Sequence record: PV400810.1
Length of the DNA stretch: 64,000 nt
Strand: one strand, 5' to 3'
DNA from: Pseudomonas phage vB_PaeM_GXNNA8
The notes beneath the pieces were generated by a model. That model was not told the origin of the DNA. It did not search any database and was given only the letters and a program-made list of their open reading frames with translations. The translations under genes were made by a program, and so were the position numbers. Positions 1 to 64,000 of this stretch are shown here, piece by piece; position 1 is the first letter of the stretch, and each line of letters opens with the position of its first letter.

Positions 1-1117
1 CATACACAGCTGTAGCAGGGTGCATCTTGCGCCGGATGCATTCCAGTTCGTATTCATTCAAATCAGGCCAAGGGGTCTCGTCAGACTCCCGCTTGAATTG
101 AAGGTCTTTAAAGGCGGATCTCGGGTTGGTGTTACTCAGGGACGTCAGGATGCCTGTTGTCCCTACCTGTGTTGCTCTAGAGGCCTCCGCCAATGAATTA
201 TACACCGTGATTTCACCGGTGAAGACATTCCGGGCAAGGATCTTCTTACCCACAGGGGGTTTATAGTCCCAGATCTCTTGGAAGTCACGTTTATCTCCCT
301 CCCGACGAAGAACGTACCTGTTCTTGTACACCGAGCGAGGACGTTTGAGCACCAGACCAATACACCAAGAATCCACCTCCATGGTTCTGGCAAACTCATT
401 TTGACTGACGTACTTAAAGACTTGACCTAATTCCCTGTCAAAAACCTCCAGGGGATTATTGTCCGCTCTCGCTTCTTGATTGTTGCACGCTTTGAAGGAG
501 TTGTCCTTAGCGGTAACCCAAATCAAGTTAAAGAGCTTGAAGTTCATCTTGTTACCGTCATTATGATCGACCATTAGCTTGGGGTAGCCCTTAGGCGGCT
601 TACCGAAGGTCTCCGCCAGTAGCCGGTGGACATACTTGCGTTCATCCCCACTGACCACATCCAGTCGAACAAAGGGGTAGAAACTGTCCACAATGACCTT
701 ACCACCCAGATACGGTGGGTAAAGATTCTTTCTAAGTGTTCGGTATACCACACCGTCTCGGTTGATTGCGTTGAGTTCAAACCCAGGGATGTAGTAGTAC
801 CCAGAGAGTTCAGGGTAAGGGATGCCCTCTTCAGGATAGACCAAGTAAAGGTTATCCGCTGCAAAGTTTTCTGCATCGTCATCCAGAAAACCTACTTTCA
901 CCTGTTCCCATTCAGAGATAGGAAGGTGGAACTTTCCTTCTCCATGGAGGATCATTAATCCCAGTTTGATCTTAACCAGTTCGTCTCCATCGCCCCGTGC
1001 GATGAAGAACGTGTTCCCGTCTGCCATCCGATGGACCGGAACATCCGTCTTATCAGTGACATTGAAAACTGTGTTGGTTGTAGACAACACGTATTTCTTT
1101 CCAAAACACGTTAACAT
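1..1117 (-). CDS. HNH homing endonuclease; 5' part of the gene (ATG at 1117), C-terminus runs off the window start
   Basis: Minus-strand translation from ATG 1117 is open all the way to nt 2 (372 codons, no stop), which is why the ORF track does not list it. AAGGAG sits 7 nt upstream. Contains VHRLLAETFGKPPKGYPKLMVDHNDGNKMNFKLFNLIWVTAKDN, a classic HNH motif (H..VDHxDGNK.NN...NL). Confidence 0.7.
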   Translation of the reverse strand, partial: MLTCFGKKYVLSTTNTVFNVTDKTDVPVHRMADGNTFFIARGDGDELVKIKLGLMILHGEGKFHLPISEWEQVKVGFLDDDAENFAADNLYLVYPEEGIPYPELSGYYYIPGFELNAINRDGVVYRTLRKNLYPPYLGGKVIVDSFYPFVRLDVVSGDERKYVHRLLAETFGKPPKGYPKLMVDHNDGNKMNFKLFNLIWVTAKDNSFKACNNQEARADNNPLEVFDRELGQVFKYVSQNEFARTMEVDSWCIGLVLKRPRSVYKNRYVLRREGDKRDFQEIWDYKPPVGKKILARNVFTGEITVYNSLAEASRATQVGTTGILTSLSNTNPRSAFKDLQFKRESDETPWPDLNEYELECIRRKMHPATAVY

Positions 1118-1199
1118 CTTTACAACTCCTTATGGTCGAATGCGAACACTTCCGCATACAATAGGAGTTGTATAGTGAGTTTATATCATGCATCACTAT

Positions 1200-2645
1200 C
1201 TAATCATGGTCACTGTCGAGCAAAGCTTCTCTAGAGGGGTCTACGGACATGGCATCGAAGTAATCGGGATGGACTTCACGTTTAGGGAACCGTTTACAGG
1301 TTTCCCGTACACCCCAATCAATCGGATTACGAATGACCCGCTGACTCGCATTGGTGGTGGTACGTAGGTTAACCTTAGCCGGGAAGATAGAGCCAATTCC
1401 CGTAATGGGATACCGGGTTTGTCCCGTAATCTGTTCTTCGATGACACTGTGGCAACTCAAGTAGAAGAGTTCCATGTAGGTGATAGGTTTCACCCATTTA
1501 CGGTCTTTCCCTTGAGGGAGATCGTTGATGTCATGGAGAACACACACATCAGTCCCATCATCATAAATGAGGGCTAAGTATTTCCACTCAATGACAATGG
1601 GTTTACTCCGTAGGGAGGGATCAGCAAACCCGTTGAAGAGTTTCATTAACCCGGTGGCGGTGGTCCATTTCTCTACCACTTCAGGGGAGACTTCAGCGTA
1701 TTCGTATTCCAGGGTCTTGGTATTCACCAGCTTAGCGGTTTGAGAGCTGGGGGTGAAGATGTTGGAGAGGTAACCGTTGGTTAACGCATTGATGCAGACA
1801 TAAGGGAAGTTCAGTAGGGCTTGGTAGAGCCCCATGTCCGCAGAGTTAGGACCTACACCGTCGTCGAAGTCTAAACGTGTCCTGGAGACTTTACGGGCGG
1901 TAATGACATTCCGGGTGCTGTTGTGAACCCCCCGGGTGGACATACGACGCTGGAGAACACCCCCTTTCCCTTGGAGTAAACCAAAGAGGTAATTATCCAA
2001 TTCCAAGAAAGCATTCTGTACCCCCCACCGAACGGTATCGTAAAGGGGGTTCAGGGCATCTTCCTTATTCCCGAGGATCACCCTCACCCGGAACATTAAG
2101 GCGCGGTAGAATTCAGTGATCTCAGGTTCGGTATGGGAACCATCCGGATTGAATTGGATATCCCTGAGACCCGCGGGGATGACCAGGACCTTATCCGTTA
2201 ACGCTGTCTTACGGAATTGGTTCGCCAGTTCTACCCGTTGTTTGCGTTTATGGGAGGGGGTCAGGGAGAAGACAGTTTCATCGAAGTGTTTCAGGAAGAA
2301 GGCGAAACCCTTTTCCCCTTCCAGGATGTTCGATTTTATGAAATCCTTCAATTCGGGATCCCATACCGCGTATTCCGATCCTTTCAAAATTGAATGATAC
2401 AGACTTTTGATCTGTATAAGGGCTTTTAGGTAAGTGGGATTGAAGATGGGAAGTTTAACGTCGATATACGCTTCCGTGTTATCGCGTTGTTTACTACCCA
2501 GTTTACCGAAGATGTCAAGGGAGAAGAGACCATCATCATTGAGGTTCTGAGTCATCCCTTCAAACGAGTCCGTAGACGTAATAGGTTTAAAGACACCCGG
2601 AACAATCGTCCGGGGGTCTAAGAGGGTAATGTTAGTCGGTTTCAT
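1200..2645 (-). CDS. Multisubunit RNA polymerase beta-prime-like subunit, N-terminal fragment (split RNAP of the phiKZ type)
   Basis: 481 aa. [32 protein letters not shown] aligns with bacterial beta-prime [53 protein letters not shown] aligns with [33 protein letters not shown] aligns with VGP..[22 protein letters not shown] lies about 115 aa downstream, at the spacing of NADFDGDQMAVH, but is diverged. Confidence 0.55.
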   Translation of the reverse strand: [481 protein letters not shown]

Positions 2646-2675
2646 ACGGTTTCCTTATGCGGGAGTGCATTAACA

Positions 2676-5600
2676 ATGGCGGATAATACATTCGATGATT
2701 TCGATTGGGGAGAGGATCCCTTTACTGGGGATATTGATTTCGATACCGATTTCGATGGGAAGAAACCGGGGTTCATTCGTTCGGTAGCAACCGGGTTTTT
2801 GTCAGGAGTAGTGAATCAGACAGTAGGGGACACCGATGCTCGGTTGAACACCCTGAAGATGGTCCTCCCTAAGACCTGGGGGACTGCCTTTACGACGGCG
2901 TCGGATATTAACCGTCGTCGGAGAGAGATCGTAGACGAACTTAAACGTGAAAGCTACGACGCAGTCGTGGACCTCCAATACTTGGCTAAACGGGGTGGTG
3001 ATAAGTTAGGTAAAATAGCTCCTAATAAGATCACCGGGGGTGTGGCCAGTGGGCTGACTCGGTTTAGTCAGAATGACTTCAGCAGTTGGAAGCCGTATAC
3101 GTCGTCGGCGAGTGACACCCCGTCCATGGAAAATGTGGACGAAAATGATGTGAAAGACCTGCTGGGGAGTGAAGACGCCAACTCCCTGTTAGAGCGGGAA
3201 ACGGTCATTGGGGTGGGTGAAAGTATTACCGCCATGATGACCGAAGTAGGTGGCCGCACCATTGGGGGATTGAATACCCTGAACCTGAGTATTGGGCGGA
3301 GTAACCAACTGCTGGAACAAATGGTGAATTACCAACGTAAAGTTCAATTGAGAAATGATACCCTCAAGGTGAACCTGTTGGCACGTTCCTATTTGACCAG
3401 CGCGAAGTTCTACAAGTTCATGGAAGCCAGTAATCACCGGATGATTGCTGAACTGAAGACCATTGCCCTGAACTCCGCTAAGAGTGATTACGAAAAGACC
3501 ACCCACAGTCAAGCGATGCGTAAGAGCATTCGGGAATCGGTCTTCAATACGGTTAAAGGCTCCTTTGGAGGAATACGGGAGTTTATTAACGAGCGGTTCG
3601 GTAAGGATGCGCGAGGGGACGGAATCCGAGGTGCAGGTGACCTGATTGGTGCTATGCGCATGGCGGCGGAGATGTCGGAAGGCATGCCGCTCAACGTAGG
3701 GACCATGGTGGGTAACGTTGCAGCCCAAATGTTCATTAGCAACCTCCCCCGGATGATCAATTCCCGGAAAGGGAAGGAATACGTTGCTAAGTTCAAGAAA
3801 CAATTCCCGGAACTGGGGAAATGGGCGGATAACGCGTACGCGCAACTCACGGACTTGGGTAACGTAGCGTCGTATAACCTCAGTAATGCGGAAGGGATGG
3901 TCAATACCCTTTCGGAATACCACAACTGGGGATCCTCGTTTGACGAGGATGGGGACTACGAACAATACCTCAGTACGCTCCGTTCAGGTCAAAAGCCGTT
4001 GGGTAAAGTGGAATGGACGGTTATTAATACCCTGAAGAAAGGGGCGAATAAAGGCATGGCGGGGTTGTTGGATGAGATGTACCAACCCACCGGGAGTCGT
4101 TACAGCCTAAAACGTCGGGGGTTAATGGATGCCCACGAACCGGAGATCTGGAACAAACAGTCCTCCCGTACCCTGAATGAAGTGATTCCCGAACTGCTCA
4201 GTCACATTCACTTGTCGATTGAAAAGATCCGTACAGGGGATGATACCCTTAAAGCATCGAGTTATGACTACGTGCGGGGTAAGTTGGTCAGCCATAACCA
4301 AAAGGTAGCAGATACCTTTAACCGGGTGATGGATAAAGACCAATTCAAGTCCCAAGCGGATACGTCCCTTCGATTGGTGGATTCCATTGACCCCAATAAG
4401 GAATTGTCCAACGAAGCCCGCCGTGTATTGGCGATGCAACTGGTTCAGAATGCGGATAAACGGAAAGGGTTCAGTCCGTACCTGTACATGAACTTGGAGA
4501 CCAAAGGAGTTAACCGTCAGGTAGCGGATGAAATCCGGGAATTGTTCCAACGGAATTTTGATATTACCCCGGAAGCCTTTACGGCCTTTAAGGAGGGCAG
4601 TACCCTGGACCGGGCGAGTGCTATTGCTCGTCTTCCCACAGAACAAGCCCGAGAACGCGCCGCTAAGTTAACGGAACAATCCAACCTCCTGGGTCGGTTT
4701 ATGCCTGACATTGCCGAACGCGTCGATATGTTGCGTTCGTCCGGGTATTACAACGTCATGAAAGAAGCTGGCATCATCAAGTCTGAAAATGGCCACGATG
4801 AAGTCAATATGGACACCTTCCGGAACGTCCTCCAGTCCTTCATTGACAACCCTGACCGTGCTATGACGTATGACAACCCTCTGGAAGAAGCGGTGCGTAA
4901 GACCCGTTCCTTTGGCAGACGAGGAAGAGGACGTCGAGACGCCGGAGGTGTGATTGCGGCTGAGAACGCTCAGTTGAATGAAACCCTTCAGGGTGTACGG
5001 GAAACTTTGGATAAACTCGGGGCGCATATTGAGCAGGGAGGTGTAAGTCGTTCGGGTCTTACGGATCCGTCTTCTCTGTTCACCGCTCTGAACGACCAGG
5101 TGACCCAAGGGAACAGCCTGCTGGGTAAACTGGTAGAACTGGGAGGGAACCGTAACGATATCCTCACCAAGATCTTGGAACGTCAACCCTACGAGAAAAC
5201 CACCCCTGAAGCTGAAGAGGTCATTCAACAACAGAAACGGAGTATTCTGGAACGGATTAAGAGTACGTCGTTTGGGGATCTGTTTAATAAGGGAATAGAC
5301 AAACTCCTGGATAACCAACCGTTGGTACTGGGTGGCTTACTGGGTGGATTGGCGGGTATGGCGATCTACAACCCGAAAGGCGCTGCGTTGGTAGGGGGTG
5401 GCTTGGCGCTAGGGATGGCGTATAACAAGTTGCGTGCCAGAGCGGCTGCTCGTCGAGCCGAGGACACGGAAGACCTGTACGAAGAAGGGTCCGATACCCC
5501 GATCCTTGAATCCTTTAAACTCTTTAAGGGTGAGTATCTGGATATGCTCACCGGGAAGATCATTCAGGGGTGGGATCAGATTACCGGGAGTATTAAAGAC

Positions 5601-8600
5601 CTGGCCAACGGAGCCGTTATTGGCGCTAGCCGCTTAGCGGGTAAACTCTTTACCGAAGACAACAAGGAAGTATTCCTTAAAGGCCTGAATAAGGTGCGGG
5701 ATCTCTTTATGAAAGCCTTTAACTGGCTGGATCCCGTTAACCGAGTGAAAGGGCTTTGGGATAAAGCTCGTACACGTCTGTACCGGATGGATATTTACAT
5801 TGAAGGTGAAGACGAACCGGTTTTGCTGGGGAGTCGCTTTGGTAAAGGTCAATACTTCAAACGGAGTGGCGACGGGTTCGTTGAACTCCAGGGATGGGAT
5901 GAGATCGATGGCCCGGTGTATGACAAGGAAGGGAATACCCTGATCACGGCTGAAGAATACGACCGTGGACTTAAAACCTCCATGGGGACCAGTATCAACA
6001 AGCTGGGTGCAGGGCTTAAACAAGCCGGACAGTTCGGGTTGGATCTCTTTGGTAAACTGAAAGACCGTGCGGGCGGGTATGCGAAAGGCATGGGGGGTCG
6101 GGTTAAGAATCCGTTCAGTACGGATCACTCTCCGGTGGTCAATTCCGTGGATCGGATCTATTACCTCCTCTTGAAACATTGGGGGTATAACTCACCGGAT
6201 GGTAGCCCCAATCCCTTTACTCCTCCAGTACCAGGTTCCCAAGATGCCCCAGAGGGCCCTCCAGGGTCCCTAGGAGATCGAAACGATCTTACCCTCACCG
6301 AAGCCCTTATGGAAAAGAATCCAGCGCTTAAAGACGCCCTGGAGCGCTTTAGAGCCGCTAAAGGAAAAGCGGGTGCGGGGGACAACACCGATCGGTTCCG
6401 TCGGTCAGCGTCGACCAGTGATACCACCCGAGCTAACTCACTGGCCGACCGCACGCAAAAACTCCAGGAAGAGAAAGACAATACCGTTAAGAATGCCATC
6501 ATCTCGATTGCTGAAAACTTCGGTTTCGGTATGAAGGATGAGAAAGAACTCGGTAAGAAGAAGAAGTTCGGTATCTTCGGTCTCCTGAGCAGTTTGGTAG
6601 GAGGTGTTAAGAAAGGCTTCGAGTGGTTGACCAGCTTCCTGGGTTCTAAGGTCCTCTGGAGCGGGTTCAGTGCATTGTTTAAGTTCGGTCGTATGGGACT
6701 TAAACTGTTGCCGATTATCGCTAAGGGCGTCGCTGGTGGACTCGGTGGGTTATTGAATGGTCTGGGTGGACTCGGACGCTTGGGTAAACTGGGTGCAGGA
6801 CGCGCCGGTTTGATTGGCGCAGGTGCATTGTCTGCGTACGAAATGTACCAGGTCGCTACTGACGAAGAAACGAAGAAACTCGATACCACCGACCAAATCC
6901 TTAAAGTGGGTAAAGCCGGTAATAGTCTTTACCAACAAGTGGGTGCCACTGCGGGCTTACTGGGTGGACAGACCATTGCGAAATGGATTCTGGAGAAGGT
7001 CAAAGGAAAGAGTCCCACTACGGATGCCCTGGGGTCTTCGATGTACAGTCCCTTTGGAGTGATGTTGGGGACTTCTAAATGGGGATGGGATTCCCTGTTT
7101 GGTTCAGGTAAGGGGAAACAAACTGAACTACGGATGGTTCAGTACGGTCTCTCAGATCCTCACGGTCCTCTGGCGGCTAAAATCCTCAACGTTGAGAACC
7201 TGCTAAAAGACCATGTGGTGATTGGAAATGGGCGTGCGTCGCTGTCTAAGCAAGCGCCTATTGAGGAAGTCCTTCGTCTCTTCGTGGGTGATCCTCAAGA
7301 CCGTAATGAAATTGGTGAAGTCTTTACCTGGTTCAATGGACGGTTCAAACCCGTTTACTTGACCTACCTGGCCTGTTTGGATGCGGTTAAACTGAGGTCG
7401 TTGAAGGACTATGACGATTCGTCTGACTTAATCGTGTACAAAGTGGCTAAGCAAGCCCACAGTGCCCTCAGTGGGTTGGTGCCTTCCCCGTACCAGATCG
7501 TAGCTAAGATTGACAAGGAGACTCCTCTCCTTGATCAACAAATGACGATCATCCGGGTGGGTAACCTCCTGGAGGCTCTGAAGAAGTACGTCGGGGCTAA
7601 AGATCCCACCATTGATCCCTTTGCCGTTTCTACGGTTAAAGGCCAAAGTCTGGAGTCCCTCCAGAAGGAACGGGTTCAACTGGAACGGAGGCTGGAAGAC
7701 CGCAGTACTCAGTGGAAAGACTTCGGGGAGAAGATGGAGGCCACCGATCGCCTGAAGGAGGTTAAAGGTGAAATCGATCGGTTAGGGAAAGCGTATACCG
7801 CCAATGCGGTTGTCGGTCAGATCTATATCCAAGACCTGATGCCAGATGGTAAAGCTCTGGATATGCTTACTGCTATCCGGGTGGCTACCTACGGGAATGA
7901 TAAGGATGTCCCCTGGCGGGTCGAAGCTGTCCTCAAGTTGGAACGTCATTGTGAATCCCTGTTTATGGCGAAAGGGGATGACATGGTGTTCAAGGGCAAC
8001 ATAGGTGAACTCTTCGGTCGGTTCAAGGACGCCTTCCGGGTGGATGATCGGTACGTGGATGCCTGGTGCAAGTGGTTCAGGGATCGGTTCCTGCCGGTAC
8101 TGACCAACTACATGACCCTGATGAAGAAATACCGTCGGGGGCTACCGGGTGTGGTTTGGAGAACCCTTTCCGCCACCGCACGGTATGAGATCGCCAAGGA
8201 ACTGACTCAAACCCAAGTCAATGGTGTCTTTGGCTTTACCATTTCAGTCTGGAACGTACGGGCGGCACCCTTCGCCTGGGAAACCTCTCCAGGGCGGTCG
8301 GATAAAGTTGACAGGATGTTGAACCTCTTGGGGGAAGCGTCGGTAGAAGCTAAACTCAAAGACCCTGAATTGGAAGCGGGTAAGACCAACGCCCAAACCT
8401 GGGCTGAGAAAATCAGTCCTCACCGGGTAGGGGGTGGGTTCACCGACCAACAGGCGAATGTTTCTACCCCGGAACAGTTCCGGTCTCGGAGAGATTCTGC
8501 TCTAGGAGGGATGTACGGTACCTTTGGCGGAGACGCTGGGAATACGTACAGTAGTGACGGTCGGTTCAGAACCCCTGAGAATGCTTTTGGCTTCACGCCC

Positions 8601-10307
8601 ATTACGGGTGATTCGGACACCAGTCATTTGGATATGACCGGTGTGCGTACGAACCAAGGAACGGATCGAGGGGTGAGTGTTCCTAAACCGTTGGCGGAGC
8701 AGTTGATCATCCGTGAGATGCTGAAACAAGGTTTTACGGATCCCCGTGAAATCGCTGAAATGCTCGCCCTTACCAACTACGAGTCTTCAGGCTATTCCCG
8801 GACCACTGAGAACATGAAGTACAGCAGTCCGGAACGCTTGGTTCAACTCTTCAGGGAAGTGAAGAGCATGGAACAAGCGAGAGCCCTCGTACAAGCCGGT
8901 GAAGTGGCCATCGCCAATACCGTGTACGGTGGGGGTAAAGGTGCTTCCTTAGGGAACAGGGAAGCTGGTGATGGGTACCGTTACCGAGGGCGTGGGTTTA
9001 TTCAGCTGACGGGTCGGGCTAATTACCGGAGGGTTGGGCAAGAGCTGGGTATTGATCTGGAGAACAGACCAGAGCTGGCCAGTAACGATCCGAATGTCAT
9101 GGCAGCAATTGCGGTGAACTTCTTCAGGAACTCTAAGCTCTTGAGGAGTATTAGCCAAACCGGTGACTTCGGTAGAGCAGCCACAGGGTTGAATGGAGGT
9201 AATCCGTTACCTGAAATGCCTCAGCGCTACGCGCTCTATCTGAATTACCTGAAGAAACTGCAAAGTGGTGAACTGACCACAGCTGATAAAACGGCTGGGA
9301 GTGGGTTAGGGAGCCAAACCGGGTCCGACCTGTACGGTCAAGAAACCCCCAGCGAACCCCAGCGTCCTCAAGTCAGTAGACCGGCTCCAGGCGTTGTGGG
9401 TGGTAGTCTGCCGTCCCTGAATGGAACCATGGGAGGCGGAGGGGGACAATACGGGTCAGGTGATAACGGTGGGATGATCGTTAACACCAATACACCGGGT
9501 AGCAGTGGACTGCGCCTGAAATCCCCTGAAGCCATTGCGGGTGGTGAACATCACCCTGCTGTGGAAGAACTGGGTAAAATCATTCAACAGACAGTTCCGG
9601 GTTTCCGGTACTTCTCTGCGCTGAATGACGCCTACCACGTCAATAAGGGGTCTAAAGGCGCTCATCCTAAAGGCCTGGCCTTAGACTTCACCCTGGTGAA
9701 TGGCGCACAAGGAAGTGACCAAGCGGTTGCCATTGTAACGGATATTCTTCGTCGGGCAGGATTGAGCCCTCAGGAATTCCAAGTCATCAATGAATACCGC
9801 AGTCGAACGGCACTCGGTACGGGCGGGCATATCCACGCGGCCTTTAAGTCCCCTGAAGCAGCGAACAAGTTCCTTAACGCTGTACGAGGCGGCCAGTCCG
9901 TGAACGGGCAGGATACCACCGGACTGGGAGGGGGTGTGGTTGGACCGATGCAACGGAACGTTCCACCTACGCCTACTCCCACCTTTGGTAACCCGGCTAC
10001 GGATGTCCCGATCTCGACTCCGAGGTCTAATGAGGGTTCTCCACCTCCCTCTGCACCTCAACCGGTTCCGCCTGCGCCGTCTGAACCTGTTCCTCAGTCC
10101 CCTCGGGGTACCGAGGCGCTTACGACCACCCGTAGTGATGACTCTGCGTTGGTGGCTGAGCTTAAGGCCTCGTTGGGTAAACTGGGTGATAACAGTTCGG
10201 ATACGAACAGTATTCTGGCTGAGATCTACAAGGTACTGGGTCGGATGGCGGAGATGCAAGACAAACAGGTGAATCAGGGAACCGATAAAACCGTCCGTTT
10301 GAATTGA
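2676..10307 (+). CDS. Giant virion/tail-associated protein (2543 aa) with GH19-like muramidase and M15 (L-Ala-D-Glu type) peptidase domains; tape-measure/ejection-protein-like
   Basis: Single uninterrupted ORF. Acidic FD-repeat N-terminus, a Gly-rich segment (GLGGLLNGLGGLGRLGKLGAG) and coiled-coil stretches. At about nt 8700-9250: NYESSG...GYRYRGRGFIQLTGRANY, matching the GH19 chitinase/lysozyme signature (GRGPIQLSWNYNY). At about nt 9540-9860: SKGAHPKGLALDF...GGHIHAAF, matching the M15 zinc-peptidase SxHxxGxAxD...HxH pattern. Pro-rich linkers (PTPTPT, PPPSAPQPVPPAPSEP). Confidence 0.85.
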   Translation: MADNTFDDFDWGEDPFTGDIDFDTDFDGKKPGFIRSVATGFLSGVVNQTVGDTDARLNTLKMVLPKTWGTAFTTASDINRRRREIVDELKRESYDAVVDLQYLAKRGGDKLGKIAPNKITGGVASGLTRFSQNDFSSWKPYTSSASDTPSMENVDENDVKDLLGSEDANSLLERETVIGVGESITAMMTEVGGRTIGGLNTLNLSIGRSNQLLEQMVNYQRKVQLRNDTLKVNLLARSYLTSAKFYKFMEASNHRMIAELKTIALNSAKSDYEKTTHSQAMRKSIRESVFNTVKGSFGGIREFINERFGKDARGDGIRGAGDLIGAMRMAAEMSEGMPLNVGTMVGNVAAQMFISNLPRMINSRKGKEYVAKFKKQFPELGKWADNAYAQLTDLGNVASYNLSNAEGMVNTLSEYHNWGSSFDEDGDYEQYLSTLRSGQKPLGKVEWTVINTLKKGANKGMAGLLDEMYQPTGSRYSLKRRGLMDAHEPEIWNKQSSRTLNEVIPELLSHIHLSIEKIRTGDDTLKASSYDYVRGKLVSHNQKVADTFNRVMDKDQFKSQADTSLRLVDSIDPNKELSNEARRVLAMQLVQNADKRKGFSPYLYMNLETKGVNRQVADEIRELFQRNFDITPEAFTAFKEGSTLDRASAIARLPTEQARERAAKLTEQSNLLGRFMPDIAERVDMLRSSGYYNVMKEAGIIKSENGHDEVNMDTFRNVLQSFIDNPDRAMTYDNPLEEAVRKTRSFGRRGRGRRDAGGVIAAENAQLNETLQGVRETLDKLGAHIEQGGVSRSGLTDPSSLFTALNDQVTQGNSLLGKLVELGGNRNDILTKILERQPYEKTTPEAEEVIQQQKRSILERIKSTSFGDLFNKGIDKLLDNQPLVLGGLLGGLAGMAIYNPKGAALVGGGLALGMAYNKLRARAAARRAEDTEDLYEEGSDTPILESFKLFKGEYLDMLTGKIIQGWDQITGSIKDLANGAVIGASRLAGKLFTEDNKEVFLKGLNKVRDLFMKAFNWLDPVNRVKGLWDKARTRLYRMDIYIEGEDEPVLLGSRFGKGQYFKRSGDGFVELQGWDEIDGPVYDKEGNTLITAEEYDRGLKTSMGTSINKLGAGLKQAGQFGLDLFGKLKDRAGGYAKGMGGRVKNPFSTDHSPVVNSVDRIYYLLLKHWGYNSPDGSPNPFTPPVPGSQDAPEGPPGSLGDRNDLTLTEALMEKNPALKDALERFRAAKGKAGAGDNTDRFRRSASTSDTTRANSLADRTQKLQEEKDNTVKNAIISIAENFGFGMKDEKELGKKKKFGIFGLLSSLVGGVKKGFEWLTSFLGSKVLWSGFSALFKFGRMGLKLLPIIAKGVAGGLGGLLNGLGGLGRLGKLGAGRAGLIGAGALSAYEMYQVATDEETKKLDTTDQILKVGKAGNSLYQQVGATAGLLGGQTIAKWILEKVKGKSPTTDALGSSMYSPFGVMLGTSKWGWDSLFGSGKGKQTELRMVQYGLSDPHGPLAAKILNVENLLKDHVVIGNGRASLSKQAPIEEVLRLFVGDPQDRNEIGEVFTWFNGRFKPVYLTYLACLDAVKLRSLKDYDDSSDLIVYKVAKQAHSALSGLVPSPYQIVAKIDKETPLLDQQMTIIRVGNLLEALKKYVGAKDPTIDPFAVSTVKGQSLESLQKERVQLERRLEDRSTQWKDFGEKMEATDRLKEVKGEIDRLGKAYTANAVVGQIYIQDLMPDGKALDMLTAIRVATYGNDKDVPWRVEAVLKLERHCESLFMAKGDDMVFKGNIGELFGRFKDAFRVDDRYVDAWCKWFRDRFLPVLTNYMTLMKKYRRGLPGVVWRTLSATARYEIAKELTQTQVNGVFGFTISVWNVRAAPFAWETSPGRSDKVDRMLNLLGEASVEAKLKDPELEAGKTNAQTWAEKISPHRVGGGFTDQQANVSTPEQFRSRRDSALGGMYGTFGGDAGNTYSSDGRFRTPENAFGFTPITGDSDTSHLDMTGVRTNQGTDRGVSVPKPLAEQLIIREMLKQGFTDPREIAEMLALTNYESSGYSRTTENMKYSSPERLVQLFREVKSMEQARALVQAGEVAIANTVYGGGKGASLGNREAGDGYRYRGRGFIQLTGRANYRRVGQELGIDLENRPELASNDPNVMAAIAVNFFRNSKLLRSISQTGDFGRAATGLNGGNPLPEMPQRYALYLNYLKKLQSGELTTADKTAGSGLGSQTGSDLYGQETPSEPQRPQVSRPAPGVVGGSLPSLNGTMGGGGGQYGSGDNGGMIVNTNTPGSSGLRLKSPEAIAGGEHHPAVEELGKIIQQTVPGFRYFSALNDAYHVNKGSKGAHPKGLALDFTLVNGAQGSDQAVAIVTDILRRAGLSPQEFQVINEYRSRTALGTGGHIHAAFKSPEAANKFLNAVRGGQSVNGQDTTGLGGGVVGPMQRNVPPTPTPTFGNPATDVPISTPRSNEGSPPPSAPQPVPPAPSEPVPQSPRGTEALTTTRSDDSALVAELKASLGKLGDNSSDTNSILAEIYKVLGRMAEMQDKQVNQGTDKTVRLN

Positions 10308-10319
10308 TCCATCTTAATA

Positions 10320-10350
10320 GGGGAGTACATCAGTACTCCCCGCCTCTTTA
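10320..10350 (+). terminator. Rho-independent terminator after the giant gene
   Basis: GGGGAGTAC-ATCA-GTACTCCCC followed by a T-rich tract. Confidence 0.6.
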
Positions 10351-10374
10351 GTTAACCTTAGGAATTTATTCACG

Positions 10375-12567
10375 ATGGCTCAGGTGACGACACGCGACCG
10401 GGACATTATCACGAAATCGTTCCGTCTGTTAACCCGCGGTATCCCACCGAGTGAAGTATTAGACATCCTCGATTGGGACAAATATTTCAACGTTTTCAGT
10501 AGTGCAACAGGGGATAACCGCTTTGTGAACCCTGTGCCTCAATGGAGCCCTGCGACCGATCCCCGATACGGACGGTTAATGGTCACCCCAGAAGGGGGAT
10601 TCGGCTCCATGTATAAAGAGATCTACGACAACAATGCCACTCTCTTAACCATTACTCCAGGTGTGGCTCAGTTCGCTGGTCTGCTGTCATTCATTACAAA
10701 CATGTTCTCTCCCGCAGCGGCTATCATTGCCAACAAAGGGCGGGCACCCAGTCTGTCGTTCTACATGGGACAAGCCATCGGTTCTATCGCCTTTTGGCCT
10801 ATGCAGCTGTTGAGTATCAGTACCCAATTTCTGGCATTCTTAGCAGATTCCCCCAAGCATCAGTTCTGGACTGTTAAGCCTGCGGTTGGGGCGTACACCA
10901 TGGTGGCTACCGGCGTACTGAATGACTTCATGGTGAAACTGGGGTACATTGATCCCATCCTACCTAAGATGAACCAGCAACAGACCGATCCCCTGTACGG
11001 TCTTAAACCCGATTACGACAACAGTAAAGCCGTTTCCAGTCTGTCTACCCTTTTCCCTGATTGCGTCAACCAGGATGGGACTATTGACCTCATGCGGTTG
11101 GTCAATAAAGGGGTGCGTAAACACCGGGTGATGTTGGAACGTCTGGCCTCTATGGACAACGACACTTCTATTAACTCCCCCCAACAGAAATTGGAACGAG
11201 CCAAACAAATCCTTCAAGAAGTCACCTTCGATCGTTCGGTAACCGCTGGCAGACCTTCTCAAGAGTATATTGAAAAGGAAATGAGTACGGTCGGTAAATA
11301 CCGGGGTGATAACGAACCCAACTATGTTGAAGAAGACAGTGCCTACCTCAACCGAGGCGCTTATCAAGACATCGACCCTGCACGTAATAAGCAATATGGA
11401 ATTGCCAACCTTGAACTGGAACAACCTCCAACCGGACCTGACGGACAACCCACCTCCACCATGCAGCCTATGGGAACGGGTGGGTCTTATGGTACTTCAG
11501 CTCCTCCTGTAAACCCCAACGAACGGCCTCAACGCCCCTCTCCCGCCACTCCCTCAGTAACCGCTAATCCCGCTATTAACAATGGGGATCAGTTCTACTA
11601 CGAAGACAACCCTAACGATCGTACCTGGATGGGAGATATTTACGACCTCGTTAAAACCGCTGTAGCCGGTGGTATGGATGGGATCACCTTCCGCGTAGAG
11701 GGGAACGGGGGAGCTACTCGGGATTCCTTCTCTAATAGCACTGGGCAATCGCCTATGGCGGAGAAGTTCAATTCCATTGTTCGCACTACCAATGACTTCA
11801 CCTTCGATGTGGCTAAAGGTCAAACTGGCTTAGCCATTGTCGATGGACTGATTAACATTGTTAAAGACGCGGCTATGGGAGCCCTTTCCGGGTCTGTTAT
11901 TGGAAATATCCCCCTGGCTGTTGCCAATAACAGTTACGTCAAGATCCCTGACCACTGGACTGAATCCTCCTGCAATCTCCATACGGAGACCTACACCATT
12001 AAGTCAGTCTGTAACTACGCACACCCGTATGAGCAGATTGTTAAGATCTGGGTATTGATTTCCCTCCTACTGCCCTTAGTGGCCGGTAATACCTCAGGTG
12101 GTGGAACCCATACCTCACCCTTCTACGTGAAAGCTTTCTGTAAGTCTCGTGGAATCATCCGTACCGGTCTGGTGACTCAACTGGATCTGACCCTGGGGGA
12201 AGGAGATGCAGGGTGGACTCGTGATCGTAAACCGTTGAATATGACGGCCAGTTTACAGATTACCGATCTGGAACCCCTGGTCACCCTTCCTATTGATCGG
12301 TCCATTAGCATCCTGGATCTTACTAATCCGAATGCGGTGGTCAGTCGTATTCTGTCGGATGACAGTGCGTTCAACAACTTTGCCAGTCGTATCACAGGGA
12401 TGGACTACCTGGATACCATTCTGCGGTGGTCGCGTTTGAACCGTCAACTGACGGGTGTGGTCACGGATATTAAGACCAGTATTCGTTCTGACAACATCGC
12501 GGCTAAAATCAACGATTCCGTGGTGGGTGATATACTTCGCATAACGACAAAACCTCTTGCAAGATAG
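10375..12567 (+). CDS. Hypothetical protein (730 aa), probably a virion structural protein
   Basis: Long ORF directly after the giant lysin gene, ending at a bidirectional terminator. No recognisable motif. Confidence 0.7.
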   Translation: MAQVTTRDRDIITKSFRLLTRGIPPSEVLDILDWDKYFNVFSSATGDNRFVNPVPQWSPATDPRYGRLMVTPEGGFGSMYKEIYDNNATLLTITPGVAQFAGLLSFITNMFSPAAAIIANKGRAPSLSFYMGQAIGSIAFWPMQLLSISTQFLAFLADSPKHQFWTVKPAVGAYTMVATGVLNDFMVKLGYIDPILPKMNQQQTDPLYGLKPDYDNSKAVSSLSTLFPDCVNQDGTIDLMRLVNKGVRKHRVMLERLASMDNDTSINSPQQKLERAKQILQEVTFDRSVTAGRPSQEYIEKEMSTVGKYRGDNEPNYVEEDSAYLNRGAYQDIDPARNKQYGIANLELEQPPTGPDGQPTSTMQPMGTGGSYGTSAPPVNPNERPQRPSPATPSVTANPAINNGDQFYYEDNPNDRTWMGDIYDLVKTAVAGGMDGITFRVEGNGGATRDSFSNSTGQSPMAEKFNSIVRTTNDFTFDVAKGQTGLAIVDGLINIVKDAAMGALSGSVIGNIPLAVANNSYVKIPDHWTESSCNLHTETYTIKSVCNYAHPYEQIVKIWVLISLLLPLVAGNTSGGGTHTSPFYVKAFCKSRGIIRTGLVTQLDLTLGEGDAGWTRDRKPLNMTASLQITDLEPLVTLPIDRSISILDLTNPNAVVSRILSDDSAFNNFASRITGMDYLDTILRWSRLNRQLTGVVTDIKTSIRSDNIAAKINDSVVGDILRITTKPLAR

Positions 12568-12615
12568 AACACCTCTTCTATTTTGTATTGATTAAAAGAA
12601 CTTATTCAGTAATAA

Positions 12616-12645
12616 CTCCCCTACCCCTTAATTGGGGTAGGGGAG
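12616..12645. terminator. Bidirectional terminator hairpin between convergent genes
   Basis: CTCCCCTACCCC-TTAATT-GGGGTAGGGGAG perfect 12-bp stem. Confidence 0.65.
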
Positions 12646-12657
12646 TCTTCGTTAGGG

Positions 12658-13767
12658 TTATTTAATGCGAATAGGGGCGTTCGGGAAGGATTGATTCAAT
12701 ACATCCGTTGCCCGTTCAGTCTGAAAGATCCCCCGGGTGGTTAAGAGGGGAATCAACTCTTCAACAGGTGTTAACAGGGTTACCATGTCGTCACTGATGT
12801 TCGATACCAACCCCAGGTTGTACGCTTTACCGAATTGGGTCTCCCGGTAATACCACTCTTTACCAGCTACCGTTTCTAAGACGTTTAAGAGTTTCGTACG
12901 AATGGCGGGGTGCTCTTCACTGTGGACTTGACTGTCGAAGGAGAACTTCGTAAAGAGGGTTTCAATGAAATCCGGGTATTTACTCAGTAAGGTATTCTTG
13001 CCTTCGGTGTTAATGAGTTCAAAGACCTTACTGATACTCTCGACATCCCCATTCGTAATCATGTACTGAATAGCTTCAATAAAAGCATCTTGTCTCAGAG
13101 AGAGATACGGGTAGTTATCCCATTGGGTTTTATAACTGTCACTCATCCCGTACATCGCCGAGTTGTACAGGATGGCGTTGTAAAACGCCGATTGAACACT
13201 GACGTCTACAAACTCATCAATACCGGTATAATCCCTGAGCATATCGAGGGTGGCGCTACCGAGCTGAGTTCTCCAACTGTCATTGATACGGAAGGGTGAA
13301 CCTTGATCACCATAACCGACCTGGATAATCTGACCCACATTCAATCCAGTGAGTCGATTGAATTCTGCGGTGAGAGTGTCTGCGATGAGTTGCTTAACGC
13401 CGTTCTTACCCCAGACGTTAACACCCATTTGATTCCCCGCCGCGGTAATCAAGTCATCATCACTGAAACTGACCCCATTGCTATCAATACGAATGGCTCG
13501 GGTAATGTCCTTCGTATTGAGTAAACCGCCTGACAGGGCTCCAATAACACCGTCTAGGGCTTCTACAACCGAACTCCGGTACGCGGTGATGGTTGACTTG
13601 AGTGTGGTGTCATTCGGGTTAGTAAGAGCCACCCCTTCTTTAAGACGACTGGCGGTGACATCAATAGGGGTTAGGGTTTCACTTTTAACCCCCCGCATTG
13701 CGGTTTCGGTTTCTTTCTTAAAGGCATTAATACCCGAAGACAGATTGAACCCGTCAAGGATACCCAT
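12658..13767 (-). CDS. Hypothetical protein (369 aa)
   Basis: Long ORF, convergent with the 10375 gene. The terminator at 12616-12645 lies between the two. Confidence 0.65.
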   Translation of the reverse strand: MGILDGFNLSSGINAFKKETETAMRGVKSETLTPIDVTASRLKEGVALTNPNDTTLKSTITAYRSSVVEALDGVIGALSGGLLNTKDITRAIRIDSNGVSFSDDDLITAAGNQMGVNVWGKNGVKQLIADTLTAEFNRLTGLNVGQIIQVGYGDQGSPFRINDSWRTQLGSATLDMLRDYTGIDEFVDVSVQSAFYNAILYNSAMYGMSDSYKTQWDNYPYLSLRQDAFIEAIQYMITNGDVESISKVFELINTEGKNTLLSKYPDFIETLFTKFSFDSQVHSEEHPAIRTKLLNVLETVAGKEWYYRETQFGKAYNLGLVSNISDDMVTLLTPVEELIPLLTTRGIFQTERATDVLNQSFPNAPIRIK

Positions 13768-13803
13768 AGCGGCACTCCAAAAAATAAAGAATAAAGGGGA
13801 AGG

Positions 13804-13831
13804 GGAGTAGGTGCGCTAGCGCACCTACTCC
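13804..13831 (-). terminator. Terminator hairpin 3' of gene 13837-14271
   Basis: GGAGTAGGTGCGC-TA-GCGCACCTACTCC. Confidence 0.6.
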
Positions 13832-13836
13832 TGCAT

Positions 13837-14271
13837 TCACTCTTCCGGTTCATCCACAATGGGTTTCTCCAAACGCTTCTTCTCTACGATGCGAATGGTT
13901 TCTTCCACTGTGAGTATTTCACCGTGTTCATCAACAACCTCGATGATGATTCTGCAAGATTTCATCCGTAGGATAGACAACCCTTCCAAGAGTTTCTGGA
14001 AGGTTAACGTATAGCTTTGGAAATAGGTTGCCTTAATGTTACCTTGCCGGGTAATGCGTTCGGTCTTAGCCCGTTGGGGATCTCGGGTGGTCACCACATA
14101 CTCCAGATAATCCCGTAAGTAGTTCTTCCACTTGTGAGGGGTAGGAACCACTTTGTTCAGAATTGCCCGGAATAACCGGGCGGGGGGATCTCTGAGTTCT
14201 TCATCCCGTACAAACTTGTGGGAGATACTCTCCAACCGGCTGGCTTTGGGTCTCTTTCTGTTTGCTTCCAT
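13837..14271 (-). CDS. Hypothetical protein (144 aa)
   Basis: ORF immediately downstream of 14272-14850. A terminator hairpin lies 3' of it (13804-13831). Confidence 0.6.
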   Translation of the reverse strand: MEANRKRPKASRLESISHKFVRDEELRDPPARLFRAILNKVVPTPHKWKNYLRDYLEYVVTTRDPQRAKTERITRQGNIKATYFQSYTLTFQKLLEGLSILRMKSCRIIIEVVDEHGEILTVEETIRIVEKKRLEKPIVDEPEE

Positions 14272-14850
14272 TTAACCTCCCCGACGTTGGATAAGTACCA
14301 GAGTCAGTATTTTGATCAGGTCAATAACCATCAGCCTAAACCACCGGCTGGTTAAGAAGTTCTCTACGACAGGATGACATTCAACAGGATCGTCCTCATT
14401 CGGTATAACGGGGAATAAGGTACAGTATAGTTCCATGAGTTTCAGCATCCCCTGGTAATACCCGTCGAGACTGTAACCGTTACTGTACCAGTCCAGGAAA
14501 CTGGGGTAGTGTTCGATCATGTTACTCACGAAGTGTTCGTCAGGGTTCCACGAGTAACCTGACAGTACCCTCTCTACCAGCCTGTGAGCGTCCTTAGAGG
14601 ACTTTGTTGACAGTTCAATAGGTAAGGGTAGGTAGACCCTCGGATCGATGTCAAAGGACGTATTTAGGGGCTTTAAGCAATCGTATAGATCCTGGATCTG
14701 AGCTGCGAACCGTACTGAAGCCTTAGAGAACCGTTGATTAATCTCAGTCAGCTGCTCGATCGTGAGGGAATCCAGTTTTCGGTTAAACAGGTTACCTATA
14801 CCAGGTATCCAGCTTAACCACCTGAATAGAGCCCGTTTAGTTAGTGCCAT
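14272..14850 (-). CDS. Hypothetical protein (192 aa)
   Basis: ORF. The conserved promoter motif lies 28 bp upstream of its start (14879-14893). Confidence 0.65.
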   Translation of the reverse strand: MALTKRALFRWLSWIPGIGNLFNRKLDSLTIEQLTEINQRFSKASVRFAAQIQDLYDCLKPLNTSFDIDPRVYLPLPIELSTKSSKDAHRLVERVLSGYSWNPDEHFVSNMIEHYPSFLDWYSNGYSLDGYYQGMLKLMELYCTLFPVIPNEDDPVECHPVVENFLTSRWFRLMVIDLIKILTLVLIQRRGG

Positions 14851-14878
14851 TTACACATACTCCTAACCACTCAAACGA

Positions 14879-14893
14879 ATAATGTAGGTCTGA
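14879..14893 (-). promoter_or_regulatory. Conserved phage promoter-like motif (plus-strand reading TAATGTAGGTCTGA), 28 bp upstream of the minus gene starting at 14850
   Basis: Member of a family of 9 or more similar elements, all at the same orientation and position relative to minus-strand gene starts. Confidence 0.5.
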
Positions 14894-14899
14894 AAAATC

Positions 14900-15412
14900 A
14901 TGGAAACGCCTGACGACACACCCGAAAAGGAAAAGAAGAAAGCCAGTCCTTTGGATACGGATAAAATGCAAACGGTTCTGGAAGAACTCCGTAAGGCAAT
15001 GACTGGTAATCTGGAGGATATCGAACAGGAAGAACTGGTTAAGGTAGTACAACGTAACCGGGCTTTCATTCTAGAATACGCTATGTCTGCGTATTTGGAT
15101 AATCCGAAGAATGCGCATCTACTGGAAGGGGTGACCCAGATTATTGCGCAGATTGAAAAGACCGTACGGGATGACCGTAAAGAGCGGGCTAAGAAGAAAG
15201 AGAATGAAGGCAACCGACTGGCCTTTAACCAAATGCTGGAGGCTATGGAGCGTATTCAAAGTGGAGGGATTAAACTCCCCACCTTTGAGTTCTCCCATTT
15301 CGTACTGGATCCCTCTAAACCCCTGCCTCTGGATCCTACCTTGAGTCCCATTACGGAAGAAGAGCTGGTGCAGGGGAATCAGCTGGTGGATATCGATGGT
15401 GAGGAAATTTAA
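14900..15412 (+). CDS. Hypothetical acidic/charged helical protein (170 aa)
   Basis: ORF with E/K-rich composition. Followed by a bidirectional terminator at 15427-15450. Confidence 0.6.
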   Translation: METPDDTPEKEKKKASPLDTDKMQTVLEELRKAMTGNLEDIEQEELVKVVQRNRAFILEYAMSAYLDNPKNAHLLEGVTQIIAQIEKTVRDDRKERAKKKENEGNRLAFNQMLEAMERIQSGGIKLPTFEFSHFVLDPSKPLPLDPTLSPITEEELVQGNQLVDIDGEEI

Positions 15413-15426
15413 CCAAGCGAACATAA

Positions 15427-15450
15427 CTGGGTGGGGATCTCCCCACCCAG
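15427..15450. terminator. Bidirectional terminator between 14900-15412 (+) and 15463-16245 (-)
   Basis: CTGGGTGGGG-ATCT-CCCCACCCAG. Confidence 0.65.
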
Positions 15451-15462
15451 TTAATAAAGGGG

Positions 15463-16245
15463 TTATTCCGTCAAGTAATCATAGAAACCTTTATTGATCG
15501 GAATCAATTTCAATACAGGAGCTAGCGCAATGGATTGGGCGAAGATACGGTCATAAATACTCCCTTCTAAATACTCGGTTTCTTGAACCAGGAGATCTGG
15601 AACCAAAAACGCCGTATCAGGAATAGGCGGTTTACCGACGTTCTCAAAGAAGGACTTGTAGTCTTCATTCAACAGGAAGTCATATTTGAAGACATAATCG
15701 AACTGTCGATAGTAGGAGGGTGTCGCATTGATAATGTCGTCATCAACGGTCTTCACCTCCACCCGGTAGCCTAACCGAGTCTTAACGTGCTCGATCAACT
15801 CCTCCTTAAGGGCTGTATCCATGACATAAGGGAAACAGTTGATCGTGAGGGTAATCCCTTTGATCTCGATAGGTTTATCGGTCAGTTGTTCATGCTCGAT
15901 AATCACCTTAACGAAATTAGACAGGAACCCTGTAGGGTAATACCCGTACCCCCAATCCCGTAAGCTCCGTTTCTGATAGAGTTCCCTGAAAATCTGTCGG
16001 GTGAACCCAAAGAACGGATAATTAAACGTATCCATCCTTCTCTCCCTGTAGTTCTTCTCAATATGAAGTTCCCACAGGGTGTCCCCTTGAAGCCGGCGTT
16101 TCTCTTGATACGCTGCAAAGGCTTCATCACTCAAGCTGTTTTCATCGCTAACAGCCATGTCTCGTGTTAACCACTTCTGAATCAATCCCCTCCGATAATC
16201 GAAGAGACTGTCCACATCCGCGTAGGCGGTTAATACCCGATTCAT
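15463..16245 (-). CDS. Hypothetical protein (260 aa)
   Basis: Last gene of a 4-gene minus-strand operon (17752 to 15463) with overlapping stop/start codons. Confidence 0.65.
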   Translation of the reverse strand: MNRVLTAYADVDSLFDYRRGLIQKWLTRDMAVSDENSLSDEAFAAYQEKRRLQGDTLWELHIEKNYRERRMDTFNYPFFGFTRQIFRELYQKRSLRDWGYGYYPTGFLSNFVKVIIEHEQLTDKPIEIKGITLTINCFPYVMDTALKEELIEHVKTRLGYRVEVKTVDDDIINATPSYYRQFDYVFKYDFLLNEDYKSFFENVGKPPIPDTAFLVPDLLVQETEYLEGSIYDRIFAQSIALAPVLKLIPINKGFYDYLTE

Positions 16246-16655
16246 GCCTTACGTCCTTTAGATGGGGGTACAATGAAATGACTGGTATACACCCTAAACG
16301 CTAAAGCAATCAAGAAACTCCAGCGTTTATATTCATTCTCATCGGAAATATCCAGTCCATTACCCCCTTCAATGGTCTTAAAGACTTCCTTGAACATTTG
16401 ACTGAACTGACTGAAAGCCACCTGATGCTCACCCAAGCGGGTGATAACCATCATTTGAATACTGACCCAACTGTCGAAGAGATCACTCTTACTTCCCACT
16501 TGGGACATAAAGACTGAATAGGCTTCGTTAAAACAGATCAAAGGACGGTTGATAAGCGACGAGAAGTTCTGAATAATGGGAGAAGGAGCTTCTCCGGTTG
16601 ACAGGTCTAACCATACTTCTTGAATGGTATTCGACAAATGAATGAGTTTATCCAT
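16242..16655 (-). CDS. Hypothetical protein (137 aa)
   Basis: 4-nt overlap with the downstream gene (translational coupling). Confidence 0.6.
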   Translation of the reverse strand: MDKLIHLSNTIQEVWLDLSTGEAPSPIIQNFSSLINRPLICFNEAYSVFMSQVGSKSDLFDSWVSIQMMVITRLGEHQVAFSQFSQMFKEVFKTIEGGNGLDISDENEYKRWSFLIALAFRVYTSHFIVPPSKGRKA

Positions 16656-16664
16656 GGGGAGAGA

Positions 16665-17342
16665 TCACTTCTGGTTAAAGTTAGTGTCGATATGACGACC
16701 ACGCATGAGGTGGTGGACCGTGCTCAGCACCTTGGTACCCGAGCCTTTACGCAGGCTCCCATTGGTGGTAGTCTTACCGGTGGTCAACAAATCGTTCTTG
16801 TACGCCTTAAAGGCCTCTTGGTCGCCGCCTTTAACGTTGTACAGTTCATTCGCCATGATGTTCAAACCCAGGTTACGCAGTACGGTAACCTCAGGACCGC
16901 TGATCCCCGCACTCCGGCTGTCCCCCATGGGTTGACCGGTGAGGTCATCGATTTCGTAGTCGTTCTTAGCCGCACTGAACTTCTTGGACAACATCTGACG
17001 TTGTTTACGGACTTCAGCACGTCCTACAATCGCCTTATAAGCGGTCAGTGACTTGATCCCGGTGTCTTCGTCGTAAATAACCAGTTGGTGTTCAACTTCA
17101 ATACCGAACTGTTTACAGAGTCTCATCAGGTTATCAAAATTCAGTTTCTCTTCAGGAACAAAGTTACTGGCCCAAATCGCCAGGGGATTCCCTTTTTCCA
17201 ACCACTGGACGAAGTCTTCAAAAGCGTCATCGTCCATAGTGGCAAAGAGTTTCTCATAAATCTTCTTATTGCCACCCCCTTTGGTCAGAGGGCCAAAGGC
17301 TTTATACACATGTTCTTCAAATGCCTTCCGGTTACCAGCCAT
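16665..17342 (-). CDS. Hypothetical protein (225 aa)
   Basis: ORF in the operon. No recognisable motif. Confidence 0.6.
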   Translation of the reverse strand: MAGNRKAFEEHVYKAFGPLTKGGGNKKIYEKLFATMDDDAFEDFVQWLEKGNPLAIWASNFVPEEKLNFDNLMRLCKQFGIEVEHQLVIYDEDTGIKSLTAYKAIVGRAEVRKQRQMLSKKFSAAKNDYEIDDLTGQPMGDSRSAGISGPEVTVLRNLGLNIMANELYNVKGGDQEAFKAYKNDLLTTGKTTTNGSLRKGSGTKVLSTVHHLMRGRHIDTNFNQK

Positions 17343-17752
17343 TACACTTTCCTCGGGTATTTGTAATGTGTAAACGTCTTGTTGGCCAACGTAATCACTT
17401 CTTTGGCGGAGTTAATAAAGGGATCACTCTCGACCGTACTGATCGCCAGGAGTTCATCAAACAACATGGAGCAGTTCTCCAAGGTTTGACTGAAGAGGGT
17501 CTTATTCCGGTCATTCACTTCAATCACCGGGATTTCACTGTCAATGGCGCTCACACCATAGCGACCACTGACAGTATACAACAACGGGCTATCCTCCCGC
17601 ACAGCAGACACCCGTTCTTTCAACCGCCTGATGTAGTCGAACGGATCCAGGCAAAGATTAATAAAGTTACTGTCCGCCATAATGAGAATGGTGGTGGGGC
17701 ACGGTGCTGTTTCCATGAGGGGGTCCTTTACAGAGTCGGGGTGGGAGGACAC
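17342..17752 (-). CDS. Hypothetical protein (136 aa)
   Basis: 1-nt overlap with the downstream gene. Confidence 0.55.
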   Translation of the reverse strand: MSSHPDSVKDPLMETAPCPTTILIMADSNFINLCLDPFDYIRRLKERVSAVREDSPLLYTVSGRYGVSAIDSEIPVIEVNDRNKTLFSQTLENCSMLFDELLAISTVESDPFINSAKEVITLANKTFTHYKYPRKV

Positions 17753-17774
17753 AGGCTATCCTCCCACCCTTTAT

Positions 17775-19244
17775 TTAAACAATAGCCTTAGGCGCACCTT
17801 TCTCTTTCCAGTAAGGTTTACGTTCACCCAGTGCAATACGAATGAGCTCATACGTTGTAACGGTGTACTTGTCAATATCTGGATTGGTGTACCAGTAGTC
17901 TACCGTGTTCTCCAGAATATCGTTCCAGTCCAGTCCTTGAGCAATAATACCGTCGTACAATGCCTGAGGAGTCAGACGGTATTTGTGGGGGAGTGTCAGC
18001 CAGAAGGTTTGCATGAACCACAAGTGGTAAATGATGGTCAGTGCTCGCAGGAATTTACGGTCTTCAATGGTATTTTCCCATACAGTGGTACGTCCCACCT
18101 TCAGATCAGGGTACAGAATGCAGTGATGACTGCGGTCACTCCCTTCCAGGCCGAAGTACTTAGCTGTCTTCAGTACATGGTACATGGTCAGACCTTCTTG
18201 AATCCCCATGGACTGGGAACCAATGAAGAACGCGTTAATACCTGACATCCCCGCCTTATTCCGATAGGGTTGACTACTGTAAAGCATCAAGTCAGGCATT
18301 TCTTTAGCGTCGGTCGTCACGATAACGTCCTTACCGAAGGGATTCGGGTACAACCACTCTTGGCCGTTGCTCCCACCTTTAAGCACCGACCCTTTAAGGA
18401 TCTCATGCCCAATCTGCGGAATACGCATCATGGCCTTAGGACCTTTCAGTTTCTTCCCTGGACGAATGAAGACTGATTCCTTCTCTTCAGGACGGCTGTT
18501 CATATTGATCTTATCAACAACCTGAGCTACCCAAATCTGGTAGCAACCCGATACCCCACCCAAGATATCCGCGTCTTCATAGACAATCCGGCGGAGGTTG
18601 CCAATCACCAAATCCCGAGTCTTCTTCTCCCCGCCTTGATCGACTTCCCCTTCCTGGAAATGCTCCGATACACGCTGGAAAGGCATTTCGGAGATAGAGT
18701 CGACCACACACAGAATAGGGGTAATAATCTTAACGGGTTTGCCTTCCCTGTCAATAAAGGGGGTCTTCATGAAGATATCAGCTTTGGCTTTAATCTGTTC
18801 AGTAACCTTCTCTTTAAGCCATTTGAACTTGTCATGAACAAAGGCTCCATCACAAGAATTTACCAAATCATTCCGAGAGAAGTAGAAGAATCGCTTACCG
18901 AGTATCTGTTCGTTGAAGTACTCGGGAATACCGATCTCTCGGTCTACCATTTCCGCCAGACGGTCTACAGAGAAGGTGGCCTCAATATCAAAGAAGAAAA
19001 CAACCGACCCTTTAAACCGAATCAGGACCCGTGCCATACCCAGTACGGTCATCCCGGTCTTCTGGGTGTTGTTTCCACCGGCGATCGCATTGTTACGACA
19101 AAGACCCCCGTTGTTATACGCCACGCCTGATGCACTCATCAAGATCTCGGTGTTTAACATATCGAAGATAGGGGAAAACGGAAGATCAACAATCAACGTA
19201 TCCGACGATTCCAACTCTTGGGTAAACAGAAGAGGTGTGCTCAT
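17775..19244 (-). CDS. RecA-fold ATPase, UvsX/RecA-like recombinase (tentative)
   Basis: 489 aa. ILMSASGVAYNNGGLCRNNAIAGGNNTQKTGMTVLGM aligns with T4 UvsX MMNIALSGEITGG..LAGPSKSFKSNFGLTMV (the P-loop sits near residue 55, as in UvsX). ILCVVDSISEM matches the Walker B strand (VVVFIDSLGNL / IVVDSVAAL). AGGAG-type SD before the ATG at 19244. Confidence 0.45.
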   Translation of the reverse strand: MSTPLLFTQELESSDTLIVDLPFSPIFDMLNTEILMSASGVAYNNGGLCRNNAIAGGNNTQKTGMTVLGMARVLIRFKGSVVFFFDIEATFSVDRLAEMVDREIGIPEYFNEQILGKRFFYFSRNDLVNSCDGAFVHDKFKWLKEKVTEQIKAKADIFMKTPFIDREGKPVKIITPILCVVDSISEMPFQRVSEHFQEGEVDQGGEKKTRDLVIGNLRRIVYEDADILGGVSGCYQIWVAQVVDKINMNSRPEEKESVFIRPGKKLKGPKAMMRIPQIGHEILKGSVLKGGSNGQEWLYPNPFGKDVIVTTDAKEMPDLMLYSSQPYRNKAGMSGINAFFIGSQSMGIQEGLTMYHVLKTAKYFGLEGSDRSHHCILYPDLKVGRTTVWENTIEDRKFLRALTIIYHLWFMQTFWLTLPHKYRLTPQALYDGIIAQGLDWNDILENTVDYWYTNPDIDKYTVTTYELIRIALGERKPYWKEKGAPKAIV

Positions 19245-19341
19245 GTTCCTCTTATTCCTCGTATTTTATGAACTTTAGCTGAAAGGGCAACGCCCTGTTT
19301 TAGATGGGTCTGCGTAAAAACCCATTCCCCAAACTATACTC

Positions 19342-20184
19342 ATGAGATTTTCAGTTATGGAACATTCCTTCACATCAAAAGACTTCATCGAACGGATCAA
19401 GAATCCCCAGCTTCTCTCAGTCCTGGGGGCTGAAAAACTCAGTGTAGGGGAAAGTGTGGGTCTTTTCTTCTCTGAGTTCGGTGCGTCTATAGACCGCCGC
19501 CTGGCCGCCTTCGAAAAGTCGGTTATCACCCTGGACGTTGAAAAGTTCCGTAAAACGATCCAGCGGAAAGAGATTCTCTTTGTTAAGAACGCCGGTTTGC
19601 CAGTCATTGTCCCGGAGACCTACACGCCTGGACTCGGTAATATGATGGCCTATACTCAATTCGTAGCCACGGATGGGGTCTATCTGGTCAGTAGTATGAA
19701 AACTGAAGCAATTCGACTATACGATTGGCTTAAGCAACTGATTAAGACTGGTCGTCCCGAAACCCGTTTCCGTTGGACCATTACCAACTTCGACGCGGTA
19801 CTGGACCGTTCCGAACAGTTCCTTAAAGGTCTCCCATCCAACCCCCACCGCAAGACCTGTACCCTGGGTGAAGTTTACGTCAATTTCGAAGAACTGTACA
19901 GTGTACTGGAAACCTACAACGTGTCAGCCAAGCTACTGGGTGCCCGGGATGTTGAAATGGCCAGTCGGGAATTGAGTCGGGTTTATGAACTGGGACAACT
20001 CCTGGTGGAGAAGATCAAAACCAATGACCTCATCGTGGATGAGAAGAATCTGACTGAAGTGGAATTGGTGGTTAATCGTTTTGTGGAGTTTACAGACATC
20101 TGCGGAGCGATGATGACCCTCCTGAACGAACTGGCAGCCGTCTTCCGTGATCAGACCGAGACGATTGTAACCAAAGCAAAATAG
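19342..20184 (+). CDS. Hypothetical protein (280 aa)
   Basis: ORF divergent from 19244. Ends at the terminator 20195-20230. Confidence 0.65.
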   Translation: MRFSVMEHSFTSKDFIERIKNPQLLSVLGAEKLSVGESVGLFFSEFGASIDRRLAAFEKSVITLDVEKFRKTIQRKEILFVKNAGLPVIVPETYTPGLGNMMAYTQFVATDGVYLVSSMKTEAIRLYDWLKQLIKTGRPETRFRWTITNFDAVLDRSEQFLKGLPSNPHRKTCTLGEVYVNFEELYSVLETYNVSAKLLGARDVEMASRELSRVYELGQLLVEKIKTNDLIVDEKNLTEVELVVNRFVEFTDICGAMMTLLNELAAVFRDQTETIVTKAK

Positions 20185-20194
20185 CAGCATACGT

Positions 20195-20230
20195 ATACCT
20201 ACTGGGAGGTTCACACCTCCCAGTAGGTAT
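20195..20230. terminator. Bidirectional terminator between 19342-20184 (+) and 20236-21747 (-)
   Basis: ATACCTACTGGGAGGT-TCAC-ACCTCCCAGTAGGTAT, 16-bp perfect stem. Confidence 0.65.
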
Positions 20231-20235
20231 AATGT

Positions 20236-21747
20236 TCACTCTTTATCAGTACTTCGTCCTAACTCCGCCAAGGTTAACACCCGAAGGTTAGCAATCGCCG
20301 ACGTATGGATATAGATAAACTCATCCGTCTCCACAATCGTCGCGTACCGCAAACCTTCCTTGTTACGGGTGTCCGTCACACACCATACCTTAACTTTAGG
20401 GTCCGTAATCGAATTAAAAGCGTTTCGATCCGGGGTGTCGTACCCAATGGACAGCTTGATGGTTACCGGCTTAATTGCACTGGGATGAGTGACCTTTAAA
20501 CTGATCGTTTCCCGAGTCTGGGTAAAGGCTGGATCCAGCTTAAGTTTCTCCACCCCTTTTCCATTGACTTCCTTCTGGTAAATCAAATCCGTGATAATGT
20601 AGAACGTCAGATACCCATAGCGGTTCTCGGTATCCTTGTTCATAAACCCTTCAAACAGAATATCCATCCCAATTAAGAAATCCCTGATCCGATACGACAT
20701 CAATACCGGTGAGATCAGTTCAATCAGAACTGGTTTCGTATTCTGTTTGGTGAAAGGGGAGATCAGTTCCTTTTCCTTAGGAACCCCTGGGAAACGATCC
20801 ACTAACCGCGCCACGTCCTTGGTGACAATGTGGTTCAGATCCCCTGCTGACAAATACCCCTCGGGATTGGCAATCCGTTGTACCGTAAAGTCAAACAACT
20901 TATCCAGTAAACGAAGGGGTTGTTTGGTGTAGAGCTTAGAATAGGTCACATCCGGGGTGAGCTTACCGTAGTACGTTTTATCCCGTTCGACCTTACCAAA
21001 CCCGTACACCCGATACCCGTGTTGTTCTTTATAGAACGCTTCAGGATCCAAGGTATTGAAATACCACCGAGAGGCACTGACGATCTTGTTGAATTCCACC
21101 TCTGGGTTTTCATATTCCTTACGGGAAACCACTTCCAAGTTAGTTTCCTTCTTAAACCCAAACAGACTGATTGTTTCAGCAAGGTCCCTTTGTTTGGAGG
21201 CTTCCTTATTCCCTTGACCCCCTTCTGCAACGCCTGGGAAATCGAAGACTACCCGACGGTCTGTTTGACTGGCTATTTCCAAGCAGGTGAGGATGTCTAA
21301 CAACACCGCTCGCTCCGTTGCACTTAAAACCAGTCTTCCGAGTTTGAACTCTTCAGTGGCTTCGACGTTCTCCTTATCCACCTTACTCAAGGCTTCCAAG
21401 ACTTTGTGTTCGGTAATGATACACAGGTTCTTCAGGATGGGATCGGTGGTAAGGGCGTTCAGGACTTCCCAATATCCCTTCAAGAGGGCTTCCAGCTCAC
21501 TCTCCGCATTCACTACGGTCAACGACACAATATCCCGAATCGTTACAGCCGTGTTGGTCTTCTGAGGATTACCGGTGTAATACCCCGCTGACGTCGGGAC
21601 ATCCTTGGCCAGCTTACGCTTACCTTCTTGTTGGATATCGTAAGAATACCCATGACCACCCAGGAAGTAGCTGTTTTTCTTTAACTTGCTGTTATGCCCC
21701 ACCAGGAGGTACATAACCCAGTTGACAGACGGTGTGATGGCTTCCAT
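20236..21747 (-). CDS. Hypothetical protein (503 aa)
   Basis: Long ORF. No recognisable motif. Confidence 0.65.
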   Translation of the reverse strand: MEAITPSVNWVMYLLVGHNSKLKKNSYFLGGHGYSYDIQQEGKRKLAKDVPTSAGYYTGNPQKTNTAVTIRDIVSLTVVNAESELEALLKGYWEVLNALTTDPILKNLCIITEHKVLEALSKVDKENVEATEEFKLGRLVLSATERAVLLDILTCLEIASQTDRRVVFDFPGVAEGGQGNKEASKQRDLAETISLFGFKKETNLEVVSRKEYENPEVEFNKIVSASRWYFNTLDPEAFYKEQHGYRVYGFGKVERDKTYYGKLTPDVTYSKLYTKQPLRLLDKLFDFTVQRIANPEGYLSAGDLNHIVTKDVARLVDRFPGVPKEKELISPFTKQNTKPVLIELISPVLMSYRIRDFLIGMDILFEGFMNKDTENRYGYLTFYIITDLIYQKEVNGKGVEKLKLDPAFTQTRETISLKVTHPSAIKPVTIKLSIGYDTPDRNAFNSITDPKVKVWCVTDTRNKEGLRYATIVETDEFIYIHTSAIANLRVLTLAELGRSTDKE

Positions 21748-21813
21748 TACGTTAACTCATTCTAGTAGGTGCGTGCACATGGGATACACATCCTTGTGGA
21801 ATTTAACCGGTCC

Positions 21814-22269
21814 CTATTGCGTGCATTTTCTTAACAGCATTTGGTTATTATTTTGTAGAATCTTGTTCTCTTCAAGGACCTTAAGTAGGTGTTCCTTAAG
21901 TACCTTGTTTTCAGCCGTCGCAGTAATGGTTCGTTTCGACAAGATGATATTTTGATTCTTGACACTGTCTAGTTGTCGACTCAACGCATCATTGATACGA
22001 ATGAACTCTTTTAGAGGACCCCCTTCCCCCGCGGTAGGGTCGAAGAGCATATTAATCTTAGCCAGACCAATTTCAGCATCTGCCAGATCCATACGCAGGT
22101 TGAGGTTGTTACTCAACAACGCAAACAAACCAAATAGTAGCAGGGCAATAGTGAGTACTGAAACTTTAAGGGCTTTGCTCAGTTGGTCTTCAGCAGATTC
22201 CCCTTTGAAGAATTTAAGAACGAATTCTATGAATCTATCCGCCATCTCCTTTGCAATACCTAAAACCAT
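21814..22269 (-). CDS. Hypothetical membrane/coiled-coil protein (about 151 aa; start moved to the internal ATG)
   Basis: The ORF track gives 21814-22347. The ATG at 22269 has AAGGA 7 nt upstream and removes the overlap with the divergent gene. One predicted TM helix (VSVLTIALLLFGLFALLSN). Confidence 0.55.
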   Translation of the reverse strand: MVLGIAKEMADRFIEFVLKFFKGESAEDQLSKALKVSVLTIALLLFGLFALLSNNLNLRMDLADAEIGLAKINMLFDPTAGEGGPLKEFIRINDALSRQLDSVKNQNIILSKRTITATAENKVLKEHLLKVLEENKILQNNNQMLLRKCTQ

Positions 22270-22302
22270 GGGCGTATTCCTTACATCAACGGTGAGCCAA
22301 TC

Positions 22303-23649
22303 ATGAGTACCACGTTCCTTTCTTTCGCAAGTATAGCAAAGCTTCACGACAACAGTCTACTCACAACCTCCCCTATTGGCGAGCTGTCGAACAAGTCCAA
22401 TAGTTACGCCAAAGACCCGGGTAAGTTTACCCTGGCTGCGAACAGTCCCAGTGCAACCGTATTGGTCAATTTCTATTCCGAAACCGATGGAACAGAGATT
22501 GTTATGCCGCAAGCGATTGCTGAAGCTCAAATCGGTGTGTCCAACTGGTTGTATGAACAAGCTCTTAGTGGGAAAGTCACTGACAGTCGTCCTAACACCC
22601 TTGCGCTACTCAAAGCCCAATTCACCACCAGTGTTGTGATTGAAGACGTTGGTGAAATGGTCACCAATAATACGATCTGGCTACCGAGCTTTGTTCGTGG
22701 CTATCATGTCGTGGGTGGTGATAAGCAGCCGTTCTACTTGTGGATGGCTGACGCGTACTTCCTGATCCAATATCCCCGTGTTCAGTTTACGATTATCCAC
22801 CCCATCCCGTTAAACGAGATGGACGACCTGATGACCATGAACTACCAGCAGATTGCTGAACGGTTCGCACGGGAAACCCCGACGGTCATCGCGCAACGTG
22901 AACATGAAGCGACTCGGAATGCAGGCTGGCCCTATACAGAGCGCAACGTCGAAGAATTCCAGATACTTGACCTGGTTAACACCGGCAAGTTCAACATGGG
23001 GTACTGGTCTATCCTGTCCTGGGGTAATGGTACCGAGGCGGAAGATCAGCTCTACGAACAGATTCAAGATGAAATCCTGAAAGATTCGAAGTATCCCCGT
23101 GAAGATTGGGAAGAAAAGATCCCCGATCTCTTCAACCCGCTGGAGTTCTATGCCATCCCCCGTTTCGACATGATTGGGATTGTAGACCGCACCACCGGTG
23201 CTAGCTCGTTCTCCCCCATTGTCGATCGTGAGACTGAAATCGATATTGCCAAGCAGTACTTGGTCCCAACAATACCAGAAGACTTCATCATAAAATCCTT
23301 CCAAACCCTACCCATGCTGTATAAATCGATTCAGATTGGGTTTGTGGCTAAAAAGAACAATCGTCAAGGGATGCAGAAGATTCGTTCAATTGTTCCCCAG
23401 TACCAATTGATCCCCTCCCTGGATCCTGATTTTGGATCCATGGGTGAGGCCACCATGGCGTTTATCCGTGGAATGGAGGACTTGGTAGCAGCCGCTGAAG
23501 TAGTTACACCGTTCTCTTTGCTGCCTCCCGGGGTTACCCGTCTGACTCGTTTGGATAAGGTCTGTGTGGGCAAGCGTATTGGTAAAGTGAAATACGTGAT
23601 GTTCACGCGCTGGCAAATGATTCAAGACGGGATTGTAAAGGAGGATTAA
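22303..23649 (+). CDS. Hypothetical protein (448 aa)
   Basis: Long ORF. A possible promoter-like element (CCTTACATCAA) lies 25 bp upstream. Confidence 0.65.
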   Translation: MSTTFLSFASIAKLHDNSLLTTSPIGELSNKSNSYAKDPGKFTLAANSPSATVLVNFYSETDGTEIVMPQAIAEAQIGVSNWLYEQALSGKVTDSRPNTLALLKAQFTTSVVIEDVGEMVTNNTIWLPSFVRGYHVVGGDKQPFYLWMADAYFLIQYPRVQFTIIHPIPLNEMDDLMTMNYQQIAERFARETPTVIAQREHEATRNAGWPYTERNVEEFQILDLVNTGKFNMGYWSILSWGNGTEAEDQLYEQIQDEILKDSKYPREDWEEKIPDLFNPLEFYAIPRFDMIGIVDRTTGASSFSPIVDRETEIDIAKQYLVPTIPEDFIIKSFQTLPMLYKSIQIGFVAKKNNRQGMQKIRSIVPQYQLIPSLDPDFGSMGEATMAFIRGMEDLVAAAEVVTPFSLLPPGVTRLTRLDKVCVGKRIGKVKYVMFTRWQMIQDGIVKED

Positions 23650-23652
23650 TGA

Positions 23653-24285
23653 ATGGCTGAGCAAAACATCATCCCAGCCATTGGTGCAGCCGGACGGTTT
23701 GAAGCCATCGCGCCCTTCTCAACTGTGGTGAATCCCAATACGTTCTACACCGTAGAGGCCACTCGAACGATACCTGAAATGCAGGGATTGAAGATTAAGA
23801 TCTACGAGCGGGTCTTTAAACCCATTGGACTCAGCGAAGCAGATTACCCTGCGGTACTGGAAAAGGCGATCAGTGAAAACGCCGTGGTGGTGTCGTTAAT
23901 ACCGCGGAGTGGTCCTCCGGTCTATGTACTGACCACCTACCTGAAGAGTTTTCCATTGGTAGACGGGTATTCGTACGAACGCATGTGTATTGTCACCGAC
24001 TGCGGTGCATTACCCCCTGAGATGAAGGATAACCTTGTCTTGGCGATGCAACATTTCGATACCTACATCAAAGCCCATTTCGGAGTGGAAGGGAAATCCA
24101 CTTTGGGAACTGTGCCGGTGATTGGGTATGTCTCGAAGAATGAGCATGATGTGTTCGAAACCACCCGCAAGAATACGATCACGGATGACAGTAATGATTT
24201 GTCTCGTATTCGAGATCTGGAAGCGGCCTTAGTGGCCAGGGATGAATACATTAAGGATCTAGAGTCCCGGTTGGGGGTACCGTAA
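23653..24285 (+). CDS. Hypothetical protein (210 aa)
   Basis: ORF 3 nt after the previous stop. Terminator at 24295-24324. Confidence 0.65.
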   Translation: MAEQNIIPAIGAAGRFEAIAPFSTVVNPNTFYTVEATRTIPEMQGLKIKIYERVFKPIGLSEADYPAVLEKAISENAVVVSLIPRSGPPVYVLTTYLKSFPLVDGYSYERMCIVTDCGALPPEMKDNLVLAMQHFDTYIKAHFGVEGKSTLGTVPVIGYVSKNEHDVFETTRKNTITDDSNDLSRIRDLEAALVARDEYIKDLESRLGVP

Positions 24286-24294
24286 TACTGACTA

Positions 24295-24324
24295 CTCCAG
24301 GAGAGCCGTTGGGCTCTCCTGGAG
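24295..24324. terminator. Bidirectional terminator between 23653-24285 (+) and 24339-25505 (-)
   Basis: CTCCAGGAGAGCC-GTTG-GGCTCTCCTGGAG. Confidence 0.65.
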
Positions 24325-24338
24325 TATAGTCGTTTTCG

Positions 24339-25505
24339 TTATTTAACTCGACGAATCGAGCCGATCGAGTATCCGTCACTGAGGTCAGCAGGCACCACGT
24401 AGTGATACGGACGGATGACTTCCGTGTGGTTCAAATCCATCAGGAAACCCGTCAGGATATCAACAAAACTCTCCGTGTACCGATTAAGTACGCACTCAAT
24501 AAAGTCAACCGATTCATCCGTGATCTTAACCGGCTCACTTCCATCCAGTGGATAACTCCACACGAACCAACTGTTCACATCCAACCCGAAGGGAACGTCT
24601 GTGGTGGCTTTATAGGCGTACAAGCGCTCCAGGATCTCGTTAGCCGCCTTATCCAACCATTCCTTACCATGCACACTGTTGAAAGGATAAATGCGTTTAC
24701 TGAAGTGACTGGCAGCAAATAGAAGGGTGCGGACTTCCTGCTCGAAGAGTGCTTTACCCGCGTCGGTCAGGTTCGCATGCTTGCGGTAATATTGAATCTG
24801 GCGGTTCACTTGATGTTCCAGTTCACCGATAGACTTAATAAGGTCCTTAATGTCCTGACGGTCATCGGGGTTATCGATCTCCAACGTTTCCCCTTCTCCG
24901 AGGGTAATCCCTTCTTTAGGGACTTCAGGGTAGACTTTATCAAACCGAACCGTAAAGTAAGAAAGGTCGTCTTTCTTGGTTTTGAACGTGAGGTAGAGGT
25001 CGTGGTCACGTTTACCTACCCATTCAACCAAATGGTTGCTTTTCTTGGTGATAACATCCACTGCATGACGGAGTTTATTGGAGAGTTTAATCACCAGTTT
25101 ATCCGTGGTTTTCAGATCATCTTGAAGCACATCATCAGCGGGGTGTTTAGCCGCGACCTGTAACCAACTACTGGGGAACTCTATAGAGACCCTCCCCATA
25201 CCCCCTACGATCTCTTCTGGAATGGTGAAGATTTCGTCATTGAAGAGGTATTGGGTCCACTTCTCGTTCAGTCGGAACGTGAGGGTACCGTTGTCACGGG
25301 TATACCGCACGTAGGCTTCTTCTTTACCTTCTTTATTGAGGGTAAAGAAGTAATGGATCTCGACATCCCCGAGGGTCAGCACATCTCGATATTCCGTTTC
25401 CCCTTCTACCCGTTGGCCTACCTCAACCAATTCTCCACCCCACAGGTGGTCGTATAGACGAGCCAGGTTGTTATAGCCCACGGATCCTACTTCTACTTGA
25501 CGCAT
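24339..25505 (-). CDS. Hypothetical protein (about 388 aa; start moved to ATG 25505)
   Basis: The ORF track starts at a TTG (25535). The first ATG (MRQVEVG...) at 25505 has GAAGGGG upstream. Confidence 0.6.
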   Translation of the reverse strand: MRQVEVGSVGYNNLARLYDHLWGGELVEVGQRVEGETEYRDVLTLGDVEIHYFFTLNKEGKEEAYVRYTRDNGTLTFRLNEKWTQYLFNDEIFTIPEEIVGGMGRVSIEFPSSWLQVAAKHPADDVLQDDLKTTDKLVIKLSNKLRHAVDVITKKSNHLVEWVGKRDHDLYLTFKTKKDDLSYFTVRFDKVYPEVPKEGITLGEGETLEIDNPDDRQDIKDLIKSIGELEHQVNRQIQYYRKHANLTDAGKALFEQEVRTLLFAASHFSKRIYPFNSVHGKEWLDKAANEILERLYAYKATTDVPFGLDVNSWFVWSYPLDGSEPVKITDESVDFIECVLNRYTESFVDILTGFLMDLNHTEVIRPYHYVVPADLSDGYSIGSIRRVK

Positions 25506-25534
25506 TTTAAACCCCTTCTTTAAGGACGACTTCA

Positions 25535-28357
25535 ATGTTAGGACTGTTTTCAGTTAAGATCAAACAAACGGGAGACTACGTACACATTACGGGTGTGTCC
25601 TATTACGATTTAGCCAAAGACATTGAGAAGTTCTACAGCACTTCTCTCTTAACGAAACATCAGATTCGACGCGAATCCTGGGACACCATTAAGGTGCATA
25701 ACTTCTTCCTGGTAGAATTGCACCACATTGTGGGGGAACTCCTCAAAATACGGAACCTTCGTACCCGCAGACGAGCGTTGAGTGAACTGAAGGAACTCAT
25801 TGAAACCGAGACCTGGATTAAAGATACGGTTAATCCGGGAGGTAAACCTTTTGATCTTAAGAAACTGAATCAATTTAATACGGTTCCTTTTCCTCAGCAG
25901 TTGGACTTCCTTCAGCAATACCCGATCATTGTGAACAGTTATCACTTGAAAGGGATGCTGCTGGATGCTAAACCAGGTTCAGGGAAAGCCATGCCACTCT
26001 CAACTCGGGTTAAGGTCCCGAATGGGTGGAAAGCCTTGGGTGACCTAAAGGTCAAGGATATCGTAGTGACCCCTGGAGGCGATACCGCGTGTGTGGAGAG
26101 TATTTACCCCCAGGGGATCACGGAAGTTTATCGCTTCTATTTCGAAGACGGTAGAACGGCTGACTCTCATCCGTATCATTTGTGGAAAACCACGGTGAAT
26201 GGGATCGATGAAATCTTAACCACGTTGGAAGTACTCCATAAAGCCCGTAAAGAGGATGTGTACTTCCCCTTAGTGGGTGAGATCAATGGATGCAACCCCC
26301 ATTGCGATACGTCTTCTGAAGTCGCTGCAAGGGAGCTGGTCAATACCGACGTTGTAATAGGGGACAACGTATTGGAGCTCCCGTATCGGGATCGCTTTAA
26401 TATAGTCACATCGGTGATTGAACACGTGGGGTGTTTAATCAGTGAATCCGTCTTATCCGCGTATCACGAGAACCGGATTGGGATGGAGAACTTCCGTCGG
26501 TTGATGTGGTCCATTGGAGGAACAGCTACGGAGCCGGTGTTGGTTAACGGTTTGTATAAGGTTGACTTTAAGCACCGAGACGTCGGCAAGATGATGACTG
26601 GGTTAATTGGAGACAATCCCCGTATTCAAGGAATGTATAACTTCTCCCAGTATGAAGACCTGCAACTGAAGCTGGCGTACTGGGAGAAAGTGGAGAATCA
26701 AGAGACTTGCTGCATTGCCTTGGATAATGACGAGAAGCTGTATGTGGTGGATGACTACATCGTGACCCACAATACCTTTACGTCCTTGGCGTGGTCTCAA
26801 TTGATCAATACGGCTCCGACGGTTGTCTTTTGCCCTATGAACATTGTGGATAAAGTCTGGGTAGAACAACCCCTCCAGCACTTTAAGGTTCCACCCCGTA
26901 TCTGGACCAGTATCAGCGGTAAGGTCTTAGAAGAAGGGTATGACTTCTACATCGTCCATTACGATTACATGACCAGTGGTATGGGGAAATACTTGGAGAA
27001 CTTCCTCATTACGCTGAGTAAGAAGCATAAAGGCGCTTTGAAGATGATTCTGGATGAATCCCAGAACTTCAATGACCCTAAAGCAGCCCGTACACGGAAG
27101 TTGATCGAATGGTGCGACATGGAACTGTTCGGGCATCACCTTCCGATGTCCGGGACCCCGCTAAAGGCTCAGGGGAGTGAGATCTTCCCAACGACCTGTA
27201 TGATCGATCCCTACTTCGATAAGAAGGCTCGGGAGTTCTTTATGGCGTCCTATGGTCGTAACCGTCCCTCGTTAATGGATTTACTGAGCCGACGTATCGG
27301 ACGTATGAAGTTTACGATCCCTGAACTGGTGGGATTGGGTGATCCTCCTCCTATGGAACTGGTTAAGGTGAAGATCCCGAATTCAGATCAATACACCTTG
27401 GATGCTATTCGCCTCCAAATGCAGATTTACATTGGAGAACGGATTGCGTTCTATACGAAGCATATGCCGAGCTTCCTGGAATTCTACAACGATGTTCTGA
27501 CGTCGTATGAATTGTCTATCCAGGGGAATGCTAAAGCGGTTGAGAATCTGGTGAAGTACAAACAGATTGTTCACCGGTTCAGAACCCGGGGGTACAACAG
27601 TTTTACGGATAACCAAGACAGTCAGTTCTGTAAGCGGGTGGAAGAAGACATCGAGAAGGGCCTTAAAGGGACCGCCCTGAAGGATTTCAGGAACATTAAG
27701 TCCGCGGTTAAGTACTTGGGTCTAAAACTGCGTGGAGAGGCCTTAGGGAACGTTTTAGGACGAGCCCGTATTAACGCTATTAAGGACACCATTGCGCACG
27801 CAGGACTCCCTGAGCTCATCGATAACGTGGAGAAGAAGACCCTGATCTTTACCTCCTACGTGGATGCCCTTAAACTCTGTGAGGAATACCTCACGAAGGT
27901 CGGGTATCCGAATGTGACAGTATACGGTGAAAACAGCGCCGAACGAGACGCCAATATCAAACGCTTTGAGAAAGACCCCACTCTCCGTGCGTTGATTGCG
28001 ATCTTTGATTCCCTGAAGGAAGGGTATCCCTTGATTATGGCGAACCTGACCATTCTGTTGAATGCGCCTTTCCGAGAGTATGAAGTGAAACAGGTCCAAG
28101 CCCGTACCTGGCGTACCGGTCAGGATGCTCCCTGTTACTTTAAACTCTTGGATATGGACACCGGGGATAAACTCAACATTATGACCCGCAGTATTAACAT
28201 CATGGAATGGTCTAAGGAACAAGTGGACATTCTCATGAGTAAAGAACAGGGTCATGAGTTGTTGGGTAATATCACCGGCCAAGAAATGTTTGATATGGGG
28301 GATGAACCTGAAACCCATTCTCTGTATACCTCCCGGAGTGTTCTTTCACTCTTTTAA
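25535..28357 (+). CDS. SNF2-family (SF2) DNA helicase/ATPase, interrupted by an intein in Walker A
   Basis: After conceptual intein removal, motif I reads AKPGSGK|TFTS (A-x4-GKT). Motif II ILDESQNF. SNF2-type motif III MSGTPLKAQGSEIFP. Motif VI QVQARTWRTGQD (QxxxRxxRxGQ). AAGGA SD 9 nt upstream. Confidence 0.85.
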   Translation: MLGLFSVKIKQTGDYVHITGVSYYDLAKDIEKFYSTSLLTKHQIRRESWDTIKVHNFFLVELHHIVGELLKIRNLRTRRRALSELKELIETETWIKDTVNPGGKPFDLKKLNQFNTVPFPQQLDFLQQYPIIVNSYHLKGMLLDAKPGSGKAMPLSTRVKVPNGWKALGDLKVKDIVVTPGGDTACVESIYPQGITEVYRFYFEDGRTADSHPYHLWKTTVNGIDEILTTLEVLHKARKEDVYFPLVGEINGCNPHCDTSSEVAARELVNTDVVIGDNVLELPYRDRFNIVTSVIEHVGCLISESVLSAYHENRIGMENFRRLMWSIGGTATEPVLVNGLYKVDFKHRDVGKMMTGLIGDNPRIQGMYNFSQYEDLQLKLAYWEKVENQETCCIALDNDEKLYVVDDYIVTHNTFTSLAWSQLINTAPTVVFCPMNIVDKVWVEQPLQHFKVPPRIWTSISGKVLEEGYDFYIVHYDYMTSGMGKYLENFLITLSKKHKGALKMILDESQNFNDPKAARTRKLIEWCDMELFGHHLPMSGTPLKAQGSEIFPTTCMIDPYFDKKAREFFMASYGRNRPSLMDLLSRRIGRMKFTIPELVGLGDPPPMELVKVKIPNSDQYTLDAIRLQMQIYIGERIAFYTKHMPSFLEFYNDVLTSYELSIQGNAKAVENLVKYKQIVHRFRTRGYNSFTDNQDSQFCKRVEEDIEKGLKGTALKDFRNIKSAVKYLGLKLRGEALGNVLGRARINAIKDTIAHAGLPELIDNVEKKTLIFTSYVDALKLCEEYLTKVGYPNVTVYGENSAERDANIKRFEKDPTLRALIAIFDSLKEGYPLIMANLTILLNAPFREYEVKQVQARTWRTGQDAPCYFKLLDMDTGDKLNIMTRSINIMEWSKEQVDILMSKEQGHELLGNITGQEMFDMGDEPETHSLYTSRSVLSLF
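25988..26773 (+). mobile_element. Intein (262 aa) inserted in the helicase P-loop; begins with Ala, ends HN, +1 residue Thr
   Basis: Splits GSGK|T. Block A AMPLSTRVKVPNGWKALGDL aligns with CLxGDTLVxxxDGxxxIxDL. Block B RTADSHPYHL (TxxHP). C-terminal YVVDDYIVTHN|T. Removal restores a canonical Walker A. Confidence 0.8.
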
Positions 28358-28374
28358 CCCTTAAGGAACAGATA

Positions 28375-29430
28375 ATGAATCAGCAAGCTGATACGGTTGA
28401 ATACGAAGACGAACTGATGGACGGTGTTCCAGAAATGGAACATATTGAGCAAGTACTCGATGGTCTTTCGGATACGGTCATGGGAACTGAAGGAATGGAC
28501 CTGACCGCGAATCAGCGTTACCTTCAGTCCGTTCTCCATACCGCGGGTTACCTGACCCGTAATGAAGTGGCGGGGAATGAGGGGTTCCTGTCGTCGATTG
28601 GCGAAGGGATTAAGAAAGCCTGGGAATACATCAAGAACCTGTTCAAGTCGATCTTCGGAAGTCTTTTCAAGAAGAACGTTAAAGACAAACTAGATAAGGT
28701 AGATGAATCCGCTAAGGCCGCTGAAAAGGCGATAGACGCCGTAGCGAATCCTAAGGTGACAACGACCAACGTAGGACCTGTTCTCCAAGAAGCCACCCAG
28801 ATCGCCAACAAGATCGAGGACCAAAGCGCTAAGGAGACCGTAGTTAAGAAACTTGACGACATTAAAGCCCTTCCGGTGGAACACCAACCTGAACAGACCA
28901 AGAAGGTGATCGAGGAAGTCTTTGAGTCCAGAATCATTTACAGCAGTCTAATGCGTAACCAGGTCACCAAACTGGAAGCCGCGGTGGCTCGTTTGAATGA
29001 GCGTAAAGCGAAGTACCAGAAACTGGCAGATGAAGGTGAGGATTCTGGCGTAGCGGACGGCATGGTTATTGGTATCCAGCAATACGTGAATGGACTTATC
29101 GGCCTGCCTAAAGTGACAACGATCAAAGACCTCAATTCCGCTAAGGAATTTGTCCGCAAAATCGGTCGTTGTGAAGAAGCAATGTCCAACAGTTGGGTGA
29201 GCATCTTTGAGACCCGCCGAGTACTGGAGAGCAAGATTGCCAAGGTGGAAGGTCAAATCAACCACTACAGTAACGACACCGATAAGGAAGCCCTCAATAA
29301 GCAACTCGATGAGCTGAAAGGACTGCTGAGTGGGGTGGTCGAGGTGGATAAGATCACCGAGACGGTGGCAGCTACGATGATCGGCATCACCGAACTGGTC
29401 AGATCGTCGTGTGTTACCAAAGTGAAGTAA
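28375..29430 (+). CDS. Hypothetical coiled-coil protein (351 aa)
   Basis: ORF 18 nt after the helicase stop. K/E-rich heptad-like sequence. Terminator at 29450-29482. Confidence 0.65.
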   Translation: MNQQADTVEYEDELMDGVPEMEHIEQVLDGLSDTVMGTEGMDLTANQRYLQSVLHTAGYLTRNEVAGNEGFLSSIGEGIKKAWEYIKNLFKSIFGSLFKKNVKDKLDKVDESAKAAEKAIDAVANPKVTTTNVGPVLQEATQIANKIEDQSAKETVVKKLDDIKALPVEHQPEQTKKVIEEVFESRIIYSSLMRNQVTKLEAAVARLNERKAKYQKLADEGEDSGVADGMVIGIQQYVNGLIGLPKVTTIKDLNSAKEFVRKIGRCEEAMSNSWVSIFETRRVLESKIAKVEGQINHYSNDTDKEALNKQLDELKGLLSGVVEVDKITETVAATMIGITELVRSSCVTKVK

Positions 29431-29449
29431 ACAAAAATAAAGAGATTAA

Positions 29450-29482
29450 CCCCTACCCAGCCGAAAAGGGCTGGGTAGGGGT
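29450..29482. terminator. Bidirectional terminator between 28375-29430 (+) and the GC-rich minus island
   Basis: ACCCCTACCCAGCC-GAAAAG-GGCTGGGTAGGGGT. Confidence 0.65.
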
Positions 29483-29493
29483 ATACAACGCTT

Positions 29494-29694
29494 TTAATCG
29501 AAAGAGACCGGTTGGGGGATCAGGTCTTCTTTCTCAGGTCGAAAGGGTTCTGCGTAACCCACCGAGTTTTCACCGGGGAGGGTGAGTGTCCACAACATGG
29601 GCTCATCGTCGGGCCCTATCCCCGCAAACCCGATTTTGTTCTGCAAAGGAACACTGGGTTTCTTTTCCTTATCCGAGTTCTCGAAACGAGTCAT
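29494..29694 (-). CDS. Small hypothetical protein (about 66 aa), coupled to the RHH gene
   Basis: The ATG at 29694 lies 1 nt after the TGA of 29696-30052 (TGAtATG). The ORF-track version starts further upstream inside the RHH gene. Confidence 0.4.
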   Translation of the reverse strand: MTRFENSDKEKKPSVPLQNKIGFAGIGPDDEPMLWTLTLPGENSVGYAEPFRPEKEDLIPQPVSFD

Positions 29695-29695
29695 A

Positions 29696-30052
29696 TCAAA
29701 CAATCTCCCATAACGAATAAATATCCTCTCCCTCACAGGTTTTTGCCCGGATCTTTAATCCAGTCGGTGTCGGTATCAATTCAGTCACCACACCTGGGAG
29801 CCCTTCAACCCGAACAGGGTCACCTACCGATGGAATAGTCCTTATTTGGGTTCCACCTGTGTTCCCACTGGCTATCGCAGCCTGTATGAGCATGATAAAT
29901 TCAGCATTCATACTCCGCCCATTGGCCGTTGCGCGTTCGCTAACCTTATCGCGTAGCTCAACTGGCATCCATAATACAAACTTATCGGCCGTTCGACTGT
30001 TACCTTTCAGAACACCTTTCATCGCTTTCTTGACTTGACTCATAGATAACAT
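29696..30052 (-). CDS. Arc/MetJ-type ribbon-helix-helix DNA-binding protein with a C-terminal extension
   Basis: FVLWMPVELRDKVSERATANGRSMNAEFIMLIQAAIA matches P22 Arc (FNLRWPREVLDLVRKVAEENGRSVNSEIYQRVMESF). Promoter motif 58 bp upstream. Confidence 0.7.
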   Translation of the reverse strand: MLSMSQVKKAMKGVLKGNSRTADKFVLWMPVELRDKVSERATANGRSMNAEFIMLIQAAIASGNTGGTQIRTIPSVGDPVRVEGLPGVVTELIPTPTGLKIRAKTCEGEDIYSLWEIV

Positions 30053-30110
30053 CCTTTGTGTTTATTCGGTCTTAAAAATAGGAAGGCAACCACGCCTTAA
30101 TATACACAAA

Positions 30111-30130
30111 GGTAATATAGACCTGATTAC
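30111..30130 (-). promoter_or_regulatory. Promoter-like motif GGTAATATAGACCTGATTAC (minus sense GTAATCAGGTCTATATTACC), 58 bp upstream of the RHH gene
   Basis: Near-identical copy at 31399-31418. Confidence 0.55.
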
Positions 30131-30386
30131 AACTAGAAGTTAATTACCCTTAGTTCCATTGACTTAGCCATGCGTTCGTCAAGTGTTCTTATAATCGGTG
30201 TCCTTACTCAGTAAGCGTTTGATGAGTAACCAGAATTTACGAAGACCCCTTACTTTTATTCTTTTGAACTGCACACGTTCCATCTTTATTTCCACAGGAC
30301 CGTTGTTAGTGTCAGGCATTACTTTGCTCGTTGTGTTGAGTGAACTATAAAAATGGAAATGAAGCAAAAGATAAAATACTGATCAA

Positions 30387-30408
30387 CCCTCACCCCTAGG
30401 GGTGAGGG
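30387..30408 (-). terminator. Terminator 3' of gene 30420-30848
   Basis: CCCTCACCCCTAGGGGTGAGGG perfect palindrome. Confidence 0.6.
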
Positions 30409-30419
30409 CTAACCAATAC

Positions 30420-30848
30420 TCAGAACCGACTGCGTTCGATCTCTTCTGCCGACAAACCGTCGTAGAAGTGGTCGAGCGTGTACTGTTCGCCGACCTGCAC
30501 GCCATTTTCCCACGTCATCAAGATGCGTGCACGATGTGTGACGCCGACCCGGTTAGGTACATCACCCAGACCACCGAGTTCGGACAGCGCTTTACCCAAG
30601 ACTTTGATGTCAGCCTTTTCGAATGGGTAAACAGTGATCTCCGCGATCGCGTACTGCATGGTCAACGGGAGGTCATCGAGGAACTCGGGAATTTCTTCCC
30701 CCTCGGCTTGCTCGACGATGGTCAGACCCAGTTGCTTGGCGCGCCAGTCCTGGGTTACAGCACGAACCCCAGCGACTTCAACGATTACCAGAGGGCCGAA
30801 GTTCATTTCGAAACCACCAGCGCCCTTACGGATAACATCTCTTTTCAT
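30420..30848 (-). CDS. Hypothetical protein (142 aa) in the GC-rich island
   Basis: Chosen over the antisense 165-aa ORF because all neighbouring genes, the promoter and the terminator are minus-strand. A perfect palindromic terminator at 30387-30408 lies immediately 3' of it. Confidence 0.5.
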   Translation of the reverse strand: MKRDVIRKGAGGFEMNFGPLVIVEVAGVRAVTQDWRAKQLGLTIVEQAEGEEIPEFLDDLPLTMQYAIAEITVYPFEKADIKVLGKALSELGGLGDVPNRVGVTHRARILMTWENGVQVGEQYTLDHFYDGLSAEEIERSRF

Positions 30849-30916
30849 AACGATCCCCCAGATAAGTTGGACTTGAGTGTCGTGATTACCACCGCGTAGA
30901 CTGGTGTTTTGGTGAG

Positions 30917-31351
30917 CTATTGGGTGACGACTTCTTCAGCCAGGTCCACAGGTTCACCGAAGGCCGGTGCGGTTTCGTCGGTGTAGTCGAAGATGCGTAC
31001 ATGCATCAGTTGACCACCCGACAACGCCCACTCGGATTGCTCCTTGTTGTAGGCTTGGATCGCTTCTTCCAGCCCACCGTGTTGGTGGGTGAAGATGGTA
31101 CCACCGACCGACCAGCTGGAGAGGGTCACCGAACCATCGGCTTCCTTGTGCAGCGAGTTCAGGCAGAAGTAGGAACCATGGCACAGCAGCACCGGGGTAA
31201 CCCTTTCGCCCTTCACCAGTGCGGCGATACCAGCAGCACGATAAGGTCCACGGCTACCACCGTGGGTGTCGATCACATAACCGTTGTTGGCTTTAACAGC
31301 TTCCAGGACGGCGTTGTAGTTGGCGATGGTGAAGTTCGATTGTTTAGCCAT
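30917..31351 (-). CDS. Hypothetical protein (144 aa) in the GC-rich island
   Basis: ORF about 47 bp downstream of promoter motif 31399-31418. GC about 57%. Confidence 0.55.
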   Translation of the reverse strand: MAKQSNFTIANYNAVLEAVKANNGYVIDTHGGSRGPYRAAGIAALVKGERVTPVLLCHGSYFCLNSLHKEADGSVTLSSWSVGGTIFTHQHGGLEEAIQAYNKEQSEWALSGGQLMHVRIFDYTDETAPAFGEPVDLAEEVVTQ

Positions 31352-31398
31352 GGTGTAAACCTCTAAAAAGGAATGAATGTTGTGTACCTAATCACCCA

Positions 31399-31418
31399 AG
31401 TAATATAGACTTGATTAC
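31399..31418 (-). promoter_or_regulatory. Promoter-like motif AGTAATATAGACTTGATTAC, 47 bp upstream of gene 30917-31351
   Basis: 18 of 20 identical to the 30111 copy. Confidence 0.55.
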
Positions 31419-31437
31419 CACTGGACGTTAAATGTCC

Positions 31438-31668
31438 TTAGATACACTGACTCAACGCAATGGTCTTGGTGTAAATTTCAATCCTGACATCCAACAGGAA
31501 GAGTTTAGCTTGTTCATACGCCAAGACCGTATCCGCTGAAGCGATCTCCTGAAGCGCGCGGTTCTGAATGACGTACAGTGCTTCGATTTCACGATGAAGC
31601 ACTGAGAACTGACTCGAACACTTATTCTTCGAGTCCCGCCAGTCGAACATATCGATAACATTGCTCAT
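31438..31668 (-). CDS. Hypothetical small protein (76 aa)
   Basis: Second gene of a 2-gene unit behind promoter motif 31929-31950. Confidence 0.45.
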   Translation of the reverse strand: MSNVIDMFDWRDSKNKCSSQFSVLHREIEALYVIQNRALQEIASADTVLAYEQAKLFLLDVRIEIYTKTIALSQCI

Positions 31669-31705
31669 CTTACACCTCTGTGTGGGGGAAGGGGGTAAAC
31701 ACCAA

Positions 31706-31882
31706 TCACAGTTGGCGTTGAAGGCGATCTGCCATACGGCTTGCTTCGTAGCTCAGTTGACGGTAATGTTGCCGGTAAGACGGTTCTAGGGAACACATCG
31801 CCTGACGGGCATAACGACGAGCTTTTTGACGCAGGGTTTCAACACGCTGAGCTAACCCCTGTTTGGCCTGATGGGTATTCAT
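31706..31882 (-). CDS. Hypothetical small basic helical protein (about 59 aa; start moved to the ATG with a SD)
   Basis: The ORF track starts at a GTG (31927) that abuts the promoter motif. The ATG at 31882 has AAGGAG 8 nt upstream. Confidence 0.45.
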   Translation of the reverse strand: MNTHQAKQGLAQRVETLRQKARRYARQAMCSLEPSYRQHYRQLSYEASRMADRLQRQL

Positions 31883-31928
31883 TGACAAGGCTCCTTGACC
31901 GTTAAACGGTCTCTGTCTGTGCTTCACC

Positions 31929-31950
31929 CTAATGATGTAGGTTTGAAAAG
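31929..31950 (-). promoter_or_regulatory. Promoter-like motif CTAATGATGTAGGTTTGAAAAG, upstream of gene 31706-31882
   Basis: Core ATGTAGGTTTGA. Confidence 0.5.
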
Positions 31951-32050
31951 AACCTCAAGTTAAATAACCAGGTAAGTGAAGAATATGGGTTTGGGTACTA
32001 TTTTATTTACCAATTTTATGGTCTAATGACCGAACCCTCTATCTACTTCT

Positions 32051-32644
32051 GTGGACACGCCCATGGCCTTTCCAAACGATCTACTGTTTCTGGAACGGTT
32101 CATCGCTTTTAATAAAGAACGTTATTCCGATGAACCGAACATTGTTAGCGTATTAGAGCAACTCACCCTGGACAACACTACCCTCTCTGACCTCAGGAAA
32201 GTTGAGGTAGAAGGCGGTGAATTTGCTCGGGTGGTCAATATCGATTCCGAAGGTAAACTGACCGGTAAGAACCAACGGTACCTCCCAGCGGATTATGTGA
32301 AGAATAAGGTCTCCATGCTGGAGACCCCTGATCCGGTTGATTGGGACGTTTTACAAACCCAGGGAGTGGAAGGTATTTACCAAGTCAAACGAGACGAGGA
32401 TATCATTGAAGGCGCGGTATTGGTGTTCAAAGGGAGTCGTAACCCTGAACACATTAAAGCCCTAATCAAAACCAAATGCTACTACGACTTGACGGATGAT
32501 GAAATTACCCTCGACGGGGAGTTCACTCAGGCTACCATTGACTCCAACACCGTTACCGGTACCCTGGCTGTCGTAGAAAGCCATTACGATGCCATTCCTC
32601 GTTTTAACGGGCAATTCCGTTACGACGGCACCCTCACGTATTAA
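32051..32644 (+). CDS. Hypothetical protein (197 aa); paralog of 44331-44966
   Basis: N-terminal LLFLERFIAFNKERYSDEPNIVSVLEQLTLDNTTLSDL aligns with TIFLDKFVEFNKDRYKDDAEMLALFDGLTLADITISDI, and LPADYV with LPANIN. First gene of the plus-strand fibre module. Confidence 0.7.
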   Translation: MDTPMAFPNDLLFLERFIAFNKERYSDEPNIVSVLEQLTLDNTTLSDLRKVEVEGGEFARVVNIDSEGKLTGKNQRYLPADYVKNKVSMLETPDPVDWDVLQTQGVEGIYQVKRDEDIIEGAVLVFKGSRNPEHIKALIKTKCYYDLTDDEITLDGEFTQATIDSNTVTGTLAVVESHYDAIPRFNGQFRYDGTLTY

Positions 32645-32659
32645 ACAGGACTTATTCTC

Positions 32660-34102
32660 ATGGCTGACAATCCCGTGGTGATTAATGAACAACCGGGATG
32701 GGTTGAACCTTTGTTGGCTCTGATGCCGGATGACAAGGTTGAAGCCACCGAAGAAGGCACCGGCAATGCGAACAAGCAAGCGCGTGTGCTGGACGCTCGT
32801 ACCCGTTATTTGAAAGAAGAAGTGAATACCCTGACCACCAAAGTCAATGCGGTAAGTAATGACCGGTTGCCGTTTAACCGCAATATCGTGGTGTACGGTG
32901 ACAGCCGTGCTTACCAGTGCGTGAAAGGTAACGTTGGTCTGGCCTTCTGGACCAGTGCGAAGACCGAGGGGGTCGTAGCCTTCCCGGATGCCATGAACGC
33001 CGGTGTCGATGGGAATACTACCTCCCAACAAGCCCAACGTCTTCCCCAACTCCTGGCTTCCTTGGATAAGTTCGATGTGATTATCCATTTGGGTTCGGGG
33101 AATGACCGTCTGCGTAACCAGACGTTCAATGAAACGATCAATAACCTCTCCGAGATTTACGCTACATTGCTGGCCAATGGTAAGACCGTCATTGCGATCG
33201 CTGAAACCCCGGTAGAACAAGCCGCTATTGGAATCAGTGATGAACAATTGGCTATTCATTACCAAGTGCACCAGTGGATGCTCTCTGAGCTGCCTAAACG
33301 GGGCGTTATCGTGGTTAACCCCTGGGATGACATGGTAGAACCGGGTAATGTCAATAAGCCGCTGGCAGGCATGCTGGGGGACGGTGTACACCCAAGTCCC
33401 AAAGGAGCCGAGATCATCGGTAACCATGTCGCCGCTGCGGTGAGCAAGCTGTTCAAGAATACCATTACCTTGCCAACCAGTTATATCCCGTTCAGCACGA
33501 CACCACCAGAGACCGCGCACTTCTTCGGGAGTATTAACCCTAACCCTTTGCTGACCGGTAACGATGGTGTTGCGGGGGATTCGGGAGGTGCTACTATTAC
33601 CACGGTTGAGATCGCCTCGAATACCGGTATTGGGGGTAATCAACTAACCGGTTTGACCATTGGTATCACCAAGGAAGCCAACCCTTCGGGGGGCGAATAC
33701 CAGGTGATGTCCTTTACGGGCACGCCTACCGGTGATCAACCAACCCTGGGAATGGAACAGGATCTCTCTATTACAAACCTGACCGTAGGGATGAAACTGG
33801 TAGCTCAGGGTCGTTGGGCGATTCAAACCGATGCTGAAGCGGTCTTGCAAGTAGGGTTGGAACTGGAAGTAACCTACCAGAACGATCAAGTCCAAACTGT
33901 ACGCTCGGGTCAGAACACTGAACTGAATTACCCCCTGCGTCAAGGGGATCTCTCGGGGATCTTCGATACCCAAATCCTTGAATTGGCCAGTGTACCTAAG
34001 ACCTTGAAACTCCGGGTCGTGATTGTGTTGAAGAAAGGGGTCGCCCAAACGACCACCGTGCGGGTGGGTCAATTGAACACCCATCTTGTCTTTACCCCTT
34101 AA
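32660..34102 (+). CDS. Tail fibre/tailspike-like protein with SGNH (GDSL-type) esterase domain
   Basis: N-terminus GNANKQARVLDARTRYLKEEVNTL is shared with the next gene. IVVYGDSRAY matches the GDS(x) block I, and DGVHPSPKGAEI matches the DxxH block V of SGNH hydrolases. C-terminal beta-rich region. Confidence 0.7.
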   Translation: MADNPVVINEQPGWVEPLLALMPDDKVEATEEGTGNANKQARVLDARTRYLKEEVNTLTTKVNAVSNDRLPFNRNIVVYGDSRAYQCVKGNVGLAFWTSAKTEGVVAFPDAMNAGVDGNTTSQQAQRLPQLLASLDKFDVIIHLGSGNDRLRNQTFNETINNLSEIYATLLANGKTVIAIAETPVEQAAIGISDEQLAIHYQVHQWMLSELPKRGVIVVNPWDDMVEPGNVNKPLAGMLGDGVHPSPKGAEIIGNHVAAAVSKLFKNTITLPTSYIPFSTTPPETAHFFGSINPNPLLTGNDGVAGDSGGATITTVEIASNTGIGGNQLTGLTIGITKEANPSGGEYQVMSFTGTPTGDQPTLGMEQDLSITNLTVGMKLVAQGRWAIQTDAEAVLQVGLELEVTYQNDQVQTVRSGQNTELNYPLRQGDLSGIFDTQILELASVPKTLKLRVVIVLKKGVAQTTTVRVGQLNTHLVFTP

Positions 34103-34119
34103 TCAGAGGAATTTCTTAA

Positions 34120-37100
34120 ATGGCTATTGGTGATGAAACAGTAACACCGGGTGAACTACCGGCAATTGTCGAGGAGTCTCGATGGGAAGAACACCTCCCG
34201 GCTATGGTGACTGACGTACGAGTTCGCGGGGGAGACAACGGCGAGGGTGCGGCTAACTTCCAAGCTCGGGTGTTGGATGCACGTACCCGGTGGCTGAAGG
34301 AGAGTCTAGAATCCCTCTCAACTCAAGGGGTTGTTCTTAAAGGTAAACTCAATTCGGAAGCTGAACTGGAGGCTATTGATACCCAAGGGCTTCCGATCGG
34401 TACGGCCTACTTCGTTAACTTTGCCCTACGGGTATGGAACGGTAACGAATGGGCGTCTTCGGGTTCCTTGCAAGGGGAACGGGGGATTAACATGTTGGGT
34501 GTTTGGCCTGACAACCTCGATCTCCCTCTGCCTGAAGGGAATAAACCCGGAGATGCCTACCTGTGGCGGAATGACATCCATGTTCTGGTTCCGGGTAAAA
34601 CAGCAGGTGAGTTTGTCTGGGAAAGTTTGAACATTCGAGGTCCTGAGGGTAAGAGTACCTTCCAGCTGTGGAAAGAGATTCCTGGGAATGAAGAAAAGAC
34701 CCTTCAGGAATTCCTGGCTTCCCAACGAGGAGATAAAGGTGCTCAGGGAGATGATGCGTTCGAAACCTGGAAGAAGATTCCCGGTAACGAGAACAAAACC
34801 ATTACAGAGTGGCAGGAAGCCATTCGGGGTGAACGCGGTGCTAACCTTCAGGTACAGGGAACTGTGGCTGACCGTAATGCGTTGAATGCTAAAGACCCGG
34901 TTGATCAACATGGCTGGGTGACGTTGGATACGGGCCACCTGTGGATCTATATTGCAGACCGTACGGATTGGGTTGATGTCGGTCAGTATAAAGGCAAGGA
35001 CGGCAAGGACGGTACTGACGGTAAGAGTATCGTGGTGAAAGGGGCGGTAGACCTGGCTAGTGAACTCCCGAGTAACGCGGTCGAACAGGATGTCTGGTCG
35101 GTTCGCGCGGACAATACAGTCCGTATGTGGATTGAGAATAACTGGGTAATTCTGGGTAAATTCAAGGGAGAGGATGGTAAGAACGGTGTTGACGGTCGTA
35201 ACCTGATCGTTAAAGACACTGTAGCGACCATAGATGACCTCCCCAACCCCGGTGTAGAACAGGATGTTTATTCGGTTCAGGATGAGAATACCCTGTACAT
35301 CTACCTGAACAGCGCATGGCGGAAGCTGGGGGGGTTTAAAGGGGATAAGGGTGATGCAGGACCGGGTGGTCTGAACAGTGTTCAGGTCTGGTTGAATAAA
35401 CCCGAGAACCAAGGTAAGACGGAAGATGATTACTGGGCGGCCATGAAAGGCGAACCCGGTGAGAACCTGAATGTCTTGGGGACTGTAGGGACCCGTGCTG
35501 ATCTGGACAACTTACCCAACCCTCCGACTAACCAAGATGGGTATGTGACACGAGACACCCTTCGGTTGTACGTATGGAGTGCAGCGAGTTCGACCTGGTT
35601 GGACCTGGGTCCCTTTAAAGGGGAAGACGGTATCAATGGCCAGTCCACGTACGAACTCTGGATTTCCAAAGGGAACACCGGCAGTGAAGAGGAGTTCCTA
35701 GCCAGCCTCCATGGTCGTGACGGCACCAACATTGTTCTTCGGGGTGTGGTTGACACAGTAGCGGATCTTCCTGCGGATCCTGAAGATCAATGGGTCTATG
35801 CGGTTCGTGATGAAAACGCGATCTATGGATTCATTTCGAATGCGTGGGCGAATCTGGGTGTCTTTAAAGGGAAGGATGGTGAGGACGGTAAGGATGGCCT
35901 GAATGGCAAGTCCTTGGACATCATTAAAGTCCTGACACCTGCGGATGCAGATCCTCCTCCGATTAACGAGGAAACTCAAGGTAAAGCCTACGTTGACCTG
36001 AATAAAGACCTCTGGGTGAATACTGGAACTCGTTGGGATAACGTGGGTCCGGTCTCCATGCCAGGAAGTGATGGCGCTCCCGGTGCTGGGTTGAACATGG
36101 TGGATGTAGTACCCACCTTGGCAGAACTGCCTGCGCCAGGTGGTTATAAGCAAGGTGACGCTATCCTCGTTCTGGAGAATCATTTAACGTATTTCGTGAA
36201 TGATGAGGGCGAGTGGAGTCCTGGGTTTGATTTCCGGGGTGAACCGGGTAAGGACGGGGAACGGGGTGAACAAGGTCCCGAAGGTCCTACGGTGCCCATT
36301 AAAGGGGATTATGCGAACCTGGCAGCTTTACAAGCGGCTATTCCTGCGGGGGTTGCGGGGGATGCGTATTACCTGGCGGAGTCCAACACTCTAGCCATCT
36401 GGAGTACGTCGACTAACGCCTGGCGTGAAACCGGTGAATGGCGCGGTCAAACCGGTAAGACCGGGGGTGACGGTCCTCCCGGACCTCAAGGGAAACCCGG
36501 TATTCAGGGTGAGCAAGGCAGCCGGTGGCTTACGTTGCCGCCGGGTGTAGACGCACCTTCGGATGCCTTCAGTGGTCGAGTCGGTGACTGGGCAGTCTCT
36601 GAGACCTTCAATGTGTTCTACAAGACCGTTGATCGGGGTTGGGTCCTGTGGGGGCGTTTGGTGGCGGGTGATGTCAATTCCCCCATGGAGTCTGAAGGCC
36701 GGGTTGTCCGGTTGGGTAACCGTTGGGTCCCCCTCCCTATTGGTCCCGTACCGAATGCGGTTCCAGGGTCGTATTACGCCCAGGCTGTCAATGCAGAAGG
36801 TGACGGTACCGAATGGAAAGCTATTGAGTTTCCGAAGGGTATTGAAGACCTCCAAGCCAAGGATGGTAAACAGTACGTTCGGGTCTTCCGTGCCGGTACG
36901 GATATTCCTGAATGGAAGGAGTTGGATCTCACCTTTGACCGCTATGATTTGCCGATTAAGGTCTTTACGACCAGTGGGGAAATCAATCCGTTGGTGGATC
37001 AGTACATCCAGATCAATAACACCGCGGCGGGGGGTAAGCAAATGGTGATTGCTGATGGACCTAAAGCCCCAGTACGGGGAATGGTCTTGACGGTTAATGT

Positions 37101-37260
37101 CACCGGTGGAGCGGGTGTTGTGACCTTCTCCGGTAAAGGTGCAACACCCTTGGTGTGGCATAACGGAACTCCCCCTTCTGTCAGTGGATCTGAACTGGTC
37201 TACGTCTTTACCTGGAATGGAACCAAGTGGATTGGTGCGTTGGGGGCTGTTGTTCCTTAA
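34120..37260 (+). CDS. Tail fibre protein (1046 aa) with collagen-like Gly-X-Y repeats and repeated beta-sandwich units
   Basis: N-terminus GAANFQARVLDARTRWLKESLESL (shared anchor motif). Multiple GKDGKDGTDGKS, GEDGKNGVDGRN, GEPGKDGERGEQGPEGP, GQTGKTGGDGPPGPQGKPGIQGEQG stretches separated by W..G.FKG repeats. Terminator at 37272-37310. Confidence 0.8.
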   Translation: MAIGDETVTPGELPAIVEESRWEEHLPAMVTDVRVRGGDNGEGAANFQARVLDARTRWLKESLESLSTQGVVLKGKLNSEAELEAIDTQGLPIGTAYFVNFALRVWNGNEWASSGSLQGERGINMLGVWPDNLDLPLPEGNKPGDAYLWRNDIHVLVPGKTAGEFVWESLNIRGPEGKSTFQLWKEIPGNEEKTLQEFLASQRGDKGAQGDDAFETWKKIPGNENKTITEWQEAIRGERGANLQVQGTVADRNALNAKDPVDQHGWVTLDTGHLWIYIADRTDWVDVGQYKGKDGKDGTDGKSIVVKGAVDLASELPSNAVEQDVWSVRADNTVRMWIENNWVILGKFKGEDGKNGVDGRNLIVKDTVATIDDLPNPGVEQDVYSVQDENTLYIYLNSAWRKLGGFKGDKGDAGPGGLNSVQVWLNKPENQGKTEDDYWAAMKGEPGENLNVLGTVGTRADLDNLPNPPTNQDGYVTRDTLRLYVWSAASSTWLDLGPFKGEDGINGQSTYELWISKGNTGSEEEFLASLHGRDGTNIVLRGVVDTVADLPADPEDQWVYAVRDENAIYGFISNAWANLGVFKGKDGEDGKDGLNGKSLDIIKVLTPADADPPPINEETQGKAYVDLNKDLWVNTGTRWDNVGPVSMPGSDGAPGAGLNMVDVVPTLAELPAPGGYKQGDAILVLENHLTYFVNDEGEWSPGFDFRGEPGKDGERGEQGPEGPTVPIKGDYANLAALQAAIPAGVAGDAYYLAESNTLAIWSTSTNAWRETGEWRGQTGKTGGDGPPGPQGKPGIQGEQGSRWLTLPPGVDAPSDAFSGRVGDWAVSETFNVFYKTVDRGWVLWGRLVAGDVNSPMESEGRVVRLGNRWVPLPIGPVPNAVPGSYYAQAVNAEGDGTEWKAIEFPKGIEDLQAKDGKQYVRVFRAGTDIPEWKELDLTFDRYDLPIKVFTTSGEINPLVDQYIQINNTAAGGKQMVIADGPKAPVRGMVLTVNVTGGAGVVTFSGKGATPLVWHNGTPPSVSGSELVYVFTWNGTKWIGALGAVVP

Positions 37261-37271
37261 CAGTATGACTA

Positions 37272-37310
37272 CCAGGGGGGTCTACGGGGCCTCCCTGGTA
37301 TTCTTTTTGG
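37272..37310 (+). terminator. Terminator after the collagen-like fibre gene
   Basis: CCAGGGGGG...CCTCCCTGG followed by TTCTTTTTGG. Confidence 0.55.
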
Positions 37311-37323
37311 GGTATAAGTCATC

Positions 37324-38826
37324 ATGATAGAAGCGTTACTCTTTACATCGACCGCGAATGCCTTTCCGGACGATCCTTATCCGGGGCCTTCTAAATTGAA
37401 AGCGGGTAGTCTTGCCCAAGGATGGTACGGGATCACTCCTGCAACGGAATTGTTTGGTTACGAGGATTTAGCGAAACTCACTGGGATTGCCTTTGGTAAA
37501 GTGATCAATGAAGGCAAACCGTGGTTGAAGTTTTCGAACCACAATGAAACCTGTTACATTCCTCAAATGCCGATCCGGAATAATGTTCGGCGTATTCTGT
37601 TGACCCAAGCCGGTCTACGGACAGGGAGCTATGAGCTCCGGTACCGAGGGGTTATTTACACCGTGGGTCTCTTGACCATGGGGAGTGATGGCAATACAGC
37701 AACGTCTGAATGGGACCGGTTGTTGTATAACGTCCATGTATCAGATCCCAATGGATTCAACTGGCCCACTCGGTTCACGGATGCAGAACTGGGGATGAAT
37801 CAAGCGGCCAGCGGGGGTAATACTAACGGGAATACCAACTGGGGTAAAGACATTACGGGTAATGAACCCGGTACCACTCAAGCGTATCGGGGGTGGTACA
37901 CCATTAGGAATGTCACGTACTCTGCCAGTGATTCTGAAGTCCCTACCCAGGGATGGCGACCTATTCTGTATGCCAAGGGGACGTACCCGTTTATTGAAGG
38001 TCAGAGTGAAGCGATGGTTAACTGGCCGGGTTCATTGTTATTCAATACCGGACGGGGATGTGTCCATGGAAACCATATCTACTACTACGGTGGGGTAGAG
38101 ACCGCTACCAAAGAGTTCCGTCGGGTTAACTTTGAAACCCGGGTACTTGAAACCCTGAGTCCAACAGGGCCTACCAATCCCCCCCGGAAGAACTCCATCC
38201 TGGTTTCTGATGGTAAGGATGTTCTTTACTTCCTAGGAGGCGCTGCGAATGATGCGTACGGGTATAATCCCACTACGAACATCGTCACCCGTTTACCCAA
38301 TATGCCCCTGACTCCGCTGACAGGTGGAGCGGTTTATCTCAATGGGAAGGTGTACATCTGCGGGGTACAGTCAGGAACCCCCACCACGAATAAAGGCTTC
38401 TTGATTGCGTACGATCCTGTTGCCAATACCCACACCGTCCTTAAGGCCTTCGCTGAGAGTGGAGATTGTTCTGACTTTACGGTAATGGTTTATCAAGGGA
38501 AGGTGAGTGTTATTGGTGGGGTAGTGGCGGGGGCGAACAACCCTGGGATGTACCAGTATAACCCGGCTACGAACACCTGGACAACGGTGACTCTTCCTGG
38601 TATCCCAGTTGGTGCAGCCTTTGTGCTGGGGAATAATGGGGAACTCTACGCGATTGCGGGGAGTGTTAATGATCAACCAATTCAGTATTTTGAACCTCGG
38701 TTGAACAAGTGGGTGCTATTGGGAAGTTTGGGCTCGGGTGTTGCTACGAGTGCGTGGGGGGTGAACTACAACCAAGCCCTCTACCTCTTTGGCGGTTCCC
38801 AAGGGTATCGGATTAAAATCACGTAA
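37324..38826 (+). CDS. Kelch-repeat beta-propeller protein (500 aa), probable receptor-binding/tail-associated
   Basis: Repeated YxxGG motifs typical of Kelch blades (GKVYICGV, GKVSVIGGV, GELYAIAGS, ALYLFGGS). Confidence 0.6.
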   Translation: MIEALLFTSTANAFPDDPYPGPSKLKAGSLAQGWYGITPATELFGYEDLAKLTGIAFGKVINEGKPWLKFSNHNETCYIPQMPIRNNVRRILLTQAGLRTGSYELRYRGVIYTVGLLTMGSDGNTATSEWDRLLYNVHVSDPNGFNWPTRFTDAELGMNQAASGGNTNGNTNWGKDITGNEPGTTQAYRGWYTIRNVTYSASDSEVPTQGWRPILYAKGTYPFIEGQSEAMVNWPGSLLFNTGRGCVHGNHIYYYGGVETATKEFRRVNFETRVLETLSPTGPTNPPRKNSILVSDGKDVLYFLGGAANDAYGYNPTTNIVTRLPNMPLTPLTGGAVYLNGKVYICGVQSGTPTTNKGFLIAYDPVANTHTVLKAFAESGDCSDFTVMVYQGKVSVIGGVVAGANNPGMYQYNPATNTWTTVTLPGIPVGAAFVLGNNGELYAIAGSVNDQPIQYFEPRLNKWVLLGSLGSGVATSAWGVNYNQALYLFGGSQGYRIKIT

Positions 38827-38840
38827 TGAGGAGAATGAGT

Positions 38841-39509
38841 ATGGATAAGGTAACCGTGGTATATGAAAGCACCGCCTTGATTGATACGCGTACGGGGGAG
38901 TATCCTCTTTACATTGAGGATGTTCGGAAGAAGTTCCCTGACTGGCCCATTCCCAGTAAACTGCAAGCCAGTGCCTTGGAAGGAGAACCCTTCCTGATGG
39001 CTGTCGTTCAACTGACCCAGCCACCCGCCGGGGATGTACCGGTTGAACTCCCCCCTAAACAGATTGATGGGTATTGGACCCAGCAGTGGACTACTCGGGA
39101 CTTTACCCCTGAGGAAGTCGCAGAACGCCTCCGATCCGCTAAGGACATTCGTAAGAATGAAATCCAGAATGTGATTGCGGCGGCTTTCTACACAGGCATG
39201 GAAGTGCGATTCGGGGAGACGGTCCACACCCTCTTGATCGAATCCACCCACCGAATCCATTTGACGGCCTTGAGTATTCAGGCGAAAGAAGCATTGAGTG
39301 AAGAGAAACCCTTCTCCGCTTCTATTCGTACCAAGGAAGGTGTAACGCTTTCCCTGACCGCTCAAGAAACCATTGACTTGTCCAATGAAGTGACTTCTCG
39401 TATCCAGGAAGGACTGGAAACGATATGGTCCCTTATGGATAGAGCTGAAGCAGCCACCACCGCAGAGGAACTCCCTCCCGTTCCGGGTCCTTTGTTTGTG
39501 TTGAACTGA
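38841..39509 (+). CDS. Hypothetical protein (about 222 aa), possible fibre assembly/adaptor protein by position
   Basis: The ORF track starts at 38826. The ATG at 38841 has GAGGAG 7 nt upstream. Lies between the two Kelch genes. Confidence 0.55.
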   Translation: MDKVTVVYESTALIDTRTGEYPLYIEDVRKKFPDWPIPSKLQASALEGEPFLMAVVQLTQPPAGDVPVELPPKQIDGYWTQQWTTRDFTPEEVAERLRSAKDIRKNEIQNVIAAAFYTGMEVRFGETVHTLLIESTHRIHLTALSIQAKEALSEEKPFSASIRTKEGVTLSLTAQETIDLSNEVTSRIQEGLETIWSLMDRAEAATTAEELPPVPGPLFVLN

Positions 39510-39524
39510 AATCAGTAAGAGAGG

Positions 39525-40481
39525 GTGTTAATCCCTCTCTTTAGGAGCGGCTACATGTTAGAAAGTCAACTATTTACCCTTTCTGATGATAACCCCTACA
39601 TTCTGGGACGAATGGAATGGGTGACTCAAGTTCCTTTCAACGGTATTGCTAACTTCAGTGCGGGTATCGGTGGAGGGAAGATTCATATCTTCGGAGGTCA
39701 GTTTGCCGGTGGGGGTCAACAACAGACGTATACCCGTTATGACTTTACCACCCGTACGTGGGCCACTAGCGGGAATATCTCCGTATGGGCCTGGAGTGGC
39801 GGGTGTTACTGCAACAGTTCCTTCTGGGGTATTACGGGTAATAATGGGAACTACGTGAGTCACGTGTGGAAATTGAATCCTTCAACAGGGTCTTCAACGA
39901 ACTTGAATAATCTCCCGGATGGAGCCCGGGGACAAGGTCGGTGTATTACTCTGGATGATAAGACGATCTTCTGCATGGGGGGTTACATGGGGAGTACCAA
40001 TAAACCCACAGCCCTCAACCACCAGTATGACACCACCACCAACGTCTGGACCCGTAAAGCGGATATGCCGATGGCGCTCAATGGGCATTACATCGGACAG
40101 TTCAATGGAAAGATCTATGTATTCGGGGGATGGAACGACCCCGCGGGTACGTCAAGACTGGTCAGGGAATACGATCCCGTTACCAACACCTGGAGAACGG
40201 TAACAGAAGCACCTATTGCCAGTAGTTGGACTGGGGGGACTTCGTGGAAACAGTTTCTGATTCTCTGTGGTGTTGAAAACGGTTACATCGTGTTCCATAT
40301 TTACGACATACTGAAAGACCGTTGGTACAAGCAAATGACCACGGTAACTAAACGGTATGCCTTTGAGATGCTCACGGATGACAGCGGGATTTACCTGGTA
40401 GGGGGTGTTAATTCTTCCACCATTGGATCAGGAGATTACTACCAAGCAGGACGCTACCGAGATATCTACCGTTTCTTTTGA
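39525..40481 (+). CDS. Kelch-repeat beta-propeller protein (318 aa)
   Basis: GKIHIFGGQ, KTIFCMGGY, GKIYVFGGW, GIYLVGGV blades. Terminator at 40499-40531. Confidence 0.6.
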   Translation: MLIPLFRSGYMLESQLFTLSDDNPYILGRMEWVTQVPFNGIANFSAGIGGGKIHIFGGQFAGGGQQQTYTRYDFTTRTWATSGNISVWAWSGGCYCNSSFWGITGNNGNYVSHVWKLNPSTGSSTNLNNLPDGARGQGRCITLDDKTIFCMGGYMGSTNKPTALNHQYDTTTNVWTRKADMPMALNGHYIGQFNGKIYVFGGWNDPAGTSRLVREYDPVTNTWRTVTEAPIASSWTGGTSWKQFLILCGVENGYIVFHIYDILKDRWYKQMTTVTKRYAFEMLTDDSGIYLVGGVNSSTIGSGDYYQAGRYRDIYRFF

Positions 40482-40498
40482 AACAAAAATAAAATACA

Positions 40499-40531
40499 CC
40501 CCTAGGAGTAGCCCTTATGGGCTACTCCTAG
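40499..40531. terminator. Bidirectional terminator between 39525-40481 (+) and 40540-41040 (-)
   Basis: CCCCTAGGAGTAGCCC-TTAT-GGGCTACTCCTAG. Confidence 0.65.
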
Positions 40532-40539
40532 TGCGGTGT

Positions 40540-41040
40540 TTATTCCATTAACAAAACCGTGTAGATCTCTCCTCTGTCAATTTCCTTAAACCCAACTTTC
40601 CGGTAGAAGTTGATACCAGCTGTATTCTGGGTAAAGCATTGAACGTAGAGGAACCGGTTCACAGGATGTCCACCCCGTTGTAACTTGGACACCATAATCC
40701 GCCCTAAGCCTAGCTTCCGGAAGTCTTCTTCAACAAAGAGTGAGGTGATCTTGTTCTTAACCACCGCCAGATATCCCACGGCTTCTCCCAAGTGAGTAAC
40801 GAGTACTATCTTGTCGGTTATTTTGAAGAAGTCTTCGTACCGTTTCTCAATAACGGAGGGGTGGGGATTTTTACGGGCGGAGGGTTTAAACAGCTTACGG
40901 GTTGTTTTAGTACCAATGACGAGATGGAGTTCGTGGTGAAAGAGGTTTTCATACAGTGGTTTGAGTCTCTCCTTTAAATCGTCTGTAAAGGCACTTCTAG
41001 CGATAATTCTGATCTGGTAATGGGGTAGGGTACCTTTCAT
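40540..41040 (-). CDS. GNAT family N-acetyltransferase
   Basis: Motif A LFVEEDFRKLGLGRIMV (R-x-x-G-x-G) and motif B NTAGINFYRKVGF. Confidence 0.8.
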   Translation of the reverse strand: MKGTLPHYQIRIIARSAFTDDLKERLKPLYENLFHHELHLVIGTKTTRKLFKPSARKNPHPSVIEKRYEDFFKITDKIVLVTHLGEAVGYLAVVKNKITSLFVEEDFRKLGLGRIMVSKLQRGGHPVNRFLYVQCFTQNTAGINFYRKVGFKEIDRGEIYTVLLME

Positions 41041-41086
41041 GTTAAAAACTCTTTAAAGGGTGTTACAGCGCGTTACAGCATAGGTA

Positions 41087-41112
41087 GAGGTAGGGGTGTT
41101 ACCCCCCACCTC
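41087..41112 (-). terminator. Terminator 3' of gene 41124-41987
   Basis: GAGGTAGGGG-TGTTA-CCCCCCACCTC. Confidence 0.5.
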
Positions 41113-41123
41113 GTACTCACAGA

Positions 41124-41987
41124 CTATTTCGAGAACTTTTCCAACAGACGCTGGGTGTTGACTGACAGGTCAGATGTCTTTTGTTTGTGAGCGACATGTC
41201 GGGTTTCTTTCTTCTGGAGGTTATACCCCCGGGAGATTTGTTTACCCGGGAACTGGGAAATGTCCAACGGGAAGACAAACCCATTGCAGGCAATGAGATT
41301 CTTGTTAGGTCCCCTAGGATCCCAGTACAGCGCAACGCGAACACTGTCTTCATGAATGTGAGTGATCGTGAATTCCAGACGAACCATTTCCGGGAAGACC
41401 GCTTTAAACAGCTTGTAGAAGAAGTCCGGAAGGTGTTTAGCGGTGTTCTCGAAGAGCCCTCGACCTTTGCTGAGGTTGCTGGCGTACAGGGCGACTACCG
41501 CATCCTGAACCGACAACGACACCTTATCGATGATAAACGAGAAGGCAACGTCTTCACGGATCACCAAATAAGACGTATGGGTAGCGGTTCCCACGATGAC
41601 GATTTTGAAGGCCCCACCCTCCCGTTCGCTGATAACCGCATAGAGGATAATACCAGCGTCCAACTCAATGCTGCGACGAGGAGCGTCTTTCTCTTCCTTG
41701 GTGTGGGGAAGACCGGTGGCGATGTTGATCACCAACGTACGGGGATCGGGTGACGAACTGTAGGCCTTACACAACCCGTAGGTTTCCAGGGTGTGGTAGA
41801 ACGCTTTCTGGCCTTCGGTCAGACGGTGATGAACTTGGAGGACCAGTTGGTCAGGGTTCTCGATCGTATCCGGTCCCATGAGGTTTACCGGGAGGAATTT
41901 CGATTTACCGGGATGCGTCTTAGAAGACACTACCCGAACATCACCACCTTGGAAACTGTTGGTCTTCTTCTGGTTTTCTTCTTTCAT
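41124..41987 (-). CDS. Hypothetical protein (287 aa)
   Basis: ORF in an operon 43492 to 41124. Terminator at 41087-41112. Confidence 0.6.
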   Translation of the reverse strand: MKEENQKKTNSFQGGDVRVVSSKTHPGKSKFLPVNLMGPDTIENPDQLVLQVHHRLTEGQKAFYHTLETYGLCKAYSSSPDPRTLVINIATGLPHTKEEKDAPRRSIELDAGIILYAVISEREGGAFKIVIVGTATHTSYLVIREDVAFSFIIDKVSLSVQDAVVALYASNLSKGRGLFENTAKHLPDFFYKLFKAVFPEMVRLEFTITHIHEDSVRVALYWDPRGPNKNLIACNGFVFPLDISQFPGKQISRGYNLQKKETRHVAHKQKTSDLSVNTQRLLEKFSK

Positions 41988-41999
41988 GATGTAATCCTC

Positions 42000-42578
42000 T
42001 TACTTTCGGATGAGACGAACCACTGCATCAATGGGATGCCATTGAATCGGAACACTGTGGTCTTTAGCATTATCCAAGGTCGTTGTTACGATCAACCGAC
42101 CGGGTTTTTCAGGCTTCCATTCCAGAGACGCAATATACCCTTCCCCTTTCCATTCACCTTCAACAGAAATCACTCTGGGGACTAAGGATTCGTTCAAGAG
42201 CTCCATGAGATGGGGATACGCCACACTGTGCAGGTAGATAGCCTCCCGGGTACCGGTCATCCAGAGCCCTTTAAACAGGTTAAACCATATCTCCCGGTAC
42301 GCTGTACTGGGTAAAGGAACCTGAATAGTCCTCCGTCTTCCCTGGGTGGGGAAGAAGTAATACCGGCTCGCCTCCCGGTCACTGATCCCCACCAACCACC
42401 CCTCAGGCAGTTTAACGGACGAATAATACCGGATCGCGTATTGGAGCTTGTGGCGTACTAAGTGACACCGTTTCTTGTGGGACTTTTCCAAATGACCAAT
42501 GAAGAAAGAACCATCGTTGGGATCGATGTACAATCGACTGGACAAGAGACCCACAGGTTGGTCTGAGGTATTCAGCAT
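42000..42578 (-). CDS. Hypothetical protein (192 aa)
   Basis: ORF tightly packed between neighbours. Confidence 0.55.
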   Translation of the reverse strand: MLNTSDQPVGLLSSRLYIDPNDGSFFIGHLEKSHKKRCHLVRHKLQYAIRYYSSVKLPEGWLVGISDREASRYYFFPTQGRRRTIQVPLPSTAYREIWFNLFKGLWMTGTREAIYLHSVAYPHLMELLNESLVPRVISVEGEWKGEGYIASLEWKPEKPGRLIVTTTLDNAKDHSVPIQWHPIDAVVRLIRK

Positions 42579-42607
42579 GGGATTGATTCCCTCGGTAAGG
42601 TTACCGT

Positions 42608-43492
42608 TTAATGGCAGAACGAGTGATAAGGTACCAGGGTGGTACGATCTTTCTCACCGACGAACCAGTACTTATCTGTAGGTTTGAGTTTAACGGTACC
42701 GAATTCTCCCCGGTCATAGTTCATCCGCCACCAGTTCCCTTTACTCGCATCGAATCCCAGGATAATGATTTTATCCCCAGGGAGTTTGACTTCGGTGACT
42801 TCTTCGACTGTACTCTCATCCACGAGGTGGTAACCCAGAATCGATTGATACGCGTAGCGGTAGTACCGCTTACCGGTAATTTCAAAATCCCCGTAAGGGA
42901 CTTTGCACTCCGCAACTACGGTATAGCGACCGGTGAGCATTTGTTTCTGGACGAACATCCACCCCCCATAGAGACCACTTCCCACAACCGCCAAGAGCCC
43001 AACAACAATGGACCACAGTCGAATACGTTTCTTACGGTTATATTCCCGTACTCGCTTCAGCGCTGCCAATGCGCGTTCTGCGGCGTCTACGGTGTCTTCT
43101 TGGGTGAGTTCAGCCTTCTTACGAACCACCATCTCCAACAGGCCTTCTACCTGCTTGGTCTTCGGTTTAGTACCCAGGGTATTTCCTTTCAGGACATTCT
43201 CTTCATGTTCCTGGGTTACCGAAGTCTTCAAGGATTCCACTAATCGGTCCTCTTCCTGTTTGAGAGCGGCTTTCCACTCGATGTATTCAGGGGTTCCCTT
43301 CTTCGGCTGAAGGGCGGGGTGAGAATAGCGGTTGAGGATGTCCGACGTACCTGGATGTTGTATGACGTCCTCTTTGGACACCGGAGTTACGTCTTCCCCT
43401 GCGTTGTCCAGTTCATTGAGTGCCTTATCCAAGTCTTCATCAGAGATAGACGTAAGACCTTGTTTATCAGGATTGTTCTCATTCTTCGGCAT
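42608..43492 (-). CDS. Hypothetical membrane-anchored coiled-coil protein (294 aa)
   Basis: Acidic N-terminus, one TM helix (LWSIVVGLLAVVGSGLYGGWMFV), C-terminal globular part. A promoter-like GGTTATTACCG element lies 42 bp upstream. Confidence 0.6.
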   Translation of the reverse strand: MPKNENNPDKQGLTSISDEDLDKALNELDNAGEDVTPVSKEDVIQHPGTSDILNRYSHPALQPKKGTPEYIEWKAALKQEEDRLVESLKTSVTQEHEENVLKGNTLGTKPKTKQVEGLLEMVVRKKAELTQEDTVDAAERALAALKRVREYNRKKRIRLWSIVVGLLAVVGSGLYGGWMFVQKQMLTGRYTVVAECKVPYGDFEITGKRYYRYAYQSILGYHLVDESTVEEVTEVKLPGDKIIILGFDASKGNWWRMNYDRGEFGTVKLKPTDKYWFVGEKDRTTLVPYHSFCH

Positions 43493-43533
43493 GGTTATTA
43501 CCTTTTTGGGTTGGTGTATTGAAAAATTTAAAG

Positions 43534-43546
43534 CGGTAATAACCCC
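43534..43546 (-). promoter_or_regulatory. Weaker promoter-like element (minus sense GGGGTTATTACCG), 42 bp upstream of gene 42608-43492
   Basis: One mismatch to the TATATTAC core. Confidence 0.3.
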
Positions 43547-43592
43547 TACCCCGCTCCACCGGAGCGTTAAGCCCAGTGGAGCAGGTAGAGGA

Positions 43593-44174
43593 TCAAAGTC
43601 CCACCCGAGTGAGTAGGAAGGGGACTGAAGTGTTCATCCCAGTCCGGAGATCTTGGTAATTCACCAAACCGAACAAAGGATGAGGCGTTTTGAAGGTAAT
43701 CCCTACGTTGTAAGGATGGCCGTCTACGGTCACGTCAATACCGGGGGTGCGCATGGGACGGAGAATACTCAGGATCGTTTTGGGATAATCGCGTTCCAGA
43801 AACTCGTCCTGCAATTTGTATACCGTTTCCGACACAGTAATACCCAACCGTACGTAGTAGTACGGGATGTTGTTATTCCGGTTGAACGCGAAGACCGCTT
43901 CTTCGCCGTACGCTTCAATATCTCGGTTATTCAGAATTCTGCCCGATACAAAGTTGGGGGTCTTAACGATGTTGTCGAGCAGATCGAGCGCGTAAATAAA
44001 CTCTTTGATCAACTGGGGGTCGAGGCCAAGTTTGTCAAACGTTTTCACAAACGCGGGATTAAAGGCATCCCGGATCTCGTGCAGAGGAAGATCATCGTCT
44101 TCCTTGCCGGGGGACGTAGAAAAGTTACCCCTTTTAGCAGTACTCATACTCATGGTGAATATTCCTAATGACAT
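43593..44174 (-). CDS. Hypothetical protein (193 aa)
   Basis: ORF. Promoter motif 62 bp upstream (44236-44257). Confidence 0.6.
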   Translation of the reverse strand: MSLGIFTMSMSTAKRGNFSTSPGKEDDDLPLHEIRDAFNPAFVKTFDKLGLDPQLIKEFIYALDLLDNIVKTPNFVSGRILNNRDIEAYGEEAVFAFNRNNNIPYYYVRLGITVSETVYKLQDEFLERDYPKTILSILRPMRTPGIDVTVDGHPYNVGITFKTPHPLFGLVNYQDLRTGMNTSVPFLLTRVGL

Positions 44175-44235
44175 TTAAAGCACCAGTTGCAAGAGAATTC
44201 ATTCATCCGTGAACTTTTATTGCCCCTGGCTCACA

Positions 44236-44257
44236 CTGATGATGTAGATTTGAAATT
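44236..44257 (-). promoter_or_regulatory. Promoter-like motif CTGATGATGTAGATTTGAAATT, 62 bp upstream of gene 43593-44174
   Basis: Family member. Confidence 0.5.
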
Positions 44258-44294
44258 CACTGGAATTGAAATGAGGTACGAAGGAGAGGTAAAC

Positions 44295-44320
44295 TACCCA
44301 GTGGGCTAGCCCACTGGGTA
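44295..44320 (-). terminator. Terminator 3' of gene 44331-44966
   Basis: TACCCAGTGGGC-TA-GCCCACTGGGTA perfect palindrome. Confidence 0.6.
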
Positions 44321-44330
44321 GTTATCTGGC

Positions 44331-44966
44331 TTACGGTTGGGGTTCGGGTTCAGGCTGAGTGATTTCTTTGAATTCCAGACGACCGTAGTCAGTTTCCGGA
44401 ATCTCGATGATCGGAGCCTTACCAATTTCGTACACGAGCTCGCCGCGGGTGAACGGGTTGGTGGTTACCTTGAGCACCTTGGCGGTGGCGGTGTCGACAT
44501 CGGCGTCGTCCAGGACGTATTCGAAGTTGGCCTTGAACAGCGCCAGGGCGTCGGCGGCTTGGGTTTCAGTGGTGGTGGTGGAAGCCAGCACCAGGCCCAC
44601 GCGTTGAACCGCTTCTTCGCCTTCACCGACCAGGTAAACGTAGGCACCCGGGGTGGTCTGCTCGGCCAGTTGGTCTTCGCCGGTCAGAGGAGCACCTTTG
44701 TTCACCACCACGAAGGCGAACGGAGTGTTGATGTTTGCCGGGAGCCATTTTTGTTCGACACCCTTGAAGTTGCGGCTCACAGAGGTGACCGTGGCGCTTT
44801 GCAGCTCGGGGTTGGTACCGTCGGCGGTGATATCGGAGATCGTGATGTCCGCGAGGGTCAGGCCGTCAAAGAGAGCGAGCATTTCTGCGTCGTCTTTGTA
44901 GCGGTCTTTGTTGAACTCGACGAATTTGTCGAGAAAGATCGTTTGGATTGGAAGGTTTGAAGCCAT
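44331..44966 (-). CDS. Hypothetical protein (211 aa), GC-rich paralog of 32051-32644
   Basis: N-terminal homology to the 197-aa protein (see that entry), which is the reason for preferring this strand over the antisense 207-aa ORF. Local GC is about 60%. Terminator at 44295-44320. Confidence 0.65.
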   Translation of the reverse strand: MASNLPIQTIFLDKFVEFNKDRYKDDAEMLALFDGLTLADITISDITADGTNPELQSATVTSVSRNFKGVEQKWLPANINTPFAFVVVNKGAPLTGEDQLAEQTTPGAYVYLVGEGEEAVQRVGLVLASTTTTETQAADALALFKANFEYVLDDADVDTATAKVLKVTTNPFTRGELVYEIGKAPIIEIPETDYGRLEFKEITQPEPEPQP

Positions 44967-45088
44967 TGCTTTATCCTCTTAAAGGTGGTCCAATGGGAGT
45001 AAGTCAAAAGAAGTTACAAGACTCACTGCATAGGATGTCTACCTCCTTCAAATGCTTCGTCATCCATCGATTTCCTTAAAAAAAAAAT

Positions 45089-45119
45089 AAAGGAGTAGGG
45101 GTCTTCCCCCTACTCCTTT
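45089..45119 (-). terminator. Terminator 3' of the GroEL-like gene
   Basis: AAAGGAGTAGGGG-TCTT-CCCCCTACTCCTTT, preceded on the plus strand by an A10 run. Confidence 0.6.
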
Positions 45120-45128
45120 ACAAACCCC

Positions 45129-46811
45129 TTACCGCACCTTAACCGCCGACAACTTCTCCCCTAGGATCAGTGTCTTCGTAGTGGCCAAGATCTTAGCGGT
45201 TTGGAGTCCGCCTTTCAGCGCAGTGATAGAGGCATACGCGGTGTCATAAATACCCAATCCCTCCGGGGTACCAATCTCACCAGTTGCCAGATTCATGACG
45301 GTCGGCGTATTGAGCCAATCATCATTAAAATGGAAACTCCCATTTTCCTTATACAGTGACGTGTCCTTGAACAACAGCTTATGCTGAATAGTGGACAGCC
45401 GCATCAACTCATTGGCAACGCCTGAGTTGATATACCGCTTAGCAAACTCAGCGCTCTGGTCTTTATCTTCGAGGCCTTCCTTGATCGTACCGAAGACCGC
45501 CTTAACCAGGGATACACCACCGCCAGGAAGGATACCGTTCTCCAAGGCGGAGCGAATGGCTTTCACCACATCCTCGTACCGGTCTACCCGTTCCTTGACT
45601 TCAGAATAGGTTTCACCGCCTACGGAAATGGTGATCAACTTACCCCGTAGGGTCCGAATACGCCGTTCGTTGTACCGGGCGCGTACGGAGAACTTATCGC
45701 TGAGGCTAAACCCCTCCAACAGTTCCTCAATACCCCGAGCATGTTGTTCGATCCGGTCTTCATCCTTAGGTGTGGTACTCTTCAGGATAGACCGATTCCC
45801 CCCCAGTTCCAGTTGGCCGTGTTGGCCATTGATCGAATGGGCATCCAACTTGGTCAGGTCCGCTACGTCACTGAGCATAGGGGCGTTCAGCATGACCGCG
45901 ATGTCTTGCAGTTCGGAAGTCCCAATTGCACCACCTACCGGCGTACTCAACGGAATCAACCAAGGGCGCCCATCTTCTACCAGGGTTGGGTGCGCCGCAT
46001 TCAATTGCATCAGGGTCGAGTTAGCGGCTTCTTCGAAACTTCGTGCAATCAGCAGGATGGGAAGGGTCAGGTGTTGTTTGTGAGTTTTCACAAGGTGATT
46101 CACCCCATCAATCAACTTCTGGGTGTCTTCCTTGTCAATCCGACGATCGATAACGAACGCCGTAAACCCTGTTAATTCTGTCACACCCCCTTGATGGCCT
46201 TTCGCAAACCAGGGATTCGCGTAGAACATACGGATGGTACGCCCTGTGGTTTGTTCGATCTGGTCTTCGAAGTTGACCCCTTCCTTGAGTTCAATATCCG
46301 GATAACTCCCTTTATTCTTCGCATAGAGGTCGCTGACCAGTCGGGCGAGCTTTTCATCCTGGTTAGACGAGGTCAGTGCCACTTGATACAACCGAGGGTC
46401 ATCCACTTCCACTCGTATCGCCATGGATTCCAAACGTTGGATAACCCGCTCTACCAGGTCTTCAATGTTCCGGTGGTGTTGGAAGCCTGGGAAGTCCTTG
46501 AACAGGTGATAGAGCGCATGGGTCAGCATGATGGTGGTGGTAGTGCCATCCCCGCATTCCTCATCGGTCTTCGTAGCCGGCTCGGTAATTACCCGGTTCA
46601 CCAATTCATGGGCTTCATCTGCAAAGCGAATGGAACGGGCTACCGTCACCCCATCCTTGGTGGTCTTGGTGGAGACCCCATTCTTGATCATCACCAACTG
46701 ACCATTCGGACCCATGGTCGAAGTGACGGCGTCATACACCTCACTCAAGACCTGTTTAATAATCCCTTGGGCTTCTTCACCATGTACCAGCAGCGTTTGA
46801 GACATCTTCAT
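45129..46811 (-). CDS. GroEL-like chaperonin (Cpn60 family), phage-encoded
   Basis: 560 aa. VTSTMGPNGQLVMIKNGVSTKTTKDGVTVARSI...GDGTTTTIMLTHAL aligns with GroEL VTLGPKGRNVVL...ITKDGVSVAREIEL...AGDGTTTATVLAQAI. AGGAG SD. Terminator at 45089-45119. Confidence 0.9.
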   Translation of the reverse strand: MKMSQTLLVHGEEAQGIIKQVLSEVYDAVTSTMGPNGQLVMIKNGVSTKTTKDGVTVARSIRFADEAHELVNRVITEPATKTDEECGDGTTTTIMLTHALYHLFKDFPGFQHHRNIEDLVERVIQRLESMAIRVEVDDPRLYQVALTSSNQDEKLARLVSDLYAKNKGSYPDIELKEGVNFEDQIEQTTGRTIRMFYANPWFAKGHQGGVTELTGFTAFVIDRRIDKEDTQKLIDGVNHLVKTHKQHLTLPILLIARSFEEAANSTLMQLNAAHPTLVEDGRPWLIPLSTPVGGAIGTSELQDIAVMLNAPMLSDVADLTKLDAHSINGQHGQLELGGNRSILKSTTPKDEDRIEQHARGIEELLEGFSLSDKFSVRARYNERRIRTLRGKLITISVGGETYSEVKERVDRYEDVVKAIRSALENGILPGGGVSLVKAVFGTIKEGLEDKDQSAEFAKRYINSGVANELMRLSTIQHKLLFKDTSLYKENGSFHFNDDWLNTPTVMNLATGEIGTPEGLGIYDTAYASITALKGGLQTAKILATTKTLILGEKLSAVKVR

Positions 46812-46847
46812 ACTCCTGTTAAACCATACCTAATTGCATTACACCTG

Positions 46848-46868
46848 GGTAATATAGGTTTATTAATT
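46848..46868 (-). promoter_or_regulatory. Promoter-like motif GGGTAATATAGGTTTATTAAT, 37 bp upstream of the GroEL-like gene
   Basis: Family member. The minus sense contains CCTATATTACC. Confidence 0.5.
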
Positions 46869-46869
46869 T

Positions 46870-47559
46870 CTACTGGGGATCGGGAAGAACGTCCTCAGAG
46901 GGTGTGTCACTCTGGAGCTCCTGGGGTTTATCCCAACCTAAGACCTTGCATTGCTTACGAAGACTCTTGATCTTAACCTGAGCCTCCTTCAAATAGGTCA
47001 CCAGGCATTGGAGAGCGCTGAGTTGAACTTCTAACAGCGCTTTGTTAAAGACCATCCCATCATTGTGGTGAATGTTCATCCACATCACAATGGTCCGGTG
47101 ACAATCCCCAACGCAGAACCTACCTGCCTTATCCTGGTCGATGAAATAGAAATAATGCCCCGTGAAGGGCGCTTCAATGTTCTCAGGGTTGAGCCACTGT
47201 CGCTTATAGACGGGTTCCTTTAGGGGTTTCTTCGGGTTATTGAGGACCTTTCTGAACGCCTTGCAATACTCCCGTACGCCCTGCTCCAGTAGATTGAGCT
47301 TATTGAAGAACAACACCAATTCAGGATCATTATCGTGCGAATGTAACCGAACAGTGATGTTCTCCATGTGGATATTGAAACGACCCGTCCAAAAGGTGGT
47401 GGGGGGATAGGCTAAAGGACTGACACTCATGGAGTAGAACACCGCGTCACCCCCAGTCCATTCCTCTTTACCCTCACCACCCTGGTCGCATAACCACCCT
47501 CTTCCATATTCCAACAACGATTGTCTTGACATAACCACCTCATAACAAATAAAGGACAT
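46870..47559 (-). CDS. Hypothetical protein (about 229 aa; start moved from a TTG to ATG 47559)
   Basis: GGAGGG lies 4-5 nt before the ATG at 47559. Confidence 0.55.
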   Translation of the reverse strand: MSFICYEVVMSRQSLLEYGRGWLCDQGGEGKEEWTGGDAVFYSMSVSPLAYPPTTFWTGRFNIHMENITVRLHSHDNDPELVLFFNKLNLLEQGVREYCKAFRKVLNNPKKPLKEPVYKRQWLNPENIEAPFTGHYFYFIDQDKAGRFCVGDCHRTIVMWMNIHHNDGMVFNKALLEVQLSALQCLVTYLKEAQVKIKSLRKQCKVLGWDKPQELQSDTPSEDVLPDPQ

Positions 47560-47598
47560 ACACCCTCCTGCCAATAAGGCAGGAGGGTGGGTCGTTAG

Positions 47599-47859
47599 CT
47601 ACTTCCGGACCAGGTAGTACGCTCCCCCAATCCGTTCGAACCGGTAACTCACCCCTTTGTTGCTAGCGGGGACGTCCGCATTCACTTCAATCTTGTTGCC
47701 CAGGTTGAAGGCAGCCAGGACTTTACCAACCACATCGTCAGCGGTAACCACCTCGCCCTCTACCGGGTTAATCACGTGAATACCTTCTGCTTTCAGTTGG
47801 TCCGACAGGATAGCAAAAGCAGCCAGACCCAGTTTTTGTTGGATTTTGATGGTAGTCAT
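47599..47859 (-). CDS. Hypothetical small protein (86 aa)
   Basis: ORF. Not recognised. Confidence 0.5.
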   Translation of the reverse strand: MTTIKIQQKLGLAAFAILSDQLKAEGIHVINPVEGEVVTADDVVGKVLAAFNLGNKIEVNADVPASNKGVSYRFERIGGAYYLVRK

Positions 47860-47930
47860 TCAGGTTCCTTATAGGTCATTAACGATTGAGTTGTCATTCC
47901 GAGGTAAAGAATAGGAGCGGGTGTTCGGAA

Positions 47931-48479
47931 TTAGTGAGAGTGGGCTTTAGCCCGACAGCTTTCAGTATGGATGAGATAACGTTGCATCATGTCCTCATCC
48001 ATGCTTTTCAAGTACGCGGATTCTTTATCCAATACAGTGAACCAATGTTCCAGGAGCTCAGGATAACGGTCTCGCTCTTTACACACCAGGATAAAGGGCA
48101 CACCACCACCCCATCCCCACACACGATCCATGTGGCGAAACAGCGACATGTCTATTTCAGCCAAGAGATCCTCGTGAACCAGCAGGTGCGCAATCCTCTC
48201 CCCCACTTTTTCTACCAGGTGGTCGTAATGCACTTTGGGGAACGAATGGGCAAAGGCAAAGGGATTGGTCTCAGTGGTGCGGTGTTTACGAATACGAACC
48301 TGTTTCAGTTCTTCCCACTCCCAGACATTAATCGGGGTTAACGAGACCTCGATAGCCTCATGGAACTTCCCACCCATCCGACACAAGCACCGGGAGAACG
48401 TCTTCCAATACCCACTGAAATGGAACCAGTCACCGTTCTCACTGATGATGTACTCAGGCGGTGAAGTGTTTGTCTTCAT
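47931..48479 (-). CDS. Hypothetical protein (182 aa)
   Basis: ORF. Confidence 0.5.
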   Translation of the reverse strand: MKTNTSPPEYIISENGDWFHFSGYWKTFSRCLCRMGGKFHEAIEVSLTPINVWEWEELKQVRIRKHRTTETNPFAFAHSFPKVHYDHLVEKVGERIAHLLVHEDLLAEIDMSLFRHMDRVWGWGGGVPFILVCKERDRYPELLEHWFTVLDKESAYLKSMDEDMMQRYLIHTESCRAKAHSH

Positions 48480-48933
48480 TCATTTTTCTCCGTACAGAAC
48501 CCGACACAGCGGGGTTAAAAGGTTTCCAACCGCCCAGTAACTTGATTTCGATTTTGTTATTCTCATTGAACCGTACAGCGGGCTTAATAAACGGTTGAAG
48601 TTCTTCATCCAGATTCCGGTAATTAGCCGACTCATTCCGGTGGAAGACATAGTCATCGATGACGTCGTCTTCTTCCTTACGCAGTTCGTTAATAACCCCG
48701 ATCAGTGCTTCGACATCATAATCCGGGAACCCTGGAGCGACACCCATAATCCAGCGAGGGTTCGGTTTACCATCCAACGTGGTATGAGGGACGGTCTTCA
48801 ACACGACCGATACCACGGTTTTGAGGTAGTCCGTGGTTACATCCTTGATGAGGGCGTTGGTCTCCTCTTGACTCAAGAGAGGCTCATGTTGACGTTTGAA
48901 GACCCGTTTAATCCACTGTGTGAACACATTCAC
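48454..48933 (-). CDS. Hypothetical protein (159 aa)
   Basis: ORF overlapping its neighbour by 26 nt. Confidence 0.5.
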   Translation of the reverse strand: MNVFTQWIKRVFKRQHEPLLSQEETNALIKDVTTDYLKTVVSVVLKTVPHTTLDGKPNPRWIMGVAPGFPDYDVEALIGVINELRKEEDDVIDDYVFHRNESANYRNLDEELQPFIKPAVRFNENNKIEIKLLGGWKPFNPAVSGSVRRKMNEDKHFTA

Positions 48934-48936
48934 TAT

Positions 48937-49215
48937 TCACCTCTTCTTACCGCGTGTCTCTAGAACAAACCGCCCCTTCCGTATCGCAAACTTAAAACTG
49001 GCTAGCTGTTGTGGCGTCAGGGAAAGTGACGGATCCTGTAAACGAAGCTGGACCCCAATAGGGTTATTACCACTGAAAGTATACACGTACCCTATTAGGG
49101 TTTCGTCACCTCCCCTCGTCAGAGTTACCACACGGACCCCCACATCCAGCAATTGGGTTTTCAACACCGCTCGCTGGGAGTCTGAGAGTCCGTGTTTAAC
49201 CTCAACCTTTACCAT
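48937..49215 (-). CDS. Hypothetical small protein (92 aa)
   Basis: ORF. Confidence 0.45.
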   Translation of the reverse strand: MVKVEVKHGLSDSQRAVLKTQLLDVGVRVVTLTRGGDETLIGYVYTFSGNNPIGVQLRLQDPSLSLTPQQLASFKFAIRKGRFVLETRGKKR

Positions 49216-49541
49216 AGCCCATTTTCGTCCTTGAAACTCTTGAGCGTGGAGGTGGTGTTTTCGACCCTCGCTTCGAATGCCTGGAGAAGGTCTTTATAGA
49301 GCAGCTCCAGGCCTGCCTGGTACTGTTCTTCTCGGACCGAGACCTCTCGGTAGTCTTTGGACCTGTACCCGTAGGTCCGCGAGGCATCGCTCACCCGCTG
49401 CATACTGAAAAGTATTAGCTCCAGTACGTCACTCGATTTCTCTTGGATCTCTAGAGTCGTACGTGCCTGTTGGTTGATTTCACTATACCCTGAGGTAATG
49501 TGTTGCATCATCAAAGGCGTGGGAATAAATTCGACTGTCAT
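49209..49541 (-). CDS. Hypothetical protein (110 aa)
   Basis: ORF. Confidence 0.45.
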   Translation of the reverse strand: MTVEFIPTPLMMQHITSGYSEINQQARTTLEIQEKSSDVLELILFSMQRVSDASRTYGYRSKDYREVSVREEQYQAGLELLYKDLLQAFEARVENTTSTLKSFKDENGLW

Positions 49542-49549
49542 ACGTCACC

Positions 49550-49777
49550 TTAAATGTAAAGAGGTTGTTCTTTCGGAATTAGCATGTCCTTGTACAAGAA
49601 CAAAGTGTCCCCTGTCTTAATACCCGGAAGGATACCTTTAATGAAAAAGCAAAGGGCGCCGTGGGCGATAACAATACCCGTGTCTTTGACTGCCTTTACT
49701 TTAAAAATGTCGTACGGGGATAAGTCCGCTAATTCCTCCGGTTTTAACACGAGATGAATGTTGGGAAGCATCGTCAA
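49550..49777 (-). CDS. Possible small protein (75 aa or shorter)
   Basis: As listed, the ORF overlaps the 3' end of 49701-50171 by 77 nt in another frame. The true start is uncertain. Confidence 0.3.
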   Translation of the reverse strand: MTMLPNIHLVLKPEELADLSPYDIFKVKAVKDTGIVIAHGALCFFIKGILPGIKTGDTLFLYKDMLIPKEQPLYI

Positions 49778-50171
49778 CGTCGCTTCCTCCTTTAGGGATG
49801 AATGAACAGTGCGTAAACAGCGCTTTATCGCTGAAAAACGTATCCGAGTCTTCTACCAAGCGACTGATCCCTATTTCAGGTTGCTCGCCCACTAAGTAGA
49901 AGTACAAAATCTCATTGCGTTCCGCATTCAGGTAGGTTACGACCGTGTCATCAAAGTCGTAGTCTCGGGGTTCCACCCCGATAAACAAACGCCCTTGGTA
50001 GATTACTCGGTCGGCGGTGAGGTCGAACGTATTAACCTGGAGACTCATGGACAGGGAATGGAAACGCTCAGGGTCTTGGGTAAACCCGTATTGGTGACAG
50101 ACAAAGCTGTCTTCGTTGGCCTTTACAACCAGAGAAACCAGGAGCGTGGTGATCAAAACAATCCATTTCAT
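49701..50171 (-). CDS. Secreted/periplasmic hypothetical protein (156 aa) with N-terminal signal peptide
   Basis: The internal start MKWIVLITTLLVSLVVKANE (signal-peptide-like) has AAGGAG upstream. The ORF-track start at 50246 would overlap the upstream gene. Confidence 0.55.
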   Translation of the reverse strand: MKWIVLITTLLVSLVVKANEDSFVCHQYGFTQDPERFHSLSMSLQVNTFDLTADRVIYQGRLFIGVEPRDYDFDDTVVTYLNAERNEILYFYLVGEQPEIGISRLVEDSDTFFSDKALFTHCSFIPKGGSDVDDASQHSSRVKTGGISGLIPVRHF

Positions 50172-50181
50172 ACCGTTCTCC

Positions 50182-50742
50182 TTAAAACAATTGTTCCAGT
50201 GTGACATTTTTATCCACGTCAGAAAGGTGATTCCGGAAACCGTCAACGATGACCGCCAGCTTATCGAGGAAGATACGTTCGAGGTCAGGGTTATTCAGCG
50301 TGGTCGAGAAAACCATTTCATTGATGTCTCTACCAAATAACTCGACTTTCAACGCTGCGCCCTTAATCTTCCCGTGGATCAGGATGGGGTATTCTTGTTG
50401 GAGTACGAAGGAGCAGTATTCGGGTACGCTCTTATACCCACCCCTCTCGTACTCTCGAATCTTTTGTTTAACCCAGAACTGTAAGTTCTCGAACAGTTCA
50501 ATGACTTCCAAGACCTTGTCGTGGTAAGCTTTCAGTTCCCGTGGATCAGTTAGTTTCTGGGGATCGATGTACCCTACTCGAATGATTTCACCCATTTTCC
50601 CGAAACTGAAACCCGTTATCAACTTGAGTCGTCCGTCCTTGGTTTTAATCGCCGTGGATTCATAGACCCCGTGGACCGAACGGAAGACAGGAGGAAGGAC
50701 GCGGTTACTGAACACAATCGTAGTCATCTTAGACTCCAACAT
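50182..50742 (-). CDS. Hypothetical protein (186 aa)
   Basis: ORF. Confidence 0.55.
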   Translation of the reverse strand: MLESKMTTIVFSNRVLPPVFRSVHGVYESTAIKTKDGRLKLITGFSFGKMGEIIRVGYIDPQKLTDPRELKAYHDKVLEVIELFENLQFWVKQKIREYERGGYKSVPEYCSFVLQQEYPILIHGKIKGAALKVELFGRDINEMVFSTTLNNPDLERIFLDKLAVIVDGFRNHLSDVDKNVTLEQLF

Positions 50743-50773
50743 TGTTGCTAGGAAGTGAGTAGGAAGTAAGGGT

Positions 50774-51256
50774 TTAATCCAGGAGAGATCGCACGCCCTT
50801 TAAGGCCTGTTCTTCATGTTGGCTATCTTCCTTAAAGATAAAGCCATTCCGTTCGTAGAAGCGACGCGCGGAGGGATTCCACGCCATTACGGTGACAAAG
50901 ATCGGATGACCCAGCTTGATGCGGTGGAATTGTTCAACCAGAACCTTACCGACGTGCTTGTTCCGGTACTTCTCTTCTACAAACAAGACTTCGATGTCAT
51001 TGGGGCGTTCGTAGGCGGACAGCAGCATCCCGATGGGCGTATCCTCATCCAAGGCCAGAATACAGAGATCCGTATCCGCGAAGAGCTCATCATAAGCGTT
51101 TGCCGAGTTTGGGGCTTCGTATTGGTCTTTGAGGTGGGCGGGTATTCCCGACAAGGCAAACTCGTAGTCGAACAGTCGGGTAGAGAAGTCGATGATGGTC
51201 TCCCGTATCCCCTCAATCTGATGAAACCGGTGGAGAATGTCTAAACGAATTGTCAT
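50774..51256 (-). CDS. GNAT family N-acetyltransferase (second copy)
   Basis: Motif A LFVEEKYRNKHVGKVLV and motif B NPSARRFYERNGF. Shares LFVEE.(F/Y)R with the GNAT at 40540. Confidence 0.75.
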   Translation of the reverse strand: MTIRLDILHRFHQIEGIRETIIDFSTRLFDYEFALSGIPAHLKDQYEAPNSANAYDELFADTDLCILALDEDTPIGMLLSAYERPNDIEVLFVEEKYRNKHVGKVLVEQFHRIKLGHPIFVTVMAWNPSARRFYERNGFIFKEDSQHEEQALKGVRSLLD

Positions 51257-51283
51257 AGGGCGTGTCCTATCTTAATACGGATG

Positions 51284-51307
51284 AACAGGAGGGATGCCCC
51301 TCCTGTT
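51284..51307 (-). terminator. Terminator 3' of gene 51320-51766
   Basis: AACAGGAGGG-ATGC-CCCTCCTGTT. Confidence 0.55.
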
Positions 51308-51319
51308 CTGCACCGGAAG

Positions 51320-51766
51320 TTAATTCACACGACAGGGCGCTATGGTGACGACCCGGACAATGGGGTTCTCATCTTCCTCTTCACTGCTGACGGTGGGATC
51401 ATCAGTAACGAAGAGGAGGAAATAAGGAGTTCCTACACCGTTGAACTTCTTAAACAGCATGATGGTGTCATTATCGGCATAGTTCCCCGTCTTCGAAATC
51501 AAAGGTTCTATCGTCAGGATTTGATCTTCCTTGAAGAGTGAATTCGCTTTGATTACATATCCCCGAGTCGTTCGAAGCACTACGGTCCTTTCCCACTGGA
51601 TGGGATTGTCCGTTATGACTTCATCACTCCCCTCAACGGTATCCACCTCGTTATCAGTGTACCCTTCACAGGTGTAGGTCTCAGGACCGTTGAGCGCGCT
51701 CTCACGGTTAACCGCACCGAACGCTACCACGGGGAACAGCAGAATTGCAAAGATAAAGTGTTTCAT
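51320..51766 (-). CDS. Secreted hypothetical protein (148 aa) with signal peptide
   Basis: MKHFIFAILLFPVVAFGAVN at the N-terminus. Terminator at 51284-51307 lies 3' of it. Confidence 0.55.
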   Translation of the reverse strand: MKHFIFAILLFPVVAFGAVNRESALNGPETYTCEGYTDNEVDTVEGSDEVITDNPIQWERTVVLRTTRGYVIKANSLFKEDQILTIEPLISKTGNYADNDTIMLFKKFNGVGTPYFLLFVTDDPTVSSEEEDENPIVRVVTIAPCRVN

Positions 51767-51872
51767 GAACGCAGAACTCCTTATTCTCTTTAGTTCAGAA
51801 CATTACTTCGTTTTCTTCAACAGTGCCCGTCTGAACAAGAACTGTGTAACTTGGGATTTCCCATACGAAGCG

Positions 51873-52046
51873 TTAACTTGAGGTAAGTCGTACATCTTCG
51901 TATTGAAACACGGAACTTCTGTATGACGGAAGCTCGTTGGCAACGGGTATTTCTTGAATTGGCGTAACAGGGACATTTTGTTGACTCTCCTGGGTCTTTA
52001 AGGATTGCTCACGTACCCATTCAGCTATTTCACGTAGAGTTGACAT
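51873..52046 (-). CDS. Small ORF (57 aa) not in the ORF track, translationally coupled to the upstream gene
   Basis: The ATG at 52046 directly follows the TGA of 52047-52256 (TGAATG). Open for 57 codons to a TAA at 51873. Confidence 0.35.
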   Translation of the reverse strand: MSTLREIAEWVREQSLKTQESQQNVPVTPIQEIPVANELPSYRSSVFQYEDVRLTSS

Positions 52047-52256
52047 TCAGTTCTTATTACCCGAGAGAAAACGAGTGGTGAGTTCAACGGCATCCTTACC
52101 AAACCGACGCTCAGCAGCTAGGAACCCAGCCCCGGGAGATGTTCCTATCTCCATTGTCATCACGAAGCTGATACGAGCCAACCACAACGCTTCCCGATCA
52201 AACTGGAGACCCAGTGGGCTTACGGGTGGACGGTTAATTGAACGTCGTATGCTCAT
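52047..52256 (-). CDS. Small hypothetical protein (69 aa)
   Basis: 4-nt overlap with the upstream gene 52253-52561. Confidence 0.4.
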   Translation of the reverse strand: MSIRRSINRPPVSPLGLQFDREALWLARISFVMTMEIGTSPGAGFLAAERRFGKDAVELTTRFLSGNKN

Positions 52257-52561
52257 GCTGTTTCCCCCTTAGTCTGTTTAGCTCGTAAGGCAAGAATCGC
52301 TTTCCCTGCATTGCGAGCGGTGGGTGTGGTGACCCTGTTGATAATCCGGTACCAAGTGATCCAAACAGGATTCAGTTTACCCGACTTCGTCACCAGATCT
52401 GGTTCAGGCATCTTCTTGACCCGTTCCACCTGATGATAACTGACCTCCTTAGGTTTCAGGCCGTATTGGTTACCGTACCACGTTCTCCATTTAGGATTGA
52501 ACTCTCCGTTAGGAAGAATCATAGGAACTTCTTCCTCAGGACTCCCAGGGGATTTGGTCAT
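52253..52561 (-). CDS. Hypothetical protein (102 aa) with internal NPxW.TWY repeats
   Basis: NPKWRTWYGNQYG and NPVWITWYRI form a repeat. Confidence 0.5.
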   Translation of the reverse strand: MTKSPGSPEEEVPMILPNGEFNPKWRTWYGNQYGLKPKEVSYHQVERVKKMPEPDLVTKSGKLNPVWITWYRIINRVTTPTARNAGKAILALRAKQTKGETA

Positions 52562-52575
52562 CGTAATACCCGTTC

Positions 52576-52980
52576 TTAGTTCTGACGATCAGCCTGATGT
52601 TCAACCAGGAATTTGATGAACTCCTTCTCATTACCCGGTTGATTGGGGTCCGTGTTGAACACCATGGGTGTTTCCCCCTGTCTTTCCAGACGGAGACCGG
52701 ACGTAAAGGGAACGTAAAACAATTCGAACCCTGTATCGAAATCGTAATAGACCCTGAACTTGAGATTCCCGACGTACCCTTCACCGAACGCTCTCCCGAA
52801 GACGTACTGGAATTTAATCCACGCTTCCAGTCCCGATTCAGTCCCACGCTCACAACGACTCATCAAGTATTTCTCATGGTTCCGTATATGGTCTTTGTTC
52901 GTAACGTAGTCGACAAACTGCGAGATCGGCCCCTCGGTGCATTCATCGTCTCGGTCAGTTTTCAACGAACGGTCTATCAT
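52576..52980 (-). CDS. Hypothetical protein (134 aa)
   Basis: ORF. Promoter motif 59 bp upstream (53039-53059). Confidence 0.55.
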   Translation of the reverse strand: MIDRSLKTDRDDECTEGPISQFVDYVTNKDHIRNHEKYLMSRCERGTESGLEAWIKFQYVFGRAFGEGYVGNLKFRVYYDFDTGFELFYVPFTSGLRLERQGETPMVFNTDPNQPGNEKEFIKFLVEHQADRQN

Positions 52981-53038
52981 GAGGTGTTACTCCTTTGGGT
53001 TAAACAATGATCGTGTCGCTCATTCATATGAATAATGT

Positions 53039-53059
53039 AGGTTTGAGAATAAATACGTT
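53039..53059 (-). promoter_or_regulatory. Promoter-like motif GAATAATGTAGGTTTGAGAAT, 59 bp upstream of gene 52576-52980
   Basis: Family member. Confidence 0.5.
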
Positions 53060-53083
53060 TTAAACTAAAAGAAATAAACACCC

Positions 53084-53116
53084 ACCACCCCAACTCCTTT
53101 TACAGAGTGGGGTGGT
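53084..53116 (-). terminator. Terminator hairpin in the 52980-53279 intergenic region
   Basis: ACCACCCCACT...AGTGGGGTGGT, 11-bp stem. Confidence 0.55.
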
Positions 53117-53124
53117 TAGGCGGG

Positions 53125-53289
53125 TTACAGGACCAAGGTATTCAGTTCGTGAGTGGGATCATCCTTAATCCGTTCCAATTCCTTCTTAAACACCTTAACC
53201 TGTAGCTTCACATCGGTAGCGATAAGGTATTCAGGAAAGGTTAAGAAGGGGTTATAGGGAACCTTGGGGCGTTCGACTTTAGGTTTCAT
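53125..53289 (-). CDS. Small ORF (54 aa) not in the ORF track
   Basis: The ATG at 53289 is 5 nt after the stop of 53279-53749. Open for 54 codons. Ends just 5' of the terminator 53084-53116. Confidence 0.3.
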   Translation of the reverse strand: MKPKVERPKVPYNPFLTFPEYLIATDVKLQVKVFKKELERIKDDPTHELNTLVL

Positions 53290-53749
53290 GGCATCCCCAT
53301 CGTTTATTCTTCAGATCCAGTAATGAATAACCAAGAATCATCGCTTCCCTGGGGGTCATGTTTTCTTCGATACACATATACATAACCCAGGCCTGACTTA
53401 CATACCGACCATTTTCCGTTTTTAATTGGGGTGGGGCGGTCCAGAAACGTTGACGGTGGGTGATGGTTTTATCGATATTGATACGCACCACATTACTAAC
53501 CGGAATAAGGTTCCTGTAATCCTGGATTCCTGACGAACGATTACGTTCTTTCCACCAACTGATCCACGCCGGTGAGGTCATAGGGGCGATGTAGAGTTTG
53601 TTATTTCTTTTCTTCGCAATAACAAAGATGGTGGGTTCATTCGGGTCCGGGGTGTAGAAGGGGGTTTCGTCGCTGTATTGCGTCATCTCGTCCAGAGATT
53701 CATTCAGAAACCGTTCAATAAAGCTTGCTTGCTTATCGGAGTTTGCCAT
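53279..53749 (-). CDS. Hypothetical protein (156 aa)
   Basis: ORF. Confidence 0.55.
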   Translation of the reverse strand: MANSDKQASFIERFLNESLDEMTQYSDETPFYTPDPNEPTIFVIAKKRNNKLYIAPMTSPAWISWWKERNRSSGIQDYRNLIPVSNVVRINIDKTITHRQRFWTAPPQLKTENGRYVSQAWVMYMCIEENMTPREAMILGYSLLDLKNKRWGCHET

Positions 53750-53751
53750 AA

Positions 53752-54357
53752 TTAACCTACCTTCTTCAACAGAGCTTTCAGTTCATTATCTGCACGCTGG
53801 CGATCTTCTTCTTCCCACTGACGTTTACATTCTTCCCAATACTCATCCTTAAAGGCATGATCAACTAGGAAGGTGATACCTGAGAATCCAAAGTCTTGGA
53901 AGAGCACAATACGCCCCCGGAAGCTTCGACGACGTTCCTTAACCATCCACGCATTCAGCGCCTGATCGATAATCGCCTGCTCTTCCTCAGGGTCCCATTC
54001 CCCATCTTGGTTACTCAACCACTTCGGGTTGGTCTTCAGGCTGAAACCATAGAGGGTTCCCTTATCAAAGATCATCCCATGGTTCCCTTCCTCAATGAAC
54101 TGTTTCATTAAGACAGGATACTGGTCCATTTCAGCGAATGCGTGTTCCAGCCAGTGAATAGGATCTTTCCCCAGAATAATGTTGCTAATAAAGGTGTCCC
54201 GAATGAACTCAGGGAGTTCAGGCAACATCCTCATGCAGACCTTCTTCATCTTCTTAGGATTACGGGTAAAATGGTCTTTAAGGTATTGGAGCGCTCGGAT
54301 CTCTTGATCGAAGTTAGGGAGCGTTGGATCGTTGACATATGCGTCCATTAATATCAA
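53752..54357 (-). CDS. Hypothetical protein (201 aa)
   Basis: ORF. Confidence 0.55.
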   Translation of the reverse strand: MILMDAYVNDPTLPNFDQEIRALQYLKDHFTRNPKKMKKVCMRMLPELPEFIRDTFISNIILGKDPIHWLEHAFAEMDQYPVLMKQFIEEGNHGMIFDKGTLYGFSLKTNPKWLSNQDGEWDPEEEQAIIDQALNAWMVKERRRSFRGRIVLFQDFGFSGITFLVDHAFKDEYWEECKRQWEEEDRQRADNELKALLKKVG

Positions 54358-54363
54358 CCTCGC

Positions 54364-54717
54364 TTATTCAGATGGATTAAGGTGATAACGAATCTGGGGG
54401 ATATGCCCATAGTCCTTCTCAAACTGGGCTTGGGAATCCCCAATAAGGGTTCTTTTATACCGCACTTTAAGGTAGACATTCTTAAGGAAATTCCAAATCC
54501 CTTTCTTTCTCTTCTCAGAATACCCGTGGATATACCCCAAGTAGAGGCAATTGAATTGGCACGAAGACAAGGAGTAATCCTTGAATTCGAGTGGAGCTCC
54601 GTAGTACCCAGCCTTATACCCCATGGTGTAGAAGAACTGATGGCTGAACTGGAGGGGTTTATGTGGTGTGTTGGATGTGTTCACGACCTTACCTCTAACA
54701 AAAATAAACACTCTCAT
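54364..54717 (-). CDS. Hypothetical protein (117 aa or slightly shorter)
   Basis: The listed ATG is only 8 bp from the promoter motif. An internal GTG with GAGGT SD (about 54681) is an alternative start. Confidence 0.5.
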   Translation of the reverse strand: MRVFIFVRGKVVNTSNTPHKPLQFSHQFFYTMGYKAGYYGAPLEFKDYSLSSCQFNCLYLGYIHGYSEKRKKGIWNFLKNVYLKVRYKRTLIGDSQAQFEKDYGHIPQIRYHLNPSE

Positions 54718-54724
54718 TACACAA

Positions 54725-54746
54725 GAATGATGTAGGTGTATTAAAA
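54725..54746 (-). promoter_or_regulatory. Promoter-like motif GAATGATGTAGGTGTATTAAAA, upstream of gene 54364-54717
   Basis: Family member. Terminator hairpin immediately beyond it. Confidence 0.45.
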
Positions 54747-54761
54747 AATAGAGAACGAATA

Positions 54762-54795
54762 CCCAACTACGAGGGAATAACCCCTCGTAGTTGGG
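54762..54795 (-). terminator. Terminator 3' of gene 54809-55558
   Basis: CCCAACTACGAGGG-AATAA-CCCCTCGTAGTTGGG. Confidence 0.6.
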
Positions 54796-54808
54796 CGCCG
54801 TCAGTCGA

Positions 54809-55558
54809 TTAACTGAGTTTAATCATGAAAGATCCGTTTTCTCCATCGACTTCGTAGCTGACATCAAAGACCTTGTTACCGTCTTTGTCATTTACAACCG
54901 ACAGGGTCTTTTTCATCAGGGGGATGAACGCTTCAGGTTGTTCCGGGTATTGGAACACGTCCTTCCAAGCGGGTGGGTTCCTCTCCTGAACCGGGAAGAA
55001 CGAAGAGAGAGGGAGAGGGTACACAGAACCACACACCGCATTCGAAGAGATATCCGAATGTTGCAAGGGTATCTCCTTGCCCAGACCATGTAGGATAAAT
55101 TTATCCCCATCGAGATCCGAGCGGACCATCGAACCGAGCAACACATGCGTGGGGATTTCGAACCGAGCACCAATCAACACCCGACCGTCGTCATACACGA
55201 AGCTTTTGAACACAAGTTTGATGAACCCGTAGATCGTAAAAACCCCGGGTTGTAGGGAAAGCTGCTTTAATCCGGGTTTACCGATGTTACTCCATATCAC
55301 CTTGCACTGGTCGAATTCCAACTGCTTACCGACCCACTCGGCATCACCAAACTGAGTGACGTACTCAACCAGAGCCTTCTGTGTACGGGTCAGTATGGTG
55401 TTGGCCAGCGCACCTCTGGTACTCCAGAACTTTACAGCGGAAATGAGGCGTTCTTTCGAATTGTAGGACACGGCACTTTTCCTTTCAGGGGTTTGGAGTG
55501 AGAGCGAATAAAATCGCCCTCGGGTTACGGAATAACAGCGACAGAGACCTCCCTCCAT
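54809..55558 (-). CDS. Hypothetical protein (249 aa)
   Basis: ORF. Terminator at 54762-54795 lies 3' of it. Confidence 0.55.
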   Translation of the reverse strand: MEGGLCRCYSVTRGRFYSLSLQTPERKSAVSYNSKERLISAVKFWSTRGALANTILTRTQKALVEYVTQFGDAEWVGKQLEFDQCKVIWSNIGKPGLKQLSLQPGVFTIYGFIKLVFKSFVYDDGRVLIGARFEIPTHVLLGSMVRSDLDGDKFILHGLGKEIPLQHSDISSNAVCGSVYPLPLSSFFPVQERNPPAWKDVFQYPEQPEAFIPLMKKTLSVVNDKDGNKVFDVSYEVDGENGSFMIKLS

Positions 55559-55577
55559 CGCTGTTATTCCGTATCGA

Positions 55578-56792
55578 TTAGAACATGGCGGTTATCGTGG
55601 CCAGAATGCCCTGGGGTTGAGAAACCGGTTCCGGTTGTGCCGTGACCTGCTCCCGAACGGAAACCGTCGCTACGGGCTCGCCTTGGGGCTGCTGAGGACC
55701 GAAGCCCAGAAGGCCTTGAGTGGTACGTCCGAGGTTGGAACCCGCCCCACCCAGGATCAGACCGATCGAACCACTCACGATGTAACGACCCGGTTCGCTC
55801 TTCATGAGGCCTTCTGCTTTCTCAGCCGCGAAGTAACCGGCCGCCGCACCCAGCCCCGTACCCACAACCGAACCGATGCTCACATTCCCACGTGATGCCA
55901 TTTCGACACCGCCGCCGATGATCGCCGCAGCAGCCGCCACCGCGCCGGAACCGAAGCCTTCTTCACGACCGCCCCGGAGGGTGTAGACAACACGTTCCTT
56001 GAAGGTACCCGGCGCTTGCCGTTGGGCTTTAGCCGCATCACGGCGCGCCTTTTCAGCTTCCACACCGGTGGCGTTGATGTCTTTTACCGCCTTGCTGTAT
56101 TGATTGATGAACTCCTGGCTGAGTTCGGGGTGGTCGTCCAGGAAGGCACGGAGCGCACCCGCCGGGGACGAGTGGTCTTGACTCTTGACGAGCTCTTCCA
56201 GTTCGGTCTTCAGGTGAGTCGGGAGACCGCCGTTGATCAGCCAGGCGTCGATAGTGTAGGACAGGATGTTGTCGGCCTTGAAGGTCACCCCCAGTACCTC
56301 GACGACCTCGTCGCTGTCATTGCTGTCGGACCAGCTGGAAGCCCCCGCCTGTTCTTCATAGGCGGCGCGGGCACCTTGGGATCGTTCCAGGAGTTGTTGG
56401 GCGAGCGGTTGGTTTTCTTCTTTCATGGTGTTCTCCAGGTGGGTCATTGCATCAGTTTCAGTGGGGGTTGCCGGAACAGCCTCTGCCTGCGAGGCCTGTT
56501 CATTCACTTCACCCATCACACGGACGGGAATGTCAACTTGCCCGGACAGTTTATCCGTTACGATCAACTTCTCCGGTTTCTTACCGGCGTGACGAACGTC
56601 GTTCATCGTAAACCGGGAACGAGTCGCCTCGTTGATCTTCTTCAGCGCAGACGGACGCTTTGCTTTATTGAAACGCGTCTCGTCGAAGAGGTGGTGGTAG
56701 ATGATCGACAGGATCTCCTCACGGTCTGTCTTTTCACCGATGTCACTCAAGACATTCGCCAGGGCGGCATTGAAGTCAGTAGTCACGCTCAT
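55578..56792 (-). CDS. Hypothetical protein (404 aa) with C-terminal glycine-zipper/membrane-like domain; GC-rich
   Basis: C-terminal GSGAVAAAAAIIGGGVEMASRGNVSIGSVVGTGLGAAAGYFAAE...GSIGLILGGAGSNLG (GxxxG/glycine-zipper-like). Local GC is about 65% against a genome background of about 50%. Promoter motif 73 bp upstream. Confidence 0.6.
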   Translation of the reverse strand: MSVTTDFNAALANVLSDIGEKTDREEILSIIYHHLFDETRFNKAKRPSALKKINEATRSRFTMNDVRHAGKKPEKLIVTDKLSGQVDIPVRVMGEVNEQASQAEAVPATPTETDAMTHLENTMKEENQPLAQQLLERSQGARAAYEEQAGASSWSDSNDSDEVVEVLGVTFKADNILSYTIDAWLINGGLPTHLKTELEELVKSQDHSSPAGALRAFLDDHPELSQEFINQYSKAVKDINATGVEAEKARRDAAKAQRQAPGTFKERVVYTLRGGREEGFGSGAVAAAAAIIGGGVEMASRGNVSIGSVVGTGLGAAAGYFAAEKAEGLMKSEPGRYIVSGSIGLILGGAGSNLGRTTQGLLGFGPQQPQGEPVATVSVREQVTAQPEPVSQPQGILATITAMF

Positions 56793-56864
56793 CTTGATAA
56801 CCCTTTTCTGTCTTTAGAAGGGAAAGTCACTTACCTGCAAACAATCCCGTTGTCTATTCACCTT

Positions 56865-56885
56865 GGTAATGTAGGTTTGTTTCAT
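56865..56885 (-). promoter_or_regulatory. Promoter-like motif GGTAATGTAGGTTTGTTTCAT, 73 bp upstream of gene 55578-56792
   Basis: Family member. Confidence 0.5.
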
Positions 56886-56914
56886 TCCTTAACTTAATTT
56901 TTTACTCCCTTAAA

Positions 56915-56946
56915 CCTACCCCTACCCTGTCAAGGGTAGGGGTAGT
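56915..56946 (-). terminator. Terminator 3' of the 2H phosphoesterase gene
   Basis: CCTACCCCTACCCT-GTCAA-GGGTAGGGGTAG. Confidence 0.6.
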
Positions 56947-56954
56947 ATAGGGTC

Positions 56955-57380
56955 TTATTTGGTTCCGAACGATTCTTTACTGAAGGTGAGTTGTCGACCA
57001 CCCCAGGTTGCAAACGCTTGCTTCACTTTCAGCATGTCGTATTCATCGAAGTCATAGGTGACGGACATGTGCGGTAAGAAGCTATCAAAGGAATGGATAT
57101 ACCCACCGTCTTTCAACCTACGGTGTTCATCAGCGAGGTCTTTGCTGGTAAGGTTAAACACCAATCCATCTCCCAGTACATCAATCCCTGTCACGTAGGC
57201 AGTGAATTCCGCGTCAGGATTCAGTTTTACCAGCGGTTCTTCTGCCCGTTCATCGTACATCAGGGTACAATGCAGGTTATACTCCGCAGCTGGTGCAATA
57301 CCACACTCCAAGAGCAAGCCAAAGATTTCCTCTACTTCAGGTCCTACCAAGGACACATCCACATACCCGTAATTATTCAT
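56955..57380 (-). CDS. 2H phosphoesterase (LigT/Acb1-like), 141 aa
   Basis: Two H-x-[TS]-x motifs each preceded by hydrophobics: NLHCTLMYD (H46) and LPHMSVTYD (H103). Size and spacing resemble the small phage 2H enzymes (T4 Acb1 is 152 aa). Confidence 0.65.
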   Translation of the reverse strand: MNNYGYVDVSLVGPEVEEIFGLLLECGIAPAAEYNLHCTLMYDERAEEPLVKLNPDAEFTAYVTGIDVLGDGLVFNLTSKDLADEHRRLKDGGYIHSFDSFLPHMSVTYDFDEYDMLKVKQAFATWGGRQLTFSKESFGTK

Positions 57381-57420
57381 TCCACTTATCCCGAAAAAAA
57401 ATAGAGAGAACAGGGTGGTT

Positions 57421-57448
57421 AGCTTGTATACTAACCACCCCCCATCAA
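57421..57448 (-). terminator. Terminator 3' of the DHH phosphoesterase gene
   Basis: GGGTGGTTAG-CTTGTATACT-AACCACCC. Confidence 0.5.
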
Positions 57449-57628
57449 ATGGAATACCTGTTAGTTACGTAAACATTGAGTAACCGTAACTGTTTTAATC
57501 ACCTTCCGATTCTCCAAATATCGGATAGACTTCATAAGTCGATGGTCGTCCACGCGAGTCACTAAGTCACCAATAAAAACGGATTTACCTATCAGGTCAA
57601 TGATTAAGAACAGTGCGTGAGTGCCCAT

Positions 57629-58882
57629 TTAAGTACCGGAATACAGTGACAGGTGTGACTGGGAGAAACGGGGATCGTCGTAGGAGAGTGAAAACCCTGC
57701 TGCGTTAGGATGACCGCCTCCTCCAAAACGTTCAGCCACTTCCGCTAGATTCACTTTATCCTTACCCCGTAGAGAGAAGATACGGCTATCCTTACCATCC
57801 ATGTAAGTGACTACAAAGTCAATACCGTCTCGACCCTTCAGTTTATCCCCTACATCACTGGCGTGGAAATAACTGGCATTAACAATCAAGCAGTTGTAAC
57901 CCTCCAACGTGTAAGGCCGCGCACTCGGGAGTAGTTTTTCAACATCCAATTCCTGCTTACGAAGGACGGTACGACCTTCTTCTACCACGTCTTGGTAATC
58001 CCGATGAATCAGTTTATCGAAACTCTCAACGGTGAGGGGATACCCAAAGGCGGCCGCGGTCCATTCCTTACTGCCTTCGTACTCCCATTTCCACAGATCC
58101 CGATCTTGTACTGCCAGAATGCCCGGAGGCGTCGGTTGTTGAGGGTGGAAGTAGTCGTACGACAACTTAGCGCCTGAACGTGTCATATCGATGATAATCT
58201 CAACCCGATCACCCCGCGTTGATTTCCCGGAATAACCAACGACGAGTTCACCCAGTTCCCGTTGAGCACTCTCGTGATGATCCAAGATCAGCAAGCCTGT
58301 ATCCGGTAAATTAGCAATCGCTTCTACAACTGCTTTCTTAAAACTGAAATCAACACAATAGACCATTCTCCCTTGTAGATACTCCAATCCCGAACCAAAA
58401 AGTTCGTACGGATCATCATGATAGCTCATAGCCACCAATTCAACCAAGGGGAGTGCACTTCTTACCGCCCAAGCTGCCGCAGTACCATCCAGACAGTTCT
58501 TATGATAGATGCACACCGGTGCATTCGATAGGAAGGACACCCCGTCAGCCGTATAACGGCGATCCTCCACCCAATAAAATTCTCCAGCTGACGGTCCATT
58601 TACGCTGTAGCAAAGCGTGAGTTGCAGTTGTTTACCGGGATGTTCCTTGACCGCCTTAATAAAGGCCAACTGGAGTTTAATATCCGCTTCCTTTCTTTGT
58701 TCTTCCTGGATAAGCTGTTCAAACACACGGTCAGCACCCTCTCTGAAATAATCAGGATCGGTATATCCTACGACTTCGGGTCGTCCTGTCTTTTGATTCG
58801 CAGTAATACCGAAGAGGAACTGTTTACCCCCATCTTCTACTACTGATACATCAATAAAGCTTTTCATAGTGTTAATCTCCAC
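57629..58882 (-). CDS. DHH/DHHA1 family phosphoesterase (NrnA/RecJ-like) with a roughly 115-aa N-terminal extension
   Basis: DHH motif I CIYHKNCLDGTAAAW, motif II VYCVDFS, motif III LLILDHHE. DHHA1 motif FGGGGHPNAAGFS. Confidence 0.8.
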   Translation of the reverse strand: MEINTMKSFIDVSVVEDGGKQFLFGITANQKTGRPEVVGYTDPDYFREGADRVFEQLIQEEQRKEADIKLQLAFIKAVKEHPGKQLQLTLCYSVNGPSAGEFYWVEDRRYTADGVSFLSNAPVCIYHKNCLDGTAAAWAVRSALPLVELVAMSYHDDPYELFGSGLEYLQGRMVYCVDFSFKKAVVEAIANLPDTGLLILDHHESAQRELGELVVGYSGKSTRGDRVEIIIDMTRSGAKLSYDYFHPQQPTPPGILAVQDRDLWKWEYEGSKEWTAAAFGYPLTVESFDKLIHRDYQDVVEEGRTVLRKQELDVEKLLPSARPYTLEGYNCLIVNASYFHASDVGDKLKGRDGIDFVVTYMDGKDSRIFSLRGKDKVNLAEVAERFGGGGHPNAAGFSLSYDDPRFSQSHLSLYSGT

Positions 58883-58892
58883 GGTTGATTGA

Positions 58893-59384
58893 TCAGAACC
58901 CTAAGACTTTCATGTATTCCATATCGTGGGCTTCCGGATTATTGGCAGCATCCTTGGCTAATTGGTCTGCCTTTTCATTACCTTCATCCCCTGAGTGACC
59001 TTTAACCCAATGGAACTTTACCTTATTCTTCTTCAAGAGTTCATTGAGGACTTCCAACAGATCCCGGTTCTTAACCGGTTGTCCGGAGTTATACCCCATC
59101 CAGTTGTTCCGTATCCATCCTCTCATCCATTTAGTAGCGCATTTAATGACGTATTGGGAGTCCGTGAAGATGTCCACTTTGATATTAGGACCAAACTCTT
59201 CCAGCGCTGCAATCACACTCATGAGTTCCTGGCGGTTGTTAGTGGTTTTGTAATACCCTTTACTCAGGGAGAATTCCTCCCCTTTGTATTTAGCGTAAAC
59301 ACCGTAACCGCCCGGACCTGGATTCCCTAACGCACTCCCATCGGTATAAATGACATATCGGTCATTCCTCTTTGTTTTGGACAT
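58893..59384 (-). CDS. rnhA: Ribonuclease HI
   Basis: YTDGSALGNPGPGGYGVY...TTNNRQELMSVIAALE...IFTDSQYV...HWVKGHSGDEGNEKADQLA is collinear with E. coli RNase HI (TDGSCLGNPGPGGYG...TTNNRMEL...STDSQYV...WVKGHAGHPENERCDELA). Confidence 0.95.
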   Translation of the reverse strand: MSKTKRNDRYVIYTDGSALGNPGPGGYGVYAKYKGEEFSLSKGYYKTTNNRQELMSVIAALEEFGPNIKVDIFTDSQYVIKCATKWMRGWIRNNWMGYNSGQPVKNRDLLEVLNELLKKNKVKFHWVKGHSGDEGNEKADQLAKDAANNPEAHDMEYMKVLGF

Positions 59385-59423
59385 TCGTTAACCTCCCTTT
59401 TACAAGTAAGTAGACAATTAAAC

Positions 59424-59455
59424 CCTTACTCTCCAGGTAATCCTGGAGAGTAAGG
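59424..59455 (-). terminator. Terminator 3' of gene 59465-60772, just upstream of rnhA
   Basis: CCTTACTCTCCAGG-TAAT-CCTGGAGAGTAAGG. Confidence 0.6.
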
Positions 59456-59464
59456 TACTGCGTA

Positions 59465-60772
59465 TTAACAATACGGGAGGGACTCTGGATCCTCGAAATC
59501 TGATGTGATACTACGGTTAACAGCCATCACATCGTCCATCAACTTGATGATCTTCATCCGAGAAATCACCGACTTCAGGACATAATTCAAGATGCTCTTG
59601 AAGAGGAGTCCGTCTTCAGAGATCTCGTTATTGACCATCGGGGTTTTTATCAAGAGTTCACCCAGTTTTTCACTGAGTTCTTCCCAAGTTACGTCGCTCC
59701 CCAGTTCAAGGCCGGACGAACCACCCGAGCGGATGGAGATTACATACTGTGTTTTTGAGGTGCGGTGCAGAATAAGATTTTGAGGATGGAACGGAAGTTC
59801 GATCTCCGTAAGACCCAGTTTATTAGGCGCGTAGAGTGACCTCATGTAAAGCGTCTTATTCCGGAGGGTGAAGTTGCGAAGGATCAGCGTTTCAGAAACG
59901 CTCAAGTAACAACCATGAAGGTAAGCTTTCGAGAGAGACAGCATGGATGCGGTGAGGGTGGTGGTGGTAAGATGCGATTTAACGATGGCAAACTTCCCAG
60001 CGGTAATGTGGGTACGATCCACATACGACTCTTTCACTAAGCCCTTGCCATTGATGGGAGAATCTTTAATCTCGGATTCGATGAAACGGCAGTCGTTGTA
60101 CCGAGCACGTTGATCAACCCCTCGTTTAAATACATCCGCTCTTTTTGGGAAGTCGATCAGTTCGTCGATTGGTCGCAATTCGGTCGATCGTGTACGAGCG
60201 ACACTGCTCTTGTTAACCACACAGTCGTTAACCTCGACATTCAGAAGGTAATTCTCCCCTTCAAACTCACAACGATTAACCACCGAGTTGACTACCACAG
60301 CACTCCCCTTACGCTTACTGACGTTAAGGAAAGGAACGTCAGTAGGGGTTTCCAGCGTAACTTCAGAATAGGAGTCGACCAAGAGATCAAGTTCAACACC
60401 GTAAAGAGTCGTCTTGAAATGAGAGAAGAGGTCGATTTCCGCGGTTACACCTACTGACCAGTATTTATTCCCAAGAATTTCACGTCCTTCTTTGGAACGG
60501 ATCCATTCGCCGTACGGCTTGGTATCGAGAGCCACCAGTTCCTTACCGTCAACCACCACCTTGGGCTTAGAAGGCTCAGGAGCGGAACGGTGTTCTTTAT
60601 TCTCGGTGGGTTGGGTAATGGATTTCTTATCCGACTGTTCCTTGTCGTGTTTCATCTTCTTACCCAGTTCCTTGGAGTGTTTCAAAGCCTTCTCGGCCTT
60701 CTTGAGTTTCATTGCTACTACCGGGTCAGTGGTAGTGTGTTGTTGGTCGTAGGTGTCGGTTTTAACGGTCAT
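59465..60772 (-). CDS. Hypothetical protein (435 aa), translationally coupled to ligase
   Basis: 4-nt overlap with the ligA stop. Basic K/E-rich N-terminus. No recognisable motif. Confidence 0.6.
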   Translation of the reverse strand: MTVKTDTYDQQHTTTDPVVAMKLKKAEKALKHSKELGKKMKHDKEQSDKKSITQPTENKEHRSAPEPSKPKVVVDGKELVALDTKPYGEWIRSKEGREILGNKYWSVGVTAEIDLFSHFKTTLYGVELDLLVDSYSEVTLETPTDVPFLNVSKRKGSAVVVNSVVNRCEFEGENYLLNVEVNDCVVNKSSVARTRSTELRPIDELIDFPKRADVFKRGVDQRARYNDCRFIESEIKDSPINGKGLVKESYVDRTHITAGKFAIVKSHLTTTTLTASMLSLSKAYLHGCYLSVSETLILRNFTLRNKTLYMRSLYAPNKLGLTEIELPFHPQNLILHRTSKTQYVISIRSGGSSGLELGSDVTWEELSEKLGELLIKTPMVNNEISEDGLLFKSILNYVLKSVISRMKIIKLMDDVMAVNRSITSDFEDPESLPYC

Positions 60773-62754
60773 TCTCGGTGTCCTTTAATGAACTGAATGA
60801 GGGAGTCGATGCTCGAGTAATCCTTTGCAATTAGCATAGGTATACCCGATTCGGTTGCAATTAACAGTTTCGATTTACCAGGACGATCACCCACAATGAC
60901 GAAGGCACAGTCCTGAGTAAGCCGATCACTGAGTTCAATCCCTTCCTTAGCGAACAGGTTACAGAGTTCTCCTCGGGAAGGTCCAATGTTGCCGGTAATA
61001 CAGACTTTAATGCAGTCGTCCTGCGTTCCGGTGTACTGGAGAGTCAACATCCCTTTTAGGGCGTGGAAGTTGTCCTTAAAGACCGGGGAGTCGAACGCGT
61101 TCACGACCCGATAAGCAATCCCCACTGAAACCCCTCGTACACTTTGTAGGAACTTAGGATTGGTAAGGGATTCTTCGATCTTCCCTTCAGGGATGGCGTT
61201 TGCCAGGCGTTTAGCCAAGGTGATCCCAATATCCGGGATACCCAACGCCTTTAAGAAGCGGTGTAAAGGAACGGGTTCCTGAAGAACACGCTCCAAACCT
61301 CTTCGAGTCGTCGGGGTAAGACATTGATCCTTAATGTCTTCAGGAAGGGCAAGTATATCAGCCGGTTGTTTAACCCATCCTTTCTCAACCAATTCACTGA
61401 CCTTAACGGGCCCTAAACCGTCTACATCCAGTCCAAACTTATCGAACGTCGTTACGCACCGCATAACAATCTGCGCAGGGCACTCTGCGACGTTGTTACA
61501 GACGAGTTCGGAACTGTCCCTACCTACCACTACCTCTAGGAGAGAATCGCATAGGAGAGAATCGCAGCTAGGGCAGTTCGTAGGCGCTTCTAGAAGGTCT
61601 CCTTCCCCACACTCCTCCACCCGGTTCAACCGAGGGATCACATCGTTGTTCCGGGTAATAACAATCCGGTCACCGATTGATAACCCTAAGTCCATAAACG
61701 AACCGTAGTTATCCAACGACGCACACTGACAGATAACTCCTTGGATTGTTACGGGGGTAAACTGGACCACTGGAACTACCCGGCCAAACCGAGAGGTTTT
61801 CCAGATACAGCCTTCAACCTGGGTTAACGCTTCTTCCGCAGGGAACTTGTAAGCAATAGCCCAGTGAGGGAATTTACTCCCATTTCCACTGGCGTCTTGT
61901 TCCTTGAACTTGTCGACTTTAATCACAATCCCGTCCACCGGACGAATGTTCCCCCTCCGGTTCTCTGAGATTGCAATCCAATCCCTAGATTCAGGAACAC
62001 CAAACCCTAAACCTAAGAGAACCTGTCTCAATTCGGAGTAGGCTTTCGTCCCCAATCGATCACTGGCGTAATACGCCGCGAAGTACAGCGTTCCTCGGAT
62101 ATCCTCCCGTTGGTTCTGAGGGAGGGACCGCACCCACCCACTCACGGCATTACGGGGATTGGACCGTTTACCCCCTGTTTCATTAAGAGAATTAAAGCGT
62201 TCCAGACTGATATACCCTTCACCCCGAATAACCAATCGATCCCCCTGGGGTTTATGACGGTCAGGAAGCGTCCTTAAGGTACGAGGAAGGGTGACTTCAT
62301 CAAAGAGGACTATGGAATGTGTCACATCTTCCCCGACTAATCCAGATCCCCGGGTACTCATACTGACCAGTTGTCCCTGTTCATACACCAGCTCCAGGGC
62401 CAACCCATCCAGTTTCTCTTCGTAAAAGAAGTTTGTACCATCCGGGAACTTCAACAGGAACGCGTCCGCTTCCTCCACACTCAAGGCTTTCTTCAAGCTG
62501 AGCATGGGTTCCTCGAACCGTACGGGTCGAATGGCTTCCCCAGAGGGTTCATGAATAGGAACGGGTCGATTATAGAAATCGAACTTAGCCGCTATTTCAG
62601 GGTATCGGTCGTACAACTCATTGAGTTCTTGCTCCAACGCGTCATACGCTTCATCAGAGATCTCATTCCGGTTCTCGACGAAATAGAGATGGGCGTGATA
62701 CGTCAGTTGTTCATGGAGGTATTTAATCCGTTCAACAGGTGAGTGTTTACCCAT
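60769..62754 (-). CDS. ligA: NAD-dependent DNA ligase
   Basis: 661 aa. N-terminal RIKYLHEQLTYHAHLYFVENRNEISDEAYDALEQEL (adenylation domain Ia). KLDGLALELVYE contains the KxDG active-site lysine. Cys4 zinc finger CPSC...C.....CPAQ. C-terminal HhH/BRCT-like region. Confidence 0.9.
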   Translation of the reverse strand: MGKHSPVERIKYLHEQLTYHAHLYFVENRNEISDEAYDALEQELNELYDRYPEIAAKFDFYNRPVPIHEPSGEAIRPVRFEEPMLSLKKALSVEEADAFLLKFPDGTNFFYEEKLDGLALELVYEQGQLVSMSTRGSGLVGEDVTHSIVLFDEVTLPRTLRTLPDRHKPQGDRLVIRGEGYISLERFNSLNETGGKRSNPRNAVSGWVRSLPQNQREDIRGTLYFAAYYASDRLGTKAYSELRQVLLGLGFGVPESRDWIAISENRRGNIRPVDGIVIKVDKFKEQDASGNGSKFPHWAIAYKFPAEEALTQVEGCIWKTSRFGRVVPVVQFTPVTIQGVICQCASLDNYGSFMDLGLSIGDRIVITRNNDVIPRLNRVEECGEGDLLEAPTNCPSCDSLLCDSLLEVVVGRDSSELVCNNVAECPAQIVMRCVTTFDKFGLDVDGLGPVKVSELVEKGWVKQPADILALPEDIKDQCLTPTTRRGLERVLQEPVPLHRFLKALGIPDIGITLAKRLANAIPEGKIEESLTNPKFLQSVRGVSVGIAYRVVNAFDSPVFKDNFHALKGMLTLQYTGTQDDCIKVCITGNIGPSRGELCNLFAKEGIELSDRLTQDCAFVIVGDRPGKSKLLIATESGIPMLIAKDYSSIDSLIQFIKGHRE

Positions 62755-62822
62755 TGTGATCTCCTAAACCGTATAAAGAGGAAGACGTACCAGGGGAGTG
62801 ATCCCCTGGTACTGTCCTAAGG

Positions 62823-63317
62823 TTAAGCCCTGACTTTGTGTTCTTCCTTTAGCAACGCATTCAAGAAACAGATGTCGCTGTAATCCTGTTTACGACGGAG
62901 TCCTCGTTCAGGGCGACTGTAACTCCCGCGTTTCTGAATCAACAGTGACATCGCATCAAAGATGTAGACTTCAGGACATTGATCCAGCTTAACAGGAACG
63001 GTGGGGAAATAGAGGTTACGTTTACGCACCCAGTAATGGCGGCGTGTGGTGACGTGACCGGTTTGATCCATGGAATCAATAGTCGTTTCAATATGGAACA
63101 CATTGTCTCTCATAGGGCTGAGAATAGCGTTCTGGGTTTCAGCAATGCGTTCAAAGAACGGACTGTCCACCCAAATGTTCAAATCATAGGTGGTTTCACG
63201 ACCCCCCATGAGCATGATAGCCCCACCCCCACCAATAGCGATCTTATCCAATGGGGTGTTATGAGTCTCAGAGAACTGTTGAACGGCTTTTACCACTTCC
63301 AATTGACTATAAAACAT
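62823..63317 (-). CDS. Minimal nucleotidyltransferase-fold protein (164 aa), paralog of the next gene
   Basis: IAIGGGGAIMLMGGRETTYDLNIWVD fits the Pol-beta-type pattern hG[GS]-x(9-13)-Dh[DE]h with the second acidic residue replaced by N (possibly degenerate). Confidence 0.55.
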   Translation of the reverse strand: MFYSQLEVVKAVQQFSETHNTPLDKIAIGGGGAIMLMGGRETTYDLNIWVDSPFFERIAETQNAILSPMRDNVFHIETTIDSMDQTGHVTTRRHYWVRKRNLYFPTVPVKLDQCPEVYIFDAMSLLIQKRGSYSRPERGLRRKQDYSDICFLNALLKEEHKVRA

Positions 63318-63331
63318 ACCGTAACCTGACC

Positions 63332-63772
63332 TTACAACAATGCGCGTGCGGTGAATGGTTGAGACTGAGTGAGAATTTCCAGTTGGCGGATATCACGGTG
63401 ATCCTGTTGGGTCTTAACGTCCGTTCGATCAGCCAGCTTCGTGAGCCAGTGTTTCTGATTCAGTAACTCCGTAGGGCTGTACAACCACACCCCCTCAATA
63501 CAAACCACCCCTGTGTTCTCGTCGTATTCATGGAGATCGACCAGGGGGGTGTATTGAACCCGTTTATTCACGGTTTCGTTCTCGATAACCCCGAACTTAT
63601 TACTCGCCCAGTTGAACACACTGGTAGGGACATCCACATCGAGGTTATTTGTTTCCTCTCGGATCCCCATTACCACCAAGGCGGCACCCGCCGACAGGAT
63701 CACCTGATGCGGCGGGAGGGCGAGGTCTTCGACCAGTTCACGATACCGTTCTATCACTTCAGCTTTGTTCAT
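63332..63772 (-). CDS. Minimal nucleotidyltransferase-fold protein (146 aa)
   Basis: ILSAGAALVVMGIREETNNLDVDV is a canonical GS...DhDh NTase motif. Similar to the 164-aa neighbour over the motif region. Confidence 0.55.
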   Translation of the reverse strand: MNKAEVIERYRELVEDLALPPHQVILSAGAALVVMGIREETNNLDVDVPTSVFNWASNKFGVIENETVNKRVQYTPLVDLHEYDENTGVVCIEGVWLYSPTELLNQKHWLTKLADRTDVKTQQDHRDIRQLEILTQSQPFTARALL

Positions 63773-63784
63773 GACTCATGACTC

Positions 63785-64000
63785 CTAGTTCATCGGAGCG
63801 CTGACTCCGAAATAGGACAAGATGTTAAGAACCGACTGCTCAACGGTGTAATCCCCCCCTGGATTCAACAGCGTATAACTCACAGGGGTCTGACCGGTTT
63901 CATCAAAAGTCACAATCGCTTGCATCGCCCCTCCAAAGACAATGCACGCATTAATGGATTCTTGAGGATCCGAATGGTAATTAATGGTCACTTTAGCCTG
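63785..64000 (-). CDS. Hypothetical protein, 3' part (gene probably continues beyond the window end)
   Basis: The frame stays open to the window edge. The listed start is only the first GTG in frame. Confidence 0.4.
   Translation of the reverse strand, partial: QAKVTINYHSDPQESINACIVFGGAMQAIVTFDETGQTPVSYTLLNPGGDYTVEQSVLNILSYFGVSAPMN

Follow-up and report, generated by a model that had tools for sequence, protein, structure and literature searches.

Nine copies of a conserved element of ~33 nt lie on the minus strand of the window, the 64,000-nt stretch of Pseudomonas phage vB_PaeM_GXNNA8 DNA (PV400810.1) that was analysed. Very probably they are promoters for a phage-encoded, sigma-independent multisubunit RNA polymerase, which most likely, as in giant phages of the phiKZ type, is packaged in the virion and enters the cell together with the DNA. 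The window is Elvirus DNA and shares 97-98% identity with Pseudomonas phage EL, in whose record (AJ697969) the element is tagged 'putative phage promoter' at nine places. The repeated elements are thus real, yet already known, since they were annotated as phage-specific promoters in the EL genome. New here are a fuller site list, which adds five unannotated copies in the window and ~12 across the EL genome, a longer consensus and a precise prediction of the start site.

Identification of nine intergenic elements

A 30-nt weight matrix was made from the nine sites and both strands of the window were scanned. The sites scored 31.8-38.0 bits; with every site excluded from its own matrix the range was 24.0-32.5 bits. 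The next-best position on either strand reached 8.1 bits, giving a bimodal score distribution. The maximum score in 200 shuffles was 10.9 bits on average and 19.6 bits at the highest. The nine copies had been placed to within a few nucleotides in a first-pass annotation of this DNA; the 'weaker copy' that it listed at 43534, with a score of -10.6 bits, does not belong to the family. CTAYATYAY-N5-TG matched all nine copies and one plus-strand position, 57850, which lies within a coding sequence and in which the upstream half of the motif is absent.

All nine copies are fully intergenic. As intergenic DNA makes up 5.2% of the window, the probability of finding nine of nine there by chance is ~3e-12. 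The distance from the 3' end of the motif to the start codon is 29-74 nt, practically as first described (28-73), and the predicted 5'UTRs are 22-67 nt long. Likewise in agreement with the first description, the matrix scan of the window found no plus-strand copy before the structural genes. Strong hairpins (-25 to -30 kcal/mol) were present upstream of 4/9 copies only (Table 1), so that the description of the copies as 'usually' located just past a terminator hairpin was overstated.

Table 1. Promoter-like elements and polymerase and Acb1-like genes of the window. The number in each site name is the position of the core C of CTAYATYAY.
Feature	Position	Strand	Score (bits)	Predicted start G	EL counterpart	Downstream genes or gene identity	Hairpins and remarks
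P14887	14870..14902	-	32.8	14872	181063-181081, annotated 'putative phage promoter'	EL ORF179 homologue 14272..14850; start G 22 nt before start codon	-30 to +3; sequence CATGATTTTTCAGACCTACATTATTCGTTTGAG
P30120	30103..30135	-	31.8	30105	165839, unannotated	Arc-like ribbon-helix-helix gene 29696..30052 (Pfam Arc PF03869, 5.9e-14)	GTCTATATTAC subtype
P31408	31391..31423	-	31.9	31393	164550, unannotated	ORF161 homologue 30917..31351	GTCTATATTAC subtype; A-13G in the HHBS47_1 equivalent
P31940	31923..31955	-	38.0	31925	164008-164026, annotated	ORF159/160 homologues
P44247	44230..44262	-	33.5	44232	151700-151718, annotated	Five genes, 43593..44174 to GNAT acetyltransferase 40540..41040 (Pfam GNAT matches)	Upstream 44323..44292, -25.4 kcal/mol; terminator-like hairpin 40531..40502 after last gene
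P46857	46840..46872	-	33.9	46842	149106, unannotated	GroEL-like chaperonin gene 45129..46811	Terminator-like hairpin plus T-run 45121..45087 at gene end
P53040	53023..53055	-	36.6	53025	142913-142931, annotated	~14 small genes, 52980 down to 46870	Upstream 53122..53079, -28.8 kcal/mol
P54735	54718..54750	-	33.8	54720	141113, unannotated	ORF128 homologue (GTG start 54684) and three more genes	Upstream 54796..54761, -29.8 kcal/mol
P56874	56857..56889	-	33.7	56859	139703, unannotated	ORF127 homologue 55578..56792 and window-specific 249-aa ORF 54809..55558	Upstream 56951..56908, -26.9 kcal/mol
RNA polymerase beta-like subunit gene	1200..2645	-				EL ORF184 homologue; PHROG phrog_2986 'RNA polymerase beta subunit', 1.8e-192
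Second RNA polymerase beta-like subunit gene	16665..17342	-				EL ORF175 homologue; PHROG phrog_3233 'RNA polymerase beta subunit', 2.4e-82
Acb1-like gene	56955..57380					Pfam Acb1, 9.6e-11	Upstream of P56874, behind its hairpin

Sequence architecture of the element in the window and in the EL genome

The window copies read YAG-N4-TTTCAAAC-CTAYATYAY-N5-T-G, with an invariant last G located 6 nt past the core. The element is therefore longer than the 20 nt originally assigned to it, a length that leaves out the conserved A at -29 and the invariant T-G found 5-6 nt beyond the core on its 3' side. The degenerate string TAATRTAGRYYTGA proposed with that length has 4 exact matches versus 0.00 expected, but it is too strict and misses the other five copies.

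When the EL genome was scanned and sites scoring >=13 bits were taken, 21 sites were obtained. They are all on the main coding strand, and 21/21 are intergenic and co-oriented with the following gene, not spread evenly inside coding regions, the pattern that the first-pass annotation had named as a refutation. The G found 6 nt beyond the core is present in all 21, including all 9 that are annotated in GenBank, and is preceded by T (T-1) in 16 of them. Numbered from this G, TAYATYAY spans -14 to -7, with A-13, A-11, T-10 and A-8 invariant in 21/21 sites. Upstream, ~20 positions are conserved, among them T at -23 to -21 and A at -29; conservation is strongest from -23 to -13, and positions -36 to -30 hold next to no information. 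The annotated EL features are 19 nt long and end before G+1, and both A-29 and T-1/G+1 are left out of them. Four of the nine window copies are orthologous to such features, and the EL counterparts of the other five, which score 31.8-33.9 bits with the same matrix, carry no annotation (Table 1).

In EL the motif is located upstream of the nuclear shell, PhuZ and GroEL genes. The shell gene is preceded by the motif in EL, RisingSun, FishSpeaker, OBP and N1M2, and GroEL in EL and RisingSun, where the element scores 33.1 bits and lies 35 nt before the gene; the two GroEL proteins are just 40% identical. On the opposite strand, no motif site was found ahead of tail or virion genes. A comparison of the six close Elvirus genomes says little about conservation of the motif, since its flanks are nearly identical as well. 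Three mosaic replacements or insertions adjoin copies of the element.

Comparison with early promoters of related phages

A published table of consensus sequences gives WTTTYAAACCTACATTATY for EL, credited to Hertveldt et al. 2005, beside TATATTAC for phiKZ (PMC7058600), which confirms the phiKZ early core cited in the first-pass annotation. Together with the EL annotation, these consensus sequences support its proposal that the copies are a single class of putative phage-specific, phiKZ-type early promoters.

The phiKZ early promoters are in the same register as the EL sites: T-run, nA, TATATTAC or TAYATYAY, N5 and TG. In both phages an AT-rich element is centred near -10, a T-rich tract lies upstream of -19 (PMC8244752; PMC7598289) and an element precedes the nuclear shell gene. 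Upstream of PHIKZ054, PHIKZ036 and other phiKZ genes the sequence reads TTTnAnnnnTATATTAC-N5-TG. PHIKZ054, which has TATATTAC-N5-TG 80 nt upstream, possesses an experimentally mapped primary start site tied to the early motif (PMC8244752), and in phiKZ and phiR1-37 transcription starts 6 nt downstream of the element (PMC5312081). The phiKZ version is all A/T, whereas in most EL copies C occupies -16/-15 and -12 (ACCTACAT). Start sites and timing have been mapped in phiKZ, whereas the EL positions are predicted from sequence; a literature search turned up neither transcript maps nor timing data nor polymerase assays for any Elvirus, EL included.

The early-promoter consensus sequences of OBP, N1M2 and 201phi2-1 end in ...TATTAYnnnnGTG (PMC7058600). 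These are bioinformatic predictions too, and they are collinear with EL over ~35 nt (e.g., TBYAWWWWWTTTCARRYAKATATTATYWAAGTGWA): A-29 corresponds to the A of TBYA, and TTTCA, the core and GTG at -2 to +1 are shared. The early promoters of AR9, AAATATATATTAT-(6N)-G+1 (PMC5312081), were experimentally validated as early and independent of protein synthesis (PMC5312081). For phiKZ and AR9 it has been shown that early transcripts arise in the first minutes after infection, with neither new protein synthesis nor the host RNA polymerase being needed. As in EL, the 13-nt element ends at -7 with G+1 6 nt downstream, and AAACCTACATTAT matches AAATATATATTAT at 10/13 positions. AR9 is a distant relative only, and it differs in that its genome contains uracil, its host is Gram-positive and a phage nucleus is absent.

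Polymerase genes and predicted transcription units

Two RNA polymerase beta-like subunit genes were identified in the window (Table 1), and EL ORF024 corresponds to phrog_2987, 'RNA polymerase beta subunit' (E <=1e-82). From the beta-like genes of the window and of EL it follows that a phiKZ-type split multisubunit polymerase machinery is encoded. By homology, the elements would be used early and by the virion RNA polymerase in EL as well, and transcription is predicted from the sequence to start at the invariant G.

The polymerase would recognise a site consisting of A-29, the T-run at -23 to -21, CAAAC at -20 to -16, the core CTAYATYAY at -15 to -7, five variable bases and T-1, followed by the invariant G as the predicted first transcribed base. 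Leftward minus-strand transcription would then cross leaders of 22-67 nt and enter blocks of small genes, most of them uncharacterised; strong hairpins separate several of these blocks. The elements are thus the probable start points of the first transcription units of the phage, and these units hold candidates for host takeover and anti-defence: the Arc-like regulator, the GroEL-like chaperonin, GNAT acetyltransferases and numerous ORFans. The practical gain is modest, because a description of the EL family dates from 2005 and much is already known about this promoter class from phiKZ and AR9.

In the matrix scan no motif copy was found upstream of either beta-like gene. The Acb1-like gene also lacks a copy before it in the window and would need to be read from the promoter upstream of ORF119, just past the right end of the window. 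With these three genes lacking an upstream copy, the motif does not explain all minus-strand transcription. The early regulon proposed in the first-pass annotation is thus borne out in part: the GroEL-like gene and the ORFan block directly follow P46857 and P53040, whereas the Acb1-like gene is downstream of no copy in the window.

Alternative explanations

Because T-1/G+1 is also part of the TATG start motif of phiKZ late promoters (PMC7598289), and in view of the P53040 sequence CATATGAA, the elements could belong to the second, non-virion RNA polymerase acting at middle or late times, or be shared by both phage polymerases, in which case the regulon would not be exclusively early. This is very unlikely, as middle and late promoters of phiKZ have no extended upstream consensus and are not predictable bioinformatically (PMC7598289), whereas the ~20 conserved upstream positions of the EL sites are in register with early promoters. 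Moreover, the genes found downstream of the sites include those for the shell, PhuZ and DNA metabolism but never a virion or tail gene. Recognition by the host sigma-70 RNA polymerase is even less probable and can nearly be dismissed. YATTAY (-12 to -7) does resemble a -10 hexamer, with A-11 invariant, T/C at -7 and 6 nt to the predicted start, which is the right distance, and judged by its sequence it may confer some host-polymerase activity. However, a -35 hexamer is missing, the TG extension is absent because -15/-14 is CT, and conservation peaks at -23 to -13, in what would be the sigma-70 spacer. A sigma-70 consensus scan of 40001-60000 reported 0/5 copies, and in this 40-60 kb region sigma-70-type sites are depleted (5 found versus 20.0 +/- 4.8 expected). 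Moreover, phiKZ develops without relying on host transcription (cited in PMC5312081, PMC10914365).

It is also hard to believe that the elements, rather than being promoters, are operators to which a DNA-binding regulator of the phage binds, for example the Arc-like protein, or else inert repeats that travel with mobile gene cassettes. The gene for the Arc-like regulator directly follows P30120, as an operator might suggest, but ribbon-helix-helix dimers bind repeats and the motif is asymmetric. The mosaic replacements and insertions beside copies would fit cassette repeats; the inserted gene 54809..55558, however, carries no copy of its own according to the matrix scan. Against both operators and repeats, orientation and start-codon distance are fixed at 21/21 EL sites, and the motif is kept before orthologous core genes across genera.

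Two subtypes of the putative promoter element

Among the putative early promoters, GTCTATATTAC is present in two window copies (P30120 and P31408) and TATATTAC in three; the first-pass annotation had attributed the former to three. The GTCTATATTAC subtype (G-17, T-16, T-12, C-7) accounts for 4/21 EL sites, the counterparts of P30120 and P31408 among these. GTCTATATTAY, the minority subtype in EL, is what stands before the shell gene of OBP, N1M2 and FishSpeaker, and the majority subtype, ACCTACATTAT, is common to EL and Erwinia phage RisingSun. There is a small chance that the OBP/phiKZ-like GTCTATATTAC and a derived, C-containing ACCTACATYAY, which RisingSun also has, are two co-varying subtypes whose differences in affinity or timing separate immediate-early from delayed-early sub-regulons. 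If the two were indeed read differently, they would provide a natural specificity series for DNA recognition by a sigma-less virion polymerase.

Promoter-like copies in the window

Megablast of window positions 44000-52000 matched seven Elvirus genomes at 96.6-98.0% identity, with 97.6% for Pseudomonas phage EL (AJ697969) and 98.0% for MIZ-Pa99. Over its whole length the window aligned with EL 132590-196008 in reverse-complement orientation, and the minus strand of the window therefore corresponds to the main coding strand of EL.

All nine promoter-like elements listed by the first-pass annotation were present on the minus strand, and their occurrence is genuine and greatly exceeds chance. The copies are named here by the window position of the first C of their core, CTAYATYAY. 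The exact degenerate string proposed earlier gave real matches (0.00 expected), but found just four of the nine. Therefore, a weight matrix of 30 nt, derived from the nine window sites, was used in its place. The copies scored 31.8-38.0 bits, and 24.0-32.5 bits when each site was left out, while the best non-copy position among ~128,000 reached 8.1 bits. The top score of each of 200 shuffles was 10.9 bits on average, with 19.6 bits as the largest value. The score distribution in the window was sharply bimodal and a graded tail of weak copies was absent; with -10.6 bits, the suspected weak copy at 43534 falls outside the family. The simpler pattern CTAYATYAY-N5-TG recovered nine of nine minus-strand copies, together with one plus-strand match in a gene. 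The plus-strand match, at 57850 within coding sequence, was rejected; it lacks the motif's upstream half and scores below 8 bits.

When the EL-type annotation was used as gene map, intergenic DNA made up 5.2% of the window, yet it holds all nine 30-nt sites entirely (P ~3e-12). Transcription is predicted to start at 14872, 30105, 31393, 31925, 44232, 46842, 53025, 54720 and 56859, with leaders of 22-67 nt. The copies had been described as usually lying just past a terminator hairpin, which holds for four of them, where a strong hairpin (-25 to -30 kcal/mol) was found upstream, but not for the other five, where the upstream folds are weak (-3.2 to -10.0 kcal/mol).

Coordinates of motif copies and other features in the window, in EL and ahead of nuclear shell genes of other phages
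Feature	Position	Upstream fold	Marked in EL record	Particulars
P14887	14887, minus	weak	yes	three conserved genes of unknown function downstream
P30120	30120, minus	weak	no	Arc-like ribbon-helix-helix protein downstream (PF03869, 5.9e-14)
P31408	31408, minus	weak	no	small ORFans downstream
P31940	31940, minus	weak	yes	small ORFans downstream
P44247	44247, minus	strong	yes	five genes downstream, the last a GNAT acetyltransferase, then hairpin 40531..40502
P46857	46857, minus	weak	no	GroEL-like gene downstream; ends at hairpin and T-run 45121..45087
P53040	53040, minus	strong	yes	~14 small genes downstream, a second GNAT among them
P54735	54735, minus	strong	no	ORFans downstream
P56874	56874, minus	strong	no	ORFans downstream
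Acb1-like gene	56955..57380, minus			141 aa; behind hairpin 57441..57412 and T-run
RNA polymerase beta-like gene	1200..2645, minus			phrog_2986
RNA polymerase beta-like gene	16665..17342, minus			phrog_3233
GC-rich hairpin	47589..47561, minus			12 bp, inside the P53040 unit
Insertion	54828-55557			730 nt; 249-aa ORF at 54809..55558, minus
Replaced segment	30377-30926			in place of the ORF162 equivalent
Replaced segment	53340-53826			in place of the ORF129/130 equivalents
EL putative promoter	EL 18631			upstream of ORF016, tubulin PhuZ (phrog_4733)
EL putative promoter	EL 36030
EL putative promoter	EL 90601
EL putative promoter	EL 103608
EL putative promoter	EL 132472			~100 nt past the right end of the window
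EL putative promoter	EL 142913
EL putative promoter	EL 151700
EL putative promoter	EL 164008
EL putative promoter	EL 181063
RisingSun shell gene motif				TTTTCAACCCTGTATTATTAACGTG
FishSpeaker shell gene motif				GACGTCTATATTACTTAGGCG
OBP shell gene motif				GAAGTCTATATTATTATGGTG
N1M2 shell gene motif				GAAGTCTATATTATTAGAGTG

The motif in the complete EL genome

A matrix scan of the whole phage genome had been suggested, with an even spread of the motif through coding regions as the outcome that would count against promoters. In the assembled EL genome (211,215 bp) the motif is not spread in this way, and this objection therefore falls away. Twenty sites were found at 13.5-36.6 bits, in addition to the annotated site 18640 at 7.8 bits. 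All are intergenic and on the EL plus strand, with predicted starts 16-98 nt ahead of the annotated start codon and one exception, 314 nt before ORF074. Matches within EL genes occurred only at 12.5 bits or less, and those at 82361 and 2830 (~12.5 bits) were treated as chance.

Alignment of these 21 EL sites, numbered from an invariant G that is the predicted transcription start (+1), showed a conserved span from about -30 to +3. It begins with Y-30, A-29 (18/21) and G-28 (13/21), followed by T at -23 to -21, C-20, AAA at -19 to -17 and Y-16. The core region reads C-15, T-14, A-13, Y-12, A-11, T-10, T-9, A-8, Y-7 and Y-6, with C-15, A-13, A-11, T-10 and A-8 in all 21 sites and T-14 in 20. After a variable spacer come G-2, T-1 and G+1, the latter in 21/21 sites. 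G+1 was also found at all nine sites annotated in EL. Since these 19-nt features stop at -6, it is an independent observation for them. Two co-varying subtypes could be distinguished, a majority with ACCTAYATYAY and a minority (4/21) with GTCTATATTAC or GTCTATATCAC.

Probable assignment to the phiKZ-type early class

The promoter family is not new. Nine 'putative phage promoter' features are already entered for EL in GenBank, and the family belongs to the well-studied phiKZ-type early class. Those at 142913, 151700, 164008 and 181063 are the counterparts of P53040, P44247, P31940 and P14887, respectively. In Table 2 of PMC7058600 the predicted EL promoter is WTTTYAAACCTACATTATY and the predicted phiKZ promoter TATATTAC, which bears out the phiKZ core given in the first-pass annotation. 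With both the EL annotation and this published consensus in agreement, its proposal of a single phage-specific class of phiKZ type is essentially right. The same table predicts BSHAWWWWWTTTYARRYAKATATTATYWWADTG for OBP, TBYAWWWWWTTTCARRYAKATATTATYWAAGTGWA for N1M2 and ...BTATATTACDWHDGTG for 201phi2-1. The consensus of OBP and that of N1M2 run collinear with the extended EL motif, and both the A at -29 and the GTG at -2 to +1 are shared. Full-text queries with TATATTAC and CCTACATTAT returned unrelated papers only.

The register also agrees with mapped promoters. Early promoters of AR9, active without protein synthesis, are described as AAATATATATTAT-(6N)-G+1, and for phiKZ and phiR1-37 a distance of 6 nt from the element to the start site downstream is likewise given (PMC5312081). 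Giant phages that encode polymerases are reported to have conserved, AT-rich early motifs, ~10 nt long and centred near -10, which can be identified bioinformatically in each such phage (PMC7598289). A dRNA-seq study of phiKZ describes a T-rich tract upstream of -19 in addition to an extended -10 box, and PHIKZ054, the nuclear shell gene, has a primary start site with the early motif (PMC8244752). In the phiKZ sequence, TTTGAGATTTATATTAC-TAAAT-TG lies 80 nt before PHIKZ054, and the layout TTTnAnnnnTATATTAC-N5-TG is also found ahead of PHIKZ036 and two other genes; the spacing of these sites equals the EL register. Literature searches returned no EL or Elvirus transcriptome. By homology to these phages, early timing and use of the virion RNA polymerase would be predicted for this genus.

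The copies might instead be host sigma-70 promoters, as YATTAY at -12 to -7 is similar to a -10 hexamer. On the other hand, the motif has neither a -35 element nor a TG extension, its strongest conservation falls in the would-be sigma-70 spacer, and none of the five sites from a sigma-70 consensus scan of window 40001-60000 coincided with a copy. This reading was rejected. Sigma-70-type sites are depleted in the scanned region (5 vs 20.0 ± 4.8 in dinucleotide-preserving shuffles), which may reflect avoidance of host-polymerase promoters.

New but minor are the five in-window copies and ~twelve genome-wide that are unmarked in the EL record, the longer consensus, which shares its register with OBP and N1M2, and the specific predicted start site.

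Conservation in other genera and close relatives

In EL, the nuclear shell protein is encoded by ORF023 (phrog_4795, 1.3e-167), and the motif was identified upstream of this gene. ORF024, which comes next, codes for an RNA polymerase beta-like subunit (phrog_2987), and the gene order reproduces the gp54-gp55 arrangement of phiKZ. The shell genes of RisingSun, FishSpeaker, OBP and N1M2 each have the motif layout upstream. The shell genes of these four genera have a second conserved element, CTATTATATGTAAA, ~190-210 nt upstream. It contains TATG, the phiKZ late-promoter core, and is placed upstream of the early-type motif; in the window it had no match, even with 3 mismatches allowed.

GroEL of Erwinia phage RisingSun is 40% identical, and TAATTTTCACACCTACATTATCTATATGTA, at 33.1 bits by the window-derived matrix, has its predicted start 35 nt before that gene. 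Three further sites (15.9-26.0 bits) in the 41.6-kb RisingSun stretch are all intergenic and co-oriented, and no matrix site was found within the adjoining virion-protein module.

All eight copies covered in MIZ-Pa99, PaBa1, phiRU, HHBS47_1 and EL are kept there. Among the six Elvirus genomes, substitutions are confined to the degenerate positions -18, -9, -7, -6 and -5 to -3, with the single exception of A-13G at P31408 in HHBS47_1, where the score drops from 31.9 to 24.4 bits. This pattern agrees with constraint, as a weak test and not as proof, since the flanks are almost equally conserved. The A-13G core lies at locus position 7425 (L011), orthologous to window 31408, and may be a natural promoter-down variant.

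Genes with and without a copy

The GroEL-like gene, proposed to be marked by the motif, indeed lies directly behind P46857. The region of the Acb1-like gene (Pfam Acb1, anti-CBASS, PF23474, 9.6e-11; 42 bits vs a cut-off of 27) had been assigned to the same set, but the gene is located upstream of P56874 and no copy precedes it in the window. Together with genes for DNA ligase, RNase H and a DHH phosphoesterase, it forms part of a stretch that starts at the predicted off-window ORF119 promoter. As claimed previously, plus-strand virion and tail genes (phrog_3293, 16120, 3904) are without a copy. No copy was found before either of the two RNA polymerase beta-like genes, which therefore presumably belong to a different temporal class; the one at 1200..2645 adjoins a 2543-aa lysozyme-domain gene.

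The strong GC-rich hairpin inside the P53040 unit overlaps the region in which the ORF145 homologue starts. It lacks a clear T-run and could serve in attenuation or RNA processing.

The 730-nt insertion is absent from EL, MIZ-Pa99, PaBa1, phiRU and HHBS47_1. It is flanked by the ORF127 homologue and the hairpin that precedes P54735, without a promoter copy of its own, and its ORF had no Pfam or PHROG match. At the two replaced segments, nucleotide homology to the five relatives is absent at the same positions. Both segments are located inside predicted early transcription units, and the region is therefore mosaic.

Follow-up and report, generated by a model that had tools for sequence, protein, structure and literature searches.

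The analysed window, a 64,000-nt stretch of Pseudomonas phage vB_PaeM_GXNNA8 (PV400810.1), contains on its plus strand an open reading frame at 25535-28357 that encodes a 940-aa precursor. It is gp166 of the Pseudomonas jumbo phage EL (98% nucleotide identity). The reading frame is made up of a 151-aa N-extein (25535-25987), which equals that of EL gp166, an in-frame insert of 262 aa or 786 nt (25988-26773; AMPLST...YIVTHN), and a C-extein of 527 aa plus the stop codon (26774-28357). The N-extein ends with the first half of the Walker A motif (AKPGSGK, 25967-25987) and the C-extein starts with the Walker A threonine (ACC, 26774-26776). Further into the C-extein are Walker B (LDESQN, 27050-27067) and, at 27812-28120, a Helicase_C domain.

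The host protein matches PHROG 62, annotated as "DNA helicase", at 4e-122. When the spliced extein and its orthologues were compared with Pfam, Helicase_C scored above its cut-off, while ResIII and SNF2-rel_dom stayed below theirs. The sole PDB sequence matches were SNF2/Rad54/Fun30 proteins (E = 1e-4 to 1e-2). Judged by such profile matches, the host is an SF2 helicase with a weak SNF2 affinity; the original prediction, which placed it in the SNF2 family, was right to this extent. Database records call EL gp166 and its relatives "DNA helicase", "DarB-like antirestriction" or "hypothetical" and show no intein feature. The real length of the helicase would be 678 aa and not 940 aa, and this annotation is the main value of the intein finding.

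The insert begins with a GCC codon (Ala1), ends with AAT (Asn262) and is followed by ACC (Thr+1). Its removal restores DAKPGSGK/TFTSLAW (slash: insertion point), meaning that the Walker A loop is split as GSGK/T. In over 50 orthologues of 680-714 aa that lack the intein, GSGK(T/S) is contiguous; in Klebsiella phage Miami, for example, the motif reads AKAGSGKTFTSLMW without interruption. The insert is carried by 65 long homologues. As so many orthologues show the motif uninterrupted, the insertion point is unambiguous, and the proposed split of Walker A between Lys and Thr is borne out to the base. The two unusual-looking junction residues, Ala1 and Thr+1, are likewise real. An HMM search with the HINT halves against all six-frame ORFs found no other intein of the same family in the 64-kb window.

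A profile of the intein family retrieved inteins from the PDB with E-values of 6e-17 to 2e-12. The AlphaFold (AF2) model of the insert (pLDDT 95.1, pTM 0.91) has a HINT fold, and Foldseek matched it at a probability of 1.0 to more than 30 intein structures, including PI-SceI, the top fold match (TMq 0.69), and class 3 DnaB inteins, which were covered at TM 0.80-0.84. Profile, model and fold search together reveal a HINT splicing domain with blocks A, B, F and G. Sequence profile and predicted fold identify the insert as an intein well beyond what chance could produce. Pfam and NCBIfam gave no intein model match to either the intein or the precursor; this blank was considered as evidence against an intein and is overruled by the profile matches in the PDB, the predicted fold and the Foldseek result. 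The models of both databases evidently miss the intein of EL gp166.

The same blank, together with a moderately conserved central domain, is what could be cited for the insert being a permanent accessory domain of the P-loop that is never excised and is not an intein at all. From what is established about P-loops, and from the RadA intein cited as an example in PMC6195587, a 262-aa insert between Lys and Thr of GxGKT is incompatible with nucleotide binding. The insert moreover folds as a HINT domain and holds every splicing block, and its presence or absence varies between near-identical exteins. A permanent domain is therefore scarcely credible.

The catalytic residues assign the intein to a class. 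Class 3 is defined by Ala1 (or another non-nucleophile) with Thr/Ser+1, which covaries with a Trp(B:12)-Cys(F:4)-Thr(G:5) triplet (WCT), and its members occur mostly in P-loops of helicases and ATPases, SNF2 included (Tori et al. 2010, PMC2807308). The +1 residue of the class is Thr or Ser and rarely Cys, and the class is reported to be monophyletic. In the EL-type intein the non-nucleophilic residue 1 (25988-25990) is encoded by GCC in six genomes. Block B (GRTADSHPYHLWKT, 26150-26191) contains His61 (B:7), His64 (B:10; 26177-26179) and Trp66 (B:12; 26183-26185). Block F (ETCCIALDNDEKLYVV, 26702-26749) reads ETCCIALDNDEKLY, and its conserved cysteine is Cys242 (F:4; 26711-26713), the predicted initiating nucleophile; Cys241 is lineage-specific (2/64 alleles). 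Block G (DYIVTHN, 26753-26773) supplies Thr260 (G:5), His261 (G:6) and Asn262 (G:7). Block B had been recognised earlier, and it is indeed present; what went unnoticed was that the catalytic histidine is His64, the second one of SHPYH, and that it is followed by Leu65-Trp66.

Across 64 allelic inteins, which are only 24-49% identical overall, His64, Trp66, Cys242 and Thr-His-Asn are invariant. Residue 1 is Ala in 62 of the alleles and Glu in the other two, and all 61 helicase-borne alleles that were extracted have Thr+1. Each catalytic residue has a one-to-one counterpart in Msm DnaBi1, the solved class 3 intein of Mycobacterium smegmatis: Ala1 aligns with Ala1, His64 with His65, Trp66 with Trp67, Cys242 with Cys118, and Thr260-His261-Asn262 with Thr137/His138/Asn139. 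In contrast to the Thr, Ser or Asp of studied inteins, the EL intein has His at B:7.

A non-nucleophilic residue 1, Trp B:12, Cys F:4, Thr G:5 with His-Asn, and Thr+1 are thus all found, as expected of class 3. Class 1 inteins have Cys, Ser or Thr at position 1, where this one has Ala. GCC is a single substitution away from TCC, and an ordinary class 1 intein with a mis-sequenced first codon (true TCC or TGC) had been raised as a possibility. However, the window and five other EL-like genomes, each sequenced independently, all read GCC, and these five come from Belgium/Russia, Iran and Germany. Ala1 recurs in 62/64 alleles, and about 140 of the 150 best copies of the wider family have a non-nucleophile at this position. 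A sequencing error is refuted by these comparative data.

Ala1 is also shared with the KlbA inteins of class 2, where a class 2 pathway would have Thr+1 attack the N-terminal junction directly and leave Cys242 unused. Class 2 inteins have Cys+1, lack WCT and are known only in KlbA, an archaeal host, and their mechanism involves no block F nucleophile. Here +1 is Thr, the WCT triplet is complete and invariant, and the nearest solved relatives belong to class 3, which makes a KlbA-like intein highly improbable. The original prediction had weighed classes 1 and 2 (KlbA) alone and, having overlooked class 3, took Ala1 with Thr+1 as a sign of an unusual mechanism or of a non-splicing intein. It is a known class 3 combination, and since it is the normal signature of described class 3 inteins, the feature is real but ordinary.

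The closest natural inteins in the PDB are class 3, though class 1 gp41-1 scores high too. Of the natural class 3 inteins with solved structures the profile matched both, Msm DnaBi1 (6bs8) and M. chimaera DnaB1 (6rix), with E-values of 1e-14 and 4e-13; it also matched gp41-1 and gp41-1_WCT, a pair that includes the top-scoring PDB sequence, with 1e-12 and 6e-17. The two mycobacterial mini-inteins (6bs8, 6rix/6riy), which are the best natural PDB sequence-profile matches, share Ala1, His B:10, Trp B:12, Cys F:4, Thr-His-Asn and a hydroxyl residue at +1 with the EL intein and are likewise found in a helicase ATPase P-loop. They differ in their host (DnaB versus an SF2 helicase), in having Ser+1 and Asp at B:7, and in their length of ~139-145 aa with a linker, whereas the EL intein keeps a folded 146-aa endonuclease remnant; identity in structural alignments is 12-14%. 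Msm DnaBi1 is subject to redox control that depends on cysteine.

The class 3 prototype, the DnaB intein of mycobacteriophage Bethlehem (MP-Be), resembles the EL intein in its phage helicase host, Thr+1, WCT triplet and a LAGLIDADG-type insert between blocks B and F (PMC2807308). The block F spacing is also identical: C-I-x-x-D-x-x-x-[H/K]-x-[F/Y], with Ile at +1 from the cysteine, Asp at +4, His/Lys at +8 and Phe/Tyr at +10, corresponds to Cys320/Ile321/Asp324/His328/Phe330 of MP-Be DnaB (PMC2807308). Compared by its description, the Bethlehem intein is unlike that of EL in having Pro1 after Gln-1, 341 aa and a full endonuclease domain (PMC2807308). The Deinococcus radiodurans Snf2 intein, as characterised in citing papers, is also class 3 and resides in an SNF2-family ATPase, to which the EL host is only weakly similar; according to the same papers, it is in this class 3 intein that Brace et al. 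(2010) detected the branched intermediate on block F. Gp41-1 (class 1, from a cyanophage-like gp41 helicase; 6qaz) and its WCT variant (6riz) have in common with EL a phage helicase origin and Thr G:5, but in its natural form gp41-1 is split, belongs to class 1 and carries Cys1 and an Asp at F:4. PI-SceI and other VMA-type inteins combine HINT with an endonuclease-type domain as EL does; they are class 1, and the EL copy is without block C and the block E catalytic acid.

The signature extends to the wider family. Nearly all of the best 150 intein copies (144 best representative proteins from 1.84 billion representatives) have the class 3 signature. Of these 150 copies 99 start with Ala and 21 with Pro, the C-terminus is VTHN in 116, the +1 residue is Thr in 118 and Ser in 27, and the N-extein ends in GK in 98. 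In bona fide SNF2 proteins the same intein family is inserted at GLGK/T. With a probability of roughly 0.9, the EL gp166 insert belongs to a known kind of class 3 intein, sits at the classic GK/T of Walker A and would splice. Class 3 inteins in the P-loops of SNF2 proteins and other helicases have been on record since 2010, so the novelty is low.

Between the HINT halves lies a central domain (intein residues 79-224; 26222-26659), for which alignment, model and Foldseek indicate a decayed LAGLIDADG homing endonuclease. Its modelled elements run alpha-beta-beta-alpha-beta-beta-alpha (AF2). Compared with the intact double-LAGLIDADG alleles P0095 and P0096, the block C region PYLLGVILGDGS is deleted from the EL intein. 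The block E remnant (YRDRFNIVTSVIEHVGCL, 26384-26437) has VTSVIEHVGC where the intact alleles have LLRGLLDTDGT, so VIEHVG stands against LLDTDG and the catalytic acid is gone. Pfam LAGLIDADG_3 matches P0095, whereas the EL intein has no Pfam endonuclease match. An active LAGLIDADG enzyme has two helices, each with a catalytic Asp/Glu; the EL domain is homologous but degenerate. From alignment and model, the element was once spread by a LAGLIDADG homing endonuclease, of which this domain is what is left. The original prediction had left room for a degenerate endonuclease, and the lost block C, the lost block E acid and the PI-SceI fold agree with it. It had also pointed to a CNPHC cysteine pair. 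The pair exists (Cys102/Cys106), but other EL-like isolates read YSVPC or YNVPC instead, and a functional Cys pair or zinc site was ruled out, as the motif varies even among these isolates.

Among EL-like isolates the central domain is under relaxed selection (pN/pS 0.45), and the EL-clade intein appears to be fixed and vertically inherited. Elsewhere the intein is present in one and absent from another of near-identical exteins (P0095 versus the Miami clade, and P0096 versus P0091). Allele lengths range from 355-362 aa with an intact endonuclease through 233-280 aa in decayed copies to a minimal 227-228 aa. This series is a clean natural example of the class 3 homing cycle, and it supplies new class 3 sequences for protein engineering.

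The degenerate endonuclease and the absent N-terminal nucleophile are both compatible with a decayed intein that no longer splices, in a helicase that is a pseudogene or permanently ATPase-dead. The exteins indicate otherwise. Among six EL-like isolates their overall pN/pS is 0.05, meaning strong purifying selection; it is 0.07 in the C-extein and 0.00 in the N-extein, where there was not a single non-synonymous change in six genomes. The helicase gene is intact and conserved in roughly 60 jumbo-phage lineages. With exteins under such selection the helicase is therefore probably functional, which needs the 262-aa insert out of the P-loop. All catalytic residues are invariant in the 64 alleles, and His B:10 and Cys F:4 are present here, while Arth_1007 is without both. 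A non-splicing intein that leaves the helicase inactive, as the original prediction had suggested, is contradicted by the purifying selection on the exteins and is very unlikely. Within the intein, pN/pS among EL-like isolates is 0.03 in the N-terminal HINT half and 0.34 in the C-terminal HINT segment, where the changes fall at residues 230-237, outside blocks F and G.

Splicing through a branched thioester on Cys242 is the best-supported mechanism; we infer both splicing and the use of Cys242. This route is favoured because the Ala1 GCC codon is identical between genomes, the catalytic residues are invariant, GSGKT is contiguous in intein-less orthologues and the exteins are under purifying selection. 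The pathway is modelled on the class 3 route worked out with the inteins of MP-Be DnaB, Dra Snf2 and Msm DnaBi1. The precursor of 108 kDa is presumably ATPase-dead before splicing. The Cys242 thiol, positioned and activated by His64, Trp66 and Thr260, would attack the Lys(-1)-Ala1 peptide bond and form the branched thioester. The N-extein would then move onto the Thr+1 hydroxyl to form the usual branched ester. Asn262 would cyclise, aided by His261, and free the 29.7-kDa intein. Finally, an O-to-N shift would create a Lys-Thr peptide bond, restoring GSGKT and an active ATPase of 78 kDa. Grafting WCT onto a class 1 intein (gp41-1_WCT) resulted in no efficient splicing and mainly in cleavage, so the triplet alone is insufficient (PMC7664689). 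In the searchable literature, including under phage EL, phiEL and gp166, no experiment on the EL gp166 intein was found. InBase lists a "PP-PhiEL Helicase" intein, presumably this element, which would already be known.

At least 21 contigs of related jumbo phages have lost the exteins and carry the intein as a stand-alone ORF in the helicase slot. Several of these contigs are 219-244 kb long, among them IMGVR_UViG_2162886007_000107, ERZ27252354 k141_1094476 and ERZ15186071 NODE_9. These orphan ORFs encode 248-309 aa, occupy the same genomic slot and fall at three to six independent positions in the intein tree, each a loss of the host gene. An assembly artefact was rejected, as many of the contigs exceed 200 kb, the samples are independent and synteny is conserved. 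An apparent N-extein similarity upstream of one orphan (P0001) proved to be a spurious BLAST extension across a stop codon.

The orphans are under strong purifying selection (dN/dS about 0.07-0.12) and retain Ala1, His64, Trp66 and Cys242 also in cases with Gly, Leu or Phe at +1, which makes splicing impossible. Like them, Arth_1007 survives with little or no host protein; it was called a pseudogene and has lost its catalytic residues, whereas Ala1, His, Trp and Cys are all still there in the jumbo-phage orphans. It is possible, though doubtful, that the intein family has a function of its own selected by the phage and is not merely a selfish passenger. If so, the EL intein, once spliced out, could also work as a protein in its own right, for instance as a DNA-binding protein or as a self-cleaving HINT protein that releases or transfers a short N-terminal peptide; in the orphans P0160 and P0151 such a peptide would have 19-26 aa. 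Class 3 inteins kept under purifying selection after loss of the host gene would mean that viruses have domesticated an intein, and this is potentially the important part of the finding.

The intein lies in a helicase-like open reading frame of 940 codons (25535-28357, + strand) with 97.5-98.5% DNA identity to one gene of the Pseudomonas jumbo phage EL and six EL-like isolates. Its RefSeq counterpart, PPEV_gp166 (YP_418199.1), is annotated as 'DarB-like antirestriction', and genes of this type are also labeled 'DNA helicase' or 'putative ATP-dependent helicase domain'. Four annotated records (EL, MIZ-Pa99, IR-QUMS-PaBa1, HHBS8_1) all lack an intein feature on the gene; the phiRU record is unannotated. 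The MIZ-Pa99 deposit (L002, PV472050.1) is probably mis-assigned: its taxonomy line reads Pantevenvirales; Straboviridae, whereas the gene is 98.5% identical over its full length to that of the Elvirus EL. Both flanking genes, EL gp167-like (24339-25535, - strand) and EL gp165-like (28375-29430, + strand), are 'hypothetical', and such neighbors hold their position in distant relatives, around either the helicase or stand-alone intein ORFs (orphans) in its slot.

The insert comprises 262 in-frame codons (25988-26773), from GCC (Ala) to AAT (Asn), followed by ACC (Thr), and its in silico deletion fuses ...DAKPGSGK to TFTSLAW.... The spliced 678-aa query found 204 homologs in jumbo phages and metagenomes. 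Among the 120 listed of these, more than 50 are intein-less (680-714 aa) with a contiguous Walker A motif, A/G-x-x-G-S-G-K-T/S-x-x-S-L-x-W, and 65 (912-1044 aa) bear an insert at the identical position. The originally predicted borders are therefore exact to the base, judged by the ORF translation and the intein-less orthologs, and the contiguous motif of the latter confirms that Walker A is split at GSGK/T. In Pfam the spliced extein (the host parts on either side of the intein) matches Helicase_C and, weakly, ResIII, while its orthologs have weak SNF2-rel_dom matches. By sequence the host protein can safely be regarded as an SF2 helicase-like ATPase. The predicted SNF2-family membership is plausible and weakly suggested by the PDB sequence matches, which were to SNF2/Rad54/Fun30 alone at 1e-4 to 1e-2.

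Pfam-A and NCBIfam intein and Hint models did not match the insert. PHROGs matches over intein residues 1-83 ('terminase large subunit', 'DnaC-like helicase loader', 'DNA primase') probably reflect intein-bearing members of those three families. A single-sequence PDB search with the insert found gp41-1_WCT (3.5e-6) and Msm DnaBi1 (1.7e-3). A profile built from 26 alleles (homologous inteins at the same helicase site) matched gp41-1_WCT (6riz, 6e-17), Msm DnaBi1 (6bs8, 1e-14), Mch DnaB1 (6rix, 4e-13) and gp41-1 (6qaz, 1e-12). The AlphaFold2 model based on the 26-allele alignment had a pLDDT of 95.1 and a pTM of 0.91; in Foldseek its best whole-model matches were PI-SceI and TliVMA (TMq 0.63-0.69), and the HINT domains covered best were those of class 3 DnaB mini-inteins (TMt 0.80-0.84, probability 1.0). 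The profile matches, the model and the Foldseek matches all identify the insert as an intein.

[quoted passage not shown] The identical definition is found in PMC3196547, PMC5050341 and PMC6195587, among which GK/T is named the 'classic' P-loop intein insertion site. The window intein contains SHPYH64-L-W66, T-C241-C242-IALD and V-T260-H261-N262 followed by T+1. An HMM alignment places its signature residues on Ala1, His65, Trp67, Cys118, Thr137, His138 and Asn139 of Msm DnaBi1, the same residues that were named as the catalytic center (PMC6195587). In block F the Cys is followed by Ile (+1), Asp (+4), Lys (+8, His in many alleles) and Tyr (+10), a spacing shared with residues targeted by mutagenesis in MP-Be DnaB (Cys320, Ile321, Asp324, His328, Phe330; PMC2807308).

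The allele alignment contained 64 sequences (the window intein, 61 helicase-borne homologs and two orphans), with identity to the window intein as low as 24% in the 26-sequence alignment A1. His64, Trp66, Cys242, Thr260, His261 and Asn262 are present in 64/64, the first residue is Ala (62 alleles) or Glu (two), and every one of the 61 extracted helicase-borne alleles has Thr at +1. Only two of the 64 have Cys at position 241, so the invariant Cys242 would be the functional cysteine. The adjacent pair (TGC TGC, 26708-26713) arises from a Cys241 restricted to the EL lineage; by analogy with Msm DnaBi1, which is under redox control via a Cys48-Cys118 disulfide (PMC6195587), a Cys beside the catalytic one could affect redox control. 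The homologs P0065 and P0066 have Glu1 (GSGK/ELSVNT...) in place of Ala1 and a block B of EAGLEHLW, and retain His, Trp, Cys and THN followed by T.

Ala1 and Thr+1, which the original prediction took as signs of an unusual mechanism or a non-splicing intein, are thus real but not anomalous, as they fit class 3 with a complete WCT. The original interpretation weighed classes 1 and 2; members of class 2 (KlbA) need Cys+1 and lack WCT (PMC2807308, PMC3196547), whereas the window intein has Thr+1 and WCT. The mechanistic puzzle is already answered by class 3.

A possible read error at the Ala1 codon is excluded, since GCC is common to the window and five independent EL-like genomes. Among these six sequences, pooled pairwise pN/pS was 0.05 for the exteins overall (N-extein 0.00, C-extein 0.07), 0.03 for the HINT N-half, 0.45 for the central domain and 0.34 for intein residues 225-262, where all changes fall at residues 230-237, away from blocks F and G. 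The extein value points to a helicase that has to function. From established P-loop knowledge, and from the discussion of RadA and DnaBi1 in PMC6195587, nucleotide cannot be bound while 262 residues separate the Lys and Thr of GxGKT. For the helicase to work, the intein would have to splice, and the low extein pN/pS argues against the proposed alternative of a non-splicing intein in an inactive helicase. A literature search found no experiments on the window or EL gp166 intein; a WCT graft onto a class 1 intein was not sufficient for splicing (PMC7664689).

The homologs P0095 (362-aa intein) and P0096 (355 aa) contain both LAGLIDADG motifs, PYLLGVILGDGS and LLRGLLDTDGT. P0095 matches Pfam LAGLIDADG_3 and Hom_end on scanning, and P0096 has PF14528 in its precomputed Pfam annotation. 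Compared with these, the window intein has lost the first motif and ~70 residues after it, and its second motif reads VTSVIEHVGC, with the catalytic Asp changed to Val. In the AlphaFold2 model the middle domain is one alpha-beta-beta-alpha-beta-beta-alpha unit. The domain is a decayed half of a homing endonuclease, in agreement with the predicted degenerate endonuclease. The CNPHC cysteine pair noted at the same time is present, but belongs to a variable loop, and other residues replace it in the isolates HHBS8_1 and phiRU.

In the extein NJ tree every member of the EL-like clade (~56 sequences) has a decayed intein of 233-272 aa, which fits vertical inheritance. Outside it intein presence is sporadic. 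P0095, with an intact endonuclease, is nested in a nearly identical, otherwise intein-less cluster of Klebsiella phages (Miami-like), and P0096, also with an intact endonuclease, adjoins the intein-less P0091; because their exteins are nearly identical to those of intein-less neighbors, both would seem to be products of recent homing. In Vibrio phages, alleles of 227-228 aa are intermixed in the tree with the intein-less pTD1 and Aphrodite1. The distribution is that of the standard homing cycle.

A profile search of 1.84 billion representatives found 17,568 proteins at E <= 1e-3. In the 144 best of these, which hold 150 full-length copies, the first residue is Ala in 99, Pro in 21 and Ser or Cys in 8; 116 copies end in VTHN, 118 have Thr and 27 Ser at +1, and 98 follow an N-extein with a terminal GK. 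The same intein family is present at G-x-G-K/T in bona fide SNF2 proteins (PF00176, 40-68 bits) and in one ClpB. By these features the window intein is an ordinary representative of a class that is very large and already characterized.

With the intein as query, short proteins, the orphans, turned up as well. These 21 ORFs (248-309 aa) consist of the intein, preceded by 14-41 residues and followed by 0-17, and take the place of the helicase on syntenic jumbo-phage contigs, several of which measure 219-244 kb. They include L006 954-1883, L007 162-1025, L010 4001-4840, L012 3919-4743, L013 592-1428, L014 5001-5840, L015 3001-3840, L016 5001-5828, L017 5001-5897, L064 517-1359 and L065 2501-3328 (coordinates on contigs of related jumbo phages). 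At some loci (L007, L010, L017) the gp165-like gene is absent. L006 and the helicase-bearing L008 share 82% nucleotide identity and differ by two deletions, of N-extein codons 18-146 and of the C-extein from ~+2 to the stop, which left the L006 intein exactly in place. The orphan P0151 is found on a 236-kb IMG/VR contig (IMGVR_UViG_2162886007_000107, L018), which was not among the 30 and 32 IMG/VR contigs with the helicase C-extein motifs GEALGNVLG and EKKTxIFT[ST]Y; both scans did recover EL itself. By these two exact-motif scans, the helicase seems truly absent from the L018 genome. The intein NJ tree scatters the orphans over five to six places among the helicase-borne inteins, and P0002 is 88% identical to the helicase-borne P0042 and P0048 and 53% to other orphans. 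Since the tree has no support values, only at least three independent origins are considered robust on these comparisons.

By sequence, splicing is lost in orphans with a changed +1 (Gly, Leu or Phe in 11/21) or C-terminus (VTR in 3/21, VTHS in 2/21), with the catalytic residues kept. All 21 have His61, His64, Trp66 and Cys242, and Ala1 persists in all 20 with an intein N-terminus (P0282 is truncated there); the residues found universally belong to the N-terminal, Cys-dependent reaction. The dN/dS ratio within orphan groups is 0.065-0.12 (dS 0.94-1.7), as low as, or below, that of the neighboring gene. For the orphan pair P0275 and P0276 (L016 5001-5828, L065 2501-3328) dS is 0.94, against 0.23 for the adjacent gp165-like gene (L016 5880-6962, L065 3380-4465); this single pair gives a hint that the orphan is mobile or is exchanged by recombination. 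A literature phrase search found no earlier description of such orphans, the nearest precedents being the inactive Arth_1007 intein, mycobacteriophage Pham3880 and yeast HO. With their retained residues and low dN/dS, the orphans look like functional stand-alone proteins. The window intein itself is of low novelty, and the orphan-intein pattern is the part worth pursuing.

Follow-up and report, generated by a model that had tools for sequence, protein, structure and literature searches.

Acb1-family and DHH-DHHA1 phosphoesterase genes in a conserved block of an EL-like Pseudomonas jumbo phage

Nucleus-forming jumbo phages evade DNA-targeting defences and are still exposed to signalling systems, among them CBASS and type III CRISPR. 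In P. aeruginosa, CBASS III-C is a strong barrier to a nucleus-forming phage of the phiKZ-like type. The described phage answer to such systems that lies closest to the present locus is Acb1 (anti-CBASS 1), for which T4 gp57B, the FBB1 Acb1 (7t26/7t27), the PDE of Burkholderia phage BCSR5 (9q2g/9q2y) and the Pfam family PF23474 served as references. The Acb1 product GpAp carries a 5'-OH and a 3'-phosphate. A second set of relatives shares the DHH + DHHA1 architecture and comprises NrnA, NrnB/COG2404, M. tuberculosis Rv2837c/CdnP, T. maritima TmPDE, Borrelia DhhP and the GdpP catalytic domain; judging from their known chemistry, NrnA-type DHH enzymes typically use 5'-phosphorylated substrates. 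Viral phosphodiesterases of the DHH type have also been described, the mimivirus R106 protein ('Euk-DHH-1B') and a phage protein ('Ph-DHH-3B'), both of which block 3'3'-cGAMP signalling according to a 2026 preprint (bioRxiv 10.64898/2026.07.21.739742). In purified form, R106 breaks down 3'3'-cGAMP along with many further nucleotide messengers, and the mimivirus DHH knockout shows no replication defect or fitness disadvantage in the amoeba host (bioRxiv 10.64898/2026.07.21.739742). Both enzymes encoded at the locus described here are of known kinds, and their synteny is best read as derived from ancestry. Because a coupled two-enzyme module is unsupported by the comparative data, Acb1 and the DHH protein are not presented as a new system.

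Layout of the locus

The window, the whole stretch of 64,000 nucleotides analysed from Pseudomonas phage vB_PaeM_GXNNA8 (PV400810.1), shares 97% identity with EL, a Pseudomonas jumbo phage in the genus Elvirus. From background on EL and from the annotation of OBP, we take EL to be one of the nucleus-forming phages; the nuclear-shell protein chimallin was not found in the window with OBP_057 as query. Two minus-strand ORFs that a first-pass annotation of this DNA had placed at 56955-57380 (141 aa) and 57629-58882 (417 aa, GTG start) are both present as described, and are orthologs of EL gp126 and gp125, respectively. They lie among the following features:

55578..56792, minus strand: gp127-like protein, 404 aa (ORF; PHROG 29858, E 3e-5)
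56867..56878, minus strand: promoter-like motif AAACCTACATTA, upstream of the gp127-like gene (match to features of the EL record)
56916..56945, minus strand: stable hairpin of 13 bp immediately past the Acb1 stop codon (sequence and fold)
56955..57380, minus strand: Acb1-family 2H phosphodiesterase, 141 aa, ortholog of EL gp126 (ORF, Pfam, PHROG, AF2/Foldseek)
57393..57441, minus strand: terminator-like hairpin and T-run between the DHH gene/55-aa ORF and Acb1 (scan, sequence, RNA fold)
57461..57628, minus strand: 55-aa ORF directly after the DHH stop codon, a candidate coding ORF
57629..58528, minus strand: DHH-DHHA1 catalytic core, aa ~119-417 of the 417-aa ORF (Pfam DHHA1, PHROG 4771, AF2, Foldseek)
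58529..58882, minus strand: N-terminal extension of the DHH protein, ~115 aa (homolog coverage, low pLDDT)
58893..59384, minus strand: RNase HI, EL gp124 (Pfam RNase_H, E 1.2e-45)
60769..62754, minus strand: NAD-dependent DNA ligase, EL gp122 (Pfam and PHROG matches)

Between the RNase HI gene and the DHH gene downstream of it there are only 10-25 bp, which contain no hairpin. The DHH gene had been described as immediately upstream of Acb1, which holds only approximately, as the two are separated by 248 bp that contain the 55-aa ORF and the hairpin with its T-run. This hairpin (57412-57441) has a 12-bp stem with a folding energy of -21.7 kcal/mol (z -4.3; 0/200 shuffles as stable), and that at 56916-56945 folds at -31.3 kcal/mol (z -4.85). 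The 55-aa ORF is intact in EL, with three non-synonymous codon changes and one synonymous change; it is annotated only in vB_PQ1 and returned no family matches. The gp127-like protein downstream of Acb1 has a hydrophobic, Gly/Ala-rich C-terminal part. NCBIfam and PADLOC searches gave no matches for the Acb1-like protein, the DHH protein or their neighbours.

The motif AAACCTACATTA matches two 'putative phage promoter' features in the EL record. Motifs of this type occur five times in the window versus 0.32 expected, and none lies between 56878 and 64000. This putative promoter marks the end of the Acb1-containing block, and the genes from the ligase to Acb1 may share one transcript by read-through because no such motif separates them. 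A scan for sigma-70 promoters was uninformative, with one match versus 5.3 expected.

An Acb1-family 2H phosphodiesterase

The 141-aa protein belongs to the Acb1 family and not to the LigT family. It passes the Pfam Acb1 model PF23474 with 42 bits against a gathering cut-off of 27 (E 9.6e-11), a model for which a precomputed match exists in 19 of 19 homologs, and it matches PHROG 755 at E 7.8e-27. Comparison of a family profile with the PDB returns the Acb1 chains 9q2g (E 6e-17) and 7t26 (E 1e-15), with both His motifs aligned to those of the two structures; the alignment to 7t26 does not extend over the C-terminal substrate-contact region. Foldseek searches of the PDB with the AF2 model (pLDDT 91.6) place solved phage Acb1 structures at ranks 1-5 (9q2y, 9q2g, 7t26/7t27), with E values of 1.8e-7 to 3e-5 and TMq of 0.55-0.72. 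The assignment to Acb1 made in the first-pass annotation is thus borne out, by Pfam and by comparison with known structures alike. The name of the EL protein in UniRef is already 'Anti-CBASS protein Acb1'. A single-sequence phmmer search of the PDB had Acb1 only at E 1.2, which the family profile resolved; the alphaRep/HEAT-repeat matches from that search are spurious and driven by a short 'DERAEEPL' stretch.

The two H-x-T/S motifs on which the earlier assignment was built are real and invariant in homologs, although their residue numbers (H46 and H103) were misplaced: the catalytic motifs are H37-C-T39, within LHCTL, and H104-M-S106, within PHMSV. Their spacing of 67 residues is Acb1-like, as had been claimed. 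None of the four residues (H37, T39, H104 and S106) varies among 20 close homologs, and the two histidines are also invariant across 40 diverse homologs. The protein resembles characterised Acb1 in its compact 2H fold, its phage origin, its size (141 aa versus ~140-165) and the separation of its H-x-T/S motifs by ~67-70 residues. It differs in that it is 15-20% identical to the solved members, falls in a jumbo-phage subfamily (EL, RisingSun, OBP, pTD1, GAP32-like) and has H-M-S in place of H-x-T as its second motif. By analogy with Acb1, the His-x-Thr/Ser tetrad would support metal-independent acid-base catalysis, in which an adenosine 2'-OH attacks the 3'-5' bond of cyclic oligonucleotides such as 3'3'-cGAMP or cA3. 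Linearisation of the signal would then silence CBASS-type effectors, both substrate and phenotype being those expected of an Acb1 relative.

An alternative reading takes the locus as a whole for a module of replication or RNA repair: the 2H protein would act as a LigT-type RNA 2',3'-cyclic phosphodiesterase or ligase, the DHH protein as a RecJ-like ssDNA exonuclease. Its appeal lies in gene order, as both genes follow the NAD-dependent ligase and RNase HI, and in database labels, RefSeq and PHROG calling the 2H protein 'RNA ligase' and some records calling DHH homologs 'single-stranded-DNA-specific exonuclease'. The LigT part is largely refuted, since Acb1 wins clearly in both comparisons: the 2_5_RNA_ligase2/LigT-type Pfam model (PF13563) scores 19.8 bits, below its cut-off of 27, and E. 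coli LigT (5ldm) is found at Foldseek rank 26 (E 1.6e-2, TMq 0.47). Likeness to LigT, of the 2'-5' RNA ligase family, is confined to the 2H superfamily, its structures ranking far below Acb1.

All EL-like relatives examined have retained Acb1, as has Erwinia phage RisingSun. Among the relatives examined, this retention across the EL/RisingSun lineage fits the exposure of jumbo phages to signalling defences, and the restriction of a phiKZ-like phage by CBASS III-C supplies a selective rationale for it. A literature search found no published data on EL gp126. RisingSun gp120 is annotated as 'structural protein' and does not occur in the text of the RisingSun mass-spectrometry paper, so that its packaging in the virion is unsupported there. 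The EL-type Acb1 is a ready candidate for testing in P. aeruginosa.

A DHH-DHHA1 protein of nanoRNase architecture

The structural evidence supports the 417-aa protein as a stand-alone DHH-DHHA1 enzyme of nanoRNase/dinucleotide-PDE architecture, distinct from bacterial RecJ. It scores 32.6 bits against the Pfam DHHA1 model (cut-off 25.9) and matches PHROG 4771 at E 2e-97 over aa 106-414; the Pfam DHH domain reaches 15.1, below its cut-off of 28.1, while membership still holds at the level of the fold. The first-pass annotation had listed a complete DHH motif set with a DHHA1 GGGH motif, and these elements are indeed present: YHKNCLDG at residues 126-133 (motif I), D178 (motif II), D201-H202-H203, D260/D262 (motif IV) and G387-GGG-H391 (DHHA1). 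The residues of motifs II and IV, the DHH triad and the GGGH motif are all invariant in 54 homologs, as are H127, C130, D132 and G133 of motif I. Motif I itself is not canonical, however, as it reads H127-K-N-C130-L-D132-G, with a Cys, invariant in the family, where DxD has its first Asp. The protein may therefore depart from NrnA in metal use and in substrate.

The catalytic core is modelled by AF2 with pLDDT >90 and consists of just two domains (DHH and DHHA1; ~295 aa) with a long, ordered interdomain helix at residues 296-320. Its best Foldseek matches in the PDB are 4ls9, 5xsi, 9r7o, 8iu7, 5cet/5jju and 5o25 (E 3e-12 to 1e-10), and the best matches by fold and sequence are NrnA, Rv2837c/CdnP, GdpP, DhhP and TmPDE. 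The earlier description of this fold as that of nanoRNases, RecJ and cyclic-dinucleotide phosphodiesterases is thus upheld for the first and third and not for RecJ. Bacterial RecJ is absent from the top 50 Foldseek matches, archaeal RecJ2 and Cdc45-like proteins appear at rank 17 or lower, below NrnA-type enzymes, and the D. radiodurans 'RecJ-like' match 8ioo is a 338-aa NrnA-type protein. RecJ and the EL-like protein have in common only the DHH superfamily, the latter lacking an OB-fold or extra domains. With LigT below its Pfam cut-off and RecJ not the nearest fold, a replication or RNA-repair module built from the two is very improbable.

Relative to NrnA/NrnB-type enzymes, the protein retains the DHH triad, the motif II and IV aspartates and the GGGH motif; it is set apart by 12-20% identity, its H-x-x-C-x-D motif I, the long interdomain helix and ~115 additional N-terminal residues. 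Sequence resemblance to characterised enzymes does not go beyond the generic DHH and GGGH motifs and so says nothing about specificity. Several homologs are labelled by JGI as 'oligoribonuclease NrnB/cAMP/cGMP phosphodiesterase'. Among predicted viral structures (BFVD), the core is best matched by DHH proteins from giant viruses and jumbo phages, TMt reaching 0.82 for a giant-virus protein. These matches point to a clade common to jumbo phages and giant eukaryotic viruses; mimivirus R106 is not among the structural matches listed. The EL-like protein has the same fold as the viral DHH phosphodiesterases of the preprint and likewise comes from a large DNA virus, and its ordered helix matches the interdomain helix described there for groups 4 and 5 (bioRxiv 10.64898/2026.07.21.739742). 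The main text of that preprint makes no mention of EL gp125.

The N-terminal ~115 aa are found in Elvirus only, the homologs being 270-330 aa long and covering ~63-72% of the query, and are modelled with pLDDT of 45-67. No similarity was found between this extension and the relatives' ORFs; its origin by fusion with the 93-aa ORF that precedes the DHH gene in relatives was considered and rejected, as neither BLAST nor phmmer found similarity. A GGAG lies 9 nt upstream of an ATG at 58867 and overlaps the GTG, and the true start is probably this ATG, which would give a protein of 412 aa, as annotated in EL.

Probable inherited synteny and proposed roles of the two enzymes

The first-pass annotation had proposed that the two genes form a unit, a two-step sink in which Acb1 linearises cyclic messengers and the DHH nanoRNase degrades the linear products. 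In favour of such a unit, six EL-like lineages (EL, L005, L006/L014, L007, L013 and L015) all have the two genes on the same strand, with DHH 0.25-1.3 kb upstream of Acb1; in the window no promoter motif separates them. Comparison with other phages gives no support for a functional pair, and the pair reading is weak. Among 80 IMG/VR phage loci of the DHH family, surveyed with up to 10 kb of flank, an Acb1/2H ORF occurs within 10 kb in three, all of them EL-like jumbo contigs; the other 77 have no Acb1 within 10 kb and thus contribute no independent association. In the reverse direction, from Acb1 to DHH, the comparison rests on the tblastn matches listed, about three quarters of each set of matches, among which the only GenBank phages with both genes are eight EL-like records. 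Recurrent, independent co-localisation in unrelated phages was accordingly not found. The co-occurrences are all confined to one clade, whose members share a backbone, and so represent a single evolutionary event.

Within the EL-like clade the proposal fares no better, as neither tight adjacency nor joint presence and absence of the two genes was found among relatives. One to four unrelated small ORFs (0.6-1.3 kb) separate DHH and Acb1 in L005, L006, L007, L013 and L015; two related lineages, L008/L009 and RisingSun, keep Acb1 and the backbone and have no DHH gene; and in the window the terminator-like hairpin stands between the genes. Pfam searches of the relatives' cassette ORFs and of the ORF upstream of the Moabite DHH gene found nothing significant. 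Chemistry also argues against successive steps, the 5'-OH and 3'-phosphate of GpAp being set against the 5'-phosphorylated substrates expected for NrnA-type enzymes. If the protein behaves like its characterised Acb1 homologs, opening the ring should by itself be enough to stop signalling, and there is no obvious selective need for a second step. A sequential sink is, on balance, quite unlikely.

What is conserved is a backbone that starts with the ligase and runs ligase-gp123-RNase H-...-Acb1-gp127, with synteny from the ligase present in L003, L006-L009, L013 and L015. A gp127-like gene directly follows Acb1 in all EL-like contigs examined (BLAST orthologs in L005-L008, L013 and L015), and RisingSun has a weak gp127 homolog (E 1e-3) one gene further along. 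The reading that we favour, with confidence that is evenly balanced, is that of two independent phosphoesterases, an Acb1-family cyclic-oligonucleotide enzyme and an NrnB/NrnA-like DHH enzyme, which lie in one conserved block by inherited synteny and are not a coupled module. The block of the EL-like jumbo phage would then comprise ligase, gp123, RNase H, a variable cassette, Acb1 and gp127, with the two phosphoesterases acting independently, and the near-adjacency of DHH and Acb1 in EL would reflect inherited synteny with a shrunken intervening cassette.

Under independence, the DHH protein would be a metal-dependent enzyme that most likely converts short 5'-phosphorylated oligo- or di-ribonucleotides to NMPs, and it may have cyclic-dinucleotide side activity. 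Its substrates would come from the adjacent RNase HI and from RNA turnover during infection; by analogy with NrnA-type enzymes, the products of that RNase H fit, and those of Acb1 would be poor canonical DHH substrates. It is plausible that RNase H is linked with a DHH nanoRNase. The adjacency of the two genes is not conserved in relatives. In Serratia phage Moabite the DHH gene lies one gene after a DNA ligase; among the genes that surround it in temperate phages are a dNMP kinase and one for an HD-motif protein with no Pfam match.

Against the favoured reading stands the accessory character of the DHH gene, which is present or absent in close relatives and sits in a variable cassette beside a known anti-defence gene, a pattern also typical of counter-defence genes. 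Given this pattern and the preprint on viral DHH phosphodiesterases, an immune role for the EL-like DHH protein can be entertained. The protein could itself be an immune-signal phosphodiesterase that acts in parallel with Acb1, not downstream of it, and widens the range of messengers, for example to c-di-GMP, c-di-AMP, 3'3'-cGAMP and cyclic oligoadenylates, with 5'-P products. Beyond the activity reported for R106 and one phage DHH protein, this possibility draws on the structural proximity of the EL core to giant-virus DHH proteins, on its own long ordered interdomain helix of the kind described in the preprint for groups 4 and 5, on its PDB neighbours, which include two c-di-AMP PDEs, GdpP and DhhP, and a cGAMP PDE, CdnP, and on the position of temperate-phage DHH genes in an early accessory region near DNA methylases. 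Yet only one of the phage DHH proteins screened in the preprint scored, and its catalytic mutant was non-specific; the mimivirus knockout carries no fitness cost in amoebae; hundreds of phage loci carry the family without another signal-degrading gene close by; and likeness to characterised enzymes extends only to generic motifs. Parallel counter-defence is, therefore, a tentative possibility. The jumbo-phage/giant-virus DHH clade may serve either as a housekeeping nanoRNase or as a messenger phosphodiesterase, and EL, with its DHH enzyme between RNase H and Acb1, offers a tractable case.

It is conceivable, if unlikely, that in EL-like nucleus-forming jumbo phages the DHH protein and Acb1 cooperate as a cytoplasmic messenger sink, either sequentially or with complementary spectra. 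Acb1, DHH and the intervening small ORFs would in that case form a counter-signalling island in a phage whose shell already shields it from DNA-targeting defences. In the sequential form, the DHH protein would clear the linear products of Acb1 as a 3'-phosphatase or as a nuclease that tolerates 5'-OH ends, by way of its Cys-containing motif I.

The locus and its genes

The window comes from a member of Elvirus, the genus of the Pseudomonas jumbo phage EL, and the stretch 55500-60800 shares 97% identity with EL (NC_007623) and seven further EL-like records. The genes that bear on the two phosphoesterases are as follows.

Genes of the locus: coordinates in the window, strand, product, EL ortholog
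60769-62754, minus, NAD-dependent DNA ligase, gp122
59465-60772, minus, 435-aa hypothetical protein, gp123
58893-59384, minus, RNase HI, gp124
57629-58882, minus, DHH protein, gp125
57461-57628, minus, unannotated 55-aa ORF, no EL ortholog
56955-57380, minus, 2H protein (RefSeq label 'RNA ligase'), gp126
55578-56792, minus, 404-aa hypothetical protein, gp127

Both open reading frames claimed in the first-pass annotation, for a 141-aa 2H phosphoesterase and a 417-aa DHH phosphoesterase, are real, and their motifs are present and conserved. The DHH gene was described as lying immediately upstream of the 2H gene; it is indeed near and on the same strand, but the two are not strictly contiguous, being separated by a 248-bp gap that holds the 55-aa ORF and a hairpin with a T-run. 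A Shine-Dalgarno-like GGAG, 9 nt 5' of ATG 58867, overlaps the GTG at 58882, and the DHH protein probably starts at this ATG rather than at the GTG, giving the 412 aa found in EL.

Family and fold of the two phosphoesterases

The 2H protein is a member of the Acb1 family of anti-CBASS nucleases. Its two H-x-T/S motifs exist as proposed, although at H37-C-T39 and H104-M-S106 rather than at H46 and H103; both are invariant across an alignment of 20 close homologs, and among 40 diverse ones no column other than those of the two histidines is invariant. The protein passes the Pfam model for Acb1 (PF23474; 42 bits, cut-off 27), and searching with the family profile recovers two solved Acb1 structures, 9q2g of Burkholderia phage BCSR5 (E 6e-17) and 7t26 of phage FBB1 (E 1e-15), and aligns both histidine motifs. 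The Pfam model for a LigT-type identity falls short, at 19.8 against a cut-off of 27. A confident AF2 model (pLDDT 91.6) returns Acb1 structures of BCSR5 and FBB1 as its best five PDB matches (E 2e-7 to 3e-5, TMq 0.55-0.72), followed by plant CPDase, with E. coli LigT only at rank 26. Acb1 activity is predicted for the protein of this window.

The Acb1-family profile also matches the portal protein of cyanophage Pam3 towards its C-terminus (PDB 8hds_A residues 482-593, E 7.9e-6), and in Vibrio phage vB_VpM-PP270 a tblastn match (37476-37844) overlaps a CDS annotated 'portal protein'; an Acb1-like 2H domain may be fused to the portal in some phages. Several jumbo-phage 2H homologs (RisingSun gp120, CBB, XbC2, YerA41) are annotated 'structural protein', and the RisingSun mass-spectrometry paper makes no mention of gp120.

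The DHH protein is no RecJ but a two-domain enzyme resembling NrnA/NrnB. It scores above threshold for Pfam DHHA1 and matches PHROG 4771 'DHH phosphoesterase' over aa 106-414 (E 2e-97); its homologs (599 at E<=1e-5) are mostly 270-330 aa long and span just the C-terminal ~70% of the query, several bearing the JGI label 'oligoribonuclease NrnB/cAMP/cGMP phosphodiesterase'. The core (about 121-417) is modelled by AF2 at pLDDT >90, with a long helix (296-320) connecting two domains, and in the PDB its fold comes closest to M. smegmatis NrnA, the GdpP catalytic domain, Borrelia DhhP, S. aureus NrnA/Pde2, Rv2837c (CdnP) and TmPDE. Archaeal RecJ/Cdc45 ranks below these NrnA-type enzymes, and the top 50 PDB matches include no bacterial RecJ. 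A replication/repair module of LigT and RecJ, the alternative set out in the first-pass annotation, is highly improbable.

The YHKNCLDG (126-133), DHH and GGGH motifs are confirmed and conserved, but motif I is non-canonical. Invariant positions comprise H127, C130, D132, G133, D178, D201-H202-H203, D260, D262 and G387-H391, and motif I reads H-x-x-C-x-D-G in 54/54 aligned homologs of the phage and giant-virus DHH family. The invariant C130 (codon 58493-58495) stands where the canonical DxD metal-binding motif has its first Asp, a substitution that may bring different metal chemistry. Because similarity to NrnA, GdpP, DhhP, CdnP and TmPDE does not extend beyond the DHH and GGGH regions, substrate specificity is unreadable from the sequence. 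The N-terminal ~115 aa (58529-58882) are seen in Elvirus only, are modelled by AF2 with low confidence and have no detectable homolog among the ORFs of related loci.

Among viral models, those closest to the DHH core come from giant eukaryotic viruses (Marseillevirus, Lausannevirus, Klosneuvirus, Hokovirus, Pithovirus) and jumbo phages (PhiEaH1, PaBG, ME3, RP12), with TMt up to 0.82 over the viral set. A preprint of July 2026 describes viral DHH phosphodiesterase clades common to several kingdoms; according to it, mimivirus R106 and one phage DHH enzyme block 3'3'-cGAMP signalling, purified R106 breaks down 3'3'-cGAMP and many other nucleotide messengers, and an R106 knockout shows neither impaired replication nor a fitness cost in the amoeba host. 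EL is not named in its main text (10.64898/2026.07.21.739742). That the DHH protein is a messenger phosphodiesterase acting in parallel with Acb1 is possible, if somewhat unlikely.

Distribution of the DHH and Acb1 genes

With an HMM of the Acb1 family, made from about 150 diverse members, 80 IMG/VR loci encoding the DHH family were scanned together with <=10 kb of flank each. An Acb1 ORF is present in 3/80, all EL-like contigs >225 kb (L013, L014, L015). The remaining 77 lie mostly in early regions of temperate phages, where the DHH gene neighbours genes for integrase, cI-like repressor, C5 DNA methylase, DUF2303, DUF5131, SNF2 and dNMP kinase, as well as an HD-motif protein without a Pfam match. 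Among the GenBank matches listed, about three quarters of each set, phages with the DHH family include phiCbK-like, Brevundimonas, Vibrio H20-like and Moabite-like ones, and phages with the Acb1 subfamily include RisingSun, GAP32-like, pTD1-like and OBP; only the 8 EL-like records carry both.

EL-like metagenomic contigs have in common a backbone of ligase, gp123, RNase H, variable small ORFs, Acb1 and gp127. In L005, L006/L014, L007, L013 and L015 the DHH gene is present and is followed by 1-4 unrelated small ORFs (0.6-1.3 kb) before Acb1; in L008/L009 and Erwinia phage RisingSun it is absent and Acb1 is kept. Acb1 is therefore a stable gene of the clade, and DHH an accessory gene of a variable cassette. 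All DHH-Acb1 co-occurrences represent one evolutionary event.

The gp127-like gene lies directly 3' of Acb1 in every EL-like contig examined, an adjacency better kept than that of DHH and Acb1; its product has a hydrophobic, Gly/Ala-rich C-terminal third and falls in PHROG 29858, of no known function. Elsewhere, the DHH homolog follows a DNA ligase and one small gene in Serratia phage Moabite (L012, 3534-6900) and stands two genes after an HD-domain/PDEase-like protein in phiCbK (L011, 4525-7035), the recurrent neighbours in both being genes of nucleotide and nucleic-acid metabolism.

Local signals and enzymology

The DHH gene begins 10-25 bp after RNase H with nothing in between, and stable hairpins flank Acb1 on both sides. 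Intergenic minus-strand hairpins (z -4.3 to -5.3) occur at 59424-59455 (gp123/RNase H), 57412-57441 (55-aa ORF/Acb1) and 56916-56945 (Acb1/gp127). Only the middle one of the three, a 12-bp stem of -21.7 kcal/mol (z -4.3), has a clear T-run, typical of an intrinsic terminator; all three may be terminators or RNA-processing or stability elements. The motif AAACCTACATTA, identical to features that the EL record annotates as 'putative phage promoter', lies on the minus strand at 56867-56878, just after Acb1, and at 53033-53044, with 5 matches in the window at <=1 mismatch against 0.32 expected. It delimits a block that extends to Acb1 from some point upstream of the window end; since it is not found between 56867-56878 and the window end, the ligase-to-Acb1 genes may form one promoter-to-promoter block, possibly with internal attenuators.

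NrnA-type DHH enzymes characteristically take 5'-phosphorylated short RNAs, the products of RNase HI, whereas the Acb1 product GpAp has a 5'-OH and a 3'-phosphate. On established enzymology, RNase HI products would thus suit the DHH protein and Acb1 products would not. Distribution, clade synteny, and local signals and chemistry either speak against DHH and Acb1 as a functional unit or yield no evidence for it, and the sequential two-step sink of the first-pass annotation, in which the DHH enzyme degrades what the 2H enzyme linearises, is quite unlikely. The pairing is without description elsewhere, yet the present analysis does not support it as a functional entity either.

The reading given about an even chance is that of Acb1 and a housekeeping nanoRNase working independently. 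Acb1 alone would linearise CBASS-type cyclic oligonucleotides, and the DHH enzyme would most likely hydrolyse nanoRNA and dinucleotides that RNase H action and RNA turnover generate, and may be active on cyclic dinucleotides. Acb1 acting alone fits a nucleus-forming lineage, to which EL-like phages presumably belong, since CBASS III-C imposes strong restriction on a phiKZ-like phage in P. aeruginosa. Both proteins are of known kinds and already labelled publicly, the EL ortholog of the 2H protein as 'Anti-CBASS protein Acb1' in UniRef and the other as a DHH phosphoesterase in RefSeq and PHROGs; the remaining interest lies in an uncharacterised jumbo-phage Acb1 subfamily and an uncharacterised viral DHH clade together in one tractable locus.

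The DHH ortholog in OP599913.1 (51687-52937; IR-QUMS-PaBa1-GHS-2021) carries the label 'methyltransferase', and that in PQ516283.1 (171967-173222; vB_PQ1) is broken into several CDS, probably by assembly frameshifts. Tandem paralogous genes at 62823-63317 and 63332-63772 of the window both belong to PHROG 12854 (E 3e-45 and 4e-46), of no known function.
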